In this document: positions 1 through 64,000 of the stretch, one piece after another | How positions within the stretch are numbered: position 1 is the stretch's first letter | Layout of the letters: every line of letters begins with the position of its first letter | From: Candidatus Obscuribacteraceae bacterium | GTDB lineage: Bacteria > Cyanobacteriota > Vampirovibrionia > Obscuribacterales > Obscuribacteraceae | Length of the DNA: 64,000 nucleotides | Assembly (NCBI GenBank): GCA_044226015.1 | Contig: JBGAHS010000001.1 | Coordinates: forward strand, 1,216,001 to 1,280,000 | Direction: 5' to 3' | Notes under the pieces: model-generated | What the model was told of the DNA's origin: nothing | The model's database searches: none | What the model saw: only the letters and a program-made list of their open reading frames with translations | Position numbers and translations under genes: made by a program

Positions 1-1488
1 AAAGTCTTGCAAAAGAAATCGCCCAACGCGAGTGCCTGCGTCGAGGCATGTAAGAATAAACAGCGCTTCAAACATTATGGCGAAGTGATACCAGAATGCT
101 AGCTGCTCTGTTCCGCCCAGGGCTTTTGCAAAAATGCCTGCCATGCCGACCGCCAGGGTTGGTCCACCACCCGTTCTTCCCCAGAGTGATTGCTCTCCGA
201 CCTCTGTTGCTAGCGCCTGCATATTCTCCACAGAAACTGGATAGCCCCATGAGCTTATCATTGCAGATGCCGCTGCGGGGTCTGTGCCGACCACACCTTC
301 AGGGCTGTTGATAGCAAAATATTGTCCGGGCAAAAGTGAAGATGCTGCGATGAGCGCCATTATTCCTACTGCTGCTTCGCAGAGCATTGAACCATAGCCA
401 ATCAATCTGGCATCAGATTCCTTGTTCAGCATCTTCGGGGTGGTGCCAGAGGATACAAGGGCATGGAAGCCAGAAACAGCTCCACAAGCTATGGTGATGA
501 AACAAAACGGGAAGACTTGTCCTGCAAAAAGCGGACCCTCTCCATTTGTGAAGATGGTCAGTGGTGGCATTTGCAGATCTGGATGCACGACGAAGATGCC
601 GATTCCGAGCAGTCCGATGGTACCAATCTTGATGTATGCCGACAGATAATCGCGCGGCAACAGCAGCACCCACACGGGCAGAACTGAAGCCAGAAAACCA
701 TAAGCCATTATTGACCAGGCAAGTGTTTCGGCGCTGTAGGTGAAATACTTTGCGAGATCTGGACTTTCGCCTATCCACTTGCCTCCGATGACCGCTGCAA
801 GAGTCAGAACCACTCCGAGAATGGATCCCTCTGTGATTTTTCCTGGACGAATTGTTCGAGTGTAATAGCCGACCAGCACCGCTATTGGTATCGTCATAAT
901 CAGGGTGAATGCACCCCAGGGGCTAGATTTGAGAGCCTTTACGACGACCAGAGCTAGTACAGACATGAGAATAAGCATGATGAGCAAGATTGCAGTCAAT
1001 GACACAATTCCTGCTATCGGACCGATTTCTTCCCTGGCCATTTGACCCAGCGATTTGCCATTTTTTCGCATTGACGCGCACAAAATAACAAAGTCCTGGA
1101 CAGCTCCAGCAAGAACCACTCCGATGATAATCCAGAGTGTTCCCGGCAGAAAGCCGAATTGAGCTGCAAGAATTGGCCCGACAAGAGGACCGGCGCCGGC
1201 GATGGCTGCAAAGTGATGCCCGAATGCAACCACTTTGTTTGTTGGAACATAGTCCTTTCCGTCGTTAATTTTGTGTGCTGGCGTAGGGTTCTCATCATTG
1301 AGGACGAATATTTTTTCAGCAATGAATTTGGAATAAAAGCGGTAGCCAGCCACGAATGTGCAAACGGCTGCCGTTAACAGCCATATGGCATTCACTGGTT
1401 CATTGCCGTGAAATGCAATAAATGCAAGAAGTCCAGCTCCGGCTAAAGACACCAGAATCCATACGAGAGTAGAGAGCGCTTTTGGCAC
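1..1488 (-). CDS. cstA: Carbon starvation protein A (peptide/pyruvate transporter), runs off the window start
   Basis: Manual translation of the 5' part from GTG 1488 (AGGAG RBS at 1496-1500) gives ...[38 protein letters not shown], the CstA signature; probably missing from the ORF track because no stop is reached in the window. Confidence 0.9.
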
Positions 1489-1539
1489 TGACAAGCTCCT
1501 GACTAACCCGGCGTAAAGTATAGGTCTAAATTTGAACGA

Positions 1540-1637
1540 TCACAAGCTTGTCACACGCCTCCCCCAAATCGATCACAGTAGAGTCACATTTGAGCAACAA
1601 CTGTCCATATTTGTAGCTTCTTCACGAAATAATCACA
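1540..1637. promoter_or_regulatory. TCACA-N6-TCACA direct repeats (11-bp period) in the divergent cstA / RND intergenic region
   Basis: Pairs at 1540-1555, 1573-1588 and 1622-1637 (the last with TCACG); 11-bp tandem spacing is typical of OmpR/PhoB-family boxes. Confidence 0.45.
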
Positions 1638-1712
1638 GTCCTATATTATGATTTAGATTGATGGCTTCCAAAAAAGTAATCGATTTCGCTAGCTTCCACT
1701 TCAGTCGATTTT

Positions 1713-3056
1713 ATGTGCCGGAAACAAATCATCCTAAATTCTTTGCCGCAAGTGATTGCGCTAGTATTATGCTTGCCGATTTTACATAGTTGCGCAGGTG
1801 TGAATGCCGTTGGCACTAATACCGGAGCCGAGAGCGTATCTGAAATTCCCGCTCCTAAAGAACCTGTCAAATTGAGCAGCGGACCAGTTGAGCTAAGTCC
1901 AGAGGCTGAAAAGGTAGCGGGCTTGAAGGTCGAGCCTGTCGGAAAAAACTGCGTTGACGAGACAGTGAAAACTACTGGTGAAGTGCTTGCCGATGCGAAT
2001 CTGGTGACCCACATTGTCTCTCCGGTAACTGGAAGAGTTACTGAAGTTATGGCTAACCTTGGGCAGCATATGGTGCAAGGCAAGCCTGTTTTGATGATTC
2101 GCAGCCCCGAAATTGAAGATGCTGAAGGGCAGCTCTTGCAACAAGATGCTGAAATCAAGGCAGAACTCAAGAAAGATTTACTACAGATAGATTCTGATAT
2201 TGCCACTACCCAAGCTGAGTTGGCGCTTTCTGAAAAGGTTTTTGCAAGAATGCAAAATCTAGTCAATGAGAAGATTGCATCTAAAGCTGATTGGGAACGT
2301 GCACAAACGCAGCGAGATAAAGACCTCATAGCACTCGATTCTCTTCAAAAAAGGAGAGAATCGACAATCTCTCTTTCCCAGGACAAAATAAAGCTGGTTA
2401 CCGAGCCCATAAAACAGCGGCTTACGCTCATGGGTGTGCCTGATGCAGAATTGGTGCGTGTGCTTCAGACTCGAAAAATTGCGGCTGAGGTGCCTGTCCT
2501 GTCACCTGAAACTGGCATTGTCTGCGAGAGAACCGTTAATGTTGGAGAGCTGGTTGATACTCAAAAGAATTTGCTTACCATCGGTGACTTCCACAAAGTC
2601 TGGCTGAAAGCCGATGTTTTTGAAAAAGATCTTGCCAAGCTAAAGGAAGGTCAGCACATCGATCTTGAAGTAGATAGCTTTCCGGGCGAAGTGTTTCATG
2701 GAAAGCTCGACTATTTGTCTGATTCTGTCAATCCTGAAACTCGCACTTTGACGGTTCGTGCGGAAGTGCAAAACCCTGGCGACAGGCTTAAGCCGAAAAT
2801 GTTTGCTCGCATGACAATTCAAGTTGGGCACAAATGCGTTCTTACCGTTCCTCTCAATGCTATTCAAGATGCTGGTAGTTACAAGGTTGTCTATGTTTCT
2901 CTTGGTGGCGGCAAGTATGAAGAACGAAAAGTTGAGATTGGAAAAACCTGCAAAGACAACATTGAAGTTTTGCAGGGATTGAAGGAAGGCGAAAACGTTG
3001 CTGTGGCTGGTACCTTCCAGCTGCGTTCGCAAGCAATAAGTCAGAATGGTGACTGA
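1713..3056 (+). CDS. CzcB/CusB-like RND periplasmic adaptor (membrane fusion protein)
   Basis: N-terminal signal/lipoprotein-like segment, coiled hairpin, SPETGIV..NVGELV, VNPETRTLTVRAEVQNPGDRLKPKMFA; directly upstream of an HME-RND. Confidence 0.9.
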   Translation: MCRKQIILNSLPQVIALVLCLPILHSCAGVNAVGTNTGAESVSEIPAPKEPVKLSSGPVELSPEAEKVAGLKVEPVGKNCVDETVKTTGEVLADANLVTHIVSPVTGRVTEVMANLGQHMVQGKPVLMIRSPEIEDAEGQLLQQDAEIKAELKKDLLQIDSDIATTQAELALSEKVFARMQNLVNEKIASKADWERAQTQRDKDLIALDSLQKRRESTISLSQDKIKLVTEPIKQRLTLMGVPDAELVRVLQTRKIAAEVPVLSPETGIVCERTVNVGELVDTQKNLLTIGDFHKVWLKADVFEKDLAKLKEGQHIDLEVDSFPGEVFHGKLDYLSDSVNPETRTLTVRAEVQNPGDRLKPKMFARMTIQVGHKCVLTVPLNAIQDAGSYKVVYVSLGGGKYEERKVEIGKTCKDNIEVLQGLKEGENVAVAGTFQLRSQAISQNGD

Positions 3057-3088
3057 TATAAATTTCCAGATGGTACCGTCAACGGTGA

Positions 3089-6000
3089 TTGGTTTGCGAA
3101 AGGGTTCTTGTGGATAAGTTTATTGACTTTATCTTAGAAAAACGTGCGCTCATAGTTTTGCTAGCGCTCGCTTTGCTAGGAGCGGGCGTGCAAGCTTATC
3201 TTAGCCTGCCTCTTGAGGCGTATCCGGACGTCGCAAATATGCAAGTTCGCGTGATAACGCAAGTAAACGGCAAAGCCGCCGAGGAAATGGAGCGCATGGT
3301 CACCATTCCTCTTGAAAAAGAACTAAATGGAATTCCACGCTCTGAAACACCTCGCTCAATTTCCATTTTTGGTTTGTCAGTAATCACTGTCGTTTTTGAG
3401 GACGGTGTCGATCCCTATGTTGCAAGGCAACAGGTGCTAGAGAAAATCTCGAATGCCAGTTTGCCTGACGGTGTTCATCCTGGCCTCGACCCTAATGCTA
3501 GCCCTGTAGGAGAGATTTTCCGATATACGGTAGAGTCCAAAAAGTGGAACGCTATTGATCGCAAAGAGTGGCAAGACTGGTATCTTGATCGAAAAATGAA
3601 GTCCGTTCCAGGTGTTGTAGATGTCACCGGATTTGGTGGTCCTGTAAAAACCTATCAGGTCGAGCTAGACCCTGACCATATGAAGGCGCTAGGCGTCACC
3701 CAGGCTCAAATCAGTGAAGCTATCGTTAGTGCCAACGGGTCTACTGGCGGAAGTTACATCATTCGCAACAACCAGGACTTCATGGTTCGTGGTATGGGGC
3801 TTCTCACTAGCGTTGATGATATCAACAACATCGTTGTTGAAACCTCGAAGGATGGCGTTCCCATTCTCTTGAAGCAAGTCGCTCAAATTAATATCGCACC
3901 TGCTGTTCGTAAAGGTCAGGTGGGCATGAACGATGACGACGACGTAGTCGAAGGCATCGTGCTTATGCGAAGAGGCGAAAATCCCTCCACCGCAGTAAAT
4001 GGTTTAATGGAGGTTTGGAACGACATTTCTTCTGGGCTTCCACCTGGAATGAAGCTGGTTCCGCTCTATGATCGAACGGCTCTGGCTCGTCGCACAATGG
4101 TCACGATAGGTCACAACGTTGCAGAAGGCATATTTCTTGTAGTTGTGATTTTGATGCTTTTCTTGTTTCAAATCAGGTCAGCATTTATTTGCGCGATAGT
4201 CATTCCGCTTGCACTTTCTGTGGCATTCATTTTGCTCAATGTGGCTGGAGTGCCAGCTAATTTACTTTCTCTCGGCGCAATCGACTTTGGCATAATTGTA
4301 GATGGCGCTATCGTGATGATTGAAAATACATTGCGCCACCTCGGGCATCTGCACGGAGACAAGACCCCGAAGAACCTCGTAGTTTCCATTGTAGGAAAGG
4401 CATCCAAGGAAGTCGCCAAGCCTATTCTTTTCTCAAAGGGAATTATCATTCTTACATTCCTGCCCATTTTGAGTTTCCAGGGAGTGGAAGGAAAGCTGTT
4501 TCGTCCACTTGCTGTAACCATGAGCTTCACGCTTGTCGGGGCTGCTTTGTGTGCTTTGACTATAGTTCCTGTTATATGTGCAATCGTATTTTCAATGAAG
4601 GTTCCGAAAGAGAATATTTCGCCTATCAATAAATTCTGCACCGCAGTTTATGGACCAATATTGAAGTTTGCGATGAATAACAAAGCCATTGTGGCTTTTG
4701 TTGCAATTGCATCAGTGGTTGGGTCGTTATTGTTGACGCCTATGCTTGGTGGTGAGTTTATTCCAGAACTGGAAGAAGGCAACATCTGGTTGCGCGTTAC
4801 AACTCTCCCCACTAGCGTGTCTCTCGATCACCAGGTCGAAATTTCGCGCGAAATTCGGCGAGTATTGCGCAGCTATCCTATTGTGACGAATGTTGTATCG
4901 CAGATTGGTTCATCAGACGATGGAACAGACCCAAACAACTACAGTTCGATTGAGTTTTTCGTCGATCTAAAGCCGCAAGAAGAGTGGCCCAAGAGTGTTG
5001 AAAGCAAGCAAGCCGTCATCAAGAAAATGAATGCTGAGCTGCAACAGAAGTTGCCTGGCTTGCAGTTCAATTTCTCGCAATACATCAAAGACAACATGGA
5101 TGAAACCATATCTGGTGTTAAGGGCGAATTTGCTATCAAGATTTACGGTAAAGATCTAAGGATATTAAGTGAACTTGGAAATAAAGCTGTGAAGCTTGTT
5201 CAGCAGGTTCCAGGCATGGTTGATGTGTCGTGTGACCAGTTGCTTGGGCAGCCCCAGCTAGTAATTCAAATTGACAGAGAGCGTGCTTCTCGATATGGCG
5301 TCAATACAAGAGACATTCTTGATGTCGTTGAAACCTCGGTAGGTGGAAAGACTGCGACTCAACTGATTGAGGGCGAACGCTTATTTGATGTGATTTTGCG
5401 CTATAAGGCTAGTTCTCGTGCTGACACCCTTGAGTTGAGCAATATTCAGCTGCCAACTCCATCGGGTGCAAAAATTCCTCTGGCTCAAGTAGCGACTATA
5501 ACTGAAGAGCATGGAGCTTCGGCAATTTTGCGTGACAAAAACTCTCGTAGAATTGCGATTAAAGCCAATATTCGCGGACGCGATTTGATGTCTGCTGTAA
5601 ATGAAGCTCGTGCGAGCGTGACAAGAAATGTTCATTTGCCCCAGGGATACAGCATCATTTGGGGTGGGCAATCCGAGCGAGCAAAGCATGCTATGCAAAG
5701 ATTGCTGGTGGTTTTACCTCTAACAATGGTGCTTATCTTCTTCCTCTTATATGCCGCAACCGGCGTCGCTCGAATAGCTGGACTTGTTATGTTGGCGGTG
5801 CCGTTATCACTTCCAGGCGCGATATTAGGGTTGCTGCTTACGCAAACGCACTTCAGTATTTCAGCTGGTGTTGGTTTCATTGCGCTGTCCGGAGTGTCGG
5901 TTCAAAACGGCGTAATTTTAGTGTCACTGGTTTCGCAATTGCAAAAACAAGGACTTTCCGTTCGCGACGCTGTAATGAAGAGCGCAATGGTGCGAATGCA

Positions 6001-6259
6001 TCCAGCCGTCATGACCACTTGCGTTGCGATGGCAGGATTGATTCCTGCGGCGCTTTCTACTGGAATTGGTTCGCAATCTCAGCGTCCCTTCGCTATTGTA
6101 ATCGTGTTTGGTTTGATACCAGCCATGGCATTGGCGTTGTTCGTGCTGCCACCAATGTATGAGTTTATCGAATCTAAGTTCGGCAAGAAGAAAGTAGAAG
6201 ACGATTCTGAAATGGACTCTAGCGAGCCGCCAGAGTCCCATGAATTGAGCCCTGTTTAG
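3089..6259 (+). CDS. CzcA/CusA-family heavy-metal efflux RND permease (true start possibly GTG 3110)
   Basis: 1056 aa; LPLEAYPDV, ANLLSLGAIDFGIIVDGAIVMIEN, GIGSQSQRPFAIV motifs. Confidence 0.92.
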   Translation: MVCERVLVDKFIDFILEKRALIVLLALALLGAGVQAYLSLPLEAYPDVANMQVRVITQVNGKAAEEMERMVTIPLEKELNGIPRSETPRSISIFGLSVITVVFEDGVDPYVARQQVLEKISNASLPDGVHPGLDPNASPVGEIFRYTVESKKWNAIDRKEWQDWYLDRKMKSVPGVVDVTGFGGPVKTYQVELDPDHMKALGVTQAQISEAIVSANGSTGGSYIIRNNQDFMVRGMGLLTSVDDINNIVVETSKDGVPILLKQVAQINIAPAVRKGQVGMNDDDDVVEGIVLMRRGENPSTAVNGLMEVWNDISSGLPPGMKLVPLYDRTALARRTMVTIGHNVAEGIFLVVVILMLFLFQIRSAFICAIVIPLALSVAFILLNVAGVPANLLSLGAIDFGIIVDGAIVMIENTLRHLGHLHGDKTPKNLVVSIVGKASKEVAKPILFSKGIIILTFLPILSFQGVEGKLFRPLAVTMSFTLVGAALCALTIVPVICAIVFSMKVPKENISPINKFCTAVYGPILKFAMNNKAIVAFVAIASVVGSLLLTPMLGGEFIPELEEGNIWLRVTTLPTSVSLDHQVEISREIRRVLRSYPIVTNVVSQIGSSDDGTDPNNYSSIEFFVDLKPQEEWPKSVESKQAVIKKMNAELQQKLPGLQFNFSQYIKDNMDETISGVKGEFAIKIYGKDLRILSELGNKAVKLVQQVPGMVDVSCDQLLGQPQLVIQIDRERASRYGVNTRDILDVVETSVGGKTATQLIEGERLFDVILRYKASSRADTLELSNIQLPTPSGAKIPLAQVATITEEHGASAILRDKNSRRIAIKANIRGRDLMSAVNEARASVTRNVHLPQGYSIIWGGQSERAKHAMQRLLVVLPLTMVLIFFLLYAATGVARIAGLVMLAVPLSLPGAILGLLLTQTHFSISAGVGFIALSGVSVQNGVILVSLVSQLQKQGLSVRDAVMKSAMVRMHPAVMTTCVAMAGLIPAALSTGIGSQSQRPFAIVIVFGLIPAMALALFVLPPMYEFIESKFGKKKVEDDSEMDSSEPPESHELSPV

Positions 6260-6357
6260 CGAAAACCTGGCTTTGCGAATTGGTGGCTGCTCAGTCACTT
6301 CTGCCGATGAATCTTGGTTGATCAGGGCAGCAAGTACAATATATCGCTCGCACCTCG

Positions 6358-6402
6358 GACCAAATTAGCTCAGACCAGACTAGCTCAGACCAAATTATCT
6401 CG
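6358..6402. repeat. Three imperfect tandem copies of a 15-bp unit (GACCAAATTAGCTCA)
   Basis: gaccaaattagctca gaccagactagctca gaccaaattatctcg, between convergent genes. Confidence 0.7.
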
Positions 6403-6455
6403 GATAGCGAAGTCCATCGATTTTGAGCAATTCCAAACTCTATTGTCTCTGTTGA

Positions 6456-7181
6456 TTACTTTAGAAGCAATGGTAAGACTTTTTCTGCCGGACCGATTAC
6501 TTCGCGGTCAAACGATTTATTTGGTGTTGAAAGCTTTTCTATGTTGACTAAGACAGTGTATGCGCCTGCATACTTTGCCCACTCAACAAATCGGGCTGCC
6601 GGGTCTACTTTGCCGGAGGTGCCGATTGCGATGAAAAGGTCGCAGTCTCGCAACGCTTTCTTTGTTTTCCATTCTGCATCAAGCGGTAGCATTTCGCCGA
6701 AAAGCACTATGTCCGGACGAAGTGGTGCCGAACATAACTCGCAGATTGCTACTTGACCAGAGTAAGCATTTTCGTCTTCGAACATAGCTTTGCTGCATTT
6801 CTCGTTTGAGCATTTTGTGCGAAAGAGCGAGCCGTGAAGTTCAACAACATCAGTGCTGCCTGCTCTTTGGTGCAGGTTATCTACATTCTGTGTAATAAGG
6901 ACGAATTGCTGATGTGGTTCAATGTGTTTCTCCCATTGTGCCAGAGAAATATGTGCTTCATTTGGTGCTGCTTCCAGTGTTTTGTTTTTTAATTTTCCCC
7001 AAAAGTCCCAAAATTCCTGGGCTGCGCTGCTAATTCTGTCTGGTCCTGAGAGCTTTAAAACTTCGGGGTCGTTCCAGATTGCATTGTCTCCACTTCTGAA
7101 GGTTGGCAAGCCTGAGCCGGCTGAGACTCCAGCGCCAGTCAAAACCACAATCTTCTTATATTGTTTCAACGAGATGGACAT
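6456..7181 (-). CDS. cobB: NAD-dependent protein deacylase (Sir2/CobB family)
   Basis: VLTGAGVSAGSGLPTFR, ITQNVDNLHQRAG, ELHGS, two Cys pairs, RPDIVLFGE, IGTSG; start moved to ATG 7181 to avoid overlap with the upstream gene. Confidence 0.92.
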   Translation of the reverse strand: MSISLKQYKKIVVLTGAGVSAGSGLPTFRSGDNAIWNDPEVLKLSGPDRISSAAQEFWDFWGKLKNKTLEAAPNEAHISLAQWEKHIEPHQQFVLITQNVDNLHQRAGSTDVVELHGSLFRTKCSNEKCSKAMFEDENAYSGQVAICELCSAPLRPDIVLFGEMLPLDAEWKTKKALRDCDLFIAIGTSGKVDPAARFVEWAKYAGAYTVLVNIEKLSTPNKSFDREVIGPAEKVLPLLLK

Positions 7182-7246
7182 GCTGACTCTTATCACGCGA
7201 GTAATAGATTTATCAAACCCAACCGCTGGTTCAATCAAACAGCAGG

Positions 7247-8554
7247 CTAATGTGGCGGAGTGCTGAAGCTTTGGTTCAATGCGCTCAATTGCTGAAAGTA
7301 TTTGCTCTTCTTTGCTTGCCCATAAAGCATATTCCAAAACTGTTCTTTGCTGATTTCTTTTTGCGATGATGGCAATTTTTCATTTGCGCCCGAAGTTACG
7401 ATCAAGAGTTTTGTTTTGCCTGGATAGAGCTTCTCTAAAATTCTCTTTGCTGTGTCTGCATTGCCCTGATACACAAGCTTTATTAGGTCTCTCCATACAA
7501 AAGGAATCATGACTCGGTAATTCGTCGCCTTTTGATACTTAGAAATTTCGACTTCAGCTTGTAAAACATACAGATTGAAGTTTTCCGCGCTGGTTGGTTT
7601 GTATCTCGTGAATTTTGCGCTCGGCTTGTAGGTCTTAGAATCAAGGACAATTTCCGGGTAAATGGAATCGGCGTCGGAAGAATCAAGCCACATTGCAAAG
7701 GCATCGTCTTTGATGAGTAGCTCGAATCGCTTGTCTTTATCTATGTCTGTAAATTCTGGTTCGATTACTTTTTGGTCGAAAGTGCATTTCAAAACATCAG
7801 TGCCATCAAGCTTGAAAATCTGTAGCCGTTCCGCTGGATGGCCGCCCGCTTCCGAAATCTCTTGTATTACTAGCTCGGGTTTTCCGTCGTAATCTAAGTC
7901 TCTGGCAACAGGAATTTCATTCGTCGTTATATTTCCTAGTGGATCCACAAATGCGTAGTGTGGCTCGCATAACCCCTGCCATCTTGGTAGCTCTTTCTTT
8001 AGTAAAAGCTTTCGCTTGCGAAATAGCTTTATGTTCACAGGACAATCATCGCAATTTTCGAACCAAGCTCGGTAATCAGCTAGCGTGCCCTCTTTCTGCA
8101 ATATCTTGTGCTCAATCGGCTCTCCTAATGGAGATACGCTGTATGTTTGTTCTTCTAGAGATTTACACTTGAAGTATGGTGGTGTTTTATACTCCATTGA
8201 ATTTCTGGAAGCAGTGACTTGAATACGTAGTCCATTTGGAAATTCTCTTGGAGGTGCTTGGAATGGTCTCAGTTTGCTGATTCTATCCGTAAAGTATTTG
8301 TTAACAGCAGCGAAGTTCGACTCGGTAATGAAACTCCATTTCGCAATCCGTCCGTGTTTGTCAATTTCGAAAAGTAACACAACATTGATAGGGTAGGCTG
8401 CCAATTCCTTTTCGTCCATGATGTGGCTTACTTGCTTTTCCACTAAGCTGACGTATTGCACTTGCTTTGTCTGCGAATCGGCCTGGCAGTTGGCTGGAAG
8501 AAAATAAAGGACACAAAGGGAAATTAGCCCGCTGCTTATAAGAATGTCCTTCAC
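7247..8554 (-). CDS. Secreted hypothetical protein; TonB-C-like N-terminal domain and DxDxDG Ca-binding-like motifs
   Basis: Signal peptide after GTG 8554; FEIDKHGRI..PFQAPP; DLDYDGKPEL and DIDKDKRFEL. Confidence 0.6.
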   Translation of the reverse strand: MKDILISSGLISLCVLYFLPANCQADSQTKQVQYVSLVEKQVSHIMDEKELAAYPINVVLLFEIDKHGRIAKWSFITESNFAAVNKYFTDRISKLRPFQAPPREFPNGLRIQVTASRNSMEYKTPPYFKCKSLEEQTYSVSPLGEPIEHKILQKEGTLADYRAWFENCDDCPVNIKLFRKRKLLLKKELPRWQGLCEPHYAFVDPLGNITTNEIPVARDLDYDGKPELVIQEISEAGGHPAERLQIFKLDGTDVLKCTFDQKVIEPEFTDIDKDKRFELLIKDDAFAMWLDSSDADSIYPEIVLDSKTYKPSAKFTRYKPTSAENFNLYVLQAEVEISKYQKATNYRVMIPFVWRDLIKLVYQGNADTAKRILEKLYPGKTKLLIVTSGANEKLPSSQKEISKEQFWNMLYGQAKKSKYFQQLSALNQSFSTPPH

Positions 8555-8762
8555 GTTCCACCCTCTGTCGATTTCTGCCTGCAAGAGTAAACCACGTTGT
8601 GTCAAAAAATAGGCGAGAAGTCTTTTCAAAAGAACTGTACCGTAGTTTAAAAGTGTCGGTCTCGGCGCTATCCATTCAGTTAGAGCCACTTAATCAGGCT
8701 TCTGCAGGAATAAGTGTGAAGCTGAAAGTTATTGCTGAGTAAGGTATTACTCAATTTAATCA

Positions 8763-8814
8763 ATCCCCCCTGGGGGGTTGTGTATAATCTTCGATGAAAC
8801 CCCCTGGGGGGGAT
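8763..8814 (+). promoter_or_regulatory. Promoter with TATAAT (8783-8788) flanked by two C-tract/T/G-tract palindromes (CsoR/RcnR-family-like operators)
   Basis: CCCCCCTGGGGGG at 8765-8777 and CCCCCTGGGGGGG at 8800-8812, upstream of Cys-rich genes. Confidence 0.6.
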
Positions 8815-8846
8815 CTGGAAATCAATACCTTATAAGGAGTAATCAA

Positions 8847-8993
8847 ATGAAGAAGGTAGTTCTTTTCGCTATTGCAGCAATCACATTGTCAGTTGGCGCG
8901 TTCAGCGCAAAAGCATATGCAGATAAAACAAACGCAAATTCCTGCTGTGTTCAAAACGCTGCCTGCTGTCCAGCTAGCGCTTGCTGCAAGTAA
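8847..8993 (+). CDS. Secreted 48-aa Cys-rich peptide, copy 1
   Basis: AAGGAG RBS; MKKVVLFAIAAITLSVGAFSAKAYA-DKTNANSCCVQNAACCPASACCK. Confidence 0.85.
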   Translation: MKKVVLFAIAAITLSVGAFSAKAYADKTNANSCCVQNAACCPASACCK

Positions 8994-9027
8994 TCAATCA
9001 AACCAAATAACTCAAAGGAGAAAATAA

Positions 9028-9174
9028 ATGAAAAAAGTAATTCTATTTGCACTCGCTGCAGTAACACTTTCAGTTGGCGCTTTCGGCGCTAAAGCATATG
9101 CAGATAAAGCTAATGCAAATTCATGCTGCGTAAAGAACGCTGCCTGCTGCCCAGCTAGCGCTTGCTGCAAATAA
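9028..9174 (+). CDS. Secreted 48-aa Cys-rich peptide, copy 2 (not in the ORF track)
   Basis: AAGGAG RBS; MKKVILFALAAVTLSVGAFGAKAYA-DKANANSCCVKNAACCPASACCK; many synonymous differences from copy 1. Confidence 0.85.
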   Translation: MKKVILFALAAVTLSVGAFGAKAYADKANANSCCVKNAACCPASACCK

Positions 9175-9193
9175 GAGAACCGGACTTAGAGAA

Positions 9194-9646
9194 ATGATTT
9201 CCACTAGCACTATCTGGAATAAATTGATTCGTATCTTCTGCAGTCTAACACTGCTCTGGTTTGCCGTGCCGAAGCATGATTGCTTTTGCAGCAACCTTAC
9301 AGAGACCCGTGTTGAAGCGCATGAAAGCATGCCATGCTGCAAGAAAGAAGAAGCGGAGTCAACGCCAGATTGTTGCAAGAAACATGTCGTTTCTGCCCAG
9401 AATGAAAAGTCTGGAACAGAACTGAGTTCTGACTCCTGCAGTTGTGCTCCCGAAAGAGCCCTGCCAGGTGACACCAGAAAAACCAATACCAGTGCCCAGC
9501 TCGATCTTTCAAGTGATGTTGATATTGCGTTCATGCAATTGCAGGAACCAATGATGTCAACCGTATCTTTGCGAGATGCTGAGTTGCAAAACGATGTATT
9601 GAAGCCTAGAAAATTATTCCTGCTCAAGTGTGCATTGCTGAATTAA
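9194..9646 (+). CDS. Cys-rich exported or membrane-anchored hypothetical protein
   Basis: N-terminal hydrophobic segment, CFC, PCCKK, DCCKK, CSC motifs; co-oriented with the peptides. Confidence 0.65.
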   Translation: MISTSTIWNKLIRIFCSLTLLWFAVPKHDCFCSNLTETRVEAHESMPCCKKEEAESTPDCCKKHVVSAQNEKSGTELSSDSCSCAPERALPGDTRKTNTSAQLDLSSDVDIAFMQLQEPMMSTVSLRDAELQNDVLKPRKLFLLKCALLN

Positions 9647-9678
9647 ACAGATGCTAAAAAAGCAATATTGAATTCATC

Positions 9679-9708
9679 AATGCCGGCGCGAGTCGGCATT
9701 TCCTTTTT
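9679..9708 (+). terminator. Probable intrinsic terminator
   Basis: AATGCCG..CGGCATT stem followed by TCCTTTTT, between convergent operons. Confidence 0.6.
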
Positions 9709-9721
9709 ATACCCGTATTTT

Positions 9722-11074
9722 TTATGTCTGGTTGTTGTTCGCAAGAGGCTGCGATTGCACCGCTTCGCCTTCCTGGAGATCGTCAGAGGGGCTAACAACA
9801 ACTGTTTCGCCGCCGCTTAATCCAACTCTGATTTCTACCTCATCACCGTAATCGCGGCCCATTGTTATTGGTTGATAATGAGCCTTGCCATCTTTCACTG
9901 TGACAACATACAAACCATCCGTGCGTGTAACTATTGTGGTGCCCGGAACGCGAATCCAAGGTTCTGAACGTAAGGTGCCGAGCTTAATTTCGGCATACAT
10001 GCCAGGCAGAAGTGTGTGGTCTTTGTTTTCGATTTTTATTTCTGTTTGTCTGGTTCTTGTATTTGGGTCGAGCGCTCCACTAACGTTTGTCACCTTGCCT
10101 TCGAATTTTCGCTCTGGATATTCTGGCACCAGAATGTCCGCTGTCATGCCGTTGTGCAGATATCTTGCAACTCGCTGTGGAACACTGACGTAAATTCTCA
10201 GTGAGTCGATTTTTGCCATTTGATAAAGCTCGAGATTGCTTGACTGGCTACCTTTTGTAATGAGAGCTCCCGGGTCTACTTTACGCAGAGTGATGATTCC
10301 GTCGAAGGGAGCTAGAACTCTCTGGAAACCTTTTTCTGCAATGTACTTATCAACATCTGCCTGCTTTGCAAGAATGTTTGCTTTCGCTTCTTTGACCTCG
10401 GCCTTTGAAGCTTCTACTTGAGCGACAGCTGCTTTGTAATTAGCCTTTTGTTCATCTAATTCTGCTGTCGTGGTGTCAAGCGAGCGAACCTTTTCGTCGC
10501 GTGATTGCTGACTGACCGACCCTCTTTCGCACATGTCTTGCCAGCGTTTTGCTGTGATGGTGGCATACGCGACGTTGGCTTTTGACTTAGTTACAGCGGC
10601 TTCAGCCGTGTATTGTTTTGCAACCGATTCCTTTAGGTTTGCTTCCGACGTTTCGTAGGCAGCCTTCGCTTTTAGCAGGTCGGCTTGTGCCTGTTTGAGA
10701 TCCTCATCCACCGTTGGCGTATCTATAAGCGCGATGAGTTCGCCTTTCTTGACCTGATCTCCTATGTCTACAACTCGTTCGGTGAGGTAGCCGTCGACTC
10801 TAGCGTAGATTGTCGTATACTGTATTGCGCCTATGTTTCCCGGCAGTGTAATTGCTTCAGTATGGTTTGCTGGCGCCGCAGTCACCGTATGGACGATAGG
10901 AACTGCGTCCACAGTTTCAGCATGAGCCTTTTTCAGCTCACCCTCACGTTCGATTTTGGGAATCAGCCCCAGAGCAAACAAGGCTCCCAGTCCTATCACC
11001 AGAATAACGAGAAAAATTACCACTCCTGCGGAACTCTTCTTTTCTGGTCTGCTGTTGTATTGGTCCTCTGGCAT
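9722..11074 (-). CDS. RND efflux periplasmic adaptor (MFP)
   Basis: IYARVDGYL..VDIGDQVKKG, APFDGIITLRKVDPGALI, LDPNTRT..LLPGMYA. Confidence 0.92.
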   Translation of the reverse strand: MPEDQYNSRPEKKSSAGVVIFLVILVIGLGALFALGLIPKIEREGELKKAHAETVDAVPIVHTVTAAPANHTEAITLPGNIGAIQYTTIYARVDGYLTERVVDIGDQVKKGELIALIDTPTVDEDLKQAQADLLKAKAAYETSEANLKESVAKQYTAEAAVTKSKANVAYATITAKRWQDMCERGSVSQQSRDEKVRSLDTTTAELDEQKANYKAAVAQVEASKAEVKEAKANILAKQADVDKYIAEKGFQRVLAPFDGIITLRKVDPGALITKGSQSSNLELYQMAKIDSLRIYVSVPQRVARYLHNGMTADILVPEYPERKFEGKVTNVSGALDPNTRTRQTEIKIENKDHTLLPGMYAEIKLGTLRSEPWIRVPGTTIVTRTDGLYVVTVKDGKAHYQPITMGRDYGDEVEIRVGLSGGETVVVSPSDDLQEGEAVQSQPLANNNQT

Positions 11075-11122
11075 ATTGCCCTCTTCTTCAATCGTGGTGT
11101 GGAACTTGACTCGCTTCTAAAA

Positions 11123-14100
11123 TCATTCGCTTGGATGTGCCACCTCTGCTGTTGGCGCAGGTTTGTTGTGTTGCCTTCTCATCAGGCTGAAAATTAGAGG
11201 AACAAAAAATAGTGTCGAGAAGGTTGCGACCATCAACCCGCCGATGACAGCGCGCCCGATTGGTGCGTTCTGAGAGCCGCCCTGACCGCCCCCGATAGCC
11301 ATTGGAATCATTCCTATTATCATTGCCGTTGCGGTCATCATAACCGGGCGGAAGCGCTGATAACCGGCGTTCAGTGCAGCGTTGAATCCGTCGTAACCCT
11401 CAGCGCGCTGTTCGTTTGCAAACGTGACCATAAGAATACTGTTAGCAGAAGCAACCCCAATGGTCATGATTGTGCCCATCAGAGCTGGAATGCTGAAGGT
11501 CGTTTGCGTGACGTACAAGCTCCACAAAATGCCAGAGAAGGCGCCAGGAATAGCCATCAAAATTATGAGCGGGTCGGTCCATGATTGGAAATTCACAACG
11601 AGTAGGAGGTAAACGAGCACCATTGCAAAGATTAGTCCAAAGAGCAAAGCCTCGAAAGCTGTAACCATGCTCTTCACCTGACCGCCCATTTCCAGAAAGC
11701 TTCCGCGTGGAAGATTCGGGCGAAACTCTTGCATAACTTTCTTTATATCGCGAGCGACACCGCCGAGGTCACGGTCCTGGCAAGCGGCGTACACATCATA
11801 GACTGGTTGCGCATTTAAGTGATTCACTACCTGCGGTGTTGCCTTGCGCTCAGGAACTGCCACGTTGGTGAGCATTTCAGGCTGGAATTTTTCAGATTGC
11901 TTTGCCATAGCATCCGCCTGGTTGCCCGCCTGTGGCGTGACCGCCATGGTTCGCAGAACATCCAGAGAGTTATTCACGTACTGAGGCGTGTACGCGGCCA
12001 TGTTGTAGTTTACGCCATTCTTGGTATTGAGCCAGAAATTTGGTGCAACCTGGAAGCTATTGCTCAAGGTTACAAGCGCAGAATTTGAGATATCCTTTTG
12101 CGTCAGCCCAAGTTGATTTGCTCTGGTCCGGTCAACATTGTAGACGTACTGCGGTGCGTTTACAATTTGATGAACGCAGACATCGACGGCGCCAGGAATT
12201 TTTGCCACTCTTCGTTTGAGTTCTTGAGCAACCTTGTAGTTCTTCTCTGGGTCAAGCCCCGTGAGTCTTATGTCGATTGGTGCTGGCAATCCTGCGTTGA
12301 GAATTTGCGTGACGATATCCGCAGGTTGGAAATAATAGGTAACTTCTGGAAAGTCGTGTGTCAGCATTTTGCGAACTTGTTTTTGATACCAGACCGTATC
12401 GTGCTTCCTTTCTTCGGTTAGTGAAACCAGTATTTCGCCATCGGCTTCGCTTACTGTCTGACAATCAGAGAAGGCATAGTTAATGCCGCTTACAGGCATA
12501 CCGATGTTATCGGTGACCATGATGATTTCTTCTGCAGGAATGATTTTTCTAATTGCAGCTTCAATGCGCTTATAAATACGTTCGGTTTCTTCGACTCTCG
12601 TTCCTGGTCGAGCGTTGACGTGAAGCCTTAGCTGCCCCGCATCAATTGCTGGGAAGAAGTCCTCCCCGATGTGAGGTAGCAAAAAGAAGGAAATTGCGTA
12701 GAAGCCAAGGAAAAGTCCAAGCCCGATGGCGGGTCTGTGTAGCATCCACTCCAGCCCGTGCCGATAGATTTCGCGTGCGTGCTCAAACCTATCATCTATG
12801 AATTTGTGAATGGCTCCAAAAAAGGATATTTTCTTTGGACCCGGTTCATGCTTTTGCTCATGCTCATGGGCAAGCAAGGCTTTCGACATCAGCGGTACAA
12901 CGGTTCTCGACAGTCCATAAGATGCGAGCATCGCGAACACGACAGCCATTCCTAACGGCACGAAAAGTGAGCGCGAAGGCTCTGTCAAAAACACGACTGG
13001 CACAAACACAATACAAATTGACAAGGTGGACACCATCGCAGGTAGTGCCACTTGTTCTGCCCCGTCAAGAATCGCTTTGACGATGTCTTTACCCATATCC
13101 ATATTGCGGTGAACGTTTTCAATTTCAACTGTCGCGTCATCAACGAGCATGCCTACTGCCAGAGCAAGCCCGCCCAGAGTCATAGAATTGATAGTCTGAC
13201 CGCAAATATGCATACCTATAATTGAACAGAGCATTGCTAGCGGAATTGATGTCGCAACAATGAGTGTGCTGCGCCAACTGCCGAGCAGCGCTAACATCAT
13301 CAACGCCGTCAAGCCCGCTGCTGTAACCGCTTCTCTTATTACGTCAGCAACGCACTCTTTTACAAAAACGGACTGGTCTGTCATCAGGGAAATCTGGCAT
13401 TCTTTAGGAACTATCGCCTGAATTCGTGGAAGGGCTTCTTTGATTCGATTTACAACTGCCAATGTCGAAGCATCCCCGTTTTTGAGAATGCTGAATAAAA
13501 CCGCTCTGCGCCCATCTTTATTGACGATATTCAGCTGCGGCTGGTAGCCATCATGAGCGTTAGCCACATCTCTGACAAAAACAACAGCACCCTTGTATGA
13601 CTTGATGGGAATTTGGTTCAGCTGCTCGATGGCATTCGGAATATTGTTCAAGGTCATTATGTACTCATACGTTCCCATCTTTGCTGTTCCGCTGGGAGCG
13701 ATGATGCTCTGGTTGTTGATTGCTTGAACTACATCATTGGCAGACAATCCTGTGGCAACTAATGCTGCTGGATTCAAATCGATCATGACCTGCCTGTATT
13801 TACCGCCCGAGGGGAAGGGGATTGTTGCCCCTTGGATTGTTGCCAACTGCAGTCGTACGAAGTTCTGTGCGATGTCGAATAGCTGTGCTTCGGAGAGTGT
13901 TTTGCTTCCAATCTGTAATTGCAAGACTGGCACATCTGTTGCGCTTGAAACTGTGACGAATGGTGGTGTTATGGACGGTGGCAGGTAGTTGATGACCGCG
14001 TTGCCGACAGATGTCACCATTGCGACGGCTTCACCAATATCGGTGCCTTTGTGCAAGTAAATCTTGATGACCGACATTCCGCTGAGAGACATCGACTCCA

Positions 14101-14341
14101 TGCGCTCAATGCCGTTTACCGTTGAAGTGAGCCATGTTTCTGTAACTGTTGTTACCAGGTTTTCCACGTAATACGGCGACATGCCTGTATAGGTCCAGAT
14201 GCAGCTTACGATAGGTACATCGATTGTCGGAAAGATGTCCACCGCCATTTGCGCCAGCGATAGAACGCCGAAGATTGCAATGGACAACGCCATAACAATG
14301 AAGGTATGCGGTCTAGTCAGGGCAAGCTCAACAATCCACAT
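11123..14341 (-). CDS. AcrB/NolG-like RND permease, paralog 2
   Basis: 1072 aa; TINSMTLGGLALAVGMLVDDATVEIEN, RFRPVMMTATAMIIGMIP. Confidence 0.93.
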   Translation of the reverse strand: MWIVELALTRPHTFIVMALSIAIFGVLSLAQMAVDIFPTIDVPIVSCIWTYTGMSPYYVENLVTTVTETWLTSTVNGIERMESMSLSGMSVIKIYLHKGTDIGEAVAMVTSVGNAVINYLPPSITPPFVTVSSATDVPVLQLQIGSKTLSEAQLFDIAQNFVRLQLATIQGATIPFPSGGKYRQVMIDLNPAALVATGLSANDVVQAINNQSIIAPSGTAKMGTYEYIMTLNNIPNAIEQLNQIPIKSYKGAVVFVRDVANAHDGYQPQLNIVNKDGRRAVLFSILKNGDASTLAVVNRIKEALPRIQAIVPKECQISLMTDQSVFVKECVADVIREAVTAAGLTALMMLALLGSWRSTLIVATSIPLAMLCSIIGMHICGQTINSMTLGGLALAVGMLVDDATVEIENVHRNMDMGKDIVKAILDGAEQVALPAMVSTLSICIVFVPVVFLTEPSRSLFVPLGMAVVFAMLASYGLSRTVVPLMSKALLAHEHEQKHEPGPKKISFFGAIHKFIDDRFEHAREIYRHGLEWMLHRPAIGLGLFLGFYAISFFLLPHIGEDFFPAIDAGQLRLHVNARPGTRVEETERIYKRIEAAIRKIIPAEEIIMVTDNIGMPVSGINYAFSDCQTVSEADGEILVSLTEERKHDTVWYQKQVRKMLTHDFPEVTYYFQPADIVTQILNAGLPAPIDIRLTGLDPEKNYKVAQELKRRVAKIPGAVDVCVHQIVNAPQYVYNVDRTRANQLGLTQKDISNSALVTLSNSFQVAPNFWLNTKNGVNYNMAAYTPQYVNNSLDVLRTMAVTPQAGNQADAMAKQSEKFQPEMLTNVAVPERKATPQVVNHLNAQPVYDVYAACQDRDLGGVARDIKKVMQEFRPNLPRGSFLEMGGQVKSMVTAFEALLFGLIFAMVLVYLLLVVNFQSWTDPLIILMAIPGAFSGILWSLYVTQTTFSIPALMGTIMTIGVASANSILMVTFANEQRAEGYDGFNAALNAGYQRFRPVMMTATAMIIGMIPMAIGGGQGGSQNAPIGRAVIGGLMVATFSTLFFVPLIFSLMRRQHNKPAPTAEVAHPSE

Positions 14342-14342
14342 G

Positions 14343-17300
14343 CTAGACTCCTCCTTCCGTAATTGTCGTGTTGGCTTTTGTCTTGGTGCCTTTTCTCGTC
14401 AGGCTGAATATGAGAGGCACAAATAAGAGTGTCGAAAAGGTCGCAACGCTTAACCCGCCGATAACTGCGCGACCAATAGGGGCGTTTTGTGAGCCGCCTT
14501 CTCCCGCGCCGATAGCCATCGGAATCATACCGATTATCATTGCAGTGGCGGTCATGATGACTGGGCGAAACCGCTGGTAGCCCGCGTTCAATGCTGCGTT
14601 GAACCCGTCGTAGCCTTCATCGCGCTGCTCGTTTGCGAAAGTTACCATCAAAATGCTGTTTGCCGATGCTACGCCAATAGTCATTATTGCTCCCATTAGA
14701 GCTGGAATGCTGAAGGTCGTTTGTGTGATGAAGAGGCTCCACACAATGCCGCTGAGAGCACCAGGAATCGCCATCAATATGATTAGCGGGTCTGTCCAAG
14801 ATTGGAAATTCACAACCAGAAGTAAATACACCAATAGAACAGCGAAGGCTAAGCCGCCGAGTAGGGCAATAAAAGCCATGTTCATGCTGAAGACTTGACC
14901 TGCCAGGAAAATGAAAGAGCCGCGTACGTTGTTCTTGGTTGCCTCGGCTTTGTGCTTTTCCACTATGGCGCGTATGTCTTTTGAAACGGCTCCTAAATCG
15001 CGGTCCTGACAGTCTGCGTAAATGTCATAGCAGGGCTGTACATTTAAATGATTTATGACGATCGGGGTAGTGCTGCGCACTGGTACAGCTAAGTTTGTCA
15101 GTACGGGGGGCTGTTCGGGAATCTGAGTTTGGGTCGGCTGGGTAGGGTTGATCGGCAGAACTCTCAGGTCATCTATCTTGCTCATTCGGTATGGTGGCAC
15201 GATGGTTGAGAGATTGTAATTGATTCTATTCTTTGTATTTAGCCAGAAGTTTGGTGAGGTCTGAAAGCTTGAACTCAAAGAAGTGAGCAGCGAAGTTGAG
15301 ATGTCCTTCTGGGTGACGCCCATTTGTTGTGCGCGTGTCCTATCAACTTTCCATTCCATGTGGGGTCCGTTGTTTATTTGATGAAGGCAAACATCGCAGG
15401 CACCGACAACCTGCTGAATTTCCTTCTTCATTTTCAATGCAAGATTGTAGTTGTGTTCCCTGTTCATGCCAAAGACTTTAACGTCGATTGGTGCGGGCAT
15501 ACCTGCGTTTAGAATTTGGGTGACGATATCAGCTGGCTGGAAGTAGAATGTCAATTCTGGAAACTCATCTTTCATGAGCTTGCGAACTTTCTTTTGATAC
15601 CACGATGTTCTGTGAGGGCGCTTTTCTGCGAGGCTTACGATAATTTCTCCATCTGATTCGCCCACTGTCTGGCTGTCCGACAGGGAGTAATTGATGGCAC
15701 TTACTGGAAGCCCGATGTTGTCTATGATTGATTCTATTTCTTCCGAGGAGAAGGTCTTACGAATCGCCTGCTCGACTTTTTTGAATTCTCGCTCTGTTTG
15801 CTCCAGTCGTGTTCCGGGTTTCGCATTTACGTGCAGTCTGAGCTGCCCTCCGTCGATTGTAGGGAAGTAGTCTTCACCTATTGTGGGAATCAAACAGAAG
15901 GACAACGCGTAGAAGACCAAAAAGATTGTCACTACAACTGGTGCGTTATGAAGCGCTAGTTCCAAAACAGATTTGTAGCGTTCTCGCAGCATTTCGAAAG
16001 TGCCATCAATAGCAAGGTGGATTTTTCGGAAGAAACCCGGTTCTTTTGTGCTCTGTTCTTCTCCTGCTCCATGATGTTCTTTCGCCAGCAACGCTTTAGA
16101 CATCAAGGGCACCACAGTGCGCGATAGCCCATATGAAGCCATCATGGCGATGGTCACTGCCATGCCCAGCGGCACAAAGAGTGAGCGTGAGGGCTCTGTC
16201 AAGAAAACCAGCGGAACAAATACGATACAAATCGACATCGTCGAAACCAGTGCGGGCACTGCGACTTGTTGTGCTCCGTCGAGGATAGCTGTAGTGATGT
16301 CTTTGCCCATAGCCATGTTTCGATGGACGTTTTCAATTTCCACTGTGGCATCGTCTACCAACATGCCGACCGCCAACGCAAGCCCACCCAGTGTCATCGA
16401 ATTGATTGTTTGTCCAAAAACGTTCAGACCTATGATTGCTGAAAGAATAGCCAGTGGAATTGATGTTGCAACAATCAATGTGCTGCGCCAGCTTCCCAGA
16501 AGAGCCAAGATCATGAGAGCCGTCAGCCCTGCCGCTGTTATCGCTTCTCGAACTACTTCGGACACGCATTCACGCACGAATGTCGATTGGTCTGTCAAAA
16601 TTTCAATGCGACAATCTTTCGGCACCAATTCGCGCAGGCGAGGCAGCATTCCTTTTAGCTGATTCACAACAGTTAGCGTCGAAGCTTTGCCACTCTTCAA
16701 AATGTTGAACATTACAGAGCGCTTGCCGTTTATGTTTACGATGTTTAGCTGAGGCTGATTACCGTCATGTACATTGGCTACATCTTTCAAAAAGACTACC
16801 GACCCTTTGTACGATTTTACCGGTATTTGGTTGAGCTTTTCGATTGAGTCTGGAATGTCGTTCAGGGTGACAATGTACTCGAATGATCCCATCTTCTGTG
16901 TGCCACTGGGATGCAAGACATTTTGTGAATTGATTACGTTGACGATAGCTGCTGGCGAAAGTCCTGTCGCATAGAGCGCTTGTGGGTTGAGGTCAACCAT
17001 GACCTGCCGATATTTTCCACCATAGGGAAATGGAATTCTGGCACCCTGCACCGTTGACAGTTGTCCCCTGATGAGATTATTCGCAATGTCAAACAAGACC
17101 GACTCGCTCAGAGAGTCGCTTTGAATTCCAAGCTGCAAAACAGGCACATCTGTTGCGCTCGATGCTGTCACAAATGGTGCGTTCAAACCACGGGGCAGCT
17201 GACGCAAGATTGCAGTGCCTACTGCTTCTACCATGGCGACGTTTTCGCCGATGTTTACTCCCTTATTTAAGTAGACCTTGATTACAGAGATTCCTGCAAG

Positions 17301-17555
17301 GTTTACAGACTCCATTCTTTGAATGCCGTTAACTGTAGAGGTCAGAGCTCGCTCATCAACAGTGGTAATCAGGTTTTCCATGAAGTATGGAGCCATTCCG
17401 ATATAAGTCCAGGCGCAGCTTACAATTGGAATATCGATTACTGGAAAAATGTCTACAGCCATTTTTGAAATGGAAATGACGCCGAACAGCAGAATGGTGA
17501 TCGCCATTGAAATAAATGTATAAGGCTTTGTGAGCGCTATTTGAACGATCCACAT
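14343..17555 (-). CDS. AcrB/NolG-like RND permease, paralog 1
   Basis: 1070 aa; same motifs, collinear with the downstream paralog. Confidence 0.93.
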   Translation of the reverse strand: MWIVQIALTKPYTFISMAITILLFGVISISKMAVDIFPVIDIPIVSCAWTYIGMAPYFMENLITTVDERALTSTVNGIQRMESVNLAGISVIKVYLNKGVNIGENVAMVEAVGTAILRQLPRGLNAPFVTASSATDVPVLQLGIQSDSLSESVLFDIANNLIRGQLSTVQGARIPFPYGGKYRQVMVDLNPQALYATGLSPAAIVNVINSQNVLHPSGTQKMGSFEYIVTLNDIPDSIEKLNQIPVKSYKGSVVFLKDVANVHDGNQPQLNIVNINGKRSVMFNILKSGKASTLTVVNQLKGMLPRLRELVPKDCRIEILTDQSTFVRECVSEVVREAITAAGLTALMILALLGSWRSTLIVATSIPLAILSAIIGLNVFGQTINSMTLGGLALAVGMLVDDATVEIENVHRNMAMGKDITTAILDGAQQVAVPALVSTMSICIVFVPLVFLTEPSRSLFVPLGMAVTIAMMASYGLSRTVVPLMSKALLAKEHHGAGEEQSTKEPGFFRKIHLAIDGTFEMLRERYKSVLELALHNAPVVVTIFLVFYALSFCLIPTIGEDYFPTIDGGQLRLHVNAKPGTRLEQTEREFKKVEQAIRKTFSSEEIESIIDNIGLPVSAINYSLSDSQTVGESDGEIIVSLAEKRPHRTSWYQKKVRKLMKDEFPELTFYFQPADIVTQILNAGMPAPIDVKVFGMNREHNYNLALKMKKEIQQVVGACDVCLHQINNGPHMEWKVDRTRAQQMGVTQKDISTSLLTSLSSSFQTSPNFWLNTKNRINYNLSTIVPPYRMSKIDDLRVLPINPTQPTQTQIPEQPPVLTNLAVPVRSTTPIVINHLNVQPCYDIYADCQDRDLGAVSKDIRAIVEKHKAEATKNNVRGSFIFLAGQVFSMNMAFIALLGGLAFAVLLVYLLLVVNFQSWTDPLIILMAIPGALSGIVWSLFITQTTFSIPALMGAIMTIGVASANSILMVTFANEQRDEGYDGFNAALNAGYQRFRPVIMTATAMIIGMIPMAIGAGEGGSQNAPIGRAVIGGLSVATFSTLLFVPLIFSLTRKGTKTKANTTITEGGV

Positions 17556-17565
17556 TCGCGCATCC

Positions 17566-19362
17566 TCATTGTCTTAACGGCGACGTGGCTATCAATGTTG
17601 GAACCGAAATTTTTCCAACGGCTCTCAATAGTTCTGCTTCTGCGGTGTTGAACTGAATAATTGCGTCGGCTTTATCAACAAGCGCGGAGGTGTAATCTCT
17701 TTGAGCGTTGACGACGTCTAGGTTTGTGCCCACGCCATTTTCAAGACGGTCTTTTGCTACGCGCAATTGTTCTTTTGATGATTCCACTGTGGAAGTTGTC
17801 TCGATGATCAAATTCTCTGCAGTGATTATGTTCAAATATGCATCATGAACTTGCTTGTAGACGCGATTTAGCTCTTTGAGAAACTCAAGTTGTCTCTTTC
17901 TTGCTTCAGCCCTGGCTGCGTTGATTTGCCCGATAGTCGTGAGACCCGCCCCGCCAATTTGCCATTGCATGTCTACGCCTATAACGTAGAGAGCGCGTCC
18001 AGATTTATGTCTTTCTCCCGAGCTAGAGCCGGTACCCGCCGGCAACCCTGAGGCACCAGAGACACCTCCTACTGAGGCACCACCTGAAGTGGCGAACGGC
18101 ACTTGCGACGCATTGCTGCCCGATGAGATGCGGGCAGATGTGCCAACTATGCTACCCAGCGCTTGAATTTGTGGCAGTAGCGGTGCTTTTGCTACTTTAA
18201 TCGATTCAATTGCAGCCAGGCGTAGCTCTTCATATCGCTTTAGTTCGGGTCGATTGTCGACAGCCATTTGAAGCAAATCTTTTATGCCCAGATTGCCATC
18301 AACCAGTCGAATCTTCTTTATTTGCGGATTGCCGAGCGTGAAGTCGGTCATGCCGTTTTCATTGATGATTTCAGCAAGTTTCACTGCTGATTCTCTGCGT
18401 GCGACCTGCTGTTTTATAAGAGCTTGTCTGTCTCGACTGAGCTGCGTTTTTGCTTGCAGTACTTCAAGCATAGTGTTCACACCATTAGCGTACAGGTCTT
18501 TATTTATGAGCAAAAGTGCTTCTGATGTTTCAACTGTTTTGATTTTGATCTGCAGCTTAACTTCGTTGAGTGCCAGTTCGTAGTACCTTTTGGCGGTTTC
18601 ATACAACTCATCATTTGTCGCGAGTTTTACGCCATGCTGTGCTGCTTTATAGTTATGCTTGTTTTCCAAATAGGTGTGGATGACGCTACCACCGCGATAG
18701 AGATTTTGCGCAAAACTACTATTTGTGTTGAGATAGTAATTTTGAATGGGAATGTTTGCGCCTGCGGGGCTGATGTAATTTCCCGTGATGCCCTGATAGG
18801 TGACTTCATTTGAAAGGGTTGGCAAAAATCCGCCGATCGAACTGAAAAGCAACCACTTCTTCTGGTCTGCTTCAGTTGTTGCCAGTTTGATTGTCAGGTT
18901 TTGCCCGTAAGTCTGATTGAGAACGTCGGCTAGTGAAATTGCGCGCGACCCGGTTGACTCAATTGAGTAGGGGTTCAGCTTTTCGTTCAAAGTAATTAAC
19001 GCAGTCAATAGAGGCGGCTTGACAATAACTTGTTCAGGGTCAATGAACATCGAGCCCATGCTCTTGATTGAATCTTCTACGATGGTGTCAAGCTTCTCTG
19101 AGGCCGCCCGAGCTGCTGGAGTTTCTTTTGAGTCGATTGGAGACGGAGTTGGCATGCCCTGAGTGTTGGGCGGCAACGGACCCTTTAGAACGTTTGGAGT
19201 GGGCAGCGAGCCTCTGCCGCTGTTATCAAGAATCTGGTCTGGTGGCACTATGCGCTCACCATCCGCAAGGGCGGGGGCTGCGAAGAGCCCGCTAGACAAG
19301 AGAAAAGCGGCAATTAAAGGCGTAAACTTGATACTATCGGACAGCATGCGGGATTCCTGCAA
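17566..19362 (-). CDS. TolC-family outer membrane efflux protein
   Basis: Signal peptide; two OEP repeats (NGVNTMLEVLQA, NGVGTNLDVVNAQ). Confidence 0.9.
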   Translation of the reverse strand: MQESRMLSDSIKFTPLIAAFLLSSGLFAAPALADGERIVPPDQILDNSGRGSLPTPNVLKGPLPPNTQGMPTPSPIDSKETPAARAASEKLDTIVEDSIKSMGSMFIDPEQVIVKPPLLTALITLNEKLNPYSIESTGSRAISLADVLNQTYGQNLTIKLATTEADQKKWLLFSSIGGFLPTLSNEVTYQGITGNYISPAGANIPIQNYYLNTNSSFAQNLYRGGSVIHTYLENKHNYKAAQHGVKLATNDELYETAKRYYELALNEVKLQIKIKTVETSEALLLINKDLYANGVNTMLEVLQAKTQLSRDRQALIKQQVARRESAVKLAEIINENGMTDFTLGNPQIKKIRLVDGNLGIKDLLQMAVDNRPELKRYEELRLAAIESIKVAKAPLLPQIQALGSIVGTSARISSGSNASQVPFATSGGASVGGVSGASGLPAGTGSSSGERHKSGRALYVIGVDMQWQIGGAGLTTIGQINAARAEARKRQLEFLKELNRVYKQVHDAYLNIITAENLIIETTSTVESSKEQLRVAKDRLENGVGTNLDVVNAQRDYTSALVDKADAIIQFNTAEAELLRAVGKISVPTLIATSPLRQ

Positions 19363-19496
19363 TCTTCAGAGCACATTGTCCCATAGAAGCTAGATACTAT
19401 AAATCTGGAAACCCTGATTATTACATAGCCATTCAAAGTTCGACTTTCTTAATGGTGGTATTATATAGTTTGAATCTACCTTTTTCTTAAACTCAG

Positions 19497-19973
19497 ATGC
19501 GCCAAATTCTAGCCATTTTCCTTGTTGCGATTGCCTTTCTGCTGTTCGGTCTCGGAATTGGCGTCGCCTTTGGATCTCAGATGAAGTCAGCCTTCTTTGC
19601 AAAAGTTCCGTGGGCGGTTGGAATGGAGAAGGACAAGAATGCTGCATTTGAACTTTATGACTACCCGACAATAAAGTGGCGGGCAAAACCGCTCGATGCC
19701 AACGGCGCGATAGTTCAATTGTGGACTCGTTATGAAAACGACGGCGGCAAAGATGCAAATGGCAAAATGAATTACAAATTGACTGTGTTCAAGGCGCCGG
19801 ACAAAACAAATTGTGAAATTCAGTTGCTAGACGATATGGGTTTCAAATTAGCTCAGTTCGATGCGAGTGACTTTCATCAGTTGCCTGGAGCTGCAGATAT
19901 CACAGAATCACGAGATAGCTTTCAGGTAAGCGAAGACATTTACAGAAAAGTGCGCGACTACTCCATCAAATAA
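19497..19973 (+). CDS. Hypothetical membrane-anchored protein
   Basis: 158-aa ORF with N-terminal TM segment; abuts the next gene. Confidence 0.7.
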   Translation: MRQILAIFLVAIAFLLFGLGIGVAFGSQMKSAFFAKVPWAVGMEKDKNAAFELYDYPTIKWRAKPLDANGAIVQLWTRYENDGGKDANGKMNYKLTVFKAPDKTNCEIQLLDDMGFKLAQFDASDFHQLPGAADITESRDSFQVSEDIYRKVRDYSIK

Positions 19974-21560
19974 ATGATGTTGAATTCTGCACCATCGAAA
20001 TATTTGTTTGTGCTAGTGCTCGTGATGCTTTCTGGGCAGTCTCTGGCGCTAGCTAAAAAGCCGCCTGTGCGTAGAATGCTCAAATTGATGCCGATGGACA
20101 ACATGGTCGATCATAGCTATGACATTGGTCCATTTAAAGGCTCGGTTGAGACCAAGCAGTTTTTGACTGGAACCACCCTTAACGATAGGCTCAAGTCTCA
20201 AGCCGGCATTTTGGATGGAACGACTCAGGGGGCTGAGCTGAAGGCTAAAGTGTCGGACAACGGTCTGATGCTGAAAGGTCGCGTTGCTGATGCTAACCCA
20301 TATTCAGTTATAGATACGAAGGAACATGAGATTCAAGCTACATTCTTTGTTGATTATCACAAATTGGAAGCTAAAATCGCCCCTGATATTTCTCGTGTAA
20401 TGGATGCTGCTATCGCAGCGGCGAGAAGGCGAGTCGCATTCGAAGTCGCGAAATCTGAAGCTGAAATGAATCGCGAATTGAAGGCGCGGCAACCCATTAA
20501 AGATATGCCGAAGCTCAATAATATTGGACAGGCCGATCCCGAACAAAGTAAGGCACTTCAGCTTAAGCTGGCACAAGCAAAGAAAGGTGATTTGCCTGGT
20601 TCGCAAAATTCAATGAGGCAATTTGAGTTTGCCCTGGCGCAGTCTAAGAATTCGCATGCACAGATTCCCGAAGAGCAGCAGAAGCAAATTGCCGCTGCTG
20701 ATGCTGCCGAGAAAGCTAAGAACGCATGGCCGAAGTTTCCGAAAATGCCAGGCATTCCTGACCTGGGTGCTTTGCCTAAATTTCCCGGATTTCCTCAAGT
20801 CTCAGGTAGTCCAAAGATGCCCGCTGCTGATAAATCGGAACCACCCGTGGTGCCACAAATTGCGCAAGCGAACAGGTTGAAATTTCCTTCGATTCCGACC
20901 AGTAATAGCCCGAAAATTCCAAGTACTTCAATTGCCTTGACCTCAAAAACGCCAGCTGTGGCGAGTCCTGATTTGGGTGATGCTGTGCGGAAAATGAACG
21001 AGGAAATTGCGCGAGCAAAACTTGGATTGCCTCCTGAAACAAGCGTTGATGCACAGCTATCTCATGCGAAGGATAATGCTCAAGCGGTCGTTAAGAAAGC
21101 ACAGCCAGCGATGGATACTGTATTGACCTATCTTCGACATGTTGATGCGCCGAAGACTCTCTCCGCTAATTCAGCTCCTGAACCAAAAGAGGATGAGGCA
21201 ACGGTTCTGCAGTGGGATAAGTGGCATGCTAATTTTGCTTCTCTGGCGAAGGGTCCTATATTGAAAAACGTTAGTCATTTGGAAAATCCCAAGGGTGACG
21301 ATACTGTCGAGATTACTGTGAAGGCTGACAAAACCCTCAGCGTGAGAGTGGTGAAAGCCAGTTCCACCGAGTTTGACAAGGCAATCTTGCAGGCGTATGA
21401 GTCGCTAAATGGCAGTGCTTCACTCCAGTTTCCGCCTGGCTCAAGGCGCAGCAGTATTAGTTTTCAAATCGACAACAAGCACTCTGGCGATGGTATTCCT
21501 TCTGCTGTTAAAAGCGAAACTACAACAGGCGATAGCGAGATTGTGCGCCACCGCAGGTAG
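19974..21560 (+). CDS. Secreted hypothetical protein with Pro-rich linker and TonB-C-like C-terminus
   Basis: Signal peptide; PKFP repeats; WDKWH..VEITV..FDKAILQAYESL..LQFPPGSRR. Confidence 0.65.
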   Translation: MMLNSAPSKYLFVLVLVMLSGQSLALAKKPPVRRMLKLMPMDNMVDHSYDIGPFKGSVETKQFLTGTTLNDRLKSQAGILDGTTQGAELKAKVSDNGLMLKGRVADANPYSVIDTKEHEIQATFFVDYHKLEAKIAPDISRVMDAAIAAARRRVAFEVAKSEAEMNRELKARQPIKDMPKLNNIGQADPEQSKALQLKLAQAKKGDLPGSQNSMRQFEFALAQSKNSHAQIPEEQQKQIAAADAAEKAKNAWPKFPKMPGIPDLGALPKFPGFPQVSGSPKMPAADKSEPPVVPQIAQANRLKFPSIPTSNSPKIPSTSIALTSKTPAVASPDLGDAVRKMNEEIARAKLGLPPETSVDAQLSHAKDNAQAVVKKAQPAMDTVLTYLRHVDAPKTLSANSAPEPKEDEATVLQWDKWHANFASLAKGPILKNVSHLENPKGDDTVEITVKADKTLSVRVVKASSTEFDKAILQAYESLNGSASLQFPPGSRRSSISFQIDNKHSGDGIPSAVKSETTTGDSEIVRHRR

Positions 21561-21695
21561 AGTCGGGTTGCCTGGTTTCGTGACGTAAAGTCCTGTAGGC
21601 AGTTCATGGGGCTACAAGATGATTATTAACTTGGCAAATTGGTAACCTGCTGCTTAACAAGTATTCAAAGACATTCACAGCTGGAATCAAACCCA

Positions 21696-22442
21696 TTAAG
21701 GGTGCCGCTTTGATGGAAAAGTGAAGATGCTTCCATTTTCGTTGACTCCATAAAAGATTGCCAAAACATCATCAAGATTGCACGGGTGTTTTTCTCCATC
21801 CTCTAAGTATTCAAAGTTCCAGCTGGAATCAAGAAACTGCCTACGCAAATACGACTTCATCAAGGAGAAAGCACCTGTCAATGCTCTAAATGAATCTATG
21901 GAATCCCAAACGAGAAGCTTGCCATTTTCTAATTGCGCTGCGCAAGTCCAACGATTTCTAACTTTCCTGGGTTTATGAACAGTCATTGCCAATTCAATTT
22001 TTGACTCATTTCCGACGGCAGTGATGATCACGCTGTCAGTGATCCGCTTTCCAAGCTTGGTGGAATCTCGCGCTATTCCTGTAAAGTCGTGCTCAAACAA
22101 TGCTTCGAGCGCAGTTTCTAGATTGACTTGTTGCCTTTTTCCTGAAAGTCGAAATCGATCGCCCGGTGCAAAATTCTCAAGCATCTTTTTACGGATTGCT
22201 CCAAACGAGTAGGCTATAGATTGAAACTCCGAAGTGCCAATTCCATGAGCTCTCAGTACTGTTTGATTATTCGAATCTTTCAATACCACGAAAGTCCAGC
22301 AAGCTTCTGGTCTGAATTTGTCCAGTCCCCATGTAGGTGCATGCACAATCAAATAATAGAAGCCCGAGCGAAAACACTGGGATTTTAGAATCTCCAGTTC
22401 GCTAAATCCAATCAGTTCCAAATTGTCAGATCGTTTTTTCAT
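21696..22442 (-). CDS. Putative immunity protein of cassette 1
   Basis: ATG overlaps the cassette-1 stop (TAATG). Confidence 0.65.
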   Translation of the reverse strand: MKKRSDNLELIGFSELEILKSQCFRSGFYYLIVHAPTWGLDKFRPEACWTFVVLKDSNNQTVLRAHGIGTSEFQSIAYSFGAIRKKMLENFAPGDRFRLSGKRQQVNLETALEALFEHDFTGIARDSTKLGKRITDSVIITAVGNESKIELAMTVHKPRKVRNRWTCAAQLENGKLLVWDSIDSFRALTGAFSLMKSYLRRQFLDSSWNFEYLEDGEKHPCNLDDVLAIFYGVNENGSIFTFPSKRHP

Positions 22443-23470
22443 TAGTCATCATCAAGTCCTTGATTCTGTCGGCTAATTGCATCGGCTTCGTCCTGTATAG
22501 CCTTTTCGAAATCTGAAGCCTTCCATCTGGCGCGTCCTCGACTTCGAATGATTCGCTTGTAGACGTTTCTATTATCCTTGTCTAACATTCCTTCTGCTGA
22601 CTCACCAAGCGTGCTTGGTTTCACCCTGCCTTTTCTTTTTTTGGCCGCCGAAAAAGGATCCTCTGGCTTTTTTAATCTTGGACGCGGATCTCGTCGAAAG
22701 TCTTCGAAGATCTTTTCCCACCATGGTGTACCTGGCTCTCCACCTTCGTCATCGGGGGCACCACCACCACCACCACCGGGGTCATCACCATCACCACCGT
22801 CCCCATTATCATTGCTGCCACCGGGATTACTTTGATAGCACCTACCAGGAATTAAAGGTTTCGAATTGCCAGCCCCTTGTCCAAATGGTACTAGGTTTCT
22901 TCCAAGAAATGAACCACGGTGTCCTCCGGGTACCGGAACTGCCGTAATAGCTAGGGTTCCATCAGGATCTACCGCCAGAATCGGATTGTTTTCAACATAG
23001 TCGAAAAGATTGATTCCGCCGATTTCACCGAGTGGATCTCGGTTGATGAATCTGCCTTGGTTGGCCGAATATGCTCGTGAGGTAGTTAAGCTGAGTTGAC
23101 TTCTTTCGTGCAGGTAATAGCTTCCGTATCGAAACGTCGCTTCCTGTGCACCAGCCAGTTTAGTCACTAGCCCGTACGGATCATATCGGTACTGGGCCTC
23201 GATGGTCGTTGTACCACCGTTAGTCTTGGTCATCTCTGTCACAGAGCCTTCGTGATTCTGCGTATAAAAATAGCTGGCACTTGGAGATGAAAGTAAAATT
23301 TGGCCCAACCAGAAGTATTGTTGGGATGAATTACTTGAAAGATCTCTTTCCTCACATCTAGCCGTTCCACACCACAAATGTTGCTTCGTCGAAGTGACAC
23401 TGCCAGCAGTGCGCTCCTCGATTTTAGTTGCGCGCGAAAGTGCATCATACGAAAATTGGGTGATGTTTCC
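22442..23470 (-). CDS. Silent Rhs cassette 1 (core + variable tip)
   Basis: Open frame from site GNITQFSYD; RFINRDPLG..NLFDYVENNPILAVDPDG; Gly/Asp linker and basic tip. Confidence 0.88.
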   Translation of the reverse strand, partial: GNITQFSYDALSRATKIEERTAGSVTSTKQHLWCGTARCEERDLSSNSSQQYFWLGQILLSSPSASYFYTQNHEGSVTEMTKTNGGTTTIEAQYRYDPYGLVTKLAGAQEATFRYGSYYLHERSQLSLTTSRAYSANQGRFINRDPLGEIGGINLFDYVENNPILAVDPDGTLAITAVPVPGGHRGSFLGRNLVPFGQGAGNSKPLIPGRCYQSNPGGSNDNGDGGDGDDPGGGGGGAPDDEGGEPGTPWWEKIFEDFRRDPRPRLKKPEDPFSAAKKRKGRVKPSTLGESAEGMLDKDNRNVYKRIIRSRGRARWKASDFEKAIQDEADAISRQNQGLDDD

Positions 23471-23714
23471 GGTGGGATAAGTCTTGATTTCGGTGAAGTC
23501 GAATGATTAAGCCAAAGTCTCTGGGTGAGAAGTCCGTCGTGCTTTTAATTCTCCCAGTGGAAGAGGTTCGAGGTTTCCGCATCCTCACGGTATTAAAAGT
23601 CAGCTGAAATCAAGGCAAAGCATTGCTCAAATTTTTGAAATGCATAACAGCGTCCGCATCAACTATAATTTAAGTCACAGTTAGTTATGACTTACAAAAG
23701 GCCATTTTTTAGCC

Positions 23715-24317
23715 GTGGATCGATTTAAGGATTATTCGCAATTGAAAACATACTCGGACAAAGGGATCACCGAGTACGTTTCGGGGAATGGAGAGTTATT
23801 GCTTCTGGCAAGCTTTTCGACAACTTTTGAACGTGGCAAGTTGATTATCTTTGATTACAAAACCGAAACCAGAACGCCGACAGTAGGACGCGACGGAAAA
23901 TTACTTTTTAAGGGATTTAGCCCCTTCTTTCAATGCCGAATGGAATTCGATTTCAAGAATTGCCATCTGACCTACACTCCTTCGAGTCCTTCATTGAAGG
24001 AGCTAAGAAAAGGCGGTCAGCTCGTAGATTTGATTAGTGAAATAAGAATTGTCTCGATAATTCCTTCTATGTTATTTGGACTCTATTCTCTGCCATTTGC
24101 AAACTCAGAATCGATCATTGTTCCATCAGAAGTTGAACTCGCAACAGGAACATCAACTAGAAAAATCCGCTACAACAACAGTGGCTACATTGAGGAAATC
24201 ATCAGAGACTCCGTACAGGAAGACCGCTCTGTTTTCCTTTCTGGATTGCAGCTAACTAAATCTACTTCCTCTTACCGCACTAAAATTCTGGTGGCAGAAC
24301 ATCGCCGGGAGGAGTAA
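23715..24317 (+). CDS. Convergent partner of cassette 2 (Y..YSDKG..FSTTF family)
   Basis: 200-aa ORF overlapping the tip 3' end; similar to 29952 and 48780. Confidence 0.65.
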   Translation: MDRFKDYSQLKTYSDKGITEYVSGNGELLLLASFSTTFERGKLIIFDYKTETRTPTVGRDGKLLFKGFSPFFQCRMEFDFKNCHLTYTPSSPSLKELRKGGQLVDLISEIRIVSIIPSMLFGLYSLPFANSESIIVPSEVELATGTSTRKIRYNNSGYIEEIIRDSVQEDRSVFLSGLQLTKSTSSYRTKILVAEHRREE

Positions 24318-25254
24318 CTCCCAGAATGCATAGCAGAATGTCCAATGAAAGTCTTGCTTCGTTCAATTGCAATCGATACTTTAAGGTGAAGTCGTCATTA
24401 CGGGCAGCTCGCAGGATCTCCCTCATATGTCTCCTTTGATATCTGTCCATGGCTCTTTGAATGCATTTATAAGCATCATCATAATCATCTCCACCTTCGG
24501 GTGGTGGAGTTATTTTGTCTCCGTCGTCATTACCGCCTCCGCCAGGTCCGCCACCACCACCGCAGCCACCTTTTTTGCTACCATTGTCAGGCTCATCGTT
24601 TTTTCCAGGTTTTGGCTCAGGACTATCGAGCATATCCGCTTCACCAAACCTAGTTTTGTTTCGCCCTCTGTATGCGCCGTCTGTAGCTAGTCTTCCGACG
24701 TTCATTCCTATCCCACCGCGCAATATCTGACCTGTAGGATCCGTCGCTAAAATTGGTGAGCAACCAACATAAGCATATAGATTCAAACCGCCATTTTCTT
24801 GGATCGGATCTCTGTTGATAAATCGTGCAGAATCGGCGCTGTAAGCCCGATAGACAGGCAGATTTAGACCACTGCTGGGATGGAAATAATAGCCCGCATA
24901 TTGGAAATCAGAATTTTGGGTACCCAGCAGTTTTGTGGAGCGACCAAACGGACTGTAGATATACTGGGCTTCTATAGTCGTAACCGGGCCCGCGACAGTC
25001 TTGGTAATTTCCCTTACAGAGTTCAAATGGTCCTTAGTGTAAAACAAGTCAGTAGCCATGCCGGTCGAAAAATTTCTTTGAGCGAGCGACAGAAATTGCT
25101 TGCCATTACTCAAACTACCAATGCCATCTCTCTCCTCACACCTGGACAAGCCACACCATACATGTTGCTTCGTCGAAGTGACACTGCCAGCAGTGCGCTC
25201 CTCGATTTTCGTGGCGCGCGAAAGTGCATCATACGAAAATTGGGTGATGTTCCA
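24280..25254 (-). CDS. Silent Rhs cassette 2
   Basis: Open from the site (in-frame TAA just upstream, so it cannot start earlier); RFINRDPI..PILATDPTG; Gly linker + helical tip. Confidence 0.88.
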   Translation of the reverse strand, partial: WNITQFSYDALSRATKIEERTAGSVTSTKQHVWCGLSRCEERDGIGSLSNGKQFLSLAQRNFSTGMATDLFYTKDHLNSVREITKTVAGPVTTIEAQYIYSPFGRSTKLLGTQNSDFQYAGYYFHPSSGLNLPVYRAYSADSARFINRDPIQENGGLNLYAYVGCSPILATDPTGQILRGGIGMNVGRLATDGAYRGRNKTRFGEADMLDSPEPKPGKNDEPDNGSKKGGCGGGGGPGGGGNDDGDKITPPPEGGDDYDDAYKCIQRAMDRYQRRHMREILRAARNDDFTLKYRLQLNEARLSLDILLCILGVTPPGDVLPPEF

Positions 25255-25415
25255 GGTTTAATCTGATTGGATTTCAGAAGCTTGGAAACATAGCCGCTCT
25301 GTGTCAGAAGTTCCTTAAGATGACTACTCCGGTGAGAAAAGTAGGTAGCCAGCAAAGACAGAAAAATATAAGAGCATGATTGTTGCCGCGTAAGTTCGGA
25401 GGGCGTGTTTTAATC

Positions 25416-25826
25416 CTAAAAATAGACGTCAAAATACAACAGCCCAATTTCAAAGGAAGCAAGCTTCTTCATGGCTTGTGGTGCAAGATTGATAACACCA
25501 TGGTAGGATTCTGCTGACAAAAAAATAGAGATGTCAACTCTGTATCCATTTGACCTGAGCATTCGAATGAGGCTTCTCTTACCTTCAATCTTTTCCAGCA
25601 ACCACAGCAGGTGGAAATTTATATCTTTAGAAATTAAATGCGATGTTCCGAAATACCAGGCACCGAATTCATGACATACAGCAAGCTTAGTGAAGGATGA
25701 ATTCAGATCGCCTTTTCTGAAAGACCTTTGTGGAACCAATTCCAGAAGCTGTGAAATATAGCTAGGGTCGAGATCTGGATGAGCGATCCTCAAATCTAAA
25801 TACAACTCAGATGCTTCGCCAGTCAT
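25416..25826 (-). CDS. DUF4279-like immunity protein, second of a pair
   Basis: LRIAHPDLDPSYISQLLELVP..FRKGD..GAW..HLLWLLEKIE. Confidence 0.75.
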   Translation of the reverse strand: MTGEASELYLDLRIAHPDLDPSYISQLLELVPQRSFRKGDLNSSFTKLAVCHEFGAWYFGTSHLISKDINFHLLWLLEKIEGKRSLIRMLRSNGYRVDISIFLSAESYHGVINLAPQAMKKLASFEIGLLYFDVYF

Positions 25827-26272
25827 AGTGGAGCCACCCCAGAGCTCGCCCACATATCAAAGATAATGGATGAGTCATACCTCGCTAAATCTTTTAGGCT
25901 ACGATCACTAATAGTCCAGCTCATGTTCGTAGATGCGGACACAGAGTAAACGATAAACTCAGTCCTGACGCCGAGTGCAATAATTTCTTTCCACCTTCCT
26001 TGGCATGGAGCTAACTTATCCAAGAGCCATTGTAAGTGGGCTTCAAGCCTTGTAGACTGCACAAATTCATGACTGGATAAAATCCAGCCGTTCTCTAAAA
26101 CTGGAGATTCTTCTTTCTCCAAAGTAATTCTCAAATCGTTTGATAACCATGACCGACTCGGAGTAATCCCCAAAATTTCGGTTATCTGCGCAGGGTCAAA
26201 ATCTTCTCCTACAATTCTAAGACAAACGTGGATACAGGATGGTTTTTCTGAATTTGTATTTTTTGAACTAAT
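25823..26272 (-). CDS. DUF4279-like immunity protein, first of a pair; apparent ATT start
   Basis: Frame extends 5' of the track ORF: CLRIVGEDFDPAQITEILGITPSRSW..HLQWLLDKL; AGGAG 8 nt upstream of ATT 26272. Confidence 0.7.
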   Translation of the reverse strand: MSSKNTNSEKPSCIHVCLRIVGEDFDPAQITEILGITPSRSWLSNDLRITLEKEESPVLENGWILSSHEFVQSTRLEAHLQWLLDKLAPCQGRWKEIIALGVRTEFIVYSVSASTNMSWTISDRSLKDLARYDSSIIFDMWASSGVAPL

Positions 26273-26295
26273 TGGTTTGGCTCCTGTCTTCCGAG

Positions 26296-27222
26296 TTATT
26301 CTATCGGTTTTCCGTTAATGCTTGTGATATTACCTTCGCTATCATATTCAATATTATCAGCTCCGCCAAGGTCTAATCCTGCATCATCTTTTACAGTATG
26401 CGTGCGTCCTCGATCTCCCTTCTTCTCCGTTTTCTCACCTTTCGTTTTTCCTTGCTCTTGCCTCGATTTCCATCGTTCCCTTTCTCGTTCCCTGTCCCTT
26501 TTTGATTTACCTCGACTAGGGCACTCGTTGTCTTTCCCTTTTGGCCCCATTGCATTCGATAGATTCTGGAGCGCGTTCTGTATACCTGGTGCTGCGATTC
26601 TACCGACCTGCTCACCGATCGCCGCGGCTGCCACTGCTGCCCCTGCGTAAGCAATTCCTGCTAAATACGGAACCGCTGGGGCTAAGGCTACAAGAAATGT
26701 TCCATTCGGGTCTTTATAGTTTATTGGATTATCTGCAACATATGAGTAAAGATTCGCGCCCCCGTTTTCCTCAAGCATGTCTCTAGTGATGAACCGTCCT
26801 AGGCTTGAATAATAAGCCCGCGTAACAGTTAGGTTTAGTCCACTTCTACTATGTATGTAGTAACTAGCATACTGAAACTCTGATTCCAAGGAGCCGGCGA
26901 GTTTTGTTGGACGTCCATACGGATCAAAATCATATTGCGCTTCAATTGTGGTGGTGCCAGAAACTGTTTTTGTCATTTCTCGCGTTGAACCAATGTGATC
27001 TTGAGTGTAGAAATAGTTAGTAGGTGTGCTGCTGGTGAAATTGCTCTGACCAAATTCGAAAAATTGCTTGCCATTACTCAAGCTGCCCGACGCATTTCTT
27101 TCCTCGCACCTTTGCGTCCCGCACCAAATATGTTGCTTCGTCGAAGTGACACTGCCAGCAGTGCGCTCTTCGATTTTTGTGGCGCGCGAAAGTGCATCAT
27201 ACGAAAATTGGGTGATGTTCCC
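26296..27222 (-). CDS. Silent Rhs cassette 3
   Basis: Site, Rhs core, NPINYKDPNG, hydrophobic Ala-rich segment, charged tip. Confidence 0.88.
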   Translation of the reverse strand, partial: GNITQFSYDALSRATKIEERTAGSVTSTKQHIWCGTQRCEERNASGSLSNGKQFFEFGQSNFTSSTPTNYFYTQDHIGSTREMTKTVSGTTTIEAQYDFDPYGRPTKLAGSLESEFQYASYYIHSRSGLNLTVTRAYYSSLGRFITRDMLEENGGANLYSYVADNPINYKDPNGTFLVALAPAVPYLAGIAYAGAAVAAAAIGEQVGRIAAPGIQNALQNLSNAMGPKGKDNECPSRGKSKRDRERERERWKSRQEQGKTKGEKTEKKGDRGRTHTVKDDAGLDLGGADNIEYDSEGNITSINGKPIE

Positions 27223-27337
27223 GGTGTCGGTAGCTATGATTTCGATGAATCTGCCTTGGTTTGCTGAATATGCGATGAGTCGTCCCGATACTTCACCCGA
27301 GCACGCTTTGGCGTTAACAATCTTCTGAAGCATGCAT

Positions 27338-27850
27338 TCACATTTTGAACCAATCTCCCGATTGTCCGAATTTTCGCTTGTGCATTTCTGGTAAATCTGG
27401 AGTGATGAGAGGCATTCCATCTGTTAGATCAATTCGTAGAATCAATATTTTGTCGCCAGCAACCAAACTGCCTACAGAATGAGACCATATCAACTTACCC
27501 TTCACGCCGCTGCTTTCAATGACTGCAATGTAGCATTCATCGTCCGTAGACTCTCCTACGATACAGAGTTGACAATCGGAGTATTCCAAAGTTTATTCCT
27601 CAGGCAATGGCAATCGAGTACAACTGTCGGGGCAGCCAGCTAGACATCTATTTAAAGCTTGAATTGCCGCTTTAGTAAGTCTAATTTTTTCTTCTTCAGA
27701 AGCATTTGGCGGGATCTGCGCGATACGCCAATAATACCAAGCATGGCTACTCTGGCCAAAAAGATCAGCGCATAACCCTTCCACAGATCCATGTGGCAGT
27801 GCTTTGAAGTCTCTAGAAGCTGTTTGATAAGAGACTCTGCCGTTATCAAA
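27338..27850 (-). pseudogene. Core-less remnant of a Cys-containing tip plus a short downstream partner ORF
   Basis: 27593-27784 (..LNRCLAGCPDSC) followed 3 bp later by 27338-27589; no Rhs core or site upstream. Confidence 0.4.
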
Positions 27851-28165
27851 TCATCGTTTTGTATGCAAATAGGTATTGCTTGTTTTAGCAGTCCAAATTT
27901 TCACCGCAAGCAGGAAGTTTGGAACTCAAGACAGATTGTCCGACAAGCAAAGCTGCTTCTTCGCTCTAACCTTGCTTGTTTCGTAGTAGTCAATGAGAGA
28001 TTTCGACAACTCGAAAGAAAAGTCATTAGTGCACCTTTTTTGCTCTTTCTCACTTCCCGTAACAAGAAAGTATGAACTCGATGTTGCTACTCGGCTTACC
28101 GATTTGTTCTCAAGTTTCGCTACTGGTATGATGGACACACCGATTGCCAACAATACGGAGCCGCC

Positions 28166-28837
28166 GTGCAGCAGTTGCCACCTGAAGATTTTTTGTATAT
28201 TGAGAAATCCTGTTACGAACACAAGTTCGATTCAGGAACCAAAAATGGCATTTTTTGGATGACTTCAAATAGATTGCGCATTGATACACTGCTTGAGATT
28301 GTCCTTCCACCGAAGCAATTTTGGTTTGTAAGCATCGGAACACGGACTGGTGAATACACAATCTCGAAGGACTTATCTAGTTGGCCGAAAGATTTGATGT
28401 GTGGCAAATTCTTCGTTGTAGAGAGTGAAAACGTTCAACCAGGCGGGAGCTTTGAGTTCCCTCCTTTAGTTAAAATGAATTGCATTGCTGGCCATCCTTG
28501 CCTGGAAGATAGTGATTCATGGACATTGTTTGCAGAACTTAAAGCAACATTTTACATATGCGCTTCTTTTGTAGGAGTCGCCACGATATCTCACGCTCGT
28601 GCACATATTGATCAGGTGCTTCAAAGCGAGCAGTTTTGCTCCTTAGAATTTGAAGAACAGTCGAGACTTAGACAGGTCAAGAAAAAATTTTGGTTAGCAA
28701 CCGGACCTGAAACTGGACCAGAAACATGCATAGAGCCAGGCTGCAAGAGGCTCAGGTCTCGAATCGCCGTTCGATGCATCAGGCACCAATGGCAGTGGGG
28801 AGAGCAATTTTCATCGACCGGATTCAAGCATCTTTGA
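28166..28837 (+). CDS. Hypothetical protein convergent with cassette 4 (possible partner)
   Basis: 223-aa ORF ending 8 bp from the tip stop; C-terminal C-x4-C..C-x2-H. Confidence 0.5.
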   Translation: MQQLPPEDFLYIEKSCYEHKFDSGTKNGIFWMTSNRLRIDTLLEIVLPPKQFWFVSIGTRTGEYTISKDLSSWPKDLMCGKFFVVESENVQPGGSFEFPPLVKMNCIAGHPCLEDSDSWTLFAELKATFYICASFVGVATISHARAHIDQVLQSEQFCSLEFEEQSRLRQVKKKFWLATGPETGPETCIEPGCKRLRSRIAVRCIRHQWQWGEQFSSTGFKHL

Positions 28838-28845
28838 ATAGTCGC

Positions 28846-29823
28846 CTACATTGCCTGTTTGAGTGGAGGAGTAGCTGGACAACCACCATCGTCGCCGTTG
28901 CCAGGACCTGGACAGCGTCGGGCGCATTCCTGCCCAGCTTGCGAAGCAAAGTTATAGGGTACACCATAATTCAACAACAGTTGAGCAGCAGCAGCACAGG
29001 CTGCCTTACAACGCTGTCCTCCATTAGGTCCGCGGAAATGAGACCAAGGCTGGCCGGGCCAGATTACGAATGGGTCTCTGTACTGGTCTGGGTGTTCCCA
29101 TTCTCTCCATTCTGGAAGTGGTGCAAGGTTTGGATCAAACAGTTCCTTAATGTTTTTGTTTAACTCCGGTCCATGATCTTGCAACCATTTCATAGCCGCG
29201 GCGGCTGAAGCAGCAGCACCAGCTGCAGCGGCCGCACCACCTACAGTAAGTGAACCTGCTTCTGTAGCAATGATCGGAATCGCCAGTACAGCAAGGATTT
29301 CGCCACTAGGGTCTGTAAATTTTGTGGGCATGTTGTTTACATAGGCATAAACATTGAGTCCTCCGTTTTCAGCAAGTGGATCTCTGTTCAAAAATCTCCC
29401 AAAGCTTGAAGAGTACTCTCTGTATACTGGCGCACTCAATCCAGCACGTGTTTGGAAAAAATATCCAGCATAAAGAAAGTCCGAGTCAGTGCCACCTGCA
29501 AGCTTGCTTCGACCTCCAAATGGATCGTAGCCATACTGAGACTCAATTGTCGTTGTTCCTGCAACATATTTTGACATTTCTCTCACTGAGCCTAAGTGGT
29601 CCGCAGAGTAGACGTAACTTGTGGCTGCACCTCCAGAGTAATTTACTTGACCGAGTCCTAAAAACACCTTGCCGTCATTCAAGCTACCCGAGGCGTTGCG
29701 CTCCTCGCATCTACTTAAGTGTGACCACAAATGTTGCTTCGTCGAAGTGACACTGCCAGCAGTGCGCTCCTCAATTTTCGTGGCGCGCGAAAGTGCATCA
29801 TACGAAAATTGGGTGATGTTTCC
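28846..29823 (-). CDS. Silent Rhs cassette 4
   Basis: Site, core, NMPTKFTDPSG, Ala-rich segment, Cys-pair tip. Confidence 0.88.
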   Translation of the reverse strand, partial: GNITQFSYDALSRATKIEERTAGSVTSTKQHLWSHLSRCEERNASGSLNDGKVFLGLGQVNYSGGAATSYVYSADHLGSVREMSKYVAGTTTIESQYGYDPFGGRSKLAGGTDSDFLYAGYFFQTRAGLSAPVYREYSSSFGRFLNRDPLAENGGLNVYAYVNNMPTKFTDPSGEILAVLAIPIIATEAGSLTVGGAAAAAGAAASAAAAMKWLQDHGPELNKNIKELFDPNLAPLPEWREWEHPDQYRDPFVIWPGQPWSHFRGPNGGQRCKAACAAAAQLLLNYGVPYNFASQAGQECARRCPGPGNGDDGGCPATPPLKQAM

Positions 29824-29951
29824 GGTGGGATTTGATTGGATTTCAGCGGGTTTGGGAAGATTCTGTTGGCGGAAGTCGTTGCAACAGTCACTTCAAGTGC
29901 TAACACGCTGATTCCGGTCAAATGGCATTGTGATAAACTGGTGTTATTATC

Positions 29952-30632
29952 TTGGTGTATCCAATGACCCCAGCCAGATTGATAGAGGCTTATAGAAATT
30001 GCTCCATCTACTCTGATAGAGGAATCTCTTTTGGTTGGGTTGGTCATAGCTTGCTCAAGACTGAATTCTCGACGCACTATGAATCACCATCTCAGTTTAC
30101 TCTAGATTGTCGACAAACCATCGATCAAACATCAACTATCCTGGGCGAATGTCACATGGAGCTTACGCCGGGTGGATTTGCTCTTCACGAATCAGAAGGT
30201 GGAAATTCCTTACCAGTGATGAGTTTAATGTCTATTGATTTAGCGATTCACCACACTTTAGTGATATCGAATGGGGTGTCTCTCTTGGTGCCTGGCTTGC
30301 TGTTTAACAGAGTGAGTGGTGACTCTCTCAACATGAGATTCTTTGAAGACTGGGCTGAGAACGATGATGGATCAATTGAGGTCCATGGAAGAAAAGGTTA
30401 TATGAGAATTTGGCTTAACGGATCGCTAATTGAAAGAGCTATTATTTTGTTAAAAAGTCGGGATAAGAAACATTCAATCGAAATCGCGAGGAACGCAGGA
30501 TTTGATGGCGATTTTACTCTACCCGCGCAAACTTTTAGCATCATCAAAGAGTTGGGAGGCCGATTAGTTGGCGATCTTAGCCAGCTGACAGCTTGTTATT
30601 TGTTAGATTACAAAGAACATAGATTTATTTAG
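29952..30632 (+). CDS. Convergent partner of cassette 5
   Basis: YRNCSIYSDRG..EFSTHYE; ends 5 bp from the tip stop. Confidence 0.65.
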   Translation: MVYPMTPARLIEAYRNCSIYSDRGISFGWVGHSLLKTEFSTHYESPSQFTLDCRQTIDQTSTILGECHMELTPGGFALHESEGGNSLPVMSLMSIDLAIHHTLVISNGVSLLVPGLLFNRVSGDSLNMRFFEDWAENDDGSIEVHGRKGYMRIWLNGSLIERAIILLKSRDKKHSIEIARNAGFDGDFTLPAQTFSIIKELGGRLVGDLSQLTACYLLDYKEHRFI

Positions 30633-30637
30633 TCACC

Positions 30638-31627
30638 TTATTCACCAAATATGTCTTTGATATTTGGATATGGATCTTTGCCTTCTTTGCACAGTTCAAT
30701 ATCCTCAATTAGGCGTGCAAAGTTTCTGGCTCTTCTTGCAGCATCATCGAGGTAATTCATAAAGTCTTGCCCTTCTATATCGCTTTCTTCCAAATGAGTT
30801 CGCAACCTTGAATTTCTGATTACCGCAGCTGTGATAGCTTTTAAGATGCAGTTATCAACCGGATCGGCGTCTGGTGAATTTTTGCCACCACCGCCGCCAC
30901 CATCACCGCCGCCACCATCACCGCCGCCACCACCGCCGTCATCGCAATCACCTTTGTCGTCGTCCTTGTCTTTGTCCTCGTCGTCCCCACTGTTATTATG
31001 CCTGCCTGGATGAGGATTTGTTGGTGCGGGAGGTTCTTGTGGTTTGGGCCTAGGAACTGGCATGGGACGAGGAATCATTAGCGGTGGTACCCGCATGGCT
31101 ATTGTGCCCATCCCGCTGGAGTCTTTAGATGAAACTGGGTTATTGTCTACGTATCCATAAAGGTTTACCCCGCCGTTTTCGCCAATCGAATCTCGATTGA
31201 TGAACTTAGCTCCGTTCGCATTGTAAAATCGTGTGACCGTTGCGTACAAAGACGATCTTGAATTCAGGTAATATCCGGCGTATTGAAAATCCGAGTCTCC
31301 GGAGCCTTGGATTTTTGTTTTGACTCCGTACGGATCATAGCTATACTGCGCAATCACGCCACCGGTGGCGTCAATCATTTCTCTGATACTTCCGGGTGAA
31401 GCATCCAAAGTGTAGAAGTAATTACTTCCAACTCCGCTCACGAAGTTCCTTTGTCCCAGAGCCAAGAATAGCTTTCCGGTGCTTAAGGACCCTGTTGCGT
31501 CTCTCTCCTCTACTCTTTCAGACCGACACCACAAATGTTGCTTCGCAGACGTGACACTGCCAGCGGTGCGCTCCTCGATTTTCGTGGCGCGCGAAAGTGC
31601 ATCATACGAAAATTGGGTGATGTTTCC
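30638..31627 (-). CDS. Silent Rhs cassette 5 (frame open to 31717 through the leader)
   Basis: Site, core, NPVSSKDSSG, Pro/Asp/Gly linker, helical tip. Confidence 0.88.
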   Translation of the reverse strand, partial: GNITQFSYDALSRATKIEERTAGSVTSAKQHLWCRSERVEERDATGSLSTGKLFLALGQRNFVSGVGSNYFYTLDASPGSIREMIDATGGVIAQYSYDPYGVKTKIQGSGDSDFQYAGYYLNSRSSLYATVTRFYNANGAKFINRDSIGENGGVNLYGYVDNNPVSSKDSSGMGTIAMRVPPLMIPRPMPVPRPKPQEPPAPTNPHPGRHNNSGDDEDKDKDDDKGDCDDGGGGGGDGGGGDGGGGGGKNSPDADPVDNCILKAITAAVIRNSRLRTHLEESDIEGQDFMNYLDDAARRARNFARLIEDIELCKEGKDPYPNIKDIFGE

Positions 31628-31912
31628 GGATTTTTGAACGGTAGCTTCGTCTTTGGAAAATATGAGTCGTGCGCCTTGAAAATTTGGATTGCCACCATTT
31701 AAGGTGCCCATGGTCAAGACAGAATCTATTCACCACACTCAGCGTTTTTGCCTGTCCAGAGAGTACAGCCCCACTCTCACTGCGGCAGTTGCTATTCTTT
31801 TGGTTATCTTTTTTTTTTTGACGAACAAAACCGGTTCAAAATTTATTCTTTTGTTTTCGCTCCCTAGCAATCGCGGTCTGCTTAGCGACCTGAGATGGGA
31901 CTCTGTATTTTT

Positions 31913-32476
31913 TTACCTGAATCGATTTCGAATATCATCCCAATCGCAATCTGACTTCCATCCACCTAAAGCTAGTTCCGGATGAGCTATAAATAAGTCG
32001 GTAAAAATCTTATCGGTTTCAACCAGCAAACTCCCAATTCGTCTTCTGTAGAGTCTTTTATCTTCGTCGCTCTTGCTCAATTCATAAAGAAAACAACTTC
32101 TATTCAAGAGAAGTGTTACATGAGCCATAATTTGCCTAATTTGGATAGCAATCACTTCATCATCAAAAGCTAAGTAATTTGCTACTTTTGGACGTTTCCT
32201 TTTCTTGGAAAAATCAGTTGGCGTATTGATCTCATCTGAGCTTGAGTCTTCATTTTCAGGACTCAGAACTTCATAGGAAATATGCCTAAATTCAGGCATG
32301 CGAGCCACTTCCAATAGTTCTTCAACGTTCGCAAGGAGCTTATGCAAAAGTGGATTGAGCAACTTAATCCGCTCGGCAGGTTCTTCCTGCAATGCCCACA
32401 GGGTGTACTTTAGAATCCACTCAATTTGCTCTATTGTTTCCTCTGTAGCAACATCACCATAGTTTTGCTTATTCAT
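31913..32476 (-). CDS. Putative immunity/partner of cassette 6
   Basis: TAATG coupling at 32476. Confidence 0.6.
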   Translation of the reverse strand: MNKQNYGDVATEETIEQIEWILKYTLWALQEEPAERIKLLNPLLHKLLANVEELLEVARMPEFRHISYEVLSPENEDSSSDEINTPTDFSKKRKRPKVANYLAFDDEVIAIQIRQIMAHVTLLLNRSCFLYELSKSDEDKRLYRRRIGSLLVETDKIFTDLFIAHPELALGGWKSDCDWDDIRNRFR

Positions 32477-33399
32477 TATCTCCTCCCATTCGGTATCCAT
32501 CGGGTAAAAGTTCTGTTCCAGAATCCTGTTTTGTACCAGTCTCCGCCGAGAGAAGGACAACCGGCCCTAGCCTTACATTCATCTACACATCTACGAAATG
32601 GCCACCCTTGGGGACAATGTGTAGGCAGTTCTTTACCACAATCGTCGATGCATTTTTCTTCTACTTTTTTACATTTTGGGCTTAATGGGGTCCCCTCCCC
32701 AGTTCCAGTGCGTGGACCGAACCTTGGACCCATGCTTCGCCCCATAGCATCCCAAAGATCAGTAAATGCGGGGCCAATTTCATGTCCATGTTCCTGTATC
32801 CATTTTCCACCAATATAAATTGCCACTGCGCCACCGGCAACAATAATGATAACAGGAGCAACAACCACAGCCATACGACCATCAGGATCAATTTGATTAA
32901 TGGGATCCGAATTCACATATTGGAACAGATTAGCCCCTGAAGTTTCTTGGATGATGTCTCTACTTATGAATCTAGCTAGAGTTGAGCTGTAACCTCTGTA
33001 TTCAGATAAGCTCAAAGACGCTCGCGCTTGAAAATAATAGCTTGTAAAAAGGAAGTCGGCAGCACTTGAGCCATTGATTTTAGTGACTTGGCCAAAAGGA
33101 TCGTAAGCGTATTGCGCTTCTATAGTAGTAGTGCTTGACACAGTTTTTGTCATCTCGCGTGTTGAGCTGAGGTGATCTGCTGTATAGAAGAAATTAGTGG
33201 AAGCTCCACTACTGAAATTAGATTGACCCAGTTTTAGAAATTGTTTTCCATTGTTGAGAGAGCCAGATGCATCTCTTTCTTCGCAACGAGTTTGCTCACA
33301 CCAAAGATGTTGTTTCGTCGACGTAACACTGCCACCCGTGCGCTCCTCAATTTTTGTGGCGCGCGAAAGTGCATCATACGAAAATTGGGTGATGTTCCC
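32476..33399 (-). CDS. Silent Rhs cassette 6, Cys-rich tip
   Basis: Open frame checked manually from the site; DPINQIDPDG; CKKVEEKCIDDC..CVDECKARAGC. Confidence 0.88.
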   Translation of the reverse strand, partial: GNITQFSYDALSRATKIEERTGGSVTSTKQHLWCEQTRCEERDASGSLNNGKQFLKLGQSNFSSGASTNFFYTADHLSSTREMTKTVSSTTTIEAQYAYDPFGQVTKINGSSAADFLFTSYYFQARASLSLSEYRGYSSTLARFISRDIIQETSGANLFQYVNSDPINQIDPDGRMAVVVAPVIIIVAGGAVAIYIGGKWIQEHGHEIGPAFTDLWDAMGRSMGPRFGPRTGTGEGTPLSPKCKKVEEKCIDDCGKELPTHCPQGWPFRRCVDECKARAGCPSLGGDWYKTGFWNRTFTRWIPNGRR

Positions 33400-33529
33400 G
33401 GTGCAGGCAACTTGGATCCTCGATGTTTTCTGGTTGCGCTTGGTTTGGAGTATTTCGAGTGCTGCGTGTATTGCGACTGTATGCTATTCTTAAATCCAAA
33501 GGTCGCAGCAAGCAATAGGAGCGTAAAGT

Positions 33530-33991
33530 ATGACGAGATCAAGCTTGGAACAACGCTCTATACTGCCGACGCCCGCCGATATAGAAGTCGCTAAGGCTTC
33601 GGAACCGAAGATTTGGGACATGATTGCGGCGAAAAAATCACCGCCCAGATACACAGTTTCAGATAGCAGAGGCACTAGCATCGAGTTAAGCGAGGCCGTA
33701 TTTAAGGTGCTGCTGGAAGCACTTAGAGCGATGGCTTGTGGGAACGCAGTTATGCTGGCGCCGATTGAAGCCGAAGTGACAACACAACAAGCAGCTGAAT
33801 TGCTCAATGTGTCTCGTCCTTTTTTGGTTGGACTGCTGGAGCAGGGCAAAATTCCATTTCGCATGGTAGGCAGATATCGCCGAATCAAATATCAGGACAT
33901 CCTGGACTATCAGGCTCGCAGAAGTCACCGCCGCAAACAAGCAATGGGTGAGTTGGTTTCATAAGCGCAAGATCTTAAGCTTGGTTACTAG
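33530..33991 (+). pseudogene. Excisionase-like HTH antitoxin with a premature stop near the C-terminus
   Basis: EVTTQQAAELLNVSRPFLVGLLEQGKIPF..VGRYRRI; ELVS*AQDLKLGY*. Confidence 0.8.
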
Positions 33992-33998
33992 ATAATTA

Positions 33999-34141
33999 AT
34001 GGACCACAATTCCGCTGTTGTCTACGACGCATGTGTGCTGTTTCCTGCGCCTCTACTTCATCTCTTGGTGGAGTTAGCAGCCGAGGCGCATGACGCCGGC
34101 TTGTTTAGAGCTAAATGGACTGCACGAATTCATGATGAATG
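33999..34141 (+). pseudogene. Truncated PIN-domain toxin
   Basis: MDHNSAVVYDACVLFPAPL..GLFRAKWTARIHDE* directly after the HTH gene. Confidence 0.75.
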
Positions 34142-34353
34142 AAGTCGCCGGTGATGATGAGAAGCCTGTTGTCTTGAACGATACCAAAACTTTGGAAAGC
34201 TGATAACGAGAATGCCTTGCTCGCTAAGTGCTTTTCCTCAAGTGTGAAAACTCGCGTTCCATAACCGAGAATGCCACAACAACAGCGATTTATATATTAC
34301 TGCATCGTGAATTCCAATTTGCAATTTGCCATGTCCTGTTGTTCACGAGTAAA

Positions 34354-35445
34354 TCAGCCCTTTGGCAGATCAGATTCTGACAAAGATTGCCCGGACTGAA
34401 CCTTCTGCATGAATTTCTCAACCTCCACAGATAGAGCCTTGTACTTCAGTACGCGATTCATTTTCAAGATCCTCAAACTCTGTTTTTTACCGGCAGATAG
34501 ATTTGAATCATCAACAGAAATTTGATCATCCTTCGACAGAGCGAGCAAGTAATTCCTCAAAAAATTCAATACCAAATTGGTTTGACCCATGCTTAAAACT
34601 TGAAGAATGAAACCAAGGTCGATGTCTTTCGGATAGCAAACAGTTGAAGCGCAGATTGCACCTAAATGCACTTCTGCTTCAGGAAAATTATCTTCCAGAA
34701 GGCAAGCTTTAAGCATTGCTAGCTTTCCCCAGAAGAAAGCGAAAGGCAAAATCGTCCCAATAGGATTTTCTGCGAGAGAAAGCAAAATGCCTCCGCATCG
34801 CTTGGCTGAACCTGGCATTTCTTTGAGCAAGGAAAGCGAAATCAGATCATTCAGCATCATTTGCTTATAGGTGTTTACATAAGAAGAACTATCATCGACA
34901 AATTCCAATGCCTTTTCTAAATAATCTATAGCGAGAGTGACGCATTCGTTTGATCGTGGACCAGAGCGATATGATTGCTCTGTATAGAGCTGAGCAAGCG
35001 CTGTAAGCCACTTGAGTTGGTTAGTTGGATCAACAGATAGTCCCCTGGAAAAAAGCTTTTCGCTTATCTGTTCGTCGAATAACTGGTGAAATTTTGCAGC
35101 ATTAAAAATGATGGCAGCGTTTTCAGGGTTTCGTTCCAGAGCGTCCAGCCACAGAGCAGATATACTCTTGTAATGATCGTCATTTCTATCGAATGTTATC
35201 TGAGCTAGAATTTCAAGATTGGCACTAGTCTTGATCAACTCAGCTAGAAGTGCTGAGAATTTGGTTAAAGAGTTTTCGTCAGAAGAAACTCTCAAACATC
35301 CTAAAAGCGATATTTTCTGCAACAAAGTTGCACGCCCTGTTTCTAAGGCTGTTTCAATAGTCATTCTCTCGTTTTTTGATAGCTGCGAGCCTTGATTGTA
35401 GGAATAAAGCAGGACTGCTGTTGATTCCGGATCAGAAAATTGCAT
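34354..35445 (-). CDS. TPR-like helical protein downstream of a Cys-rich tip remnant
   Basis: WLDALERNPENAAIIFNAAKF..DPTN..W..ALAQLY; similar to 52316-53155. Confidence 0.65.
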   Translation of the reverse strand: MQFSDPESTAVLLYSYNQGSQLSKNERMTIETALETGRATLLQKISLLGCLRVSSDENSLTKFSALLAELIKTSANLEILAQITFDRNDDHYKSISALWLDALERNPENAAIIFNAAKFHQLFDEQISEKLFSRGLSVDPTNQLKWLTALAQLYTEQSYRSGPRSNECVTLAIDYLEKALEFVDDSSSYVNTYKQMMLNDLISLSLLKEMPGSAKRCGGILLSLAENPIGTILPFAFFWGKLAMLKACLLEDNFPEAEVHLGAICASTVCYPKDIDLGFILQVLSMGQTNLVLNFLRNYLLALSKDDQISVDDSNLSAGKKQSLRILKMNRVLKYKALSVEVEKFMQKVQSGQSLSESDLPKG

Positions 35446-35551
35446 GGTACTTCTTCCAAATGCTACGTGAATATATTCTATGCCAGTCTTCTAATTAAGG
35501 ACAGATTCCTTCGGAATACGATTACCGCGAAAGGCAAGTGAATCCGATTCT

Positions 35552-36079
35552 CTATTGACCACTACCAGGTTCTCCTCGCTCCCATAGGGCATCAATGCAG
35601 TTTTTCCAGTGACTGCCTGGGAATTTTGGTTCGTTGGACCTCTTACAAGCCTCACCTTTGCCATGGCAGCAGCTAATACATTCTTGATACTGTTTTTCAT
35701 CTGGAGCTAAACCTTCAGGTCCCACCCAGTAAGCGCAGGCTGACTTGCATTTTTCAGTGTTGGTATCACAACATCCATGATCATCCTTCTTGCGATATAC
35801 AATCTTCATTTTCCGAGGATGTACCTTCAGCATGTGCTTGGAAAACCGTCGCACAATCATGTCTCGCATGCAGTTCGCTTGCTTCTGCGTTTCGCAGTGA
35901 ACAAGCGCGTCGTCTGCATATCTCGTGAATGGTACATCTGGGAAGCTTTTGGATAGCCAACTGTCGAACACGTGGTGCAAAACGATGTTACTCAACAAGG
36001 GTAAAATAACTGAGCCCTGAGGGCTTCCGCTCTTTCTTTCTTCCAATGTTCCATTCTGCTGAACACCACCACAAGTCAT
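35552..36079 (-). pseudogene. Group II intron reverse transcriptase fragment fused in frame to a Cys-rich tip remnant
   Basis: GSPQGSVILPLLSNIVLH..FTRYADD..LKVHPRKMKIVY, then an abrupt switch to HGCCD..CKSAC..CISCC. Confidence 0.8.
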
Positions 36080-36186
36080 TCACCGATCAAAGACTGGTTC
36101 AAATGGTCCACGACTGAAACAAACACCATTCCTGTCATTTATTGCACGCACGCTGTGAAGCACGATAGGATTAAGAATATGTCACT

Positions 36187-36651
36187 TTAATGAAGTTCCA
36201 GCGCAAGCTGTCTTGATTTATGAGCCTTCATATGGATCAAAACCTTCCACTGCTTTCCGTCACGGGTCAGTTGCGCGCTCATAGATTCATAAATATGTTT
36301 ATTTTCTGGGGAAGTCGGAAATGGACTACGAAATTCCAACGGAAGATTTCCAATAGATTGAATACAAATGAGATTAAACATAGCGTTCTTGCTTTTTTTC
36401 AATGGTCTTATATTCTGCACTTTGCCTACTTCGTTGATCGAAAAAAAACACTGGCTTGAGGCTTCTTTAGCCGAGGTATCTATCTTTTCCGCACAAGCTT
36501 TTTGCACATTTTGAGCAAGAACATTCTCCATCTTGTGGTGCCAGTCCGCCCATGAAGGAGACTCATAAAAGGGCGCCGAAAGATCAGTGCTCCACGATGG
36601 TGTGATCACCGAGGCGGAAAAGAAAATGGCTAGAAGTGCTACGTTCCTCAT
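36187..36651 (-). CDS. Secreted putative immunity protein of cassette 7 (TonB-C-like)
   Basis: ATGA overlap with the tip stop; signal peptide. Confidence 0.6.
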   Translation of the reverse strand: MRNVALLAIFFSASVITPSWSTDLSAPFYESPSWADWHHKMENVLAQNVQKACAEKIDTSAKEASSQCFFSINEVGKVQNIRPLKKSKNAMFNLICIQSIGNLPLEFRSPFPTSPENKHIYESMSAQLTRDGKQWKVLIHMKAHKSRQLALELH

Positions 36652-37616
36652 GGCGTAACTTTCAATCTGATCTGTCGTGGAGGATTATATTCTTCGTAAG
36701 GCAGTCCTGACATAGTACGTGAGAAATTTTCCAGCAGCATGGAGTATTTCTCCCAGTCGGGTGTGGATCCCCGATGCGATGGAGGATCGTAATTTGGATC
36801 CTCAGGACTTTGAACTCCTAAGACTATTCCAAGAGCATGCCCTATCTCGTGAGCTAGATTGATTTTTGAGGGGCATTTGCGTCGTCGGTTGCCTTCAGAT
36901 GAATCATGGCCTAAGTGAATCATAATTGCCCCACCACTAAATTCTGTAGTCGAAGGAGCAGTTCCACCCTCAATGTCTTGCATAATGAAAATGTTTCGAT
37001 CTGAATTTTCCAAGAAGTCCATGACGCTGGGCATTTCCTTTTGGAGAGTTTGAAAATCGGAATTCATTTGATCATCCCCCGTCACCCAGAATTTCAATCC
37101 AAGTGGATCTGAAAATATAGTGGACATATTCCTTACATAGCCATAGAGATTGATGCCACCGCGTTCAGCGATTGGATCGCGGCTAATGAATCTTCCCAGC
37201 CCAGCATTATAAGCCCTATATACCGGCATGTTGAGTCCACTTCGAGCATGGGCATAATATCCAGCATACTGCATATCAGCTGACACGGAGCCACTCACGA
37301 AGGTTTCAGTCACCACACCATAAGGATCAAAGCCGTATCTAGTCTTAATGGCACCAGCTGAATCGGTGAGTTCTCTGCTAGAACCAAGGTGGTCGCGGGT
37401 GTAGAAATACTTCGGAGGCGTCCCTGAAGCGAAATTAGCCTGTCCCATAATAAAGAACTGCTTCCCATTGCTTAGACTGCCTGAGCCATCTCTTTCTTCG
37501 CAGCGTGATGAGCCGCACCAGACATGTTGCTTCGTAGAAGTGACACTACTAGCGGTGGTTTCCACAATCTTGACGCATCGGCTAGCCGCATCATACGAAA
37601 ATTGGGTGATGTTTCT
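36648..37616 (-). CDS. Silent Rhs cassette 7, zincin metallopeptidase-like tip
   Basis: Site, core, FSDPLG; NLAHEIGHALG (HExxH) with downstream Glu (EKYSMLLEN). Confidence 0.85.
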   Translation of the reverse strand, partial: RNITQFSYDAASRCVKIVETTASSVTSTKQHVWCGSSRCEERDGSGSLSNGKQFFIMGQANFASGTPPKYFYTRDHLGSSRELTDSAGAIKTRYGFDPYGVVTETFVSGSVSADMQYAGYYAHARSGLNMPVYRAYNAGLGRFISRDPIAERGGINLYGYVRNMSTIFSDPLGLKFWVTGDDQMNSDFQTLQKEMPSVMDFLENSDRNIFIMQDIEGGTAPSTTEFSGGAIMIHLGHDSSEGNRRRKCPSKINLAHEIGHALGIVLGVQSPEDPNYDPPSHRGSTPDWEKYSMLLENFSRTMSGLPYEEYNPPRQIRLKVTP

Positions 37617-37682
37617 GGTGCAATTTGAATGGATTTCAGCGGAGCAAGAAGTTATTCACGCCTGCCCTCCGGGTAACAAGGA

Positions 37683-37772
37683 CGCAATTCGACGACTACA
37701 CGCAGGCATGTTTGTAGGCAACGGTGATAAGCAAAACATTTCTGAAGCTTGTCGTCCAAGTCGCATTGCTGC
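37683..37772 (-). pseudogene. FimB/FimE-like tyrosine recombinase remnant (box I region)
   Basis: With small indels reads AAMRLGRQSFRNVLLITVAYKH.LRV..VVELR. Confidence 0.6.
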
Positions 37773-37859
37773 AAGTGCAATTTGTTAGCTCGTTCAGGTT
37801 GTTGTAGCCATAGGCTGTGTCCAGTACCTGGCTCAAGCGCTCTTGTAACTTACAGATTG

Positions 37860-38432
37860 TTAGCCAGCTTGTTTCTTGCCGTATTTCTTCTTTTGCTCAG
37901 TTCGCAATTCCTGGTCTAGAATATCACTTATCTGATCCAATCTAAGCTTCACATGTCTTTTTAAAACAGGTTCCGCATTCAGATAGACATTGCTGAAAAG
38001 TACATTAGCTTCCGTGAGTACTTTGTTGTAGTTGCATTCGGCAGAAACACGCTCATTTGAAAGCGGGACCATTTCTGGAATCTGCGCTTTGAGTGCAAGT
38101 GCCTGCGCAAACAATCTATCAGCTTTTTCTGTAATTTCTACAGGTGTCAGCAGTCTCTCTATTTTGTGTTCATTCTCGCGAACATGTTGCGTGATAACTT
38201 TGCGCACATATGGTTGATAGCCAATACCTTCAAGCCGGGCGAGTTGTTTCATTTGCTCGATTAGTATTTTGGGCATTCGAATCGAAATCAATTGCAACCC
38301 GGTAGCATCATCCAAAGCTTGTTGTTGCACTTCAGACGCAGGGCGTGCATGCTCCTCCGAAGCACCTAACTCTTTATTATCCCATCGCTCTGCATCTTCA
38401 TCAAATCGGCCAATGTCTTTCCTGCTAACCAT
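37860..38432 (-). CDS. CopG/BrnA-like RHH antitoxin with C-terminal extension
   Basis: WDNKELGASEEH..LDDATGLQLISIRMPKILIEQMKQLARLEGIGYQPY. Confidence 0.75.
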   Translation of the reverse strand: MVSRKDIGRFDEDAERWDNKELGASEEHARPASEVQQQALDDATGLQLISIRMPKILIEQMKQLARLEGIGYQPYVRKVITQHVRENEHKIERLLTPVEITEKADRLFAQALALKAQIPEMVPLSNERVSAECNYNKVLTEANVLFSNVYLNAEPVLKRHVKLRLDQISDILDQELRTEQKKKYGKKQAG

Positions 38433-38434
38433 GT

Positions 38435-38730
38435 TTAAAGCCTCACCGAGTATTTTTGGTAAATGCGTTCTTCGTTTTCATCAGGCTCATAAGCTGACTT
38501 GATCACAACTTCCAAAGCCGTCAGCTGAATGAAGACAATCTTCAAACGTCTGCCTAAGTCGTTCTCTGAGATGAACCATTGTGTTGGAGGATCGGTCCTG
38601 TGTTCTTCGCGATCGTCTAACATTGCAGATTTAGTTTGGTTGCCGAAGCACTGGAGAATATCGAACTGATCTACACCGTGACGATCACGTAGTTTCTTTT
38701 TTCGATTTCATTGCTAATTAGCAGTATCAC
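38435..38730 (-). pseudogene. BrnT-like toxin, frameshifted in an A-run near 38700
   Basis: GAGGAG RBS + GTG 38730; KLRDRHGV..QCFGN..DDREEHRTDPPTQWFISE..GRRLKIVF..IKSAYEP. Confidence 0.7.
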
Positions 38731-38829
38731 GGACTCGCTCCTCGTATGTACAAGTCAATTAAGTCCGGCAGAATTTATGGCTCCTGCAACAATACCCTTT
38801 TTGGGTGCTTTTTTGGTAATCCCGGGCTT

Positions 38830-39016
38830 TCCACCTCGAATTTCAATTCATCGGTCTCTGCCGTTTGGATTTGAGACTCAAGTGCTTTAGCCGGGTTTTC
38901 TTGCGCGCGCAGGCAATACTGCAACGTCAAAATGTTCGGCCATGTGCAGAAAATCGGGGTTGATTTCTGGTTCGTATCGGTCGGCCCTTGTTACAACGCC
39001 TTTCGGATTGTCTGGC
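38830..39016 (-). pseudogene. istA: IS21 relic, 3' part (istA continuation joined to an istB-like N-terminal stub)
   Basis: PDNPKGVVTRADRYEPEINPDFLHMAEHFDVAVLPARARKP, then KALESQIQTAETDELKFE. Confidence 0.75.
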
Positions 39017-39143
39017 TTTTGTGTCCAAAGGAAATATGTGGCCGATTAGCGGCCGCACGGCTGTGCGGCTGGGGGAGCCCTTTGACCGCGGCACATAATT
39101 GTCAAAGTGAATTTAGCCAATTTAGCAAATCCTTGTCGTCACG

Positions 39144-40103
39144 TCATCGAGTATTTTGGCGGTGCTTCTCTTCCGATACAGGTGGACGACAAGCTTCAAG
39201 TGCGGCTGACTTCGAACGCATGCTGATCTCCGCATAACGGTTTGTTGTATCTAAACTGACGTGACCAAGCCAGCCTCGAATAACATTCATTTCTACACCT
39301 GATTCAAGGAGGTGAATCGCTGTCGAGTGCCTGAATACGTGGGGAGAGACGGATTTTGGTGTCCCATCAACTCGCTTTTTGGAAATTTCTGTGGTGTACC
39401 TTCGAACGATTTTGTAGATTCCAAATCGAGTCAGAGCGTTTCCCTTCCGAGATTGGAATACCGAAACGTCCGGTTCATGTCCTCGCTGCAAAAGCAGCTC
39501 CCGAAGCGCAGCTGCCGTTTCTGACCACAGCGGGCAGAGTCGCCATTTACCTCCTTTTCCATACAGTCTGACAAGTAACCGCTCTAGATCAATCTGGTCT
39601 GAACGCAAACTCGCAATCTCCTGCACTCTTGCTCCCGTGTTGTACATGAAGAGCAGAAGCGTTTTGTCCCTTAGCGACAAATTAGAATTGGCATGAGAAG
39701 AAGCGCTTTTCAAAATAACACCTACTTCCTCTTTCTCCAAAAAGAATGTTTCAGGCGGATGACATCGTTTGCTTCGAATTGCCGAGATTCGTTTGGCTTC
39801 TGCGACGAATTCAGGTGCTCGAAGCGCCAGATATTCGAAAAATGTATGGAGCACTGCAAGTCGCTGATTGCGCGTTCGCACTGAACATTTGCGTTTTTCC
39901 TCTAACCAATTCAGGAATTGCAGCACAAGCTCCATTGTAAAATGCCTTTCTTCCAACTTAGTTACTTTGCACTTAGCCTGCTGTGACGCATAGAGCAAGA
40001 ATATGCGGAGGCAATCGCGGTAGCTTTTTACAGTTGAAACACGCAGCCCTCGCTGCATTGGCAAGTAATCAACAAAAAAGGATTGTAAAATTAAGCCGAT
40101 CAT
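39144..40103 (-). CDS. ritC: RIT tyrosine recombinase C
   Basis: YNTGARVQE, GKGGKWR, SPHVFRHS, LGHVSLDTTNRY. Confidence 0.9.
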   Translation of the reverse strand: MIGLILQSFFVDYLPMQRGLRVSTVKSYRDCLRIFLLYASQQAKCKVTKLEERHFTMELVLQFLNWLEEKRKCSVRTRNQRLAVLHTFFEYLALRAPEFVAEAKRISAIRSKRCHPPETFFLEKEEVGVILKSASSHANSNLSLRDKTLLLFMYNTGARVQEIASLRSDQIDLERLLVRLYGKGGKWRLCPLWSETAAALRELLLQRGHEPDVSVFQSRKGNALTRFGIYKIVRRYTTEISKKRVDGTPKSVSPHVFRHSTAIHLLESGVEMNVIRGWLGHVSLDTTNRYAEISMRSKSAALEACRPPVSEEKHRQNTR

Positions 40104-41086
40104 TTCAATTCCTCCTTCAACACTGGGGAAGCAAATTTGTGGAAGCGATGATTCGCCTCGTTTAACAAGTCGGTGGTGATGGTCAAATAAACTGCAGTAG
40201 ACTCCAGGCTCACATGTCCCATGAAAACAGATAAGTAGAGTAATCTCTGTGACGGATTTGCTCCTTCTCGGTACCAGCGCAACAAAGTGTTGACGGCAAA
40301 TGAATGTCGCAAGTCATGCAAACGAGGTGCCATTTCACCTTCAGAAGAGCTGATCTGCATTTGTAGTACAAGCTGATGAAAGATTTGACTGATTGTGCAA
40401 GGATTGATCGGACGACGTTCCTTTCCTCGAAACCAGAAAACTGGATCCAAGCCAGCCGACTTGTTGCCACACTCGTCGATGAATTCATTTAAGCGCTGGC
40501 CAAGCTTCGGCCCCATAGGTACCAGACGCGTTTTAGAAAACTTGGTCTCCTTGATAATGAGGATGTTTTTCTCAAAATCCACGTGCCCTATTTTCAAACG
40601 AGATATTTCACCCACTCTTAATCCAAGTCCATAAATCAGGGCGAATATCAATTGGTACATTTTTCCCCGATTCAGAGCATTTGGTGCATCAGGCAGTCGA
40701 CCTGCCAAAAGCAAGATCTCTTTAACTTCTTCATGCTTTAGAATGTGAGGTCTCAGTTGAGCAACTGCACGACGGGATACGGCGCGAAATGGAGAAAGAG
40801 GTAGTATTTCCTGACTAACCATCCACTCAAAGAAACGTCGGACAACACCAACTAAATGATTGTAGCTGCGGGGTCGAGTCCGTGTTCTTGACGCTAAGAA
40901 GTTGTCCAAAAGTTCGGCAGTCAATTGCTCCATTGAGGAAACGCTGCATTCAACCAGATAGCGATCTAGCAGTTGAAGGGCGCGTTCTTCCGTATGGAAT
41001 TTCTTGCGTAGTGAGCGTTTGTATTGCAAGAATTGCTCAATCGATTTTGAAAGAGGACTCTTAAAACCTGTCCATTGACTATTCAT
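40100..41086 (-). CDS. ritB: RIT tyrosine recombinase B
   Basis: GLGLRVGE, ETKFSKTRLVP, RLHDLRHSFAV, MGHVSLESTAVY. Confidence 0.9.
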   Translation of the reverse strand: MNSQWTGFKSPLSKSIEQFLQYKRSLRKKFHTEERALQLLDRYLVECSVSSMEQLTAELLDNFLASRTRTRPRSYNHLVGVVRRFFEWMVSQEILPLSPFRAVSRRAVAQLRPHILKHEEVKEILLLAGRLPDAPNALNRGKMYQLIFALIYGLGLRVGEISRLKIGHVDFEKNILIIKETKFSKTRLVPMGPKLGQRLNEFIDECGNKSAGLDPVFWFRGKERRPINPCTISQIFHQLVLQMQISSSEGEMAPRLHDLRHSFAVNTLLRWYREGANPSQRLLYLSVFMGHVSLESTAVYLTITTDLLNEANHRFHKFASPVLKEELK

Positions 41087-42345
41087 ACAAGATCCTCCCC
41101 GAGCCCGTTCGCTAGCTCTCGAAGGGACTCAAGATCTACCTTTGAGTATATTCGGGTAGAATCGGCTGAACGGTGACCAACATAATCGCCAATTTGCTTG
41201 AAGGAGAATTGTGCTTCCACAAGTCTTTGCACACACGTATGCCTCAGAGTGTGCGAGCCGCTTCTTGGGACATCGATACCGGCTCTCCGCAAATAATACG
41301 ATGTTCGACAAGAAACACCCTGCCACGTCAAAGGAGCGAGTGGTGCAAGAACATGGAGGAAAATATGTCGCTCAGTTGTTTTTGGACGATCCTTTTTGAG
41401 ATACTCAAGTATCGCATCGCCACAGACTTTGGAAAGCGGATAAGCAGTTGAATGGCCAGCCTTCCGTTCTGGAATTCGCAATCGCTCAGCCTTCCAATCG
41501 ATGTCATCCAACGTAATAGCCGCTACTTCACGAGCGCGCAGTCCGTATGTCACGAGTAACAGAAGGATTGCATAGTCGCGCCTTCCAACAGATGTTCGCA
41601 AATCAACAGACTCTAGCATAAGTCGGACTTGATCCCACGTAATCGACCTCGGATAATCAGCGTGCTTGTACTTTTGAGGAGACTCCAGCGCTGTGCTTAG
41701 GTCCCTGTCAATTAAGCGCTCCCTGTATAGATACCTCAATAAAACTCTCACTGCGCTCGTAACGCTAACGAGGCAAGATTTTCCCATTTGATCTTTGATA
41801 TCTACAACAAAGCCACTAAGTATGGCTGGAGAAAGCTCATTGACGTGCTTTACTTTTATTCGCTCTAAATAGGTTTGAAAGATACGCAAAGCATAATCGT
41901 AAAGACGCACCGTCCACTTGCTCAACCCTCGTTCATCTTGCAAGTACTTGAAGAACATGTCTGTGAACTCAAAGCTCGGTGCCGCACTGTAGCGAGTTCG
42001 AGTGATGCATACATAGTCGGGTAAGACAACCTTGATCATTTGTCGCAGTGGACCGCTAACTTCCTTCATTAGGGCGACTTGCCTGTATTTGCTTCGGTTG
42101 CTTTTACTTTGTTCTTGGTGACGAGCGAACTCCATGATGAAAGGTGGTAGATCCGAGATGCTCTTGGCGCCCCGCTCTTGAGCATAGTTGGCGAAATTGA
42201 TTAGTATTGGTACTCGACGTGTAATCGTTTTTGCAGAATAGCCTCTTTCTTCGAGCCATTTTACGTAAAGCTCGATGCTATCTGAAATCCAACACTGCTT
42301 TATTCGATCAACTGTTTGGGGTTTTAAGAAGTAGCGTTCTAACAT
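41083..42345 (-). CDS. ritA: RIT tyrosine recombinase A
   Basis: RRDYAILLLLVTYGLRAREV, GSHTLRH, VGHRSADSTRIY; start set at MLERYF (AGGAG RBS). Confidence 0.9.
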   Translation of the reverse strand: MLERYFLKPQTVDRIKQCWISDSIELYVKWLEERGYSAKTITRRVPILINFANYAQERGAKSISDLPPFIMEFARHQEQSKSNRSKYRQVALMKEVSGPLRQMIKVVLPDYVCITRTRYSAAPSFEFTDMFFKYLQDERGLSKWTVRLYDYALRIFQTYLERIKVKHVNELSPAILSGFVVDIKDQMGKSCLVSVTSAVRVLLRYLYRERLIDRDLSTALESPQKYKHADYPRSITWDQVRLMLESVDLRTSVGRRDYAILLLLVTYGLRAREVAAITLDDIDWKAERLRIPERKAGHSTAYPLSKVCGDAILEYLKKDRPKTTERHIFLHVLAPLAPLTWQGVSCRTSYYLRRAGIDVPRSGSHTLRHTCVQRLVEAQFSFKQIGDYVGHRSADSTRIYSKVDLESLRELANGLGEDLV

Positions 42346-42508
42346 GACAATCTCCTTTCGAAACGGTTCCGAAGAAGATATGCCGCAACCAAAGCAAAAA
42401 TTATGTGTCCCAAAACTCAATAGAGACTGACGCTTCTGCGTGCGGTCGCAACAAAAGGAACATAATCAAGAAGGGCACAAAAGCCAGATTATGTTTCGTG
42501 GAACATAA

Positions 42509-42953
42509 TCTGGCACGATCGCCTGCGGGCAACCGCCGAAATACTCAAACGCATGCGCTTGTCCTGTGCACCAGCTTTGAGCTGTTTCTCCAAAGAACAG
42601 CTCAGCATAAGAATAATTGCTTGCACCGAGTGTGCAGACAAAAAGTTTGGCATCGCGCGTCACTCCTGTTTCCGGATCGGTGATTGCGAGCGTGCCACCT
42701 GAAAAATCGGAGAAAGCTTTGTCACCACCGCTGTGGTCTTGCTTCATCGTCAGATTGCGTTCCGAAGACCAGCGCCGAAAATACTCGGTGAACTGTGTGT
42801 ACTCATAGCCATTTGGATTCTGTTGCTTGTATTCAAGCCACAACAGGCTCAGTGTCACACCTTTTCGTTTTCGCTCCTGGTAAACATGATCAAAATCAGG
42901 CAGTGGTCTCGCCTCTCGCTCGTTCTCTGTGAGCTTGGGATAAAGCAACAAGT
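42509..42953 (-). pseudogene. istA: IS21 istA relic, 5' part
   Basis: KGVTLSLLWLEY..GYEYTQF..LFVCTLGASNYSYAE..FEYFGGCPQAIVPD, cut by the RIT. Confidence 0.88.
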
Positions 42954-43122
42954 AGTTGCACAGAGCCAGGATGTAGATTCTTCTTCAGGGCAAGCCCTAG
43001 CAAGAATGCAGATTTCATCGAAATGGTCGTGCACGGCTGCACTGTTCGTATCAACCATGGATCGGATTTCACGCTTTTGGACCGAATACTTAGTTTCTTG
43101 TTTCTTTGCGGAAAGAAGAATG

Positions 43123-44274
43123 CTAATGCTTTTGAAACTCGATTTTGCGAATACGCCAGTAACCATCTATTTTCAGCAATACAAACGTGATTAAACCAAA
43201 ACTCTCTTTGAAGAAGCACTTGCTATCGACGAAAACCCTCACCATGTTGGGAAGCGACATCTGAATCTTAAATCCGGTAGGATTCATGATTCTTCTTCCT
43301 GTTTCAAGGTCAATAATGCATGGATCTAAACTCCTAACGGGCGCGGCATTACTTGTGGCGCGCTCTTGCTTCAGTGAATGCAGTATGAGTTCATTTGCTG
43401 ACGTTGCACCAAAAAGGCGTAACGCTGTCTTTCTATCCAAATTCTTCATCAGAACTTGATTAATAGAAATGTTAGGTGCTAGTACCGAGGAAAAATCTCT
43501 TGCGTCCGAGCGGGTTGCCACGATATCAAAAAACTCAACAATGCAGTCCATTGCGCTCGCCAAGGAGGCTCCCTTCTGGTCGATTTCAAGGCTGGTCAAA
43601 TCATTTCCACTGGTTGTTCTTTGAAAAGTGAGCGACACTGGAGTTCCGATTTTTAGCCATTCCAGATTGTAAACTGAAAGATATTTCTGTGCGTTCAAAA
43701 CTACAATCGTATTCGTAGAATCGAGAATTTCAATTTGGCTTATTTTTATATTTGAATTTTCTGCATCGGTCCTAATCGAAGCTATGACGCCGGATACAGC
43801 ATTTGGCTCAAGACTCTCAATTGTGCTATGAGGAAGGTAGTACGCAATGCCTGCTGACACCAACGAATAGTAAATAAGCAAAGATGTACGCTTTTTGGGA
43901 AAGTATTTGGTGACATAAACCACGGCTTCCGGCTCTTCGGCGTCTGCAAGTAAGCCGAAGAGCAAACTGTTAGCAAAAGTCGCATATACAGAAAAGATTG
44001 GCACAAAACAGTTTCGCTTAGGTGCTAAAAAAATTGCTACTGCAGAGCAAATGCTCCAAAATTGCAATGTATATAAAACGATGGTCGAAGATTCCTGCCA
44101 ACGAAGATTTGCCGCGATAACATACGTGGTGCCAGCTATTGGAGCGATAAGCATGTACCAGCAGTAAGCGCTACTTATTTTGGCTACTTTTCCTTTCCAT
44201 AGCTGCCATCCAGTGGCGAGAACGGGTAGCAATAAAGCCGCCCAGCCCAACAATGCTCTGACTATTGAATCCAT
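43123..44274 (-). CDS. Multi-TM membrane protein, putative partner of cassette 8
   Basis: Start moved to ATG 44274, 16 bp after the tip stop; about 5 TM segments then a soluble domain. Confidence 0.6.
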   Translation of the reverse strand: MDSIVRALLGWAALLLPVLATGWQLWKGKVAKISSAYCWYMLIAPIAGTTYVIAANLRWQESSTIVLYTLQFWSICSAVAIFLAPKRNCFVPIFSVYATFANSLLFGLLADAEEPEAVVYVTKYFPKKRTSLLIYYSLVSAGIAYYLPHSTIESLEPNAVSGVIASIRTDAENSNIKISQIEILDSTNTIVVLNAQKYLSVYNLEWLKIGTPVSLTFQRTTSGNDLTSLEIDQKGASLASAMDCIVEFFDIVATRSDARDFSSVLAPNISINQVLMKNLDRKTALRLFGATSANELILHSLKQERATSNAAPVRSLDPCIIDLETGRRIMNPTGFKIQMSLPNMVRVFVDSKCFFKESFGLITFVLLKIDGYWRIRKIEFQKH

Positions 44275-44290
44275 TCTTACGAGCCTTTTC

Positions 44291-45523
44291 TTAACCGTAA
44301 CCGAAACGAATGCCTTTTCCGTAATTTTTCGTATGGGGAATTCCTTCTGGATTCCAGGGGTGGTCAATGACAGGAGGCAGTGGTGACTTGCCCTTGCAAT
44401 CAGCAGGGTCTTCTGGTTCCGCGCCTGTCCCAGGTCCGCCTGGAGACCATGGGATAGAAGCCCCAGGAGCAAATCGATTGGGATACCCGATTCCAACTGA
44501 TTTAAGTAAATACGGCCATATTTGATTACTGGTAGTACCAGTACCGGTAACTCCTGGTACCAATTGATAAGGGTGCGGATGTTCCAGAAAGTACGCCTGC
44601 AATATAAAAGCCCGATGGATTAACTCATTTATTTGGGCGTCGGTTGCTTCGAGCGGTTCAGGATCTAATCCGCCCCATAGATTAGTTCCAGGCCGTTTAA
44701 CATCATTTCTAATCGTAACTCTCATGTTTCCAGTGAAATTAGAACCATACATTCCGTTAATGGCCCATTTTGTGCCATCGGTTCTTTCTATGTAGATTCC
44801 TGTATGGATGCTAAAAATGATGTTGTATAAATAAATCTTATCGAGCCCCATGGGGTCGATGGAGCTGATTGGGTTTCCATCCACGTAGCCATATAAATTT
44901 CCATTACCTTTGGGGTCTCTACTAAGCCATCTTCCTAAACCTGCGTTGTATTGCCGAAAGAGGGTTAAGTCGAACCCTGACCTCTGGTTTATGTACATCC
45001 CAGCATATTGAAAATCCGCGTCCTGACTGCCAGCAATCCGAGTGACCTGTCCATAAGGACTATAGCCATACTGAGCTTCTATGGTAGTGGTCCCACTGTT
45101 CGTCTTAGTCATTTCTCTTATGGACCCCAAATGATCCCCGGTGTAAAAGTAGGTGGTAGGCGTTGAGCTTGCAAAGTTGACCTGCCCCCCGTCAAAGAAC
45201 TGCTTTCCATTACTCAAGCTACCAGATATATCCCGCTCCTCGCATCTTGCTGTGTCACACCAAATGTGTTGCAGCGTCGACGTGACACTACCTGCGGTTC
45301 GCTCTTCGATCTTCGTAGCGCGAGAGAAGACATCATACGAAAATTGGGTGTTATTTCCCGAGCCCGGATAAGTAATCTGAATCAGCCTGTTTTCGGCATC
45401 CCAGGAGTAGGTGTTTGTTCCGTCGCTCGTCATATTGCCATTCGCGTCGTATTGCAGTGTTGCAGATGACGCCGAGTTGATGGTTATCGGATACGAATTG
45501 GTTGCCGCTGTGCCGCCGCCACT
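44291..45523 (-). CDS. Rhs cassette 8, retaining extra body sequence upstream of a body-type site (GNNTQ)
   Basis: 45523-45333 nearly identical to body 61571-61761; NPISSIDPMG; tip with HTGI..SNQ. Confidence 0.88.
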   Translation of the reverse strand, partial: SGGGTAATNSYPITINSASSATLQYDANGNMTSDGTNTYSWDAENRLIQITYPGSGNNTQFSYDVFSRATKIEERTAGSVTSTLQHIWCDTARCEERDISGSLSNGKQFFDGGQVNFASSTPTTYFYTGDHLGSIREMTKTNSGTTTIEAQYGYSPYGQVTRIAGSQDADFQYAGMYINQRSGFDLTLFRQYNAGLGRWLSRDPKGNGNLYGYVDGNPISSIDPMGLDKIYLYNIIFSIHTGIYIERTDGTKWAINGMYGSNFTGNMRVTIRNDVKRPGTNLWGGLDPEPLEATDAQINELIHRAFILQAYFLEHPHPYQLVPGVTGTGTTSNQIWPYLLKSVGIGYPNRFAPGASIPWSPGGPGTGAEPEDPADCKGKSPLPPVIDHPWNPEGIPHTKNYGKGIRFGYG

Positions 45524-45597
45524 TGCCACGTTGCCCGGAGTCGCACTAATGTATTGCGTTTCTCGCTTGTTTCATAATAGCCGACTTGGTAGCAATC

Positions 45598-46068
45598 TCA
45601 TTCATCACTGGTGCTGCTATTTACTAGAGCAAAGTAATGTTTGCCTTCCTGTTGCCCGCCATAGAATAGAGCGACAGTCGCTCCAGGAGTGAGACTCTTG
45701 CTCGTTATCAGAAATCCGTATTTTGTGAAACCATCCACTTCCACCAGATAGCCTTCTTTGACCTGCTTCACAACAGTTCCGCCATAGAGTTTCTCCCATT
45801 CCACTTTGCCGGGTTTGAACAGCTCGACCGGCAATCCCACGCTTTTTCGGTGGGCAAAAAGAGCAGAATGACAGGACAGGCACAGAACTGAGATAGGGTT
45901 GACTTCACCGGGTTTGTGCCACAAGTTATCGATACAGGCTCTACAGAATAGTACTGTATCGCTTGTGGAGCAATGATATGCATGTATCCAGAGAAAGCAC
46001 TGATAACAAATTGTCGGATCTGGCTCTTGTTCCCCAGGGGTACACATGATGCAAAAATTAGTTCTCAC
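45598..46068 (-). CDS. Cys-rich (CxxC) partner of cassette 9
   Basis: Starts 1 bp after the tip stop; four CxxC motifs. Confidence 0.55.
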   Translation of the reverse strand: MRTNFCIMCTPGEQEPDPTICYQCFLWIHAYHCSTSDTVLFCRACIDNLWHKPGEVNPISVLCLSCHSALFAHRKSVGLPVELFKPGKVEWEKLYGGTVVKQVKEGYLVEVDGFTKYGFLITSKSLTPGATVALFYGGQQEGKHYFALVNSSTSDE

Positions 46069-46069
46069 T

Positions 46070-46966
46070 CTAGGAAGCCTTCCTTAACGGTGGTCGAGGT
46101 TTGAATGGTTTTACGTTGTCTGGTTTGGGAGCCGGCTCTCCGCCATCTCCATCTGGGTTAGGCGGTTTGGGTGAGAAGTGGTTGGCGCAATCATTCAAGC
46201 ACTTGCCGTAGGCTCCCTCAACCGCAGTCAAGCAGTTCATTTTCCAAAACGGATTGTGCGGGCACTCATTTTCGCATTTCTTGTTTAGCTCATTTTTCGC
46301 CTTGTCACATGATGCCAGGCAACCTTCTAGGGTTCCCCTAAAATCAGGAAAAATTTTGACTTCGAAGTAAGCCCTTGCAACTTCTTTGCCCCTAACGAAC
46401 ATGTGTGCTCTCGTTAGCTCCCATCCACCAGCACTGGGAGCAGTTCCTAGTGGGTCGGTTTCTAAGGTCGGCGTGTTTTCTCCATACGAATAGAGGTTCA
46501 TTCCGCCATGCTCATCAATAGGGTCTCTATTTACAAATCTCGCAAGATTAGGATTATAAGCCCTGAATACCGGCATGTTAAACAAGCTTCTAGTGTGGAA
46601 GTAATACTCAGCATACTGAAAGTCAGCATTCTGACTGCCAGCCAGCTTGGTAGCTTGACCATAAGGGTCATATCCGTACTGAGCTTCTATTGTTGTACTT
46701 CCAGCAGCAGTCTTAGTCATCTCGCGAACAGAACCTAAGTGATCTGCGGTGTAAAAATAGCTTGCCCCTATGCCGCTGTCGAAATTAATCTGACCAAGTG
46801 CCAGCAATCGCTTGCCATTACTCAAACTACCAGTGCCATCTCTTTCCTCGCACCTAGCCGATCCACACCACAAATGTTGCTTTGTCGACGTAACACTGCC
46901 ACCCGTGCGCTCCTCAATTTTCGTGGCGCGCGAAAGTGCATCATACGAAAATTGGGTGATGTTTCC
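46070..46966 (-). CDS. Silent Rhs cassette 9, Cys-rich tip
   Basis: Site, core, PTLETDPLG; CLASCD..CENEC..CLNDC. Confidence 0.88.
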   Translation of the reverse strand, partial: GNITQFSYDALSRATKIEERTGGSVTSTKQHLWCGSARCEERDGTGSLSNGKRLLALGQINFDSGIGASYFYTADHLGSVREMTKTAAGSTTIEAQYGYDPYGQATKLAGSQNADFQYAEYYFHTRSLFNMPVFRAYNPNLARFVNRDPIDEHGGMNLYSYGENTPTLETDPLGTAPSAGGWELTRAHMFVRGKEVARAYFEVKIFPDFRGTLEGCLASCDKAKNELNKKCENECPHNPFWKMNCLTAVEGAYGKCLNDCANHFSPKPPNPDGDGGEPAPKPDNVKPFKPRPPLRKAS

Positions 46967-47002
46967 AGGATTCTTCTGCAAAATCCTGGCTTTGTTACAA
47001 CG

Positions 47003-47371
47003 CTATGACCTGAAAGAAAGTACCACAAGGTAACTTAGTATTGAGTAGAAAATGAGAAGGATGATCCACAGCCAGCGTGGCGCTTTCGGATGGAAAATGA
47101 ATATAGCTGCAATTAAGTGTGTTGCTAACCACACAACGCGGCATGTAGCGGATGCTTGAAACCCTAGCACAAAGGTGAGGCAAACAGAAGCTGGATTGAA
47201 ATACCCAAGTAAATCTCCAAAAGCTATATTGCCAAAATGGTAGACCACTCCTGCACCTAATGCCGTGCCCAGGTAATTGCTTAAGAGTACAAACGCGAAC
47301 TTACTTAGCAAATTAGTTGGGGAGAATGATTGTTGTGTCAGCTTCTTCATACTGCTTAGTGTATCGGCCAA
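47003..47371 (-). CDS. Small membrane protein, putative immunity of cassette 10
   Basis: About 4 TM segments; overlaps the tip end. Confidence 0.6.
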   Translation of the reverse strand: MADTLSSMKKLTQQSFSPTNLLSKFAFVLLSNYLGTALGAGVVYHFGNIAFGDLLGYFNPASVCLTFVLGFQASATCRVVWLATHLIAAIFIFHPKAPRWLWIILLIFYSILSYLVVLSFRS

Positions 47372-48300
47372 GGTCCGGACGGAAGGGGATATTGAGGTTG
47401 ATTTTTGATGAATACGTCTTTGTTATCGTTTGGAGGGAAGTCTTTGAACAAAATGATCTGAGCACCTGGGTCACCAATTTCATATCCATATTTATTAAAT
47501 GCACCGGAGAGGCAATCACCTAGTTTCTTATCACAGTCCTTCCTTTTTCCACGCCTGCAGTCGTCTTTCTCTCCGGCCGCATTGTGTAAGCAGACGTCGT
47601 GATAGTAATAACACCAGTCTCGCGCATCCAAAGGGCGGCGTCATCCCTTCTGCCCTTCATGAGGAAATTTTCCGAGTTCGCCACCGATAGGATGTCCGCC
47701 GTTCGCTAGTCCTTGTCCTCCCCATTCTCCATAATTAAACTCGCGAAAATCAAACCCCTGCTTGTAAAATTGTCCCTCATCTTTAGGCATAAATCCAATC
47801 GGATCTGTGAGCTGGGTGGGACTATTAGCCACATAGGCGAACAGATTGACTCCGCCTCGCTCGCTTATGGGGTCGCGATTTATGAACCTTCCAAGCAAAG
47901 GACTATAGAGTCTGTAAATTGGTTTGCAAAGTTTGCTTCGCTGATGAATGAAGTAACCCGCAAACCGAAAGTCGGATTCCTCCAACCCGGAAATCTTCGT
48001 GGATTCACCAAATGGTGAATAGTAATACTGAGCCTGAATTACGCCTGCGCTATTTGTCATTTCTCGTACGGACTTGATGTGATCAAGGGAATATAAATAA
48101 TTCGTTGCACTAACACTTATGTTTAATTGAGCCAGTCCGAAGAACTCTCTTGTCAGGCTACCGAATGCATCTCTTTCATCTATCCAATCAGCATCACACC
48201 ACAAATGTTGCTTCGTCGAAGTGGCACTGCCAACGGTGCGCTCCTCATTACCGTGGCGCGCAGAGAAGTGCATCCATACGAAAATTAGACGGTGTTTCTC
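47356..48300 (-). pseudogene. Degenerate Rhs cassette 10, phospholipase A2-like tip
   Basis: Mutated site; in-frame TGA at 47641-47643; NYGEWGGQG..PLDARDWCYYYHDVC..CDKKLGDCL. Confidence 0.75.
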
Positions 48301-48377
48301 CTGTTGAATCTGATTGGATTTCAGAAGATCTGGAAAGAGAGTCGGCTTAAGTCACCAACAAAGTTTCTTAAGTTCAA

Positions 48378-48465
48378 TGTCAAGTCACTAATTTCGACTT
48401 GTCGACGACATGGGATTGATCCGTTCTCATCTTATTTAACTGCTGTCATCCAAAAACTTAGCCAA
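48378..48465 (+). pseudogene. IS66 TnpC C-terminal remnant
   Basis: SLISTCRRHGIDPFSSYLTAVIQKL resembles the IS66 C-terminal motif. Confidence 0.55.
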
Positions 48466-48779
48466 AACCCTTGCTTCCTTTCAACTGAAAACTTGATGAT
48501 TCGGGCGTCTAGATCCGGCGGTTTACCGAGTTAAAAAAACAAATTGATCTACGGTTAGATAAAGAATCGATGCCAGTGAGCACTGATATGTGTTTTGCAA
48601 TTCTCCTGCAAGTCACCGATGGCAGATAATCGTGCCACTTCTTATGGTGGCAGATTCTGTCCTCATCATTGCGTTAGCTTACGCATAAAAGCGGGAAAAT
48701 ATATAGAGGACTAACGACACTTTTATAATAGGAAAAGATCACATTCTCATTTGGCACCTCCCACCGGAGGAACAGCTTA

Positions 48780-49274
48780 ATGGCGACTCGCTCTAAACTT
48801 CTGTCCGGGAACATGCGCATGAACTCACAATATCTTACGACTTATAATTCCTGTTCAAAATATGAAGATTGCGGAACAGCAACGCAAAATCATGATGATT
48901 ACATAACAAAGACAAATTTTCACACAGAATTCATTAGAAATAAGTGGTTCAAATTTAGCTGCAAGAAATATGCAATTAAAAATGACCATTGCTACGAAAT
49001 GTATGCTGTGAGAATAACTTATGATGGGCAGCGAGCAATTTTTTCCCTCTATTCAGAGGAGGAAGAAATGTCTTTGGAAGCTTGCGTCGGAAGGGCTTCA
49101 GTCTACTCTAATAGAACCGTCGATGTGATTCCCAGATTGCTGCTTGAACTTCCAAAATATGACTGCTGGTTAGAGACTGGTTCTGAGGAAGGTATCGTAT
49201 CACTTGAGGCAAGTTCAGAGTTTGAAGGTAAGCTATCAGTTTTTGTAAGTCTCCCTGAGCTGGTAATTACGTGA
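48780..49274 (+). CDS. Convergent partner of cassette 11
   Basis: YNSCSKYEDCG..TNFHTEFIR..FKF; same family as 23715 and 29952. Confidence 0.6.
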   Translation: MATRSKLLSGNMRMNSQYLTTYNSCSKYEDCGTATQNHDDYITKTNFHTEFIRNKWFKFSCKKYAIKNDHCYEMYAVRITYDGQRAIFSLYSEEEEMSLEACVGRASVYSNRTVDVIPRLLLELPKYDCWLETGSEEGIVSLEASSEFEGKLSVFVSLPELVIT

Positions 49275-49381
49275 GCTGTTTGCCATTGGAAATTTCTGTG
49301 TGAAGGGCAAACAATGTCATCCTCCACCGATGGGACTGAGACAACCTCAATTGGAATTCGCAGGTATTTAATTCGTTGAAC

Positions 49382-50384
49382 CTATAGTTTGTAACCAGGA
49401 TCTCTAGGAAGTCTCCGAGGGGTTAGTCCCGGAAAATTCGGCAAATATTTAGATAGGGGTATGCCATTTGGATGCCGATCTTGTCCTTTCTTACAGGCGG
49501 CAACATCACTCGCGAAAGTAGCCTCGGCGTCATCCTCATAGACTGGTATCATTCCACAATTCATCTGCTTTCCCTTATTTATGAGATAGTTGAAGAAAGC
49601 TTTTAGCAAGCAGTAGTCAAAGCGCGAACGATATGTATCCGTAGGTTGGTCTAGCGAAGGGGCTCCGCCGCCGCCACCACCGCCGCCACCACCTCCGTCA
49701 TCGCAATCACCTTTGTCGTCGTCCTTCTCTTTGTCCTCGTCGTCCCCGCTATTGTGTGCTTCCCTGGATGAGGATTTGTTGGTGCGGGAGGTTCTTGTGG
49801 TTTTGACCTAGGAACTGGCATGGGACGAGTCATTAGCGGTGGCACCCGCATGGCTATTGTCACCCATCCGCTGGAGTCTTTAGATGAAACTGGGTTATTG
49901 TCTACGTATCCATAAAGGTTTACCCCGCCGTTTTCGCCAATCGAATCTCGATTGATGAACTTAGCTCCGTTCGCATTGTAAAATCGTGTGACCGTTGCGT
50001 ACAAAGACGATCTTGAATTCAGGTAATATCCAGCGTAGTATTGAAAAATCGAGTCTCCGGAGCCTTGATTTTTGTTTTGACTCCGTACGGATCATAGCTA
50101 CACTGCGTAATCACGCCACCGGTGGCGTCAATCATTTCTCTGATACTTCCGGGTGAAGCATCCAAAGTGTAGAAGTAATTACTTCCAACTCCGCTCACGA
50201 AGTTCCTTTGTCCCAGAGCCAAGAATAGCTTTCCGGTGCTTAAGGACCCTGTTGCGTCTCTCTCCTCTACTCTTTCAGAGCGACACCACAAATGTTGCTT
50301 CGCAGACGTGACACTGCCAGCGGTGCGCTCCTCGATTTTCGTGGCGCGCGAAATTGCATCATACGAAAATTGGGTGATGTTTCC
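49382..50384 (-). pseudogene. Rhs cassette 11, frameshifted near-duplicate of cassette 5 with a different tip end
   Basis: About 700 bp nearly identical to 30915-31627; indels split it into 3 ORFs. Confidence 0.85.
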
Positions 50385-50618
50385 AGTGGGATTTGATTGG
50401 ATTTCAGACCAGCCGGAAGAGTGTTGCTTAGATCTTTTTTTGCCGCAAGGCATTCAAAATCCAGCTACAGCCAAATTGTCTGGGATGCATAACTTCGGTA
50501 ATTCAGCTTTGACGAAGATAGCTTATGTGAGCATATGTTCCGAGATTTCAATAATAAAAGAAATACTTGCGCAAAAGCGCTTTAACCTTGTAAATATAGT
50601 ATCTGTCAACAGTCGGAG

Positions 50619-50909
50619 CTAGTCATTTGAAAATGATTTGAAAGACGACAAGACCTGTTCTAGATTCTTGGGGCCGCAAGCCGCATTGAAAAATCCGTCT
50701 TCAACCCAACAGTGAAACCAATCTGTATCGGTAGTTTCCACTCTTAAATCAGCAAACTCTCTATTCTCCAAGTTTGTGTCAGTTAATCTTATTTTTAATC
50801 TCCAGCCCGGATTATCGAGAGTGGAAATTTCGATACCATAATCGTGCTCCCATTCACCATTGCATTGTGCGGAATACCATTCTTGTAGGTAATTTAACGG
50901 CGAATCCAT
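50619..50909 (-). CDS. Immunity protein Imm53 family
   Basis: LQEWYSAQCNGEWEHDYGIEISTLDNPGW..FNAACGPKNL. Confidence 0.88.
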   Translation of the reverse strand: MDSPLNYLQEWYSAQCNGEWEHDYGIEISTLDNPGWRLKIRLTDTNLENREFADLRVETTDTDWFHCWVEDGFFNAACGPKNLEQVLSSFKSFSND

Positions 50910-50934
50910 TACTAGTCCTCCATATACCAATCTT

Positions 50935-51954
50935 TTAGGGGCTGGCTGCATTTCCTGGAATTTCATCGGGGGTAGCTGGTCTGACGGATCCGTCAGGAAA
51001 TTGCGTGTGTGGTGTCGGAACATATTGTCCTGTTTCTTTATCATAATGTGGTCCACCCGTTAAATCGGTATGTTGCTGTTCGTCGAATCCAGATGGGTTT
51101 TGCGGGTTTTCAGTCCATGTTGCAGTGTGAGTTGTTTGCCCAGCAGCATTTGTCGACCAGGTGGAGTGCGGTCCAGCAGCTCCAGGCACAGGCCTAAGCC
51201 TGGGAGGTCTGGAACAAACAAAATTGGGGACCAGCTGACCAGCAAGATTACTCAGTCCTCCTGCAAAACCTCCTAATGCACCTAATCCAAGCCCGCCTAG
51301 TCCTGCGCCAGGTAGGGCTAGGACGCCCCCAGCCTCTATAGATATGGCGCCGCCAACTATCCCCCCGCCAAGCATGCCTGCTTCCATACCTGCTATGGCG
51401 CCAGAGTTAGCTGCCTGTCTAACCTGCGCCCAATCAACTAAACCAGTATGATCCGAATATCGGATTGGATTTCCACCAACATAAGCATAAAGATTGGTTC
51501 CGCCTGTTATGCCGATGGGATCTCTGTTGATCCATCGACCAATTGATGAGGAATACATTCGGAATAGTGCCATGTTCAATCCAGACCACTTATGGGCGTA
51601 ATAACTGGCGTACTGGAAATCGGCATCACCACTACCGGCAATTTTTGTGACTACCCCGTAAGGTCCATAACCGTACTGCGCAACGATTGCACCAGAGGAA
51701 TCAGTCATTTCCCTTATGGAGCCCAAGTGGTCTCGCGTGTAAGGGAAGCTAGCAGGAGTTCCGCTGGTGAAATTTACTTGTCCCATTGCAAGAAACTGCT
51801 TCCCATTGCTCAGGCTGCCGGATGCATCCCTTTCTTCGCAACGAGTTTGCTCGCACCACAAATGTTGCTTCGTCGAAGTGACACTGCCAGCAGTGCGCTC
51901 CTCAATTTTTGCAGCGCGCGAAAGTGCATCATACGAAAATTGGGTGATGTTTCC
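50935..51954 (-). CDS. Silent Rhs cassette 12, polymorphic toxin type 24 (Ntox24)-like tip
   Basis: GPHST..NPQNPSGFDE..DLTGGPHYDKETGQYVPTPH..VRPATPDEIP, followed by Imm53. Confidence 0.85.
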   Translation of the reverse strand, partial: GNITQFSYDALSRAAKIEERTAGSVTSTKQHLWCEQTRCEERDASGSLSNGKQFLAMGQVNFTSGTPASFPYTRDHLGSIREMTDSSGAIVAQYGYGPYGVVTKIAGSGDADFQYASYYAHKWSGLNMALFRMYSSSIGRWINRDPIGITGGTNLYAYVGGNPIRYSDHTGLVDWAQVRQAANSGAIAGMEAGMLGGGIVGGAISIEAGGVLALPGAGLGGLGLGALGGFAGGLSNLAGQLVPNFVCSRPPRLRPVPGAAGPHSTWSTNAAGQTTHTATWTENPQNPSGFDEQQHTDLTGGPHYDKETGQYVPTPHTQFPDGSVRPATPDEIPGNAASP

Positions 51955-52315
51955 TGGGTGGATTTTTTGAACGATAGATTCATCTTTAGAAAAGATGAGT
52001 CGTGATCCAAGAAGCTTTGGATTGACACCATTCAAGGTGCCCATGGACAAGGCTTAATCTCTCCGCCGCTCGCAGCGTTTTCGCCTATCCAGAGCGTAAA
52101 GCTCTCCCCGCGACACTTGTTGGTTAAAACACCGCGCTGCTTATAGTAGTCCGCAAAAATTCTTCTATAACGAGCGGCTGAAGCACGGCGACCAGGATCG
52201 CTTTGCCCCGTGACTCCGGAAGTGGTACTCGACTAACTCGCGCTTCACCGGAGTGATACTATTCGCGGTGCGTGGCCGAATTCTTGAAGACGGAGAAATG
52301 CTTGAGGAATAGCTT

Positions 52316-53155
52316 GTGGATCACGAATTCCGCACTTTCTATGCGTTGAGGGACTATTTTGATTTGGAACAATTTTCAGTCTGTAATTCCTCCTGTCCAT
52401 TTACACAGAGACGTTTTATAATAGGATTGTGTAGGGATTTGCCTTGTTTTGGACCATTGCACGTGAGGTACGATATGGATGATGATTTCACCGTTATGCA
52501 AATTGGTTTGAATCTGTCTTTGGCTAAAGCTAGAGCTATGAAGAACACTTTAAGTGGAACAGCCTGCGCCGAGGAGCTTGAAAAAAGACTTATGTTGGCA
52601 GGCTTTTTTGAAAATAGATCGGTTCGTGATGAGCGGTTTCTGGAAGAATTTGCTGCTCAACTAATATTTTTGATCGAGAACTATCCAACTCGGAAGATTC
52701 ATCAGTTTCTATTTTTCTCTCATTGCTCGACGGCGTACAACAAAGTAAAACGACGCTGGATGAATGTCGTAAATTCAAATCCTAACAACTTAGAAGTACT
52801 CGATAACGCTGCTAGTTTTTGCAGCTTATGGAGTCCTAGAACTGCTGAAAAAATTTATCTTCAGGCCGAATCAATCGATAGCAATAATCCTCACTGGGCG
52901 TTCGCCCTAGCTGAGTTTTATTTGCGACATGCGAAGTGCAAAATAAGTCAACGAGATCCTTTGCTTAACAAAGCAGTGAATACACTAGAGCGCCTATTCT
53001 CAATTTTAGAGGAGCGAGGATGCGAAAATTTTAGACTTGGATCTCTCAATACGATGCTGCATGAGCTTGAGAGCTACTCAAATCGTGCAAGTCTGTCCCA
53101 CAGAATATTCCTTTTAACAAACAGGCTCACTTCACTTAAATCCAGAACAAGTTAA
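52316..53155 (+). CDS. TPR-like protein convergent with cassette 13
   Basis: WMNVVNSNPNNLEVLDNAASF..DSNNPHWAFALAEFY. Confidence 0.6.
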   Translation: MDHEFRTFYALRDYFDLEQFSVCNSSCPFTQRRFIIGLCRDLPCFGPLHVRYDMDDDFTVMQIGLNLSLAKARAMKNTLSGTACAEELEKRLMLAGFFENRSVRDERFLEEFAAQLIFLIENYPTRKIHQFLFFSHCSTAYNKVKRRWMNVVNSNPNNLEVLDNAASFCSLWSPRTAEKIYLQAESIDSNNPHWAFALAEFYLRHAKCKISQRDPLLNKAVNTLERLFSILEERGCENFRLGSLNTMLHELESYSNRASLSHRIFLLTNRLTSLKSRTS

Positions 53156-53297
53156 TCAGCTGAAACTGTATGAGCAGGTACGCTACTGCTCACACAGCCA
53201 GCGCAATGGTGCATTTGTCATTTCTGAGCGTGAGGAGTCTCAATATTCTCCAATAAAGTTCGCCTTGCTCTACAAAATAGACAGGAGTCCAATATCT

Positions 53298-54156
53298 TCA
53301 GTGCCATCTGATACCGAACTCTCGAAAAATGTCGTACCATGGAGGATTGGCAAAAACAAACCCCTGAGATACAGTCAAAACGCAATCCTTGTATACCCCC
53401 GAGCATTTTGAGATGCAAGTGTCATATTGTTCCTTATCGATACAGCCACTGTCGAAAAGCTCCCGACATAGGTTTATGCATTTATCCCTATTGGTTAGAC
53501 AGCAAACTCTCGTACTACAGTTCGTAAATCGATCAGGGCGTCTAAATGCTCGAGCAGAGGAAATCGAGAACGAAACGGAGGTGCTACAGGCACCGGAAGT
53601 ACAAGCAGGCGTTGGGCTTCCAATTGAACCCAAAAGTCCCATTGAATCAACTTCTTCAATTGGTTCATTTTCTGCATAACAGTAAAGATTTGCTCCTCCG
53701 TTTTCAGCAATCGGGTCCCGATTGAAAAAACGACCGAAATCAGAATGATAATTTTCTGAAAACTAATAAATTCAGTGTAGTCCTTGGATGCAGGTAATAA
53801 CCTGCATACTGAAAATCTGCATCTGAGCTTCCAGCGACTTTGATAACTGTTCCGTATGGAGCATAGCTATACTGGGCTTCTATTGTCATGCCACTCACGC
53901 TCGATTGCGTCATTTCGCGCACAGAGCCTATATGATCGGCAGTATAAAAGAGGCTTGTTGGGGTAGCGCTGATGAAATTGGCCTGACCAAGTCCCAAAAA
54001 TTGTTTACCATTGCTCAAGCTGCCAGACGCATCTCTTTCCTCGCATCTCGCAGAGTCGCACCACAGGTGTTGCTTCGTCGAAGTAACACCTGTGGTGCGC
54101 TCTTCGATTTTTGTGGCGCGCGAAAGTGCATCATACGAAAATTGGGTGATGTTTCC
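53298..54156 (-). pseudogene. Rhs cassette 13, frameshifted near 53745, Cys-rich tip
   Basis: Site, core split across frames, tip with 11 Cys. Confidence 0.82.
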
Positions 54157-54307
54157 GGTCGGATTTGATTGGATTTTAGAGGTCTTTAATCACCATTTTT
54201 TTTTCGAAACTCCATTGCGGTTAGACTGGGTGACGAAACTGAACCACCAAATCCTATTCGAATTGAACCACCACTGGTAAGGGCACCATCACCGCTATCC
54301 CATTGCT

Positions 54308-54634
54308 TTAGTGACCGCCGAAGATTGCTTCATACCAAAATTTATTCTCATCTCTAAACCATGACTTGTTTTCGTCGGTACACAGACCAGACAGCGATTG
54401 CATTTCCGTTGAATAACGGAACATAAGTCCAATCAGGTTTCTCAGGCTGTCATCATCTAAGGTGTTTTCTTCTAACTGAAGTTCAACTTGATTGGGCACG
54501 CCCTGTAGCGGCTTTCCCGGAAGAACAGAAATCGATTTTACACCCCTAAGCTGCTTTAATCCGTGGAAAAAAAGCTCTTCGTCAAGTTGAGAGAACCACC
54601 TCAAGGGCTCAGGAACGCTAAGGACATAACTCAT
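54308..54634 (-). CDS. Putative immunity protein of cassette 14
   Basis: FSQLDEELFF..SLRNLIGLMFRY..ENKSWFRD..FWYEAIFG; 2 bp after the tip stop. Confidence 0.78.
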   Translation of the reverse strand: MSYVLSVPEPLRWFSQLDEELFFHGLKQLRGVKSISVLPGKPLQGVPNQVELQLEENTLDDDSLRNLIGLMFRYSTEMQSLSGLCTDENKSWFRDENKFWYEAIFGGH

Positions 54635-54636
54635 AA

Positions 54637-55683
54637 TTATCTCCGAACACCATTAGGATAAACGTTAGTATAACCACCACCGGGTTCTTGCACATCCCAA
54701 TGAGGTCCGCCATGAGCATTAGGAGATCCTTCTGGTCCAGTCGGTACCCAAACATTGCCGCTTGCATCTTCCCAGCCGTAGCCTGACCCATTGGGATTTT
54801 TTACCCAGTTTGGACCACCTTTGGGCTCTTCGTACCCAGTCGCTGGATGATTCGCTGGATTACCAGGAGCTTTTGGACCATTAGGATCGTGTGCATTGTC
54901 AGGTGGCTTCATGCAGAGGGTGTTCGGCAAAATACCTTGCGCTGGCTTGTAGCCAGCTAGTTGTCCAGCCAAATTGCTAAGTCCTCCAGCGAAGCCGCCT
55001 ACAGCACCAAGACCTAATCCCCCCAACCCAGCTCCTGGGAACGCCAAGATCCCACCTGCTTCGATTGAGATTGCACCTCCTGCAATACCGCCAGCAACCA
55101 TACCGGCCTCGATTCCTGCAACGGCCCCTTGGTTGGCAGCTGATTGGACTTGCCCCCAGTCAATCAAACCAGTTGGATCTCGCCGTGAAATCGGATTGCT
55201 CCCTGCGTAAGCATAGAGATTCGAACCACCTGCAATTCCAATGGGGTCCCTGTTAACGAACCGCCCACGAGTGGGCAGGTAAGCTCTGTAAGAGGGCAAC
55301 AGTAAACCGCTCCTGGGGTGAGCATAATAACCCGCGTACTGCATGTCGGCATCACCACTCCCCTGGGTCTTGGTTACTTCACCATATGAAGAATAGCCAT
55401 ACTGGGCAACGATAGCGCCAGCGCCATCAGTCATCTCCCTGATACTGCCAGGCGGATCATCCTTGGTGTAGTAGTAGCTAGTGCCACTACCACTTGTGAA
55501 GTTCCTTTGCCCCAAGGTGAAGAATTGCTTTCCATTGCTCAAGCTCCCCGACGCATCTCTTTCCTCACACCTTTGCGTCCCGCACCAAAGATGTTGCTTC
55601 GTCGAAGTGACACTGCCTGCAGTGCGCTCTTCAATCTTCGTGGCGCGCGAGAGTGCATCATACGAAAATTGGGTGATGTTTCC
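54637..55683 (-). CDS. Silent Rhs cassette 14, polymorphic toxin type 37 (Ntox37)-like tip
   Basis: DPNGPKAPG..WVKNPNG.GYGWEDASGNVWVPTG..AHGGPHWDVQ.PGGGYTNVYP. Confidence 0.87.
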   Translation of the reverse strand, partial: GNITQFSYDALSRATKIEERTAGSVTSTKQHLWCGTQRCEERDASGSLSNGKQFFTLGQRNFTSGSGTSYYYTKDDPPGSIREMTDGAGAIVAQYGYSSYGEVTKTQGSGDADMQYAGYYAHPRSGLLLPSYRAYLPTRGRFVNRDPIGIAGGSNLYAYAGSNPISRRDPTGLIDWGQVQSAANQGAVAGIEAGMVAGGIAGGAISIEAGGILAFPGAGLGGLGLGAVGGFAGGLSNLAGQLAGYKPAQGILPNTLCMKPPDNAHDPNGPKAPGNPANHPATGYEEPKGGPNWVKNPNGSGYGWEDASGNVWVPTGPEGSPNAHGGPHWDVQEPGGGYTNVYPNGVRR

Positions 55684-56108
55684 AGTGCGTGAGGACTTGA
55701 TCTCGCTGATGAAATGAGGTCAATGCACTAAGCAAAAGTCGGAACATGTGCCGTGCTGCAAAAGAAAAATGATCTGGTGCTAGCGGGTGCTTGACTGTTA
55801 TCTTGCAGGTTCCTTAGGTGTCTGATCACTTTTAATTCTTAATTCAGCTTAGTCTGCTGCTTTGCAGATACGCCTCAAACACAATTATTTTTTTTGCGCG
55901 TAGCCGCATCCTCGGTTCTTTCAGGTTGTCCTAACAAACCTTGTCTATTACTCTATTACTAGAGCATGGAAATCATTTCTTCCTCGTTCAGTCTATAGTT
56001 CTTTGATCCTTGCGTACGCAGACGCAATTCGACGACTTTTGAAACACGCATAGCATGCCTATAGTCAACAGTGATAAGCAAAAAATCTCTGAAGCTTTGC
56101 TACAAGAG
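55658..56108 (-). repeat. 451-bp inverted repeat, left copy (leader + site)
   Basis: Reverse complement of 63436-63886; no mismatch seen in the stretches compared. Confidence 0.95.
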
Positions 56109-56367
56109 CCAGGTCTTTTACTTCAGCTTGAGTCAAATTCTAGAGCTCTTCGATCAAGATCTGTATGTTTAATCGGTGCCAAATTTTTTAGCCGAAAATG
56201 GTGTTTGAAGAGATATGCGGTTTGAAATAGGCGAAAACAACGGTCAGATGGTTCAAAGTCAAAGATAGCTGAGAACAGTCCTTTTCGGCTATCTTTATGT
56301 AGAGACAGAGGTTAATGGCTCTAATCTTTGCAAAGAAATTCTTTCTATAGGGAGAAGGGTGACATTG

Positions 56368-56790
56368 TCATAAAGCCACTCTGATAAATACTTTCTGATT
56401 CATCCTATCAACCAATTCACATGCGGATTTGAGATCAGTAAGTATTGTCAGAACTGATTTGTCAGTATAGTTACGAGCTATTACAGGATCGTATTTCTTC
56501 CATTGCTTGACCAAACTTTTTAACTCTTCCTTACTAGCTCTCCATAGAAAGTTGACCACGTCGGCAGGTATTTGGTATAGCCAAACGGTCTCCGCAACCG
56601 AAGTGTATAAGATCGGAATTGCATCCTCGTCATACTTAGTGCGAGTTACGATGGATAACAGGCTAGCCACGTTCGCTGGCATTAAATCGGGGATCAGTAA
56701 TTCCCCTTCTTTCTCAGAAAAGCCAGGGTGCTCACACCTCCGCTTAGCAGAAGCAAGTGTTCCGACAAGTATGTGTGTCATAATGCCCAA
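56368..56790 (-). CDS. Hypothetical, probably an orphan immunity protein
   Basis: MGIMTHILVGT..VWLYQIPADVV..W..LTDLKSACEL..VFIRVAL reads as a compact natural protein; head-to-head with the Rhs body. Confidence 0.6.
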   Translation of the reverse strand: MGIMTHILVGTLASAKRRCEHPGFSEKEGELLIPDLMPANVASLLSIVTRTKYDEDAIPILYTSVAETVWLYQIPADVVNFLWRASKEELKSLVKQWKKYDPVIARNYTDKSVLTILTDLKSACELVDRMNQKVFIRVAL

Positions 56791-59700
56791 AATAGAAGAC
56801 CCAACCTTCGATACTGATGGTACAAAGTGGATCACCGCAGCCGCACTCAACTCTGAGACCGACGGCTATTTCATGATTCCGTCAGATCAAATGAGCGCTG
56901 CGTGGACTTTGCTTGATGCTGACCAGGCAAAAGCAATTTGGGGAAAGGGTTACGCTCTGCTTCCTCAACAATTCAAAACACCAAATTGCCCCAAATCACC
57001 TTGTACAACAGGCTGCAGTTGCCCAGTAAATGGGATGCCGAAAGCTTCAGCTTTTTCTATGAATGCCACACTCAATATTGTGGATACGCCGCTGTCTTAT
57101 TCGCCACCAATTGGTCCAGACATGGGCGTGGTCGTTAATTACAATTACAACGAAGCTGAGCAACCCTCAAATTTCACCTTCACAAATCTTGGGCATAACT
57201 GGAGCCTGAATTGGCTCTCTTATCTCACTATTGATAGCACTGACCCCATTCATCGAATAGTGAAAGTGAGAGTTAGAGGCGGCGGTTATGAGCAGTACAC
57301 CGAGCCATTTGGGAACAGAAATCCTTATTCTCTTGCGATTATTGCAGAAGTAAACAATGCAGGAGTAATAAGTTGGGAACGACGGATGCCTGACGGAAGC
57401 GTCGAAAAATACGAAAGAAAAAATGCTGCCGGAGACACCTTCTTTCTTACCCAGGTTGTTGACCCTCAGAACAACGCAGCCGTTCTGTCTTACTCATCCA
57501 ACACAGTTACAGATCCAGGCTATTTCCGCCTGGCTTCAATTACTGATGCCTGTGGCAACTCTCCGATGACGGTGACATACGATTCAAACAGTTCAACAGA
57601 CCCCGGCTATTACAAGGTTACCAGCGTTGCCGATGGCTTTGGCCGCTCTGCCAGCTTTGCATACAGCTCTGACAAAAGCCAATTGCTCAGCATTACCGAT
57701 GCGGTTGGAAACCAGTCAAAATTTTCCTATCAGACTGACACGGACTCAACCTTTATAAACCTTATGGTCACGCCCTACGGATCTACTGGATTCTATCGGT
57801 ACACACCAGCGGGTGCGACGGGAGCCGTGCCGGAAGGAATGACGTTCACACTACCAGATGGTTCAAGCACACGAATTGAAAATTGGTTGGGCGAACTCAA
57901 ATATACTTATTTTTGGGATAGAGAAGCCTCTGAGATGTATCCGGACGATGCATTCAACAATGTCTACACGCACTGTCAGACTACTCGCTGGCTGTACACA
58001 CCTAATTCCGTTCAGACATCTATCCCTAGTTGGACCAGAAAGCCACTGGAAGCACCCGTAAGCTATTACTTTCCGGGTCAGACTGGCTGGAACCAAATTT
58101 CTGGTGGATTTGTGCGTGTCCAGCAGATGTCGCAACAACTGGTTCCCATTAAGAACACGATAACTATTGGCGGAACAATTACCGCAGGAAATATCATCAA
58201 GGTAGAACTCGATGATCTTGGTCTCCCCGAGGGACTTACACAGGTTTCTTACACGGTTGTTGCGGGAGACACGACAAGCACAATAGCTGCGGGGTTGGTT
58301 CAGAGTATAAACAATTCGACGCCCTTGCAAGCCTTTGGAATCACCGCCACTTCCGTGGGCAACGTAGTGACAGTTAGTTCCCTTACACCAAATGACTTTG
58401 ATAGCAGCAAATTTGTTAATAAGTCAGGAGCGGTAACTGAGACTTTGACTTTTACCACTGGAACCAATCGAGTTCAGAACTTCACTTGTAGTGGAACCGC
58501 TACGGCGGGGCAAGTCTACGCGATAACAGTCACTGACTCCACCTTGCCTGGTGGTTCACAAACTATTAGCTACACCGTTCAAACTGGAGATAGCAACGCC
58601 GATATAGCTCAAGCGCTGTCACTTGGCGTAAATGCAAATGCAAACCTTCAAGCTTCGAAGATTTCGTCTGCATGGAGTAGTGCCTTCTATATTGGAGTTG
58701 GACAAACACCTTCAAGTACAGCCAACCCTGTGATTGGTGTTCAGACAAATTCAACCAGCAGCACCACGTATTCTGGCACCGTTAATGGTGCTGCAAGCGC
58801 TAACTTTAGCAGTGCAACCAGTGCTCATGGTCTAGTTAAGGCAAATTACAACCTCTACACTGACGTTGGCAATCCGAACCCTACTGCGATAATCGATCAA
58901 TTAGGAAGACGACTAGACATCACTTATGCGGCAAACGACATTGACGTAATCAAGGTCCTCGAAAATGCGGCGCTGCATTCAAGCCTGGTTGGCTATTGGA
59001 CGTATGGAACCGTTCCACATAAGCCGACCGCTGCCTACGATTCATCACTGCAGCACACTCTCTACACCTACCAGAGTAACGGCGAGCTGGCTACCGTAAC
59101 AGACCGAAACGGAGCCACCACAACCTACAATTACAACGCCAACAGTTATCTCAGCTCCATCGATGGACCATTAAGTGGCAACCAGGACGTGACTACATTC
59201 TCCTTCTACGGGTATGGTCTGCCAAGCTCAATCACAGACTCTGAAGGCTACACGCTCAACTTCTCTTACGACGGTTTGAACCGTTTAACCAGCACTGCGT
59301 TTCCTGATGGCACCACAGAAGACACCAGATATAATCGGCTCGATGCTGTAATGATGTCTGACCGTATTGGCCGGTGGACTCAGCGAACCTACGACAGCAT
59401 GCAGAATTTGGTCTCCGAGGTTGACCCGCTTGGACGACAAACGAAGTATTGTTGGTGCCATTGTGGTGGTCTGGCATCATTGACTGACCCTGCAGGCAAT
59501 ACCACAAAATGGCATCATGACCTGGAAGGTCGCGTTATTCAGAAGGAATACGCTGATGGTTCTCATTACGACTACGTCTATGAAACCACAAACAGCAGAA
59601 TCGCTTCAATTTCTGATGCCATTCAGCCGACTCCGCAAAGCACCATTTTCACCTACAACCTGAATGATTCTGTTGCCGTCAAGCGCTATGCCAATGCCGT

Positions 59701-62680
59701 GAACGCAACATCTCAAGTTGTGTCTGCATTCGACCCATACTTTGACCGTCCGCAATCGATTTCTAACGGCTGGGGACAATACAATTACAAATACTACCCT
59801 TATTACAAGGACGCGTTCTTCAACCCTGATAATGGCTGGACATCAATTGTTGTTGGCGGCATCCCCGAGGTGCCGAACGCGACAGACACCATCAGTATTG
59901 TCTTCTACAGCTCTAACCTCGCGGGAGGACAATATACTTTCAATTACACGGTTCCTGCCGGTGATGTTGGAAACACGAATCAGCTAGCAACGCATCTTTC
60001 AGCTGCTATCGATGCTGATACGACTTTGAACAATGCGGGAATCAATCCTAGCCTCAGCAGTAATTTTGTAATTCGAATTCACAACCAAACTGTGGACCTT
60101 CGGGTGGCACCGACGGCGACTGGCGGAACCATTGTCACCTGTGGCTCAGGCAAGCTGAGCGATGTCACTAACACTGTGATTTCTAACTCGCAAATTTCCT
60201 ACGGGTACGATGGCGAGGGCAGAACTCAAGCCAGGCTCATCAATGGAGGAAACAATCAATCCAGGTGGACCTTCGACGCGATGGGTCGAGTCACCACAGA
60301 GCTCAATCCATTAGGTACCTTCAACTATGCCTACATCGACAACACAGCGGGCTCTTCAAAGGGTGTAAATCGACTCGCCTCGATTACTTACCCGAACAGC
60401 CAGGTTACAAATTTCAGTTGGCTGCCGAACATCGGCGACCAGCGCTTACAACAAATTTCGAATCTAAGTCCGAGCGCGACTACCTTGTCGAAATTTGCCT
60501 ATGCCTACAATTCCGCCGGTGAAATCACGCAATGGCAGCAGCTGCAGAATAGCGTCAATACCCACCTCGGGCTGGCTTATGATAATGCTGGGCAGCTGAT
60601 TACAGCAGTTTCTGATTCGGGCACTCTGTTCAAAGCATACATAGCCGGAACGCCTCACGCAGGCGATGTCGTCTCAGTTACTGCCTATGATGCATCGCTG
60701 ACCGGCACGACGCCGGTTGGCCAAGAGACTGCATCTTATACAGTTGTCGGCGGTGACACATCGGCGACCATCGCCACAAATCTTGCTAGCGCAATTACTT
60801 CCGTGATGGGAACGAATCTGGGTCTGAGCGCATCAGCCAGCGGCAAAGTTATTTCCATAACTACATCAGCTACCCGTGCAACGCAATTCACTTCCGCGGT
60901 CAGCGGAGTTGGTGCCACGGATACCATCATCATGGACCGTGGTCAGCCAAGCGGCAACCGACACAGCCAGCTCTACTATGCCTATGATTGCGCAGGCAAT
61001 CGCACCGGGGTGCAAGGCGACAGCACTGGCAGCTTCGGAGCTGGCGGTCTGAACACAAACGCCACAGCCTATGGCTACAACAACCTGAACGAGCTAACAA
61101 ACTATGCTCCCGGTGGTCCAATCAGATTTGAAGGAAGCACCACGAACCCGATCATTTCTGCGGTGGCAAATGTCACGAAAACGGTCACCGTTACGGGCTC
61201 GGTTACTGCTGGCGACAAATTGACGGTTAGTGTCCATGACCCTGCCATCACAGCCGGAAAGGACATCACCTACACGGTTGTCGGAGGCAACACAACTACC
61301 GATATTGCGACTGGCTTGAAAAATCTAATCAATGCCGACTCTACCCTGTCTTCGCTAGGCATCACTGCCACTTCAAGTGCTAACGTCTTGACCATTACAT
61401 CGACTTCAGCCAACAAGACAATGTACTCGGCGAGCAAGAATACTGGAGCTAGCGAAACACTGACTCTCAACGCCTCAGCCTCGGACACTGCGCTAATCAG
61501 TCCTTCGACTGCATTCAGCTCAAACCCGAAGCTTGCATTGAGTTCGAATACTGTTAAGGTAACGGCTAAGAGTGGCGGCGGCACAGCGGCAACCAATTCG
61601 TATCCAATAAGCATCAACTCGGCGTCATCTGCGACACTGCAATACGACGCGAATGGCAATATGACGAGCGACGGAACAAACACCTACTCCTGGGATGCCG
61701 AAAATAGGCTGATTCAGATTACTTATCCGGGCTCGGGAAATAACACCCAATTTTCGTATGATGCACTTTCGCGCGCAACGAAAATCGAGGAGCGCACTGC
61801 TGGCAGTGTCACTTCGACGAAGCAACACCATTGGGCGGGACTGCAAAAACGTGAGGAGAGAGATGGAGCAGGAACTTTAACAAATGGCAAGCTTTTCTTT
61901 GCAGCTGGAGAAATTAGCTTCGTAAGCGGAGCAGCATCAAATTGCTTTTTCACGCAAGACCATTTGGGCTCAACCAGAGAGTTTACTAGCTCAATCGGAG
62001 GAACTTTTAGCGTTCAAGCTGTCTACGCCTATTCTCCCTATGGGAATGCCGTTAAAGTCGCTGGCAGCAATGACACCAATTTCCAATTCGCAGCGATGTA
62101 CACAAACTTGCGCTCTGGAGTTGTGCTCACTTTAAAGCGCGAATTTTCACCAACATTGGGGCGCTGGCTCAGCCGCGATCCCCTTGGCGAAATAGTATCC
62201 AATAATCTTTTTGATTATGCAGACAACAATCCGGTATTATTTGTTGATGTTTTGGGACTAGCACCGATTACCGGTCCCACCGTAATCGGTCCCGCTTGCC
62301 CCATAAAAGGAAGAGATCCTTGCGCAGATCTACTGGCAAGTATGGCAAGCCGAATTTCTCAAATAAACCATGAAGTTGAATTGATGTATTCGGACCCTGG
62401 AGACTTGTTCCATTTGGCTTATGCTACTCCTAATCCTGCGAAAACTGGACACCGATATACTTATTTCGGACACGCTATGGAAATTGAAAACTACCAAACC
62501 AGTCTTGGTAAAAGTTATAAAAAAGCTGTCGAGATGGGATGTTTAGGCATACCCACGTCTGAAGTAAAACGAGCGCTAAATGCGGAGATTCCTATGATGC
62601 CTGCGGGCGAAACTGAGCTTCACTTGTCTGGAAACGAACTGAAAGCAGTTATGAGAATGCTCAGTGGCGGAAAGAAATAA
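56783..62680 (+). CDS. Large Rhs/YD-repeat toxin body with currently attached tip; appears 5'-truncated
   Basis: Many YD repeats, GRWLSRDPLG..NNPVLFVDVLG; begins in IEDPTF..ETDGYFMIP..W..AKAIWGKG; track residues 56507-56782 are probably the antisense of the neighbouring gene. Confidence 0.9.
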   Translation: MPKIEDPTFDTDGTKWITAAALNSETDGYFMIPSDQMSAAWTLLDADQAKAIWGKGYALLPQQFKTPNCPKSPCTTGCSCPVNGMPKASAFSMNATLNIVDTPLSYSPPIGPDMGVVVNYNYNEAEQPSNFTFTNLGHNWSLNWLSYLTIDSTDPIHRIVKVRVRGGGYEQYTEPFGNRNPYSLAIIAEVNNAGVISWERRMPDGSVEKYERKNAAGDTFFLTQVVDPQNNAAVLSYSSNTVTDPGYFRLASITDACGNSPMTVTYDSNSSTDPGYYKVTSVADGFGRSASFAYSSDKSQLLSITDAVGNQSKFSYQTDTDSTFINLMVTPYGSTGFYRYTPAGATGAVPEGMTFTLPDGSSTRIENWLGELKYTYFWDREASEMYPDDAFNNVYTHCQTTRWLYTPNSVQTSIPSWTRKPLEAPVSYYFPGQTGWNQISGGFVRVQQMSQQLVPIKNTITIGGTITAGNIIKVELDDLGLPEGLTQVSYTVVAGDTTSTIAAGLVQSINNSTPLQAFGITATSVGNVVTVSSLTPNDFDSSKFVNKSGAVTETLTFTTGTNRVQNFTCSGTATAGQVYAITVTDSTLPGGSQTISYTVQTGDSNADIAQALSLGVNANANLQASKISSAWSSAFYIGVGQTPSSTANPVIGVQTNSTSSTTYSGTVNGAASANFSSATSAHGLVKANYNLYTDVGNPNPTAIIDQLGRRLDITYAANDIDVIKVLENAALHSSLVGYWTYGTVPHKPTAAYDSSLQHTLYTYQSNGELATVTDRNGATTTYNYNANSYLSSIDGPLSGNQDVTTFSFYGYGLPSSITDSEGYTLNFSYDGLNRLTSTAFPDGTTEDTRYNRLDAVMMSDRIGRWTQRTYDSMQNLVSEVDPLGRQTKYCWCHCGGLASLTDPAGNTTKWHHDLEGRVIQKEYADGSHYDYVYETTNSRIASISDAIQPTPQSTIFTYNLNDSVAVKRYANAVNATSQVVSAFDPYFDRPQSISNGWGQYNYKYYPYYKDAFFNPDNGWTSIVVGGIPEVPNATDTISIVFYSSNLAGGQYTFNYTVPAGDVGNTNQLATHLSAAIDADTTLNNAGINPSLSSNFVIRIHNQTVDLRVAPTATGGTIVTCGSGKLSDVTNTVISNSQISYGYDGEGRTQARLINGGNNQSRWTFDAMGRVTTELNPLGTFNYAYIDNTAGSSKGVNRLASITYPNSQVTNFSWLPNIGDQRLQQISNLSPSATTLSKFAYAYNSAGEITQWQQLQNSVNTHLGLAYDNAGQLITAVSDSGTLFKAYIAGTPHAGDVVSVTAYDASLTGTTPVGQETASYTVVGGDTSATIATNLASAITSVMGTNLGLSASASGKVISITTSATRATQFTSAVSGVGATDTIIMDRGQPSGNRHSQLYYAYDCAGNRTGVQGDSTGSFGAGGLNTNATAYGYNNLNELTNYAPGGPIRFEGSTTNPIISAVANVTKTVTVTGSVTAGDKLTVSVHDPAITAGKDITYTVVGGNTTTDIATGLKNLINADSTLSSLGITATSSANVLTITSTSANKTMYSASKNTGASETLTLNASASDTALISPSTAFSSNPKLALSSNTVKVTAKSGGGTAATNSYPISINSASSATLQYDANGNMTSDGTNTYSWDAENRLIQITYPGSGNNTQFSYDALSRATKIEERTAGSVTSTKQHHWAGLQKREERDGAGTLTNGKLFFAAGEISFVSGAASNCFFTQDHLGSTREFTSSIGGTFSVQAVYAYSPYGNAVKVAGSNDTNFQFAAMYTNLRSGVVLTLKREFSPTLGRWLSRDPLGEIVSNNLFDYADNNPVLFVDVLGLAPITGPTVIGPACPIKGRDPCADLLASMASRISQINHEVELMYSDPGDLFHLAYATPNPAKTGHRYTYFGHAMEIENYQTSLGKSYKKAVEMGCLGIPTSEVKRALNAEIPMMPAGETELHLSGNELKAVMRMLSGGKK

Positions 62681-63317
62681 ATTGAAAGGACTCGAGGCAA
62701 CTATCGCTCAACTTTACGATTCCTTCGCAGAATATAGGCAAGGAAACATGAATTTGAGCAAGAGGCTCAAAAACATTAGCAACTCCGAAATATATCAGTA
62801 TGCCTCAGATGTGATAAATATTGCGGAGGTGGACGAATATCTGCATTACCTCCCGCGAATTTTGGAGTGTGCTACGGAATCTCAATGGCAGTTAGGGGAC
62901 ATCTTTCAAAATATCGGTATCTGTCTCCATTTTGGAACTGTAAGTTCTGAGCAAATTTCAACTTTGCGAGAATTCTTGCTGGAATGGTGGAGAATTCAAA
63001 TCCAGTCCCCTTGCACGATTACAACAATTTCTCCGATTGCTGAATTCTTGATAGACCTCAACCGAGGATTTGACGATTTAGAATGGCTTCTAGAGGTATG
63101 GACCGCTGAAAATAGCGATAACGCCTTTGCCAATCTTAGTGGAATGATCTATACCGCAGTGATGCATAAGGCATTATTTTCTGAGGAATTGAGCAGGCAA
63201 ATAACTCGATGGTTGAGTTGTGAATCTACTAGAAGTTGGATTGCTTTTGGAATGCAACAATACAGTGGACAGCCGTGGTGTAGCGAGTTAGTAGAAAATC
63301 TCAGCTACATCTCCTAA
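62664..63317 (+). CDS. Putative cognate immunity protein of the attached tip
   Basis: Overlaps the Rhs stop; LYDSFAEY..YLHYLPRILE. Confidence 0.75.
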   Translation: MAERNKLKGLEATIAQLYDSFAEYRQGNMNLSKRLKNISNSEIYQYASDVINIAEVDEYLHYLPRILECATESQWQLGDIFQNIGICLHFGTVSSEQISTLREFLLEWWRIQIQSPCTITTISPIAEFLIDLNRGFDDLEWLLEVWTAENSDNAFANLSGMIYTAVMHKALFSEELSRQITRWLSCESTRSWIAFGMQQYSGQPWCSELVENLSYIS

Positions 63318-63435
63318 TGAAGCAGGGGGTGGGTTGGCGAGTTTAATTGTGGAAACTGGGGACTAACGACGATGCAAACTCACACTTTAAGAATTCCCGT
63401 GTGCGGAGGAAATAGGCGCGACGACATCCAGCACA

Positions 63436-63886
63436 CTCTTGTAGCAAAGCTTCAGAGATTTTTTGCTTATCACTGTTGACTATAGGCATGCTATGCGTGT
63501 TTCAAAAGTCGTCGAATTGCGTCTGCGTACGCAAGGATCAAAGAACTATAGACTGAACGAGGAAGAAATGATTTCCATGCTCTAGTAATAGAGTAATAGA
63601 CAAGGTTTGTTAGGACAACCTGAAAGAACCGAGGATGCGGCTACGCGCAAAAAAAATAATTGTGTTTGAGGCGTATCTGCAAAGCAGCAGACTAAGCTGA
63701 ATTAAGAATTAAAAGTGATCAGACACCTAAGGAACCTGCAAGATAACAGTCAAGCACCCGCTAGCACCAGATCATTTTTCTTTTGCAGCACGGCACATGT
63801 TCCGACTTTTGCTTAGTGCATTGACCTCATTTCATCAGCGAGATCAAGTCCTCACGCACTGGAAACATCACCCAATTTTCGTATGA
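63436..63886 (+). repeat. 451-bp inverted repeat, right copy; contains a tyrosine recombinase remnant at 63448-63525
   Basis: SFRDFLLITVDYRHAMRVSKVVELR; ends in the 26-bp site. Confidence 0.93.
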
Positions 63887-64000
63887 CGGCTTCGGAAAGT
63901 GCATCAAAATTGTAGAGACGACCGCCGGGTCCGTAACGAGTACTAAAAGCTTCGTCTTTCGGGGCAAGGGGAGGTGCGAAGCTCGTGATGCGTCCGGGAA
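63861..64000 (+). CDS. Rhs cassette 15, first of a right-hand arm, runs off the window
   Basis: GNITQFSYDGFGKCIKIVETTAGSVTSTKSFVFRGKGRCEARDASG. Confidence 0.85.

Follow-up and report, generated by a model that had tools for sequence, protein, structure and literature searches.

A two-armed Rhs toxin locus in an uncultured member of the Obscuribacteraceae: a probable shufflon with a dedicated tyrosine recombinase

It has long been asked how silent Rhs tips come to be expressed. The literature, in the excerpts considered, ascribes tip activation to slow homologous recombination, and one excerpted paper states that no integrase is known beside Rhs. Locus A, which lies in the window studied here (the whole stretch of 64,000 nucleotides from Candidatus Obscuribacteraceae bacterium, contig JBGAHS010000001.1, positions 1,216,001 to 1,280,000) and in its flank, consists of one Rhs body and 17 silent core-tip cassettes that point outward on both sides of it, and raises the question of how any one of these tips could come to stand on the body. 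We propose, as a moderately probable reading, a two-armed Rhs shufflon in which a dedicated recombinase likely swaps tips at an 18-bp site and an exchange with the opposite arm takes the form of an inversion. The features of the window are these:

21696..22445, minus: leftmost gene of the locus, likely encoding immunity for the outermost left cassette (its ORF adjoins the tip stop; a similar gene follows a 51%-identical tip on contig C2)
22442..23470, minus: silent cassette 1, site 23445-23470 with core and tip, 342 aa open
24280..25254, minus: silent cassette 2, 324 aa open
25416..26314, minus: pair of DUF4279 genes following cassette 3, likely immunity (Pfam PF14106; role inferred from position)
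26296..27222, minus: silent cassette 3, 308 aa open
28846..29823, minus: silent cassette 4, 325 aa open
30638..31627, minus: silent cassette 5, 329 aa open
32476..33399, minus: silent cassette 6, 307 aa open
36648..37616, minus: silent cassette 7, 322 aa open; core diverges from the others directly after the site
39144..42345, minus: tandem trio of tyrosine recombinase genes, RIT-like passenger element (PF00589 in all three)
44291..45358, minus: silent cassette 8, 355 aa open, body-type site
45359..45523, minus: 165-bp remnant of the locus-A body, pointing left within the left arm (identity 161/165 to body A, 145/165 to body B)
46070..46966, minus: silent cassette 9, 298 aa open
47641..48297, minus: cassette 10, site degenerate, start broken
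49382..50384, minus: cassette 11, site intact, core frameshifted; left end approximate
50619..51059, minus: Imm53 immunity gene of cassette 12 (PF15580, E 1e-33)
50935..51954, minus: silent cassette 12, 339 aa open
53298..54156, minus: cassette 13, site intact, core frameshifted; left end approximate
54637..55683, minus: silent cassette 14, 348 aa open, Ntox37 toxin tip (PF15535, E 2e-20)
55658..56108, no strand: 451-bp perfect inverted repeat, left copy
56368..56781, minus: 137-aa gene, likely the immunity gene of a cassette that is otherwise deleted here (no family match)
56788..56790, no strand: deletion joint, 3-bp overlap (unitigs of strain X2 depart at 56790 and 56788)
56788..62680, plus: Rhs body, 5'-truncated, with the currently attached core and tip
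61736..61761, plus: body-type site; crossover inferred within 61744-61761
62748..63317, plus: likely immunity partner of the attached tip (the next ORF downstream of the body; no family match)
63436..63886, no strand: 451-bp inverted repeat, right copy, ending in site 63861-63886
63861..64000, plus: first right-arm cassette, 308 aa open, extending past the window

The body, in which RHS_repeat and Rhs_assc_core were found (plus-strand ORF 56471-62680), carries its internal site at 61736-61761, as a preliminary description of this DNA had it. The same description counted 14 minus-strand cassettes to the left and at least one plus-strand cassette to the right, and both arms are borne out: 14 of the 17 cassettes lie upstream of the body in opposite orientation, and the sequence past 64 kb holds two more on the plus strand, at 69199 and 71831. 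The intact recombinase to be looked for there was found at a second locus (locus B, outside the window) and is deleted at locus A. A large ORF (C11:1289765-1293703) lies immediately right of locus A. The 26-bp site pattern, with at most two mismatches allowed, has 15 matches in the window (13 minus, 2 plus) and none in 100 shuffles. That every cassette begins at the same in-frame site is true of 15 of the 17, but not of cassette 48297, where the site is degenerate, nor of cassette 45358, which has 165 bp of body sequence upstream. The frame is open from site to tip in 14 of 17 cassettes at locus A (48297, 50384 and 54156 are broken) and in all six at locus B, TIGR03696 was found in all 14 cassette cores scanned, and most tips are presumed to be toxic. 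Silent cassettes number 3 behind the body and 14 in the opposite arm at locus A, and 1 and 5 at locus B, with the longer arm beginning at the recombinase end in both. Since the 425-bp arm and 26-bp site at 55658-56108 recur at 63436-63886 as a perfect inverted repeat of 451 bp, unitigs do not phase how the stretch between the two copies is oriented; the arms of locus A point outward whichever way this stretch lies, and related arms and cores are present in both orientations.

The suggestion that exchange takes place at a short in-frame site, and not along the core, is well supported. Median pairwise identity over 276 pairs is 96% in the site, 85-88% to +100 and 54-62% from +100 to +500, and identical codons among same-residue pairs of the 22 copies amount to 97% at site codons 4-9, 66% at codons 10-33 and 40% at codons 61-170. 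Arms and cores reassort within an 18-bp stretch: 55683 and 63861 have 425 bp upstream in common and downstream exactly 26 bp, and 31627 and 69199 have 17 bp upstream and 724 bp downstream in common. The first ~726 bp of cassette 5 show 94-96% identity to cassettes 50384 (minus) and 69199 (plus), and the upstream arms differ. Body and cassette site types differ at +5 and +7, and two cores diverge directly after +25, which would place the crossover within the 18 bp 61744-61761. At least 60 bp upstream is common to 7 of the 276 pairs, at least 220 bp downstream to 9, and both to none, a zero that is at chance level (0.2 expected) and weighs only against whole-cassette copying. Tip exchange is very probably site-specific. 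The exact site occurred in none of 40 relatives and in none of the metagenome and viral contigs, a set from which the genome's own or very near records were possibly omitted.

What enzyme could act at this site? Locus B has the same layout as locus A, and its tyrosine recombinase (PF00589, C11:89522-90643) is divergent from the body, stops 39 bp before the innermost site (89483) and has the catalytic residues R, K, H-x-x-R, H and Y all intact. Sequencing runs were examined as unitigs, which break at sites, and only joins inside unitigs were counted. A unitig of strain X2 joins a window-type body to a recombinase stretch 97% identical to the locus-B enzyme, and an intact central unit has a recombinase pointing to one site, and accessory genes and body pointing to the other. 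Missing from the window at 56788 are the recombinase, two accessory genes, the promoter region and ~323 N-terminal body residues; homology of the locus-A body to body B begins at residue 324, X2 unitigs that leave the window at 56790 and 56788 run into the recombinase, and the deletion joint lies inside unitigs of X1 and X3. In X2, the 137-aa gene is followed by 796 nt and then by another minus-strand core. Because an independent strain has the recombinase joined to a window-type body, the window copy is a deletion relic that has lost recombinase, promoter region and body start. It is likely a non-secreted relic and cassette store, and likely switchable only through the locus-B enzyme, which would have to act in trans. 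The recombinases being 97% alike, loci A and B share one common origin and are not two independent cases.

The site proximal to the recombinase is atypical (at most 5 mismatches, no upstream motif) and body type-like at +7, and could be a second acceptor site. The arm domain PF13356 is absent from all six of the closest proteins (the locus-B enzyme and five homologues) and present in all three more distant ones; the six form one clade (SH-aLRT 99, quick tree), in which the two further proteins that have context lie at the same CCAATT boundary. All five NCBIfam matches of the locus-B enzyme are far below cut-off, its homologues are arm-domain integrases, and no integrase remnants were found in the cassettes of loci A or B. 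The enzyme is an arm-domain-less offshoot of an integrase family whose members, in the tandem arrays found elsewhere, travel with every tip module, and it is presumably paired with the site. A gene ~8 kb past the right arm, XerC-like by its motifs, is probably housekeeping. The three adjacent co-oriented tyrosine recombinase genes at 39144-42345 were tried as the cognate enzyme and rejected: they are single copy in the genome, lie inside an IS fragment, have no counterpart at locus B, show a single match of 48 aa to the cognate recombinase and hardly match the Rhs-linked family. We take them to be a RIT-like element, a family name that follows a table in PMC3414803.

Among relatives, an Rhs core lies no more than 1.5 kb from the best recombinase homologue in 10 of 29 genomes, and beside a related integrase at 30 of 78 metagenome loci. 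Generic integrases had an Rhs core within 10 kb at 0 of 58 loci; these 58, matches of a single-protein scan of genome contigs, are distant integrases of other phyla and make a weak control. Kin loci with the enzyme are mostly tandem, with many units of core, tip, immunity gene, integrase and site stacked behind a body (the 37 regions were hand-picked, mostly for proximity of both genes, and yield no frequency). There, units are excised and re-integrated at sites of the same kind. Kin cassette starts (n=32) match the body consensus at 0.94-1.00 from -44, at 0.31 at -47 and at 0.44 at -50, and kin bodies (n=42) at 0.95 and 1.00 at the latter two positions; positions -69 to -52 and -39 to -30 served to sort the rows, and we cite only -50, -47 and -44 to -41. 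In the near-identical strains L172 and L174/G102, two units at least 99.9% identical have their order swapped at a 20-bp site, the only rearrangement directly observed, in direct orientation and in a lineage other than the source. In the comparison of order and orientation in relatives, which the preliminary description had called for, no recombinase or opposite core was found within 13-16 kb upstream of 30 full-length kin bodies; one unrelated metagenome contig (L145/L208) shows this divergent unit too, its recombinase belonging to another clade.

In the mechanism that we favour, recombination between a body-type and a cassette-type site would put the body in frame with that cassette's core and tip, and the old tip would come to lie after a cassette arm. 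If the partner site is in the opposite arm, the central unit would flip and nothing would be lost; if it is in the same arm, a circle would be cut out. Such circles may be taken up again at a site, producing the observed duplicates. Together, opposite-arm flips and same-arm excision would explain the short arm behind the body and the long opposite arm. Given the outward layout, recombination of the body with the left arm must be an inversion. Among the unitigs, which end at the sites, neither an inverted junction nor a flipped central unit turned up. For a tip switch by inversion, as first suggested, speak the short in-frame site, a dedicated tyrosine recombinase beside it, the inversion-forcing geometry and the divergent kin unit; on the other side, the window copy has lost its recombinase and body start, and the commonest kin layout is tandem. 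That inversion loses nothing does not stand as a rule for the system, since cassettes are also lost and duplicated: one core is in three copies, the 425-bp arm is duplicated, and cassette content differs in strain X2.

The opposite orientation could be an assembly error at repeated core starts or at the 451-bp repeat, these repeats being longer than short reads and several contigs of the source genome ending in Rhs cores. We give this next to no credence, and for the central unit it is largely refuted. The join of a minus-strand core and its site, minus-strand recombinase and plus-strand body is contained in individual unitigs from two runs of separate studies (X1, 7449 nt with 0 differences, from a run that is possibly the source sample; X2, 8957 nt, from another study), the joint of the minus-strand gene with the body lies within unitigs of X1 and X3, and the same unit stands on a second contig from elsewhere (L145/L208). 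Holes in the unitigs were not taken as support (X2 has no cover for the attached tip, 62010-64000, and several cassettes), runs X4-X7 have small shares and support nothing, and listed read joints with short sides or from repeated core starts were not counted. Classical homologous displacement of the C-terminus, using the conserved opening ~100 bp of the core, with the recombinase a passenger and the divergence a historical accident, is a quite improbable alternative. With 85-88% identity over these 100 bp, RecA could play some part; the 165 bp of body on cassette 45358 are what displacement would leave, tips are mosaic further downstream too, and other Rhs arrays in the source genome have longer near-identical cores. 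Against it stand the fixed start of 15 of 17 cassettes with its shared upstream motif, two cores with only 26-29 bp in common with partners of the same arm, the tight linkage of the recombinase and the 20-bp swap point in kin; published cases, as far as the excerpts of PMC3967940 and PMC2935791 describe them, show variable lengths of very high identity (522 bp at 95% in PMC3967940).

An unlikely but weightier alternative keeps enzyme and site and dispenses with recurrent inversion: after a one-off head-to-head rearrangement, circles would move in and out at the body and recombinase-proximal sites, a double-ended, integron-like capture. Tandem kin with units permuted in direct orientation and the 0 of 30 divergent kin bodies agree with it, as do the body-type likeness at +7 of the recombinase-proximal site and the longer arm starting at the recombinase in both loci; duplicates and sharing between loci need circles or copying, and circles explain movement between arms equally well. 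However, with lambda-type as with simple tyrosine recombinases, a body-by-cassette reaction on inverted sites gives inversion. The enzyme also lacks the arm-binding domain by which direction is usually imposed, and the divergent unit recurs in a second clade.

Our preferred reading, the two-armed shufflon, has partial likenesses in known systems. Phage-type integrative elements supply a replacement 3' end to the gene in which they insert, and the kin modules of core, tip, immunity gene, integrase and site stacked behind a body resemble them; here the replacement end is a new toxin domain, the modules of loci A and B carry no integrase of their own (many kin units do), and the single enzyme has no arm-type DNA-binding domain. 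A 2020 survey of gene-interrupting integrative elements may list Rhs targets. Integron features were not found: the enzyme scores 20.5 bits for IntI (TIGR02249, cut-off 265), and 72-nt folds of 24 sites on both strands gave no attC-like hairpins at cassette ends (z +0.9 to -2.9, common stem only 5 bp). The pilV shufflon of R64, R721 and ColIb-P9, as described in the excerpt of PMC3414803, likewise has a constant N-terminal gene, partial C-terminal segments between inverted sites and one adjoining tyrosine recombinase. Locus A has a constant 5' gene, partial 3' segments from a common in-frame site and inverted sites with unitig support, and the adjacent enzyme is intact at locus B and in strain X2. 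Unlike pilV, the cargo here is a toxin tip with its immunity gene, the recombinase sits inside the central unit, there are two kinds of site (body and cassette) and two long one-directional arms, cassettes are gained, lost and duplicated, the enzyme comes from arm-domain integrases, and inversion is proposed. Orphan rhs-CT arrays, in the excerpted PMC2935791 and PMC3967940, share one body, silent modules of core, variable tip and downstream immunity gene (here Ntox37, Imm53, DUF4279), retention of displaced tips and proposed circles; unlike their downstream, co-oriented orphans with variable-length cores of very high body identity (to which only 45358 conforms), most cassettes here are opposite, start at a fixed point and have an integrase abutting the site. 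The excerpt of PMC5727410 places integrase-like genes near Rhs loci of Snodgrassella and Gilliamella, as suggested helpers in toxin capture with a putative role; the excerpt gives no site, frame rule or inversion. The rAID and polyimmunity loci, in the excerpted 10.1101/2025.05.03.651265 and PMC3482391, also have a XerC/D-type tyrosine recombinase beside a conflict array with conserved intergenic motifs, but what they store is confined to immunity genes, all in one orientation, and nothing there is fused in frame to a toxin body. Our literature search found no site-specific or integrase-driven Rhs tip switch; the linkage of recombinases to Rhs may also be touched on in the supplements of PMC3482391 and PMC5727410.

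Three things temper the value of the finding: the copy in the window is a relic, its host is uncultured, and shufflons in themselves are already known. For Rhs tip exchange, it brings an enzyme, an 18-bp site and a reading-frame rule, all identified. More tentatively, and a little short of an even chance in our judgement, this bacterial family may hold a family of small integrase modules specialised on Rhs genes, which insert at a codon-aligned site and replace the tip; at least two head-to-head turns would have occurred, and in the present lineage loss of the arm domain would have led to a resident invertase and a two-armed shufflon, through which a clone could try out as many as ~18 toxins with every immunity gene kept. 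If inversion is true, a polymorphic toxin locus would be phase-variable without loss of immunity genes, and a route by which a mobile integrase module becomes a resident shufflon would be visible among the kin loci.

The Rhs locus of the window (locus A) consists of a constant gene, the body, between two outward-pointing arms of silent cassettes (core plus tip, named here by site coordinate), and the single shared site proposed in the preliminary description stands: a 26-bp site matches 15 times in the window at no more than 2 mismatches (13 minus, 2 plus), against 0 matches in 100 shuffles. The body and its site are placed as follows.

56471-62680, plus strand: Rhs body ORF (ORF reading and domain matches)
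61736-61761, plus strand: body site, 26 bp (sequence pattern)

Past the window end, where the preliminary description advised looking for further plus-strand cassettes, two more are present at 69199 and 71831 (window numbering), and locus A holds 14 silent cassettes on the left (minus) arm and 3 on the right (plus) arm. That every cassette starts at the same in-frame site holds for most of them: 14 of 17 can be read without interruption from the site codon to the end of the tip, whereas cassettes 48297, 50384 and 54156 are broken and the first of these, the one left cassette not among the 13 minus matches, has a degenerate site. The window covers C11:1216001-1280000 of the source genome, and both site and layout recur at a sister locus on that contig (locus B; C11, about 79.5-102.2 kb), with 5 minus cassettes, a 2309-aa body on the plus strand and 1 plus cassette, all 6 cassettes being open. 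Pfam families comprise Ntox37 in one tip, Imm53 in one neighbour and DUF4279 in three neighbours; a scan of 14 tips left 11 without a match and two with sub-threshold matches only.

Genes antisense to their cassettes, at 23691-24317, 29937-30632, 48732-49274 and 52313-53155, have no Pfam match, and the first of these, with its arm, is common to locus B at 96%. The left arm also contains passenger DNA (33527-42984), with these family matches:

within 33527-42984: HTH_17 gene
35552-36079: reverse-transcriptase fragment
within 33527-42984: CopG-like gene
within 33527-42984: RIT-like recombinase trio

The same stretch includes a fragment that we take to be transposase-like. The right arm is broken by a three-gene insertion sequence (L006:9453-12788, equal to C11:1281453-1284788), presumably IS66-like by its motifs and also present in the Rhs array of contig C3. 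Left of the locus, 1-21560 holds ordinary-looking transport genes, which by their motifs we assume to be of efflux type. Several small indels relative to unitigs of X1, a sequencing run possibly from the source sample, lie at 49553-49870 near a G-rich run; faulty assembly or mixed paralogues may account for some of them.

Across 276 pairs from 24 site copies, median pairwise identity is 96% inside the site, 88 and 85% up to +100, and 54-62% over +100 to +500. Where two of 22 copies encode the same residue, they use an identical codon in 97% of cases within site codons 4-9, against 66% within 10-33 and 40% within 61-170; it is therefore the DNA that is constrained. The site has two variants, with TAAC at positions +5 to +8 in all three body-type copies and CATC in 19 of 21 cassette-type copies, and copies of the latter type are preceded by a loosely conserved motif some 23 bp long. 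Upstream of the site, cassettes 55683 and 63861 are 100% identical over 425 bp, and downstream they agree for exactly 26 bp; the shared lengths are 75 bp up and 29 bp down for 37616 and 69199, and 17 bp up and 724 bp down for 31627 and 69199. As the two types differ at +5 and +7 and two cores diverge directly past +25, we infer an exchange point within +8 to +25 (61744-61761), in agreement with the earlier claim of exchange at a short site rather than scattered along the core. Long common arms occur in 7 of the 276 pairs, long common cores in 9 and both in 0. This speaks against the copying of whole cassettes, although it does not exceed what chance would give if arms and cores sorted independently. 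A search of the sites for attC-like hairpins gave none.

The preliminary description advised looking beyond the window for an intact recombinase; one lies at locus B, and no counterpart exists in the window. This tyrosine recombinase (PF00589, E 3e-21; C11:89522-90643, minus) has intact catalytic residues and diverges from the body and two accessory genes, with which it stands head-to-head; its end is 39 bp short of the innermost left site. In X2, a run from another strain and study, the first part of an 8957-nt unitig aligns at 96% with the window body, starting at 56788, and the far end matches locus B's recombinase and site with 48 differences in 1578 nt; a second unitig follows 55554-56790, then runs on through 796 other bases to another minus-strand core. 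Bodies A and B are homologous only from residue 324 of B onward, and the N-terminus of B has a signal-peptide-like stretch (by eye) and a C39-like domain. Because the X2 unitigs leave the window there and the homology begins at that residue, the window copy carries a deletion at 56788-56790 that took away a cassette, recombinase, accessory genes and the body start. Unitigs of X1 and of a third run, X3, contain the joint and confirm it. Body identity and common cassettes, rather than contiguity, suggest that the 8957-nt unitig is the orthologue of locus A. At the flank of locus B, X2 runs for 3489 nt with 0 differences and then departs; hence locus B is absent from that place in a very close strain.

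At E <= 1e-25, 74 of 104 genomes of the family contain a homologue of the recombinase; a profile search at E <= 1e-90 gives hits in 40 of 96 genomes inside the family and in none of 204 that belong to the other families of this class. The lineage is suggested by the source names of homologues, among them Candidatus Obscuribacterales and Melainabacteria. In 10 of 29 genomes the best homologue has an Rhs core no more than 1.5 kb away, as against 0 of 58 distant integrase loci even at up to 10 kb; among metagenome loci the count is 30 of 78. The remaining homologues, a large clade among them, lack an Rhs neighbour. Most homologues have an arm-type DNA-binding domain, which the locus-B enzyme and its five closest relatives lack, and these form one clade (SH-aLRT 99 in a quick tree of 129 rows with long branches flagged). 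In the other clade members with context, L137 and G006:C15, cassettes begin at the same CCAATT point as in loci A and B, about 25 bp downstream of the start used by other kin, and the site adjoins the recombinase start, in tandem as far as visible. Homologues of 40-44% identity are found in Nitrosomonas and on plasmid records of Legionella (P0080, P0081, P0087; hits H1, H2). The source genome (G000) has two more: one with an arm domain (C4:23998-28097), divergent from an Rhs gene that is truncated and of a different type, and one in a prophage-like stretch without Rhs (C9:396495-397802).

Kin loci, in hand-picked regions, are usually tandem (body, tip, immunity, recombinase, displaced core), sometimes with three units in series. 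Of the cassettes behind a recombinase, 32 distinct starts agree with the body consensus at 0.94-1.00 from -44 onward and at 0.31 and 0.44 at -47 and -50, positions at which 42 bodies reach 0.95 and 1.00. Upstream of 18 of the 32 starts, and of none of the 42 bodies, there is a GCAC...GTGC-like palindrome. Two tip units of 4.8 and 5.5 kb, at least 99.9% identical between L172:1-10318 and L174:1481-12126 or G102:C7:173489-184179, are swapped in order at a common 20-bp site with different cores next; the strains are near-identical, and three assemblies show three arrangements. One of the swapped units carries a recombinase. This swap, in direct orientation, in another lineage and read from assemblies, is the most direct sign of site-specific shuffling.

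The divergent unit is rarer. In a survey of 30 full-length bodies from kin, selected by the body itself and with 13-16 kb of upstream sequence in view, none had a recombinase or an opposite core in that stretch; assemblies interrupted at switching loci would be sampled too seldom in it. The unit is present in one metagenome contig (L145 plus L208):

left part: two recombinase-bearing cassettes and the attached tip
middle: body and accessory gene, pointing left
right part: recombinase pointing right, then site and cassette

All three of its recombinases have arm domains, and the divergent one belongs to another clade than the locus-B enzyme; counting loci A and B as one origin, the divergent layout therefore arose at least twice or is old. 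In the source genome, four contig ends (C13 right, C3 left, C3 right, C5 right) start inside Rhs cores facing away from the gap, the C13 and C3 end cassettes begin at a site related to the 26-bp site, and no matching bodies are in the assembly; a further pair of two-armed loci, their centres missing from the assembly, may lie here. Contig C2 (70 kb, 140-bp terminal overlap) has a full Rhs gene at C2:19672-30149 whose tip is 51% identical to cassette 23470; a similar gene follows this tip, and a small ORF resembling a recombinase is also present.

Tyrosine recombinases invert DNA between inverted sites and excise it between direct ones. The sequences show the sites, frames, enzyme position, deletion, reassortment and unit swapping in kin, and we propose that the enzyme would recombine a body-type with a cassette-type site; as the right halves of all sites are alike, the products would again be one of each type and the reaction repeatable. 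Inversion to a left-arm site would, as the preliminary description proposed, join the body to that tip with all genes kept; excision would shorten the arm that follows the body, in line with 14 against 3 cassettes at locus A and 5 against 1 at locus B. A 165-bp leftward remnant of body A inside the left arm (45359-45523) shows that material of this arm was once situated behind a body, compatible with one inversion or many.

Site-specific exchange of tips is, on these patterns, very probable. Homologous recombination is improbable; the accessible text of PMC3967940 reports 522 bp at 95% identity used in Rhs tip exchange. That the layout is an artefact is barely credible, since the X2 unitigs contain the head-to-head orientation, which removes misassembly, a doubt raised earlier, as its cause. 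Circles or copying are needed because cores are triplicated, an arm is duplicated and sequence is common to both loci; hence the earlier statement that inversion moves cassettes and loses nothing is true of the inversion reaction itself but does not cover these features, which speak for capture and excision without inversion, a reading we consider rather unlikely. Granted site-specific exchange, recurrent inversion is reasonably likely, and a shufflon combining the two, with inversion as the conjectural part, we hold with slightly less assurance.

Among the literature covered, mostly open-access titles and the openings of abstracts, no site-specific or inversion-based Rhs switch was found. In their accessible text, PMC5727410 describes integrases close to the Rhs genes of bee-gut bacteria without settling their role, PMC3482391 and 10.1101/2025.05.03.651265 link Xer-type recombinases to immunity-only arrays, 10.1101/2025.05.08.652813 makes no mention of integrase, inversion or orientation, and 10.64898/2026.09.08.750204 has Rhs only in a reference. 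Tested as an integron, a classical orphan array or an arm-domain integrative element, the locus does not fit. It has three features of a shufflon as defined in the accessible text of PMC3414803, and the defining one, inversion isomers, is predicted. The window copy is likely not secreted and, we predict, could be switched only by the locus-B enzyme in trans. Judged from sequence, the locus would thus work like a shufflon built from an integrase module.

Follow-up and report, generated by a model that had tools for sequence, protein, structure and literature searches.

An invariant 18-mer opening Rhs toxin cassettes in an Obscuribacterales genome, read as part of a candidate tyrosine recombinase site

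Introduction

At the vsa locus of Mycoplasma pulmonis, inversion brings silent 3' gene parts into line with an expression site, with another cargo (lipoproteins) and another enzyme than in the present system. This inversion is named as related recombinase-driven shuffling in an account of the R64 shufflon, in which Rci acts on sfx sites in pilV; only the spacer and the right arm of these sites are described as fully conserved, the left arm as highly variable, and the extra C-terminal domain of Rci is thought to enforce inversion (PMC11852207). The locus described here, in a 64-kb window (the whole stretch of DNA analysed), resembles the R64 shufflon in having C-termini that would be swapped at in-frame sites in both orientations that consist of two arms around a 7-bp spacer (compare PMC11852207), and in an adjacent tyrosine recombinase, present here at a sister locus and in strain X2 and deleted from the window locus. 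It differs in its target (an Rhs toxin, with a core of ~170 aa, a tip and immunity in each cassette), in the central position of constant region and recombinase between outward arrays, and in its 11-bp arms, with one near-symmetric copy and semi-conserved left arms. The enzyme lacks the extra C-terminal domain of Rci and stands nearer to arm-bearing integrases of islands.

Rhs C-terminal displacement with orphan tips likewise combines a main rhs gene with a silent core-tip-immunity array (PMC2935791, PMC3967940), whereas the present system has fixed starts, arrays in both directions and an associated integrase-family gene; homologous recombination in rhs is described as costing the cell its old immunity gene where no duplication of the locus comes first (PMC3967940). 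Regarding dusA-associated integrases, whose elements replace a part of the gene into which they insert, the layout in relatives of the present organism is alike (fixed attachment inside a coding gene, an element that brings the gene end, tandem stacking), whereas an equivalent gene end is restored there and a new toxin tip plus immunity gene is supplied here (PMC4482086). At the pneumococcal tvr locus a recombinase also shuffles gene ends at short repeats, but the cargo is hsdS, the enzymes are others and the route is excision plus reintegration (PMC6265443). XerC/D-type recombinases at polyimmunity loci offer another case of a tyrosine recombinase beside polymorphic-toxin arrays, but the part of the source that treats these loci describes immunity genes only and no site within a toxin gene (PMC3482391). 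The sister-locus enzyme differs from heterobivalent integrases of the lambda/P4 type, having no N-terminal arm-binding domain, and from the integron enzyme, not being of the IntI family (TIGR02249, 20.5 bits vs a cut-off of 265). No description of integrase-driven Rhs tip exchange was found in the literature searched.

Features of the window locus

The window holds an Rhs polymorphic toxin locus with YD/RHS repeats, Rhs core, variable tips and small genes downstream. Each cassette comprises the Rhs core (~170 aa), a tip and a putative immunity gene; Ntox37 was found in one of the 15 tips scanned. Features are as follows (position, strand, description).

22442..23462, -, outermost left cassette (site 23445-23462), Rhs_assc_core above cut-off; then a 248-aa ORF (21696-22442)
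24280..25246, -, cassette (site 25229-25246)
26296..27214, -, cassette (site 27197-27214); then a DUF4279 gene (25823-26173)
28846..29815, -, cassette (site 29798-29815)
30638..31619, -, cassette (site 31602-31619)
32476..33391, -, cassette (site 33374-33391)
36648..37608, -, divergent cassette DAASRCVK (site 37591-37608); weak Peptidase_M91 match, below cut-off
39144..42984, -, within the array, three tandem tyrosine-recombinase genes (39144-42465) plus a fragment of an IS21 transposase
44291..45523, -, cassette (site 45333-45350) retaining 173 bp of main-gene-type upstream sequence (98%)
46070..46958, -, cassette (site 46941-46958)
47641..48294, -, cassette 10, with an altered site in the window (48273-48294)
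50019..50376, -, cassette (site 50359-50376); frame stops after 118 aa; ~715 bp common to the cassettes at 31619 and 69207
50935..51946, -, cassette (site 51929-51946)
53740..54148, -, cassette (site 54131-54148); frame stops after 135 aa in the assembly
54637..55675, -, silent cassette, Rhs core plus Ntox37 toxin tip (site 55658-55675)
56368..56850, -, 160-aa ORF, likely immunity gene of the deletion-cut cassette (ORF list, X2 record)
56507..62680, +, main rhs gene, 2057-aa open frame (RHS_repeat, Rhs_assc_core)
56788..56790, no strand, deletion junction, cassette tail fused to rhs codon ~335
61733-61743, +, main-gene left arm, coding, 5/11 symmetric (arm comparison)
61744..61761, +, site in the main gene (expression-type copy), spacer CACCCAA plus right arm TTTTCGTATGA (sequence match)
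62664..63317, +, 217-aa ORF straight after the main tip, putative immunity gene by position; no Pfam match
63436..63886, +, exact inverted copy (451 bp) of 55658-56108, whose final base is also that of the right arm
63869..63886, +, site opening divergent cassette DGFGKCIK, which extends past the window end (sequence match)
69207 and 71839, +, two more sites beyond the window

Compared with the sister-locus protein of 2309 aa, the main rhs gene is short of ~335 residues at the N-terminus, which there comprise a signal-like start and a C39 peptidase. Missing at the deletion junction and present in strain X2 are the recombinase, the promoter region, accessory genes and the rhs 5' end; an 8,957-bp X2 contig (2016 metagenome) carries a 97% identical recombinase together with a window-type rhs (96% identical). 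X2 thus has the module linked to the rhs of the window, and the window has lost its recombinase by deletion; a cognate recombinase at the window locus is absent from the assembly, and the locus is probably a disabled copy serving as a tip library in the source genome. The tandem recombinase trio, which we take to be RIT-like, and the IS21 fragment are read as passengers in the array. Contigs of run X1 break at both copies of the 451-bp duplication, and its end at the arm is not counted as proof of site-specific exchange, because gene conversion also stops where homology ends. No tRNA was found near either Rhs locus.

Conservation of the 18-mer

Exact copies of the 18-mer number 15 in the window (spanning 23445-63886; 13 on the minus and two on the plus strand), against a mean of 0.08 matches, allowing up to three mismatches, in 100 shuffled sequences. 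Each encodes T-Q-F-S-Y-D in frame where the Rhs core begins, so placed that the sites divide a constant region from the alternative C-termini of main gene and cassettes. The first-pass annotation had called it invariant, wobble positions included, in 15 of 16 copies, and none of the 90 wobble positions (six per copy) departs from the majority. The 18-mer is also kept, as had been said, where the next codons diverge, namely in DAASRCVK (37608), DGFGKCIK (63869) and DVFSR (45350). The wider search that had been proposed yielded 24 copies on contig C11 (23-24 of 24 exact for spacer plus right arm), distributed over two Rhs loci with 18 on the minus and six on the plus strand.

Cassette 10 had been singled out as the only one with a mutated site. 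Its site, the 16th (~48273-48294), is indeed altered in the window assembly, but in run X1, which may be the source run, one contig has the upstream flank of this cassette connected to 25 bases that match an intact site, so that the decay may be an assembly error.

A per-codon plot of synonymous conservation, suggested at first pass, gave a sharp peak over the 18-mer: over all 24 copies on C11, 0 of 144 wobble positions were off the majority, vs 142/600 in the next 25 codons (94/375 in the window). None of these 25 codons was invariant; conservation equally high along the downstream core, named beforehand as the sign of ordinary gene conversion, was not seen. The Mann-Whitney p of 8e-5 for the wobble contrast is overstated, because the copies are kin. 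Leaving out the three divergent cassettes and one with a 3-nt deletion, the values were 0/120 in the 18-mer vs 85/500 downstream, with 4/25 codons invariant.

These figures bear on the explanation that there is no site-specific step, tips changing through gene conversion or recombination of the RecA type, with the 18-mer as no more than the most homogenised edge of a common Rhs core. This is the rhs model described in print (PMC2935791, PMC3967940). Most cassettes are ~85-95% identical for ~90 bp downstream of the site and mosaic boundaries of 173-, 715- and 944-bp tracts lie off the site, from which it follows that homologous recombination acts too; integrase-free arrays with long identical stretches occur in the relative G037. 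As the whole explanation it is improbable, since it does not account for why invariance is limited to 18 bp and persists there in three divergent cassettes, for the inverted arm (9-10/11) next to the recombinase, for cassette starts at fixed nucleotides or for the 21/22 integrase association reported below; the published model is described as predicting core fragments of variable length (PMC2935791).

Architecture of the site

From its sequence, the 18-mer likely reads best as the 7-bp spacer CACCCAA followed by an 11-bp right arm, with the left arm outside it. The inverted pair first proposed, GGAAA(C/T)-8 bp-ATTTTC, agrees at only 4/6 arm positions, and its 6-8-6 geometry was rejected in favor of a 7-bp spacer with 11-bp arms as the better register. 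The broader claim of a tyrosine recombinase core site embedded in coding sequence fared better than this geometry, being supported by the wobble peak, a near-symmetric copy beside an integrase-family gene, the starts of a second subfamily and the fixed starts in relatives.

In the recombinase-adjacent copy at the sister locus, the 11-bp arms agree at 9/11 positions around the 7-bp spacer; it is the only near-symmetric copy, arm symmetry in the other 23 copies on C11 being 3-5/11. Nine or more arm matches occur genome-wide at a frequency of 1.5e-4 (4e-3 allowing 30 registers). In run X2 the same arm has, among the changes listed, one, which raises symmetry to 10/11, and the 52 bp adjoining it have at least 16 among those listed. 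Left arms are semi-conserved, with several positions at 95-100% across 20 cassettes, and a motif at -29 to -18 is conserved as well. In a second Rhs subfamily, CACCCAA likewise marks the start of six cassettes, and the right-arm 11-mer also occurs in 5/9 Rhs copies on contigs C2, C3 and C5 with other spacers, so that conservation of the right arm may partly reflect descent or codon habit. All 24 sites, at both loci, are oriented away from the central rhs module; inversions would therefore swap tips.

The sister-locus recombinase

The sister-locus recombinase gene (C11:89522-90643), 1.1 Mb from the window in the assembly and beyond the view of the first-pass annotation, ends 46 bp before the near-symmetric site. 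Its product belongs to the tyrosine recombinase superfamily, with a Phage_integrase domain and the catalytic R-K-H-R-H-Y set, of which R, K, HxxR, H and Y are invariant across 40 homologues. Regarding an arm-binding domain, neither Pfam nor tblastn gave a match, residues 1-39 are of low confidence in the model and the predicted structure has no folded domain of this kind; PF13356 is also absent from the five closest homologues. The enzyme is not Rci: the extra C-terminal domain of the Rci type is not in the model, whose last elements are a helix at 339 and a tail of 17 aa, and a plasmid search matched 77 records, with none annotated Rci among the 15 matches listed.

The armless profile (E<=1e-95) was found in 1/401 phylum genomes sampled and the exact site pattern in 1/107 genomes of the order, that one being the source genome, whereas the cassette-junction pattern gave 0 matches in viral contigs; sightings of the system are therefore limited to the source species and to strain X2, plus a single armless relative with context.

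It is very improbable that another recombinase uses the site. Candidates would be the array trio and host XerC/D, an XerC-like gene lying ~17 kb past the window, but the trio is single-copy in the genome, absent from the sister locus and abuts the IS21 fragment, and the symmetric site adjoins the sister-locus enzyme instead. The right arm is presumably also a poor match to the XerD arm.

Integrases in related Obscuribacterales

An Rhs core lies within 3.5 kb of 21/22 of the closest integrases (seven of the 22 being from one genome), 12/28 of the next tier (one of 29 left out) and 1/19 controls (one of 20 loci dropped, the match being too short). In relatives, short cassettes begin at one fixed nucleotide, 27 bp upstream of the present site: 26 of them have a common AGAT at -27 (25-26/26 per position), with at most 17/26 further upstream. 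A scan for 11-bp arms at 15 post-integrase sites in relatives gave best values of 6-8/11, with a clear in-register pair only in one G017 site. The closest armless homologue with context, L151, is flanked by sites of the +1 register whose right arms are 9-10/11 identical to the present one, and is placed between two sites of the same direction, which fits integration/excision rather than inversion.

This arrangement also favors an explanation that keeps site and enzyme and has cassettes excise as circles and re-integrate at the main-gene or recombinase-adjacent site, in an integron-like or tvr-like manner, the two-sided layout being a frozen relic of one old rearrangement. Direct tandems of rhs, tip, integrase, site and tip in G068, G017, G076, G084 and G069 agree with it, as do the direct order of 13/15 window sites, the coverage of some cassettes and not others by strain X2, and the resemblance of the near-symmetric recombinase-adjacent site to a primary docking site. 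We consider it unlikely, though less so than the other alternatives, as outward arrays stand on both sides of the module at both loci, and apparently at a third across the C13/C3 gap, and free excision between direct sites should erode arrays of 14 cassettes.

In a quick, midpoint-rooted integrase tree, which is the basis for no order of events, the sister-locus protein stands on a long branch in a 60-row clade holding all but one of the Rhs-linked integrases. A tentative history, to which we give slightly less than even odds, is that Obscuribacterales have an integrase family dedicated to Rhs genes, whose arm-bearing members on small mobile elements integrate at a fixed codon and bring a new tip, and that in the present lineage one member lost its arm-binding domain, shifted its target by 27 bp and turned into the invertase for an active shufflon that spans several loci and offers over 20 tips.

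Proposed mechanism

With a probability of roughly 60%, we read the 18-mer as spacer plus right arm of a site used by the armless integrase-family enzyme, which would invert the central rhs module and thereby fuse it to a different toxin tip. Strand exchange would take place within CACCCAA; inversion between outward-pointing sites flanking the central module would join rhs to a different tip and retain all tips and immunity genes; and the weak left arms may limit the deletions to which sites of one direction would otherwise give rise, a role also proposed for R64 sfx. The system may have originated from arm-bearing integrases of the small elements which, in related Obscuribacterales, insert into rhs genes with displacement of the tip.

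Among the assembled contigs compared, none represents an inverted or rejoined molecule. A 582-bp X3 contig joining the recombinase flank to a window-type cassette (five mismatches vs the sister-locus site, six vs site 50376) was rejected as a likely assembly chimera, because the switch falls downstream of the site, within 34 identical bp, which exceeds the 31-base word of the assembler. Contig joints of the 'opposite strand' kind were set aside, as cassettes fit several homologous cores at 80% likeness.

Implications

Tip change in polymorphic toxins is a standing question, so far answered by homologous recombination; a site-specific enzyme with a 7-bp crossover would, if true, provide a direct and testable mechanism. 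Inversion, if true, would change the toxin without loss of any immunity gene. The integrase family offers a natural integrase-to-invertase series, and the candidate recombinase and its site a new pair for DNA-shuffling tools.

Organization of the Rhs loci

The main features of the source genome G000 are as follows.

Rhs loci of G000
C11, window locus: 17 copies of the 18-mer site, two of them past the window end
Window 56507-62680, plus strand: long rhs gene, the only one in the window, with a site at 61744
C11:81161-100925, sister locus: seven 18-mer sites
Sister-locus centre: tyrosine recombinase, two accessory genes and a 2309-aa Rhs with C39 peptidase
C13:99237-105008 and C3:1-5681 (L008, L005): third Rhs array, right arm TTTGTGCATGA
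C3:409890-421271 and C5:263378-274600 (L006, L007): fourth Rhs array, mixed orientations
C2:16054-30149 (L004): separate 2886-aa Rhs gene without cassettes

Upstream of the window rhs gene are 14 minus-strand cassettes, and downstream of it three plus-strand ones, each ordered as site, Rhs core of about 170 aa, variable tip and small genes. Of the 16 cassettes that have an exact site, 11 lack an ATG in their upstream open frame, and Ntox37 was detected in one of the 15 tips scanned. The sister locus follows the same plan, but with a complete centre; in the two loci all sites (24/24) are directed away from the central module. Homologues carry the name Candidatus Obscuribacterales. As the window rhs gene lacks a secretion-related start, the window locus is probably a tip library for the sister locus.

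A tandem of three tyrosine-recombinase genes, together with a fragment of an IS21 transposase, interrupts the window array at 39144-42984; no terminal inverted repeat of at least 18 bp was found around them. At 35552-36079 a group II intron-type reverse transcriptase fragment is fused to a cysteine-rich, tip-like sequence. Past the window end, genes resembling those of insertion sequences, presumably IS66-like, lie between plus-strand cassettes (65884-68788, L003), and recur at C3:412843-415747. The tip of the separate Rhs gene on C2 and the gene after it resemble the outermost window cassette and are followed by a small integrase-like gene; the C2 ends overlap by 140 bp. At C4:23998-28097 (L178), an arm-bearing recombinase homologue is oriented divergently to a YD-repeat gene of distant relationship.

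Conservation of the 18-mer

The window contains 15 exact copies of the 18-mer (13 on the minus and two on the plus strand; mean in shuffled sequence 0.08), and the whole genome 24 copies at no more than one mismatch (23 exact), all in the two C11 loci. All encode T-Q-F-S-Y-D at the start of the Rhs core. No departure from the majority occurs at the six wobble positions (0/144), compared with 142/600 in the following 25 codons, all of which vary; with divergent cassettes excluded, the values are 0/120 and 85/500. The synonymous-site peak over TQFSYD that the first-pass annotation set as a check is therefore present. Main-type and cassette-type copies differ just 5' of the spacer, and divergent cassettes differ just 3' of the arm, so that the 18 bp are the sole stretch common to all copies. 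Homologous recombination is clearly also at work, as seen from shared tracts away from the site.

The sixteenth site, previously described as decayed, is indeed altered in the window assembly; the alteration may be an assembly error, since a contig of sequencing run X1 continues from the flank of this site into 25 bases that match an intact copy. At 47641-50108, X1 contigs (at three positions also those of run X2) deviate by substitutions and small gaps, so that assembly error may account for some of the cassette frameshifts.

Site geometry and recombinase

The recombinase stop codon lies 46 bp 5' of a sister-locus site reading ACATACAAAAA-CACCCAA-TTTTCGTATGA, the arms of which match at 9/11 positions (chance 1.5e-4 at fixed register, about 4e-3 allowing 30 registers), compared with 3-5/11 in the other 23 copies. 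From this near-palindromic copy the 18-mer is read as a spacer of 7 bp followed by a right arm of 11 bp, which replaces the 6-8-6 inverted pair proposed earlier. The proposal of a tyrosine-recombinase site within coding sequence gains support from the synonymous-site peak, the near-symmetric copy beside the recombinase gene, the cassettes of another Rhs subfamily that open at this spacer, and the fixed cassette starts beside related integrases; the 18-mer is very probably such a site (about 0.85). In R64 sfx sites, composed of arm, 7-bp spacer and arm, spacer and right arm are likewise the only conserved parts, and their asymmetry has been proposed to confine Rci to inversion (PMC11852207). 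In the window, a conserved non-coding motif (approximately TGAAATCCAATC), present in most of 20 cassette flanks compared, occurs 29-18 bp 5' of cassette sites, at the start point of cassettes in relatives; it is possibly an accessory site or relic.

The recombinase has a Phage_integrase match with catalytic residues kept, and its predicted structure resembles lambda Int 75-356 and Tn1549 Int 82-397; the model contains neither a folded arm-binding domain nor an Rci-type C-terminal domain. PF13356 is absent from its five closest homologues (47-59%) and present in most ranked lower. An 8957-bp X2 contig (2016, another study) is 97% identical to the recombinase gene and 96% to the window rhs, both records being taken as one contig from equal length and depth. 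The window locus thus formerly had the recombinase module, which was lost in G000 by deletion at about 56790; an X1 contig spans the junction. Among the changes listed for X2, one falls in the left arm of the recombinase-adjacent site, raising symmetry to 10/11, and at least 16 in the adjoining 52 bp.

Further arrays and relatives

The six third-array cassettes, of another Rhs subfamily, also open at CACCCAA, with right arms 8/11 identical to that of the 18-mer and unrelated upstream sequence, and, lying at the C13 end and the C3 start, are directed away from a contig gap; neither a main gene nor a recombinase was found in the assembled parts of this array. Six fourth-array cassettes begin at a common point about 135 bp 5' of the TQF codons. 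Their flanks are of two types, one of which bears a GCACC..GGTG motif as upstream of relatives' post-integrase sites.

In an integrase survey over 104 family genomes, an Rhs core lay within 3.5 kb of the integrase in 21/22 best matches (from 13 genomes, seven from one), 12/28 of the next tier and 1/19 distant controls. The usual order is rhs, tip, arm-bearing integrase, 125-450 bp and silent tip, sometimes repeated several times. Among 75 distinct cores, 42 have long upstream homology, 26 start at one nucleotide, AGAT, 27 bp 5' of the G000 spacer position, and seven were classed as starting later, two of which also have AGAT. The pattern is consistent with elements integrating at a fixed rhs point and displacing the old tip downstream. 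Both armless relatives for which context is available, L151 (54%) and G061 (43%), have cassettes that start in the G000 register, and in L151 the right arms are 9-10/11 identical to that of G000. A five-core array in another relative (L076, G037:C3) shows upstream stretches that are long and nearly identical, with no match to an integrase in 20 kb, a contrast of the homologous-recombination type.

Proposed mechanism

Given what is directly established (sites, orientation, conservation, gene linkage and deletion), the recombinase would bind the right arm and exchange strands within CACCCAA. A crossover that pairs one left-hand with one right-hand site would invert the central module, joining the Rhs body in frame to a different tip with all immunity genes retained; should the reaction be limited to the symmetric site and a single partner, any cassette would still be reached in two flips. 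The main rival is excision and reintegration using the same parts. In L151, the direct orientation of the sites favours integration and excision. For G000, inversion is the likelier main mode. No flipped molecule was seen in the contigs compared; one X3 contig suggestive of rejoining was rejected as an assembly chimera.

Koskiniemi et al. proposed that a duplication is followed by homologous recombination across 522 bp (PMC3967940), and Zhang et al. noted XerC/D-type genes adjoining polyimmunity loci (PMC3482391). A 2026 Stenotrophomonas preprint and an Ornithobacterium paper, in the text consulted, name no dedicated recombinase for tip exchange. Integrase-driven Rhs tip exchange was not found in the literature covered by title and abstract opening, a scope mostly outside subscription journals. 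The system is shufflon-like in its working, yet outside the Rci family, and is not an integron. Rhs is a substrate whose tip-exchange mechanism was open, and the shufflon-type mode is known from other cargo.

Follow-up and report, generated by a model that had tools for sequence, protein, structure and literature searches.

The locus examined here, in a 64,000-nt stretch of DNA from Candidatus Obscuribacteraceae (the window), is a Rhs toxin locus accompanied by 17 orphan cassettes that carry toxin tips. Sequence comparison suggests that the short site shared by the rhs gene and these cassettes is likely the core of an attachment site for a tyrosine integrase, located within rhs, at which cassettes would have been inserted or exchanged across a predicted 7-bp overlap, while mosaics lying deeper in the conserved core would stem from homologous recombination.

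The rhs gene and its orphan cassettes

The rhs gene of the window encodes a long YD/RHS-repeat protein with a Rhs-associated core and a variable tip (PF05593, TIGR01643, TIGR03696), and 14 orphan cassettes form an array on the opposite strand. Site positions are numbered from the first G of GGAAAC, and cassettes 5, 11, 12, 14 and 15 of the original prediction correspond to sites A5 (31627, −), A11 (50384, −), A12 (51954, −), A14 (55683, −) and A15 (63861, +). The features are as follows:

21696–55685, −: orphan cassette array (n = 14), inverted relative to the rhs gene
23446–23472, −: site A1; the 916 nt upstream of it match those upstream of sister-locus site B2 at 97% identity
25230–25256, −: site A2
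27198–27224, −: site A3
29799–29825, −: site A4
30906–31627, −: core and tip start common to A5, A11 (49665–50384) and A16 (outside the window)
31603–31629, −: site A5
31631–31769, −: A5 leader in common with A12 (51964–52102), 81%
33375–33401, −: site A6
37592–37618, −: site A7; core departs from +30
37781–37819, −: rhs-internal scrap (61063–61101), 39 nt exact, in the A7 leader
45334–45523, −: site A8, preceded by a 165-nt stretch of rhs (97.6% identical to the rhs gene); the sole long fragment, differing from rhs from +29
46942–46968, −: site A9
48275–48301, −: site A10, degenerate in the assembly
50360–50386, −: site A11
51930–51956, −: site A12
54132–54158, −: site A13
55659–55685, −: site A14
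55684–56108, −: leader L, copy 1, 425 nt; native tail of the cassette whose rest is 56109–56790 (run X2, contig 12)
56109–56790, −: truncated cassette tail joined to rhs codon ~324, with a 3-nt overlap at 56788–56790 (X2 contigs 12 and 13)
56507–62680, +: rhs open frame, 2057 aa
61734–61760, +: rhs-gene site, in frame (GNNTQFSYD), putatively attB/attL-like
62664–63317, +: probable immunity gene for the attached tip, judged by position and overlap with the rhs stop
63436–63860, +: leader L, copy 2, 425 nt, 100% identical to copy 1; left edge not at a site
63859–63885, +: site A15; core after +26 of divergent type

Each array cassette consists of the site, ~490 nt of Rhs core, a C-terminal toxin tip, an immunity gene and a tail, and measures 1.3–2.6 kb, apart from two with insertions (4.2 and 7.7 kb). 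TIGR03696 matched both tips scanned, A1 and A14. Profile searches identified Ntox37 in A14, Imm53 after A12 and DUF4279 after A3 as putative toxin or immunity genes, and returned no family match for most cassette tips or for the gene at 62664–63317. True Rhs sequence in the window gene begins only at 56788; it is 79% identical at the amino-acid level to residues 324–2150 of the Rhs protein of a sister locus in the same genome, and lacks the N-terminal ~323 aa (leader and C39 peptidase-like part) present there. A deletion at 56788–56790, a junction spanned by X1 and X3 contigs, appears to have removed the rhs head and presumably an integrase gene with it.

Conservation and start point of the site

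In the rhs-gene site, a left arm (−2 to 8) and a right arm (16 to 25) surround the predicted 7-bp overlap CACCCAA at 61744–61750. Alignment of 23 copies (A10 and A13 being excluded for indels) revealed this spacer, positions 9–15, to be invariant in all 23, with mean identities of 1.000 at 9–15, 0.991 at 16–25, 0.77 at −2 to 8 and 0.79 at 26–45. Third codon positions were invariant in 6/6 cases within 9–26 versus 0/24 within 27–96, the latter figure rising to 3/24 when A7, A8 and A15 were left out; p-values on such counts overstate the effect because the site copies are kin. Likewise, 21 of 23 orphans begin to match their own rhs at position 7–9, A10 being degenerate and only A8 longer; 19 of 23 differ from it at both 6 and 8, and two (A17, B5) at 6. 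Pairs sharing sequence on the left side part just past the site (A14/A15 at +27, A8/rhs at +29, A7/A16 at +30). A third, fragmented array in the genome provides an internal control: six orphans with the same spacer begin at the site, whereas eight with another spacer retain rhs sequence upstream. The exact 18-nt core was absent from the 60 relatives searched, and a looser pattern applied to seven genus members returned four hits, of which two were ordinary matches to rhs and two arose by chance, without Rhs.

The original prediction had proposed that leaders and cassettes were reassorted by site-specific exchange with breakpoints inside a 26-bp site, and the similarities on which it was based, all well above chance, were borne out. 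The leader common to cassettes 14 and 15 forms a 451-nt inverted repeat (55658–56108 and 63436–63886; 100% identity), comprising 425 nt of leader and the 26-nt site, with the copies differing from +27 onward. Cassettes 5 and 11 are 95.7% identical over 726 nt from position 1 and differ at −1 and at −3 to −7, and cassettes 5 and 12 share a related leader, 80.6% identical over 139 nt at −142 to −4 and in frame with the core (MGTLNG..RLIFSKDE..VQK). In the reading direction, though, these leaders are the tails of preceding cassettes, and no pair is a strict reciprocal product. Placement of the breakpoints within 26 bp holds for A14/A15, bounded at or before +26, whereas the A5/A11 crossover lies only somewhere between −1 and about +63 to +82. 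Several mosaics, yet not all, break away from the site: A1/B2 at +46 to +80, A6, which turns from A9-like to A12-like, at about +84 to +104, and A16 versus A5/A11 at +96 to +103; the second edge of the A14/A15 repeat, 425 nt upstream, is at no site. The three pairs are thus insufficient on their own, and the case for site-specific exchange comes from the linked integrase, the 10-7-10 dyad, the third-codon invariance and the anatomy of relatives. The crossover is likely narrower than 26 bp, namely the 7 bp at positions 9–15.

The integrase of the sister locus and its homologues

The sister locus carries the same site together with a tyrosine integrase gene (C11:90592-89522), which ends 38 nt before site B5. 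At B5, 10-bp inverted arms matching at 9/10 positions surround the 7-bp spacer (positions 9–15), a score reached by 29 of 4000 random 60-mers; other copies match at 2–5 of 10, which leaves B5 as the single strong dyad among the 25 copies. The head of the sister locus (integrase, accessory genes and 5′ part of rhs) is flanked by the B5 and rhs sites, and a promoter scan of it gave chance-level results. The catalytic residues R-K-H-R-H-Y (R195, K222, H280, R283, H306, Y316) are invariant in 12/12 aligned integrase proteins. The arm-binding domain PF13356, present in 4/4 homologues scanned, is absent from the sister-locus enzyme, and a TIGR02249 score of 19.7 bits against a cut-off of 265 indicates that it is not IntI. 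Neither an integrase of this Rhs-linked family at the window locus nor remnants of one in either array were found. A metagenome scan with the integrase yielded no close relative with context, the best match being 41% on a short contig.

Among the best 30 homologues by score, 25 have a Rhs core nearby. Nineteen homologous integrases from 11 related Obscuribacterales genomes have an orphan core within 1.5 kb after the gene (14 of them within 400 nt); one genome (G019) shows tandem integrase–orphan repeats, and inverted core arms of 8/10 were noted by eye at L019:14253. In 14 of 15 orphan/rhs pairs from five genomes, the orphan and its own rhs have the same 7-mer at −20 to −14, with four different, locus-specific 7-mers among the pairs, while −21 matches in 3/15. 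This 7-mer lies 28 bp upstream of the site of the window genome, whose sister-locus integrase sits on a long branch. In a quick-search tree from which six weak rows (<160 bits) were left out, one branch of 53 rows (SH-aLRT 99) contains all 44 rows labelled Rhs-linked, the other nine showing no Rhs core with the query used, and all 27 rows outside it are unlinked.

According to the attachment-site reading, a circular cassette (core end, tip, immunity gene and cargo, with or without its own integrase) would recombine with the rhs site. Integration would retain the frame and provide rhs with a new tip, moving the old tip and immunity gene downstream, and repeated rounds would build an array; mosaics deeper in the conserved core likely result from ordinary homologous recombination. 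At the window locus, the integrase and the rhs head would since have been deleted, so that present activity, if any, would need the sister-locus enzyme in trans.

Several observations count against this reading: the window locus lacks an integrase of this family, the sister-locus enzyme is without the arm-binding domain of its relatives, sits on a long branch and has its site 28 bp from theirs, the 18-nt core occurs in none of the 60 relatives, the dyad is weak in most copies and several breakpoints are off-site. Homologous recombination alone, in which one orphan was duplicated and RecA-type exchange occurred within the ~100–160 nt conserved block, the integrase being a mere neighbour in a mobile-DNA hot spot, would accommodate the missing Rhs-linked integrase, the three off-site breakpoint intervals given above and a conserved block that is 74–84% identical up to +105; it is also the published model (PMC2935791, PMC3967940, as far as the accessible text of both goes). 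That model expects core fragments of varying length, which were not found here, and it leaves unexplained why invariance is limited to 9–26 even in the divergent cores A7, A8 and A15, why a 9/10 dyad lies beside an integrase, and why a fixed start and a locus-matched 7-mer occur beside the integrases of relatives. We regard it as unlikely. Assembly switches over the repeat are a highly improbable explanation of the mosaics. Short-read contigs cannot phase across the site, and local errors are present, X1 contigs differing from the assembly at 47641, 47985, 48131 and site A10, whose degeneracy is probably an assembly error because the X1 contig has a standard site there. Yet the duplicated leader has its two edges inside X1 contigs, as does the junction at 56788, contrary to the artefact that the original prediction had allowed for, the independent run X2 has the same modules with other neighbours, and the pattern recurs in 11 other genomes. 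Runs were compared as contigs (X1, X2 and X3; X4–X7 have small shares, X4 scraps only). The rhs body and cassettes A10 and A12 of the window recur in strain X2, whereas its contigs cover neither the attached tip nor the tips that come next after A10 and A12 in the window. The contigs, which break at the repeat, contained neither an excised circle nor an empty site or a switched junction; contig ends at sites were uninformative as breakpoint markers. An X3 contig joining the integrase-side flank to an A5/A11-type core (depth 4.8) was rejected as evidence, since a 34-nt common word at +44 to +77 permits a graph chimera.

Compatible with the attachment-site explanation, as a derived state, is a shufflon whose main present reaction would be reversible inversion, the head flipping between inverted sites and taking tips from the arrays on either side; we put this forward tentatively. 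The layout is indeed that of an unchanging 5′ portion of the gene with multiple 3′ segments following opposed sites, orphans being inverted relative to their own rhs in 14/17 cases at the window locus and 5/6 at the sister locus. The bounding of the sister-locus head by B5 and the rhs site, the lack of an arm domain in its integrase and recent rhs scraps on the array strand point the same way, as does the X2 rhs contig, which extends 4652 nt upstream of 56788, near the 4625 nt to site B5 (an agreement by length). Against it, the contigs contain no inverted junction, most relatives fetched have direct arrays, and a single old off-site inversion would yield the same layout. Equally tentative is a wider scenario in which an Obscuribacterales integrase clade installs tips in rhs and the member found here, having lost its arm domain and moved its crossover by 28 bp, may now be the invertase of a toxin shufflon, flipping the head between two opposed arrays and switching ~20 toxin–immunity pairs reversibly without loss.

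Further mobile DNA in the array comprises:

34354–36079, −: broken reverse transcriptase region, a passenger; best match a group II intron maturase, under the cut-off
39144–42420, −: RIT-like element with three overlapping tyrosine recombinase genes, probably a passenger
55962–56099, −: remnant of a FimB/FimE-like small tyrosine recombinase in leader L (PRK09871)

The second of these shows the RIT arrangement of three adjacent, overlapping tyrosine recombinase genes in about 3.5 kb, with no terminal repeat convincingly found. The FimB/FimE-like remnant (E 4.6e-4 and 2e-5 against PRK09871, far below cut-off) recurs at 63445–63582 (+) and again in the leaders of A7 and, outside the window, A16; a small recombinase after the C2 rhs gene showed no relation to these remnants. 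Action of the RIT-like trio or of a FimE-like enzyme on the site is scarcely credible: both are tyrosine recombinases within the array, but at the sister locus the same site occurs with neither of them intact, the trio adjoins no site, and the FimE-like pieces are ~50-codon remnants whose intact homologues belong to cargo, one of them next to Tni-like transposon genes. The trio, the reverse transcriptase fragment and an IS66 copy were dropped as drivers because they are single-copy or unlinked to the sites.

Relation to known systems

Integrative elements of the P4/lambda type integrate into a gene whose 3′ end they restore. The relatives' integrases share their domain layout (Arm-DNA-bind_3 PF13356 plus PF00589) and position beside the right junction, and the loci share inverted arms around a 7-bp overlap and a displaced old gene end. 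Here, in contrast, the 3′ end brought in encodes another toxin domain and comes with its immunity gene, so that insertion alters the function of the target, the units are 2–6 kb and most cassettes lack an integrase. As in integrons, Vibrio type VI secretion (T6SS) loci and the rAID arrays of Bacteroides, serial insertion at one point would shift older cassettes back; rAID arrays are known only for immunity genes. Integrase-less cassettes may, as in integrons, be mobilised in trans, but the enzyme is not IntI and the site lies within coding sequence and yields a fusion. In their work on effector–immunity displacement in Vibrio T6SS, Kirchberger et al. (2017, PMC5361080), according to the available part of the paper, did not find evidence for an integrase.

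The R64 shufflon (Rci/pilV; PMC3414803, from its available sections) likewise combines a constant N-terminus, many C-terminal segments, opposed sites and an adjacent tyrosine recombinase, whereas the segments here are 1.3–2.6 kb toxin–immunity cassettes in head-to-tail runs, the enzyme derives from arm-domain integrases, profile searches named no Rci family and inversion is a proposal. Rhs displacement systems (Jackson et al. 2009, PMC2935791; Koskiniemi et al. 2014, PMC3967940), as the accessible portions describe them, resemble the present locus in their single long rhs gene, in arrays whose units combine core fragment, tip and immunity gene, and in the proposed displacement of the old tip by a circular intermediate; homologous recombination was proposed and those portions report no integrase site, while here the fragments have a common start, the 7-bp spacer is conserved and there is a linked integrase clade. 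Tyrosine recombinase genes close to Rhs or immunity arrays are known from Snodgrassella and Gilliamella, as Rhs-associated integrase-like genes (Steele et al. 2017, PMC5727410), and from polyimmunity loci, as XerC/D (Zhang et al. 2012, PMC3482391), and both were proposed to aid capture; the likeness is by description, the available text of either defining no site, crossover or fixed start.

Since 2009, replacement of rhs tips with the old tip kept downstream has been modelled as homologous recombination plus an unseen circle. With a named enzyme clade, a predicted 7-bp overlap and site variants that correspond across several genomes, this question becomes testable, and target positions at two places, separated by 28 bp, constitute a natural series for change of an integrase site. 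If the attachment-site reading is true, these would be integrative elements that deliver, as payload, the functional end of the very gene they target, providing a precise mechanism for toxin-tip swapping in these bacteria.

Rhs loci, orphan cassettes and strain differences

The window, positions 1216001-1280000 of contig C11, carries an Rhs toxin locus (locus A) whose cassettes share one plan, namely a site followed by ~490 nt of Rhs core, a toxin tip with its likely immunity gene, and a tail that serves as leader for the next cassette. The same site recurs in a sister locus (locus B), giving 25 copies in both loci together.

Rhs loci and orphan arrays of the genome studied
Window from 21.7 kb on: locus A, with 14 minus-strand cassettes; rhs frame at 56507-62680 on the plus strand
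Locus A, plus-strand cassettes: A15 in the window and two more past its edge
Contig C11:81169-100917: locus B, same site in seven copies, one in an intact rhs (2309 aa), five in inverted orphans and one in a direct orphan
Ends of contigs C3, C5 and C13: third, fragmented orphan array; no full rhs assembled for it

Tip A3 is followed by two tandem DUF4279 genes (window:25416-26173) and A15 by another (L001:4789-5262), which likely encode immunity proteins. The leader shared by A5 and A12 supplies an in-frame ATG (MGTLNG...; window:31628-31717 and 51955-52050), so that translation of these orphans might start independently. Between A15 and A16 lies an IS66 element (L001:5785-8835), and the C3 orphan array holds a copy with 99.97% identity to it. 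Here and in relatives, the rhs genes that have a C39 peptidase-like region are preceded by a laminin-G/CHB_HEX gene and an uncharacterised 285-aa gene (L004:933-3123). Downstream of a third full rhs (2883 aa; L006:5681-16149, contig C2) come an immunity-like gene and a gene for a small tyrosine recombinase (195 aa), the latter with an inverted repeat upstream. Elsewhere, window:1713-19362 holds two RND efflux clusters, a Sir2-family gene (6456-7337) with a 480-aa partner, and a 181-nt tandem repeat (8834-9174).

The rhs product of locus A matches that of locus B only from window:56788 onward (residue 324 of B). On one contig of the independent sequencing run X2, 56108-56790 plus a 425-nt leader form the tail of a minus-strand cassette; on another, the rhs body extends 4652 nt further upstream, nearly the same as the 4625 nt from that point to site B5. 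The window's junction is spanned by contigs of runs X1 and X3, which are possibly its source sample. Together, these comparisons indicate that this strain likely deleted the rhs head and the integrase. X2 shares A10, A12 and the rhs body, yet does not cover the attached tip or tips A9, A11 and A14, missing cover being weak evidence. Phasing across the site is beyond short-read contigs, so cassette pairings depend on the assembly; local errors occur in it near 47.6-48.3 kb, and site A10 is probably one of them.

Site anatomy and mosaic breakpoints

With position 1 as the first G of GGAAAC, alignment of 23 site copies (A10 and A13 were excluded for indels) gave mean identities of 1.000 at positions 9-15 and 0.991 at 16-25, against 0.77 at -2 to 8 and 0.79 at 26-45. 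Within 9-26, invariance held at 6/6 third codon positions versus 0/24 in 27-96 (Fisher 1.7e-6), or 3/24 without three divergent cores (P = 1.4e-4), both values being overstated because the copies are kin. Orphans differ from their own rhs at positions 6 and/or 8, and also upstream, A8 being the sole long fragment; exchange with rhs therefore maps to position 9 or later (7 for A17 and B5). Locus B encodes a tyrosine recombinase (C11:90592-89522), and 38 nt separate the end of its gene from site B5, which reads CATACAAAAA-CACCCAA-TTTTCGTATG, i.e. 10-bp inverted arms (9/10 matching) around a 7-bp spacer at 9-15. Lambda-type integrases usually have a core site of this form, with arms flanking a 7-bp overlap. 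A dyad of this type occurred anywhere in a random 60-mer in 29/4000 trials; other site copies score 2-5 of 10.

The original prediction described three mosaic pairs, cassettes 14/15 sharing an upstream leader, 5/11 sharing downstream sequence and 5/12 sharing a related leader, and sequence comparison bore out each of them. They bound the crossover unequally: A14/A15 place it at or before +26, A5/A11 anywhere from -1 to about +63 to +82, and A5/A12 is an old similarity (81%). Other mosaics break well into the core, and no site lies at the second edge of the 425-nt leader. Two further pairs diverge just past the site (A8/rhs at +29, A7/A16 at +30), while core-internal breaks separate A16 from A5/A11 (+96 to +103) and A1 from B2 (+46 to +80), and affect A6 (about +84 to +104). 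Given these unequal bounds, deep breaks and the site-less leader edge, the mosaics by themselves show two processes.

The A15 and A7 leaders, whose left flanks are unrelated, join a FimE-like remnant at points that agree to within 2 nt (window:63436, 37781, 56108), a common entry point that is either a second fixed junction or chance. Cassette tails also contain short, recent scraps from the interior of the rhs belonging to the same locus, oriented as the array is read and perhaps eroded rhs copies:
window:37781-37819, 39 nt, 100% identity
C11:83830-83890, 61 nt, 97% identity
C11:100698-100836, about 150 nt, 88% identity

An Rhs-linked integrase family

Named relatives of the locus-B integrase belong to Obscuribacterales/Melainabacteria, and homologues occur in 68 of 103 family genomes. 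An Rhs core lies near 25 of the 30 best-scoring homologues; two of the other five are on contigs under 4 kb. Across all loci fetched, some picked for nearby Rhs, an orphan core follows within 1.5 kb of 19 homologues in 11 genomes (within 400 nt for 14), and one relative (G019) carries tandem integrase-orphan units behind a full rhs. In 15 orphan/rhs pairs from five genomes, the match begins abruptly at -20: the 7-mer at -20 to -14 is identical in 14/15 pairs, position -21 matches in 3/15, and the 7-mer varies by locus (AGATCAC, AGATTAC, AGATCGA, AGATCAA). Five further loci show this start too. The predicted crossover in this genome lies 28 bp downstream of that in relatives; many of its orphans retain A(G/A)ATC(A/C)A at -20, perhaps a relic of the older site.

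A quick IQ-TREE analysis of 80 rows placed all 44 Rhs-linked integrases, with nine lacking an Rhs core by the query used, on one branch of 53 rows (SH-aLRT 99), and all 27 rows outside it had no Rhs link by the same query. The locus-B enzyme falls inside this branch on a long branch of its own, its placement being unsure. Its catalytic residues, aligned with homologues, are intact; a domain scan found the N-terminal arm-binding domain PF13356 in 4/4 homologues scanned and not in the locus-B enzyme. One of the nine unlinked rows, from this genome, proved to have an Rhs fragment of another type as its neighbour, and an integrase subclade (L108; also L110, L111, L115, L117) may target a different rhs position. 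By eye, one subclade shows a conserved GCACC-N6-GGTGC-like palindrome, a candidate binding site, some 15-30 nt to the left of the crossover.
L108:8998-13097 (contig C4): arm-bearing integrase homologue back to back with the Rhs fragment of another type
L009-L013, L015, L022, L126, L166: palindrome upstream of orphans

Proposed tip displacement and possible reversible exchange

Most orphans in loci A and B face away from rhs. Arrays in most relatives' loci fetched are direct, unlike these. With opposed sites and an arm-less enzyme, the rhs head might be able to flip, swapping tips reversibly in the manner of the R64 shufflon. One old inversion would produce an identical layout. We regard such flipping as rather unlikely.

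We are fairly confident in integrase-mediated tip displacement overlaid by homologous recombination, a reading drawn from sequence comparison that upholds in part, and sharpens, the originally predicted site-specific exchange. The third array agrees with it: six orphans with the same spacer begin at the site, and eight with another spacer retain upstream rhs sequence (six of them for at least 40 nt). A full-text search of main articles, few of them subscription papers, returned no publication defining an integrase site inside rhs; supplements may hold site data. In the proposed mechanism, an element would integrate into rhs, bringing its own 3′ end. The expected product, rhs-site-new core-tip-immunity-cargo-integrase-site-old core-old tip, fits the observed layout, with the reading frame kept because both recombination partners share the spacer. 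Cassettes without an integrase would be mobilised in trans.
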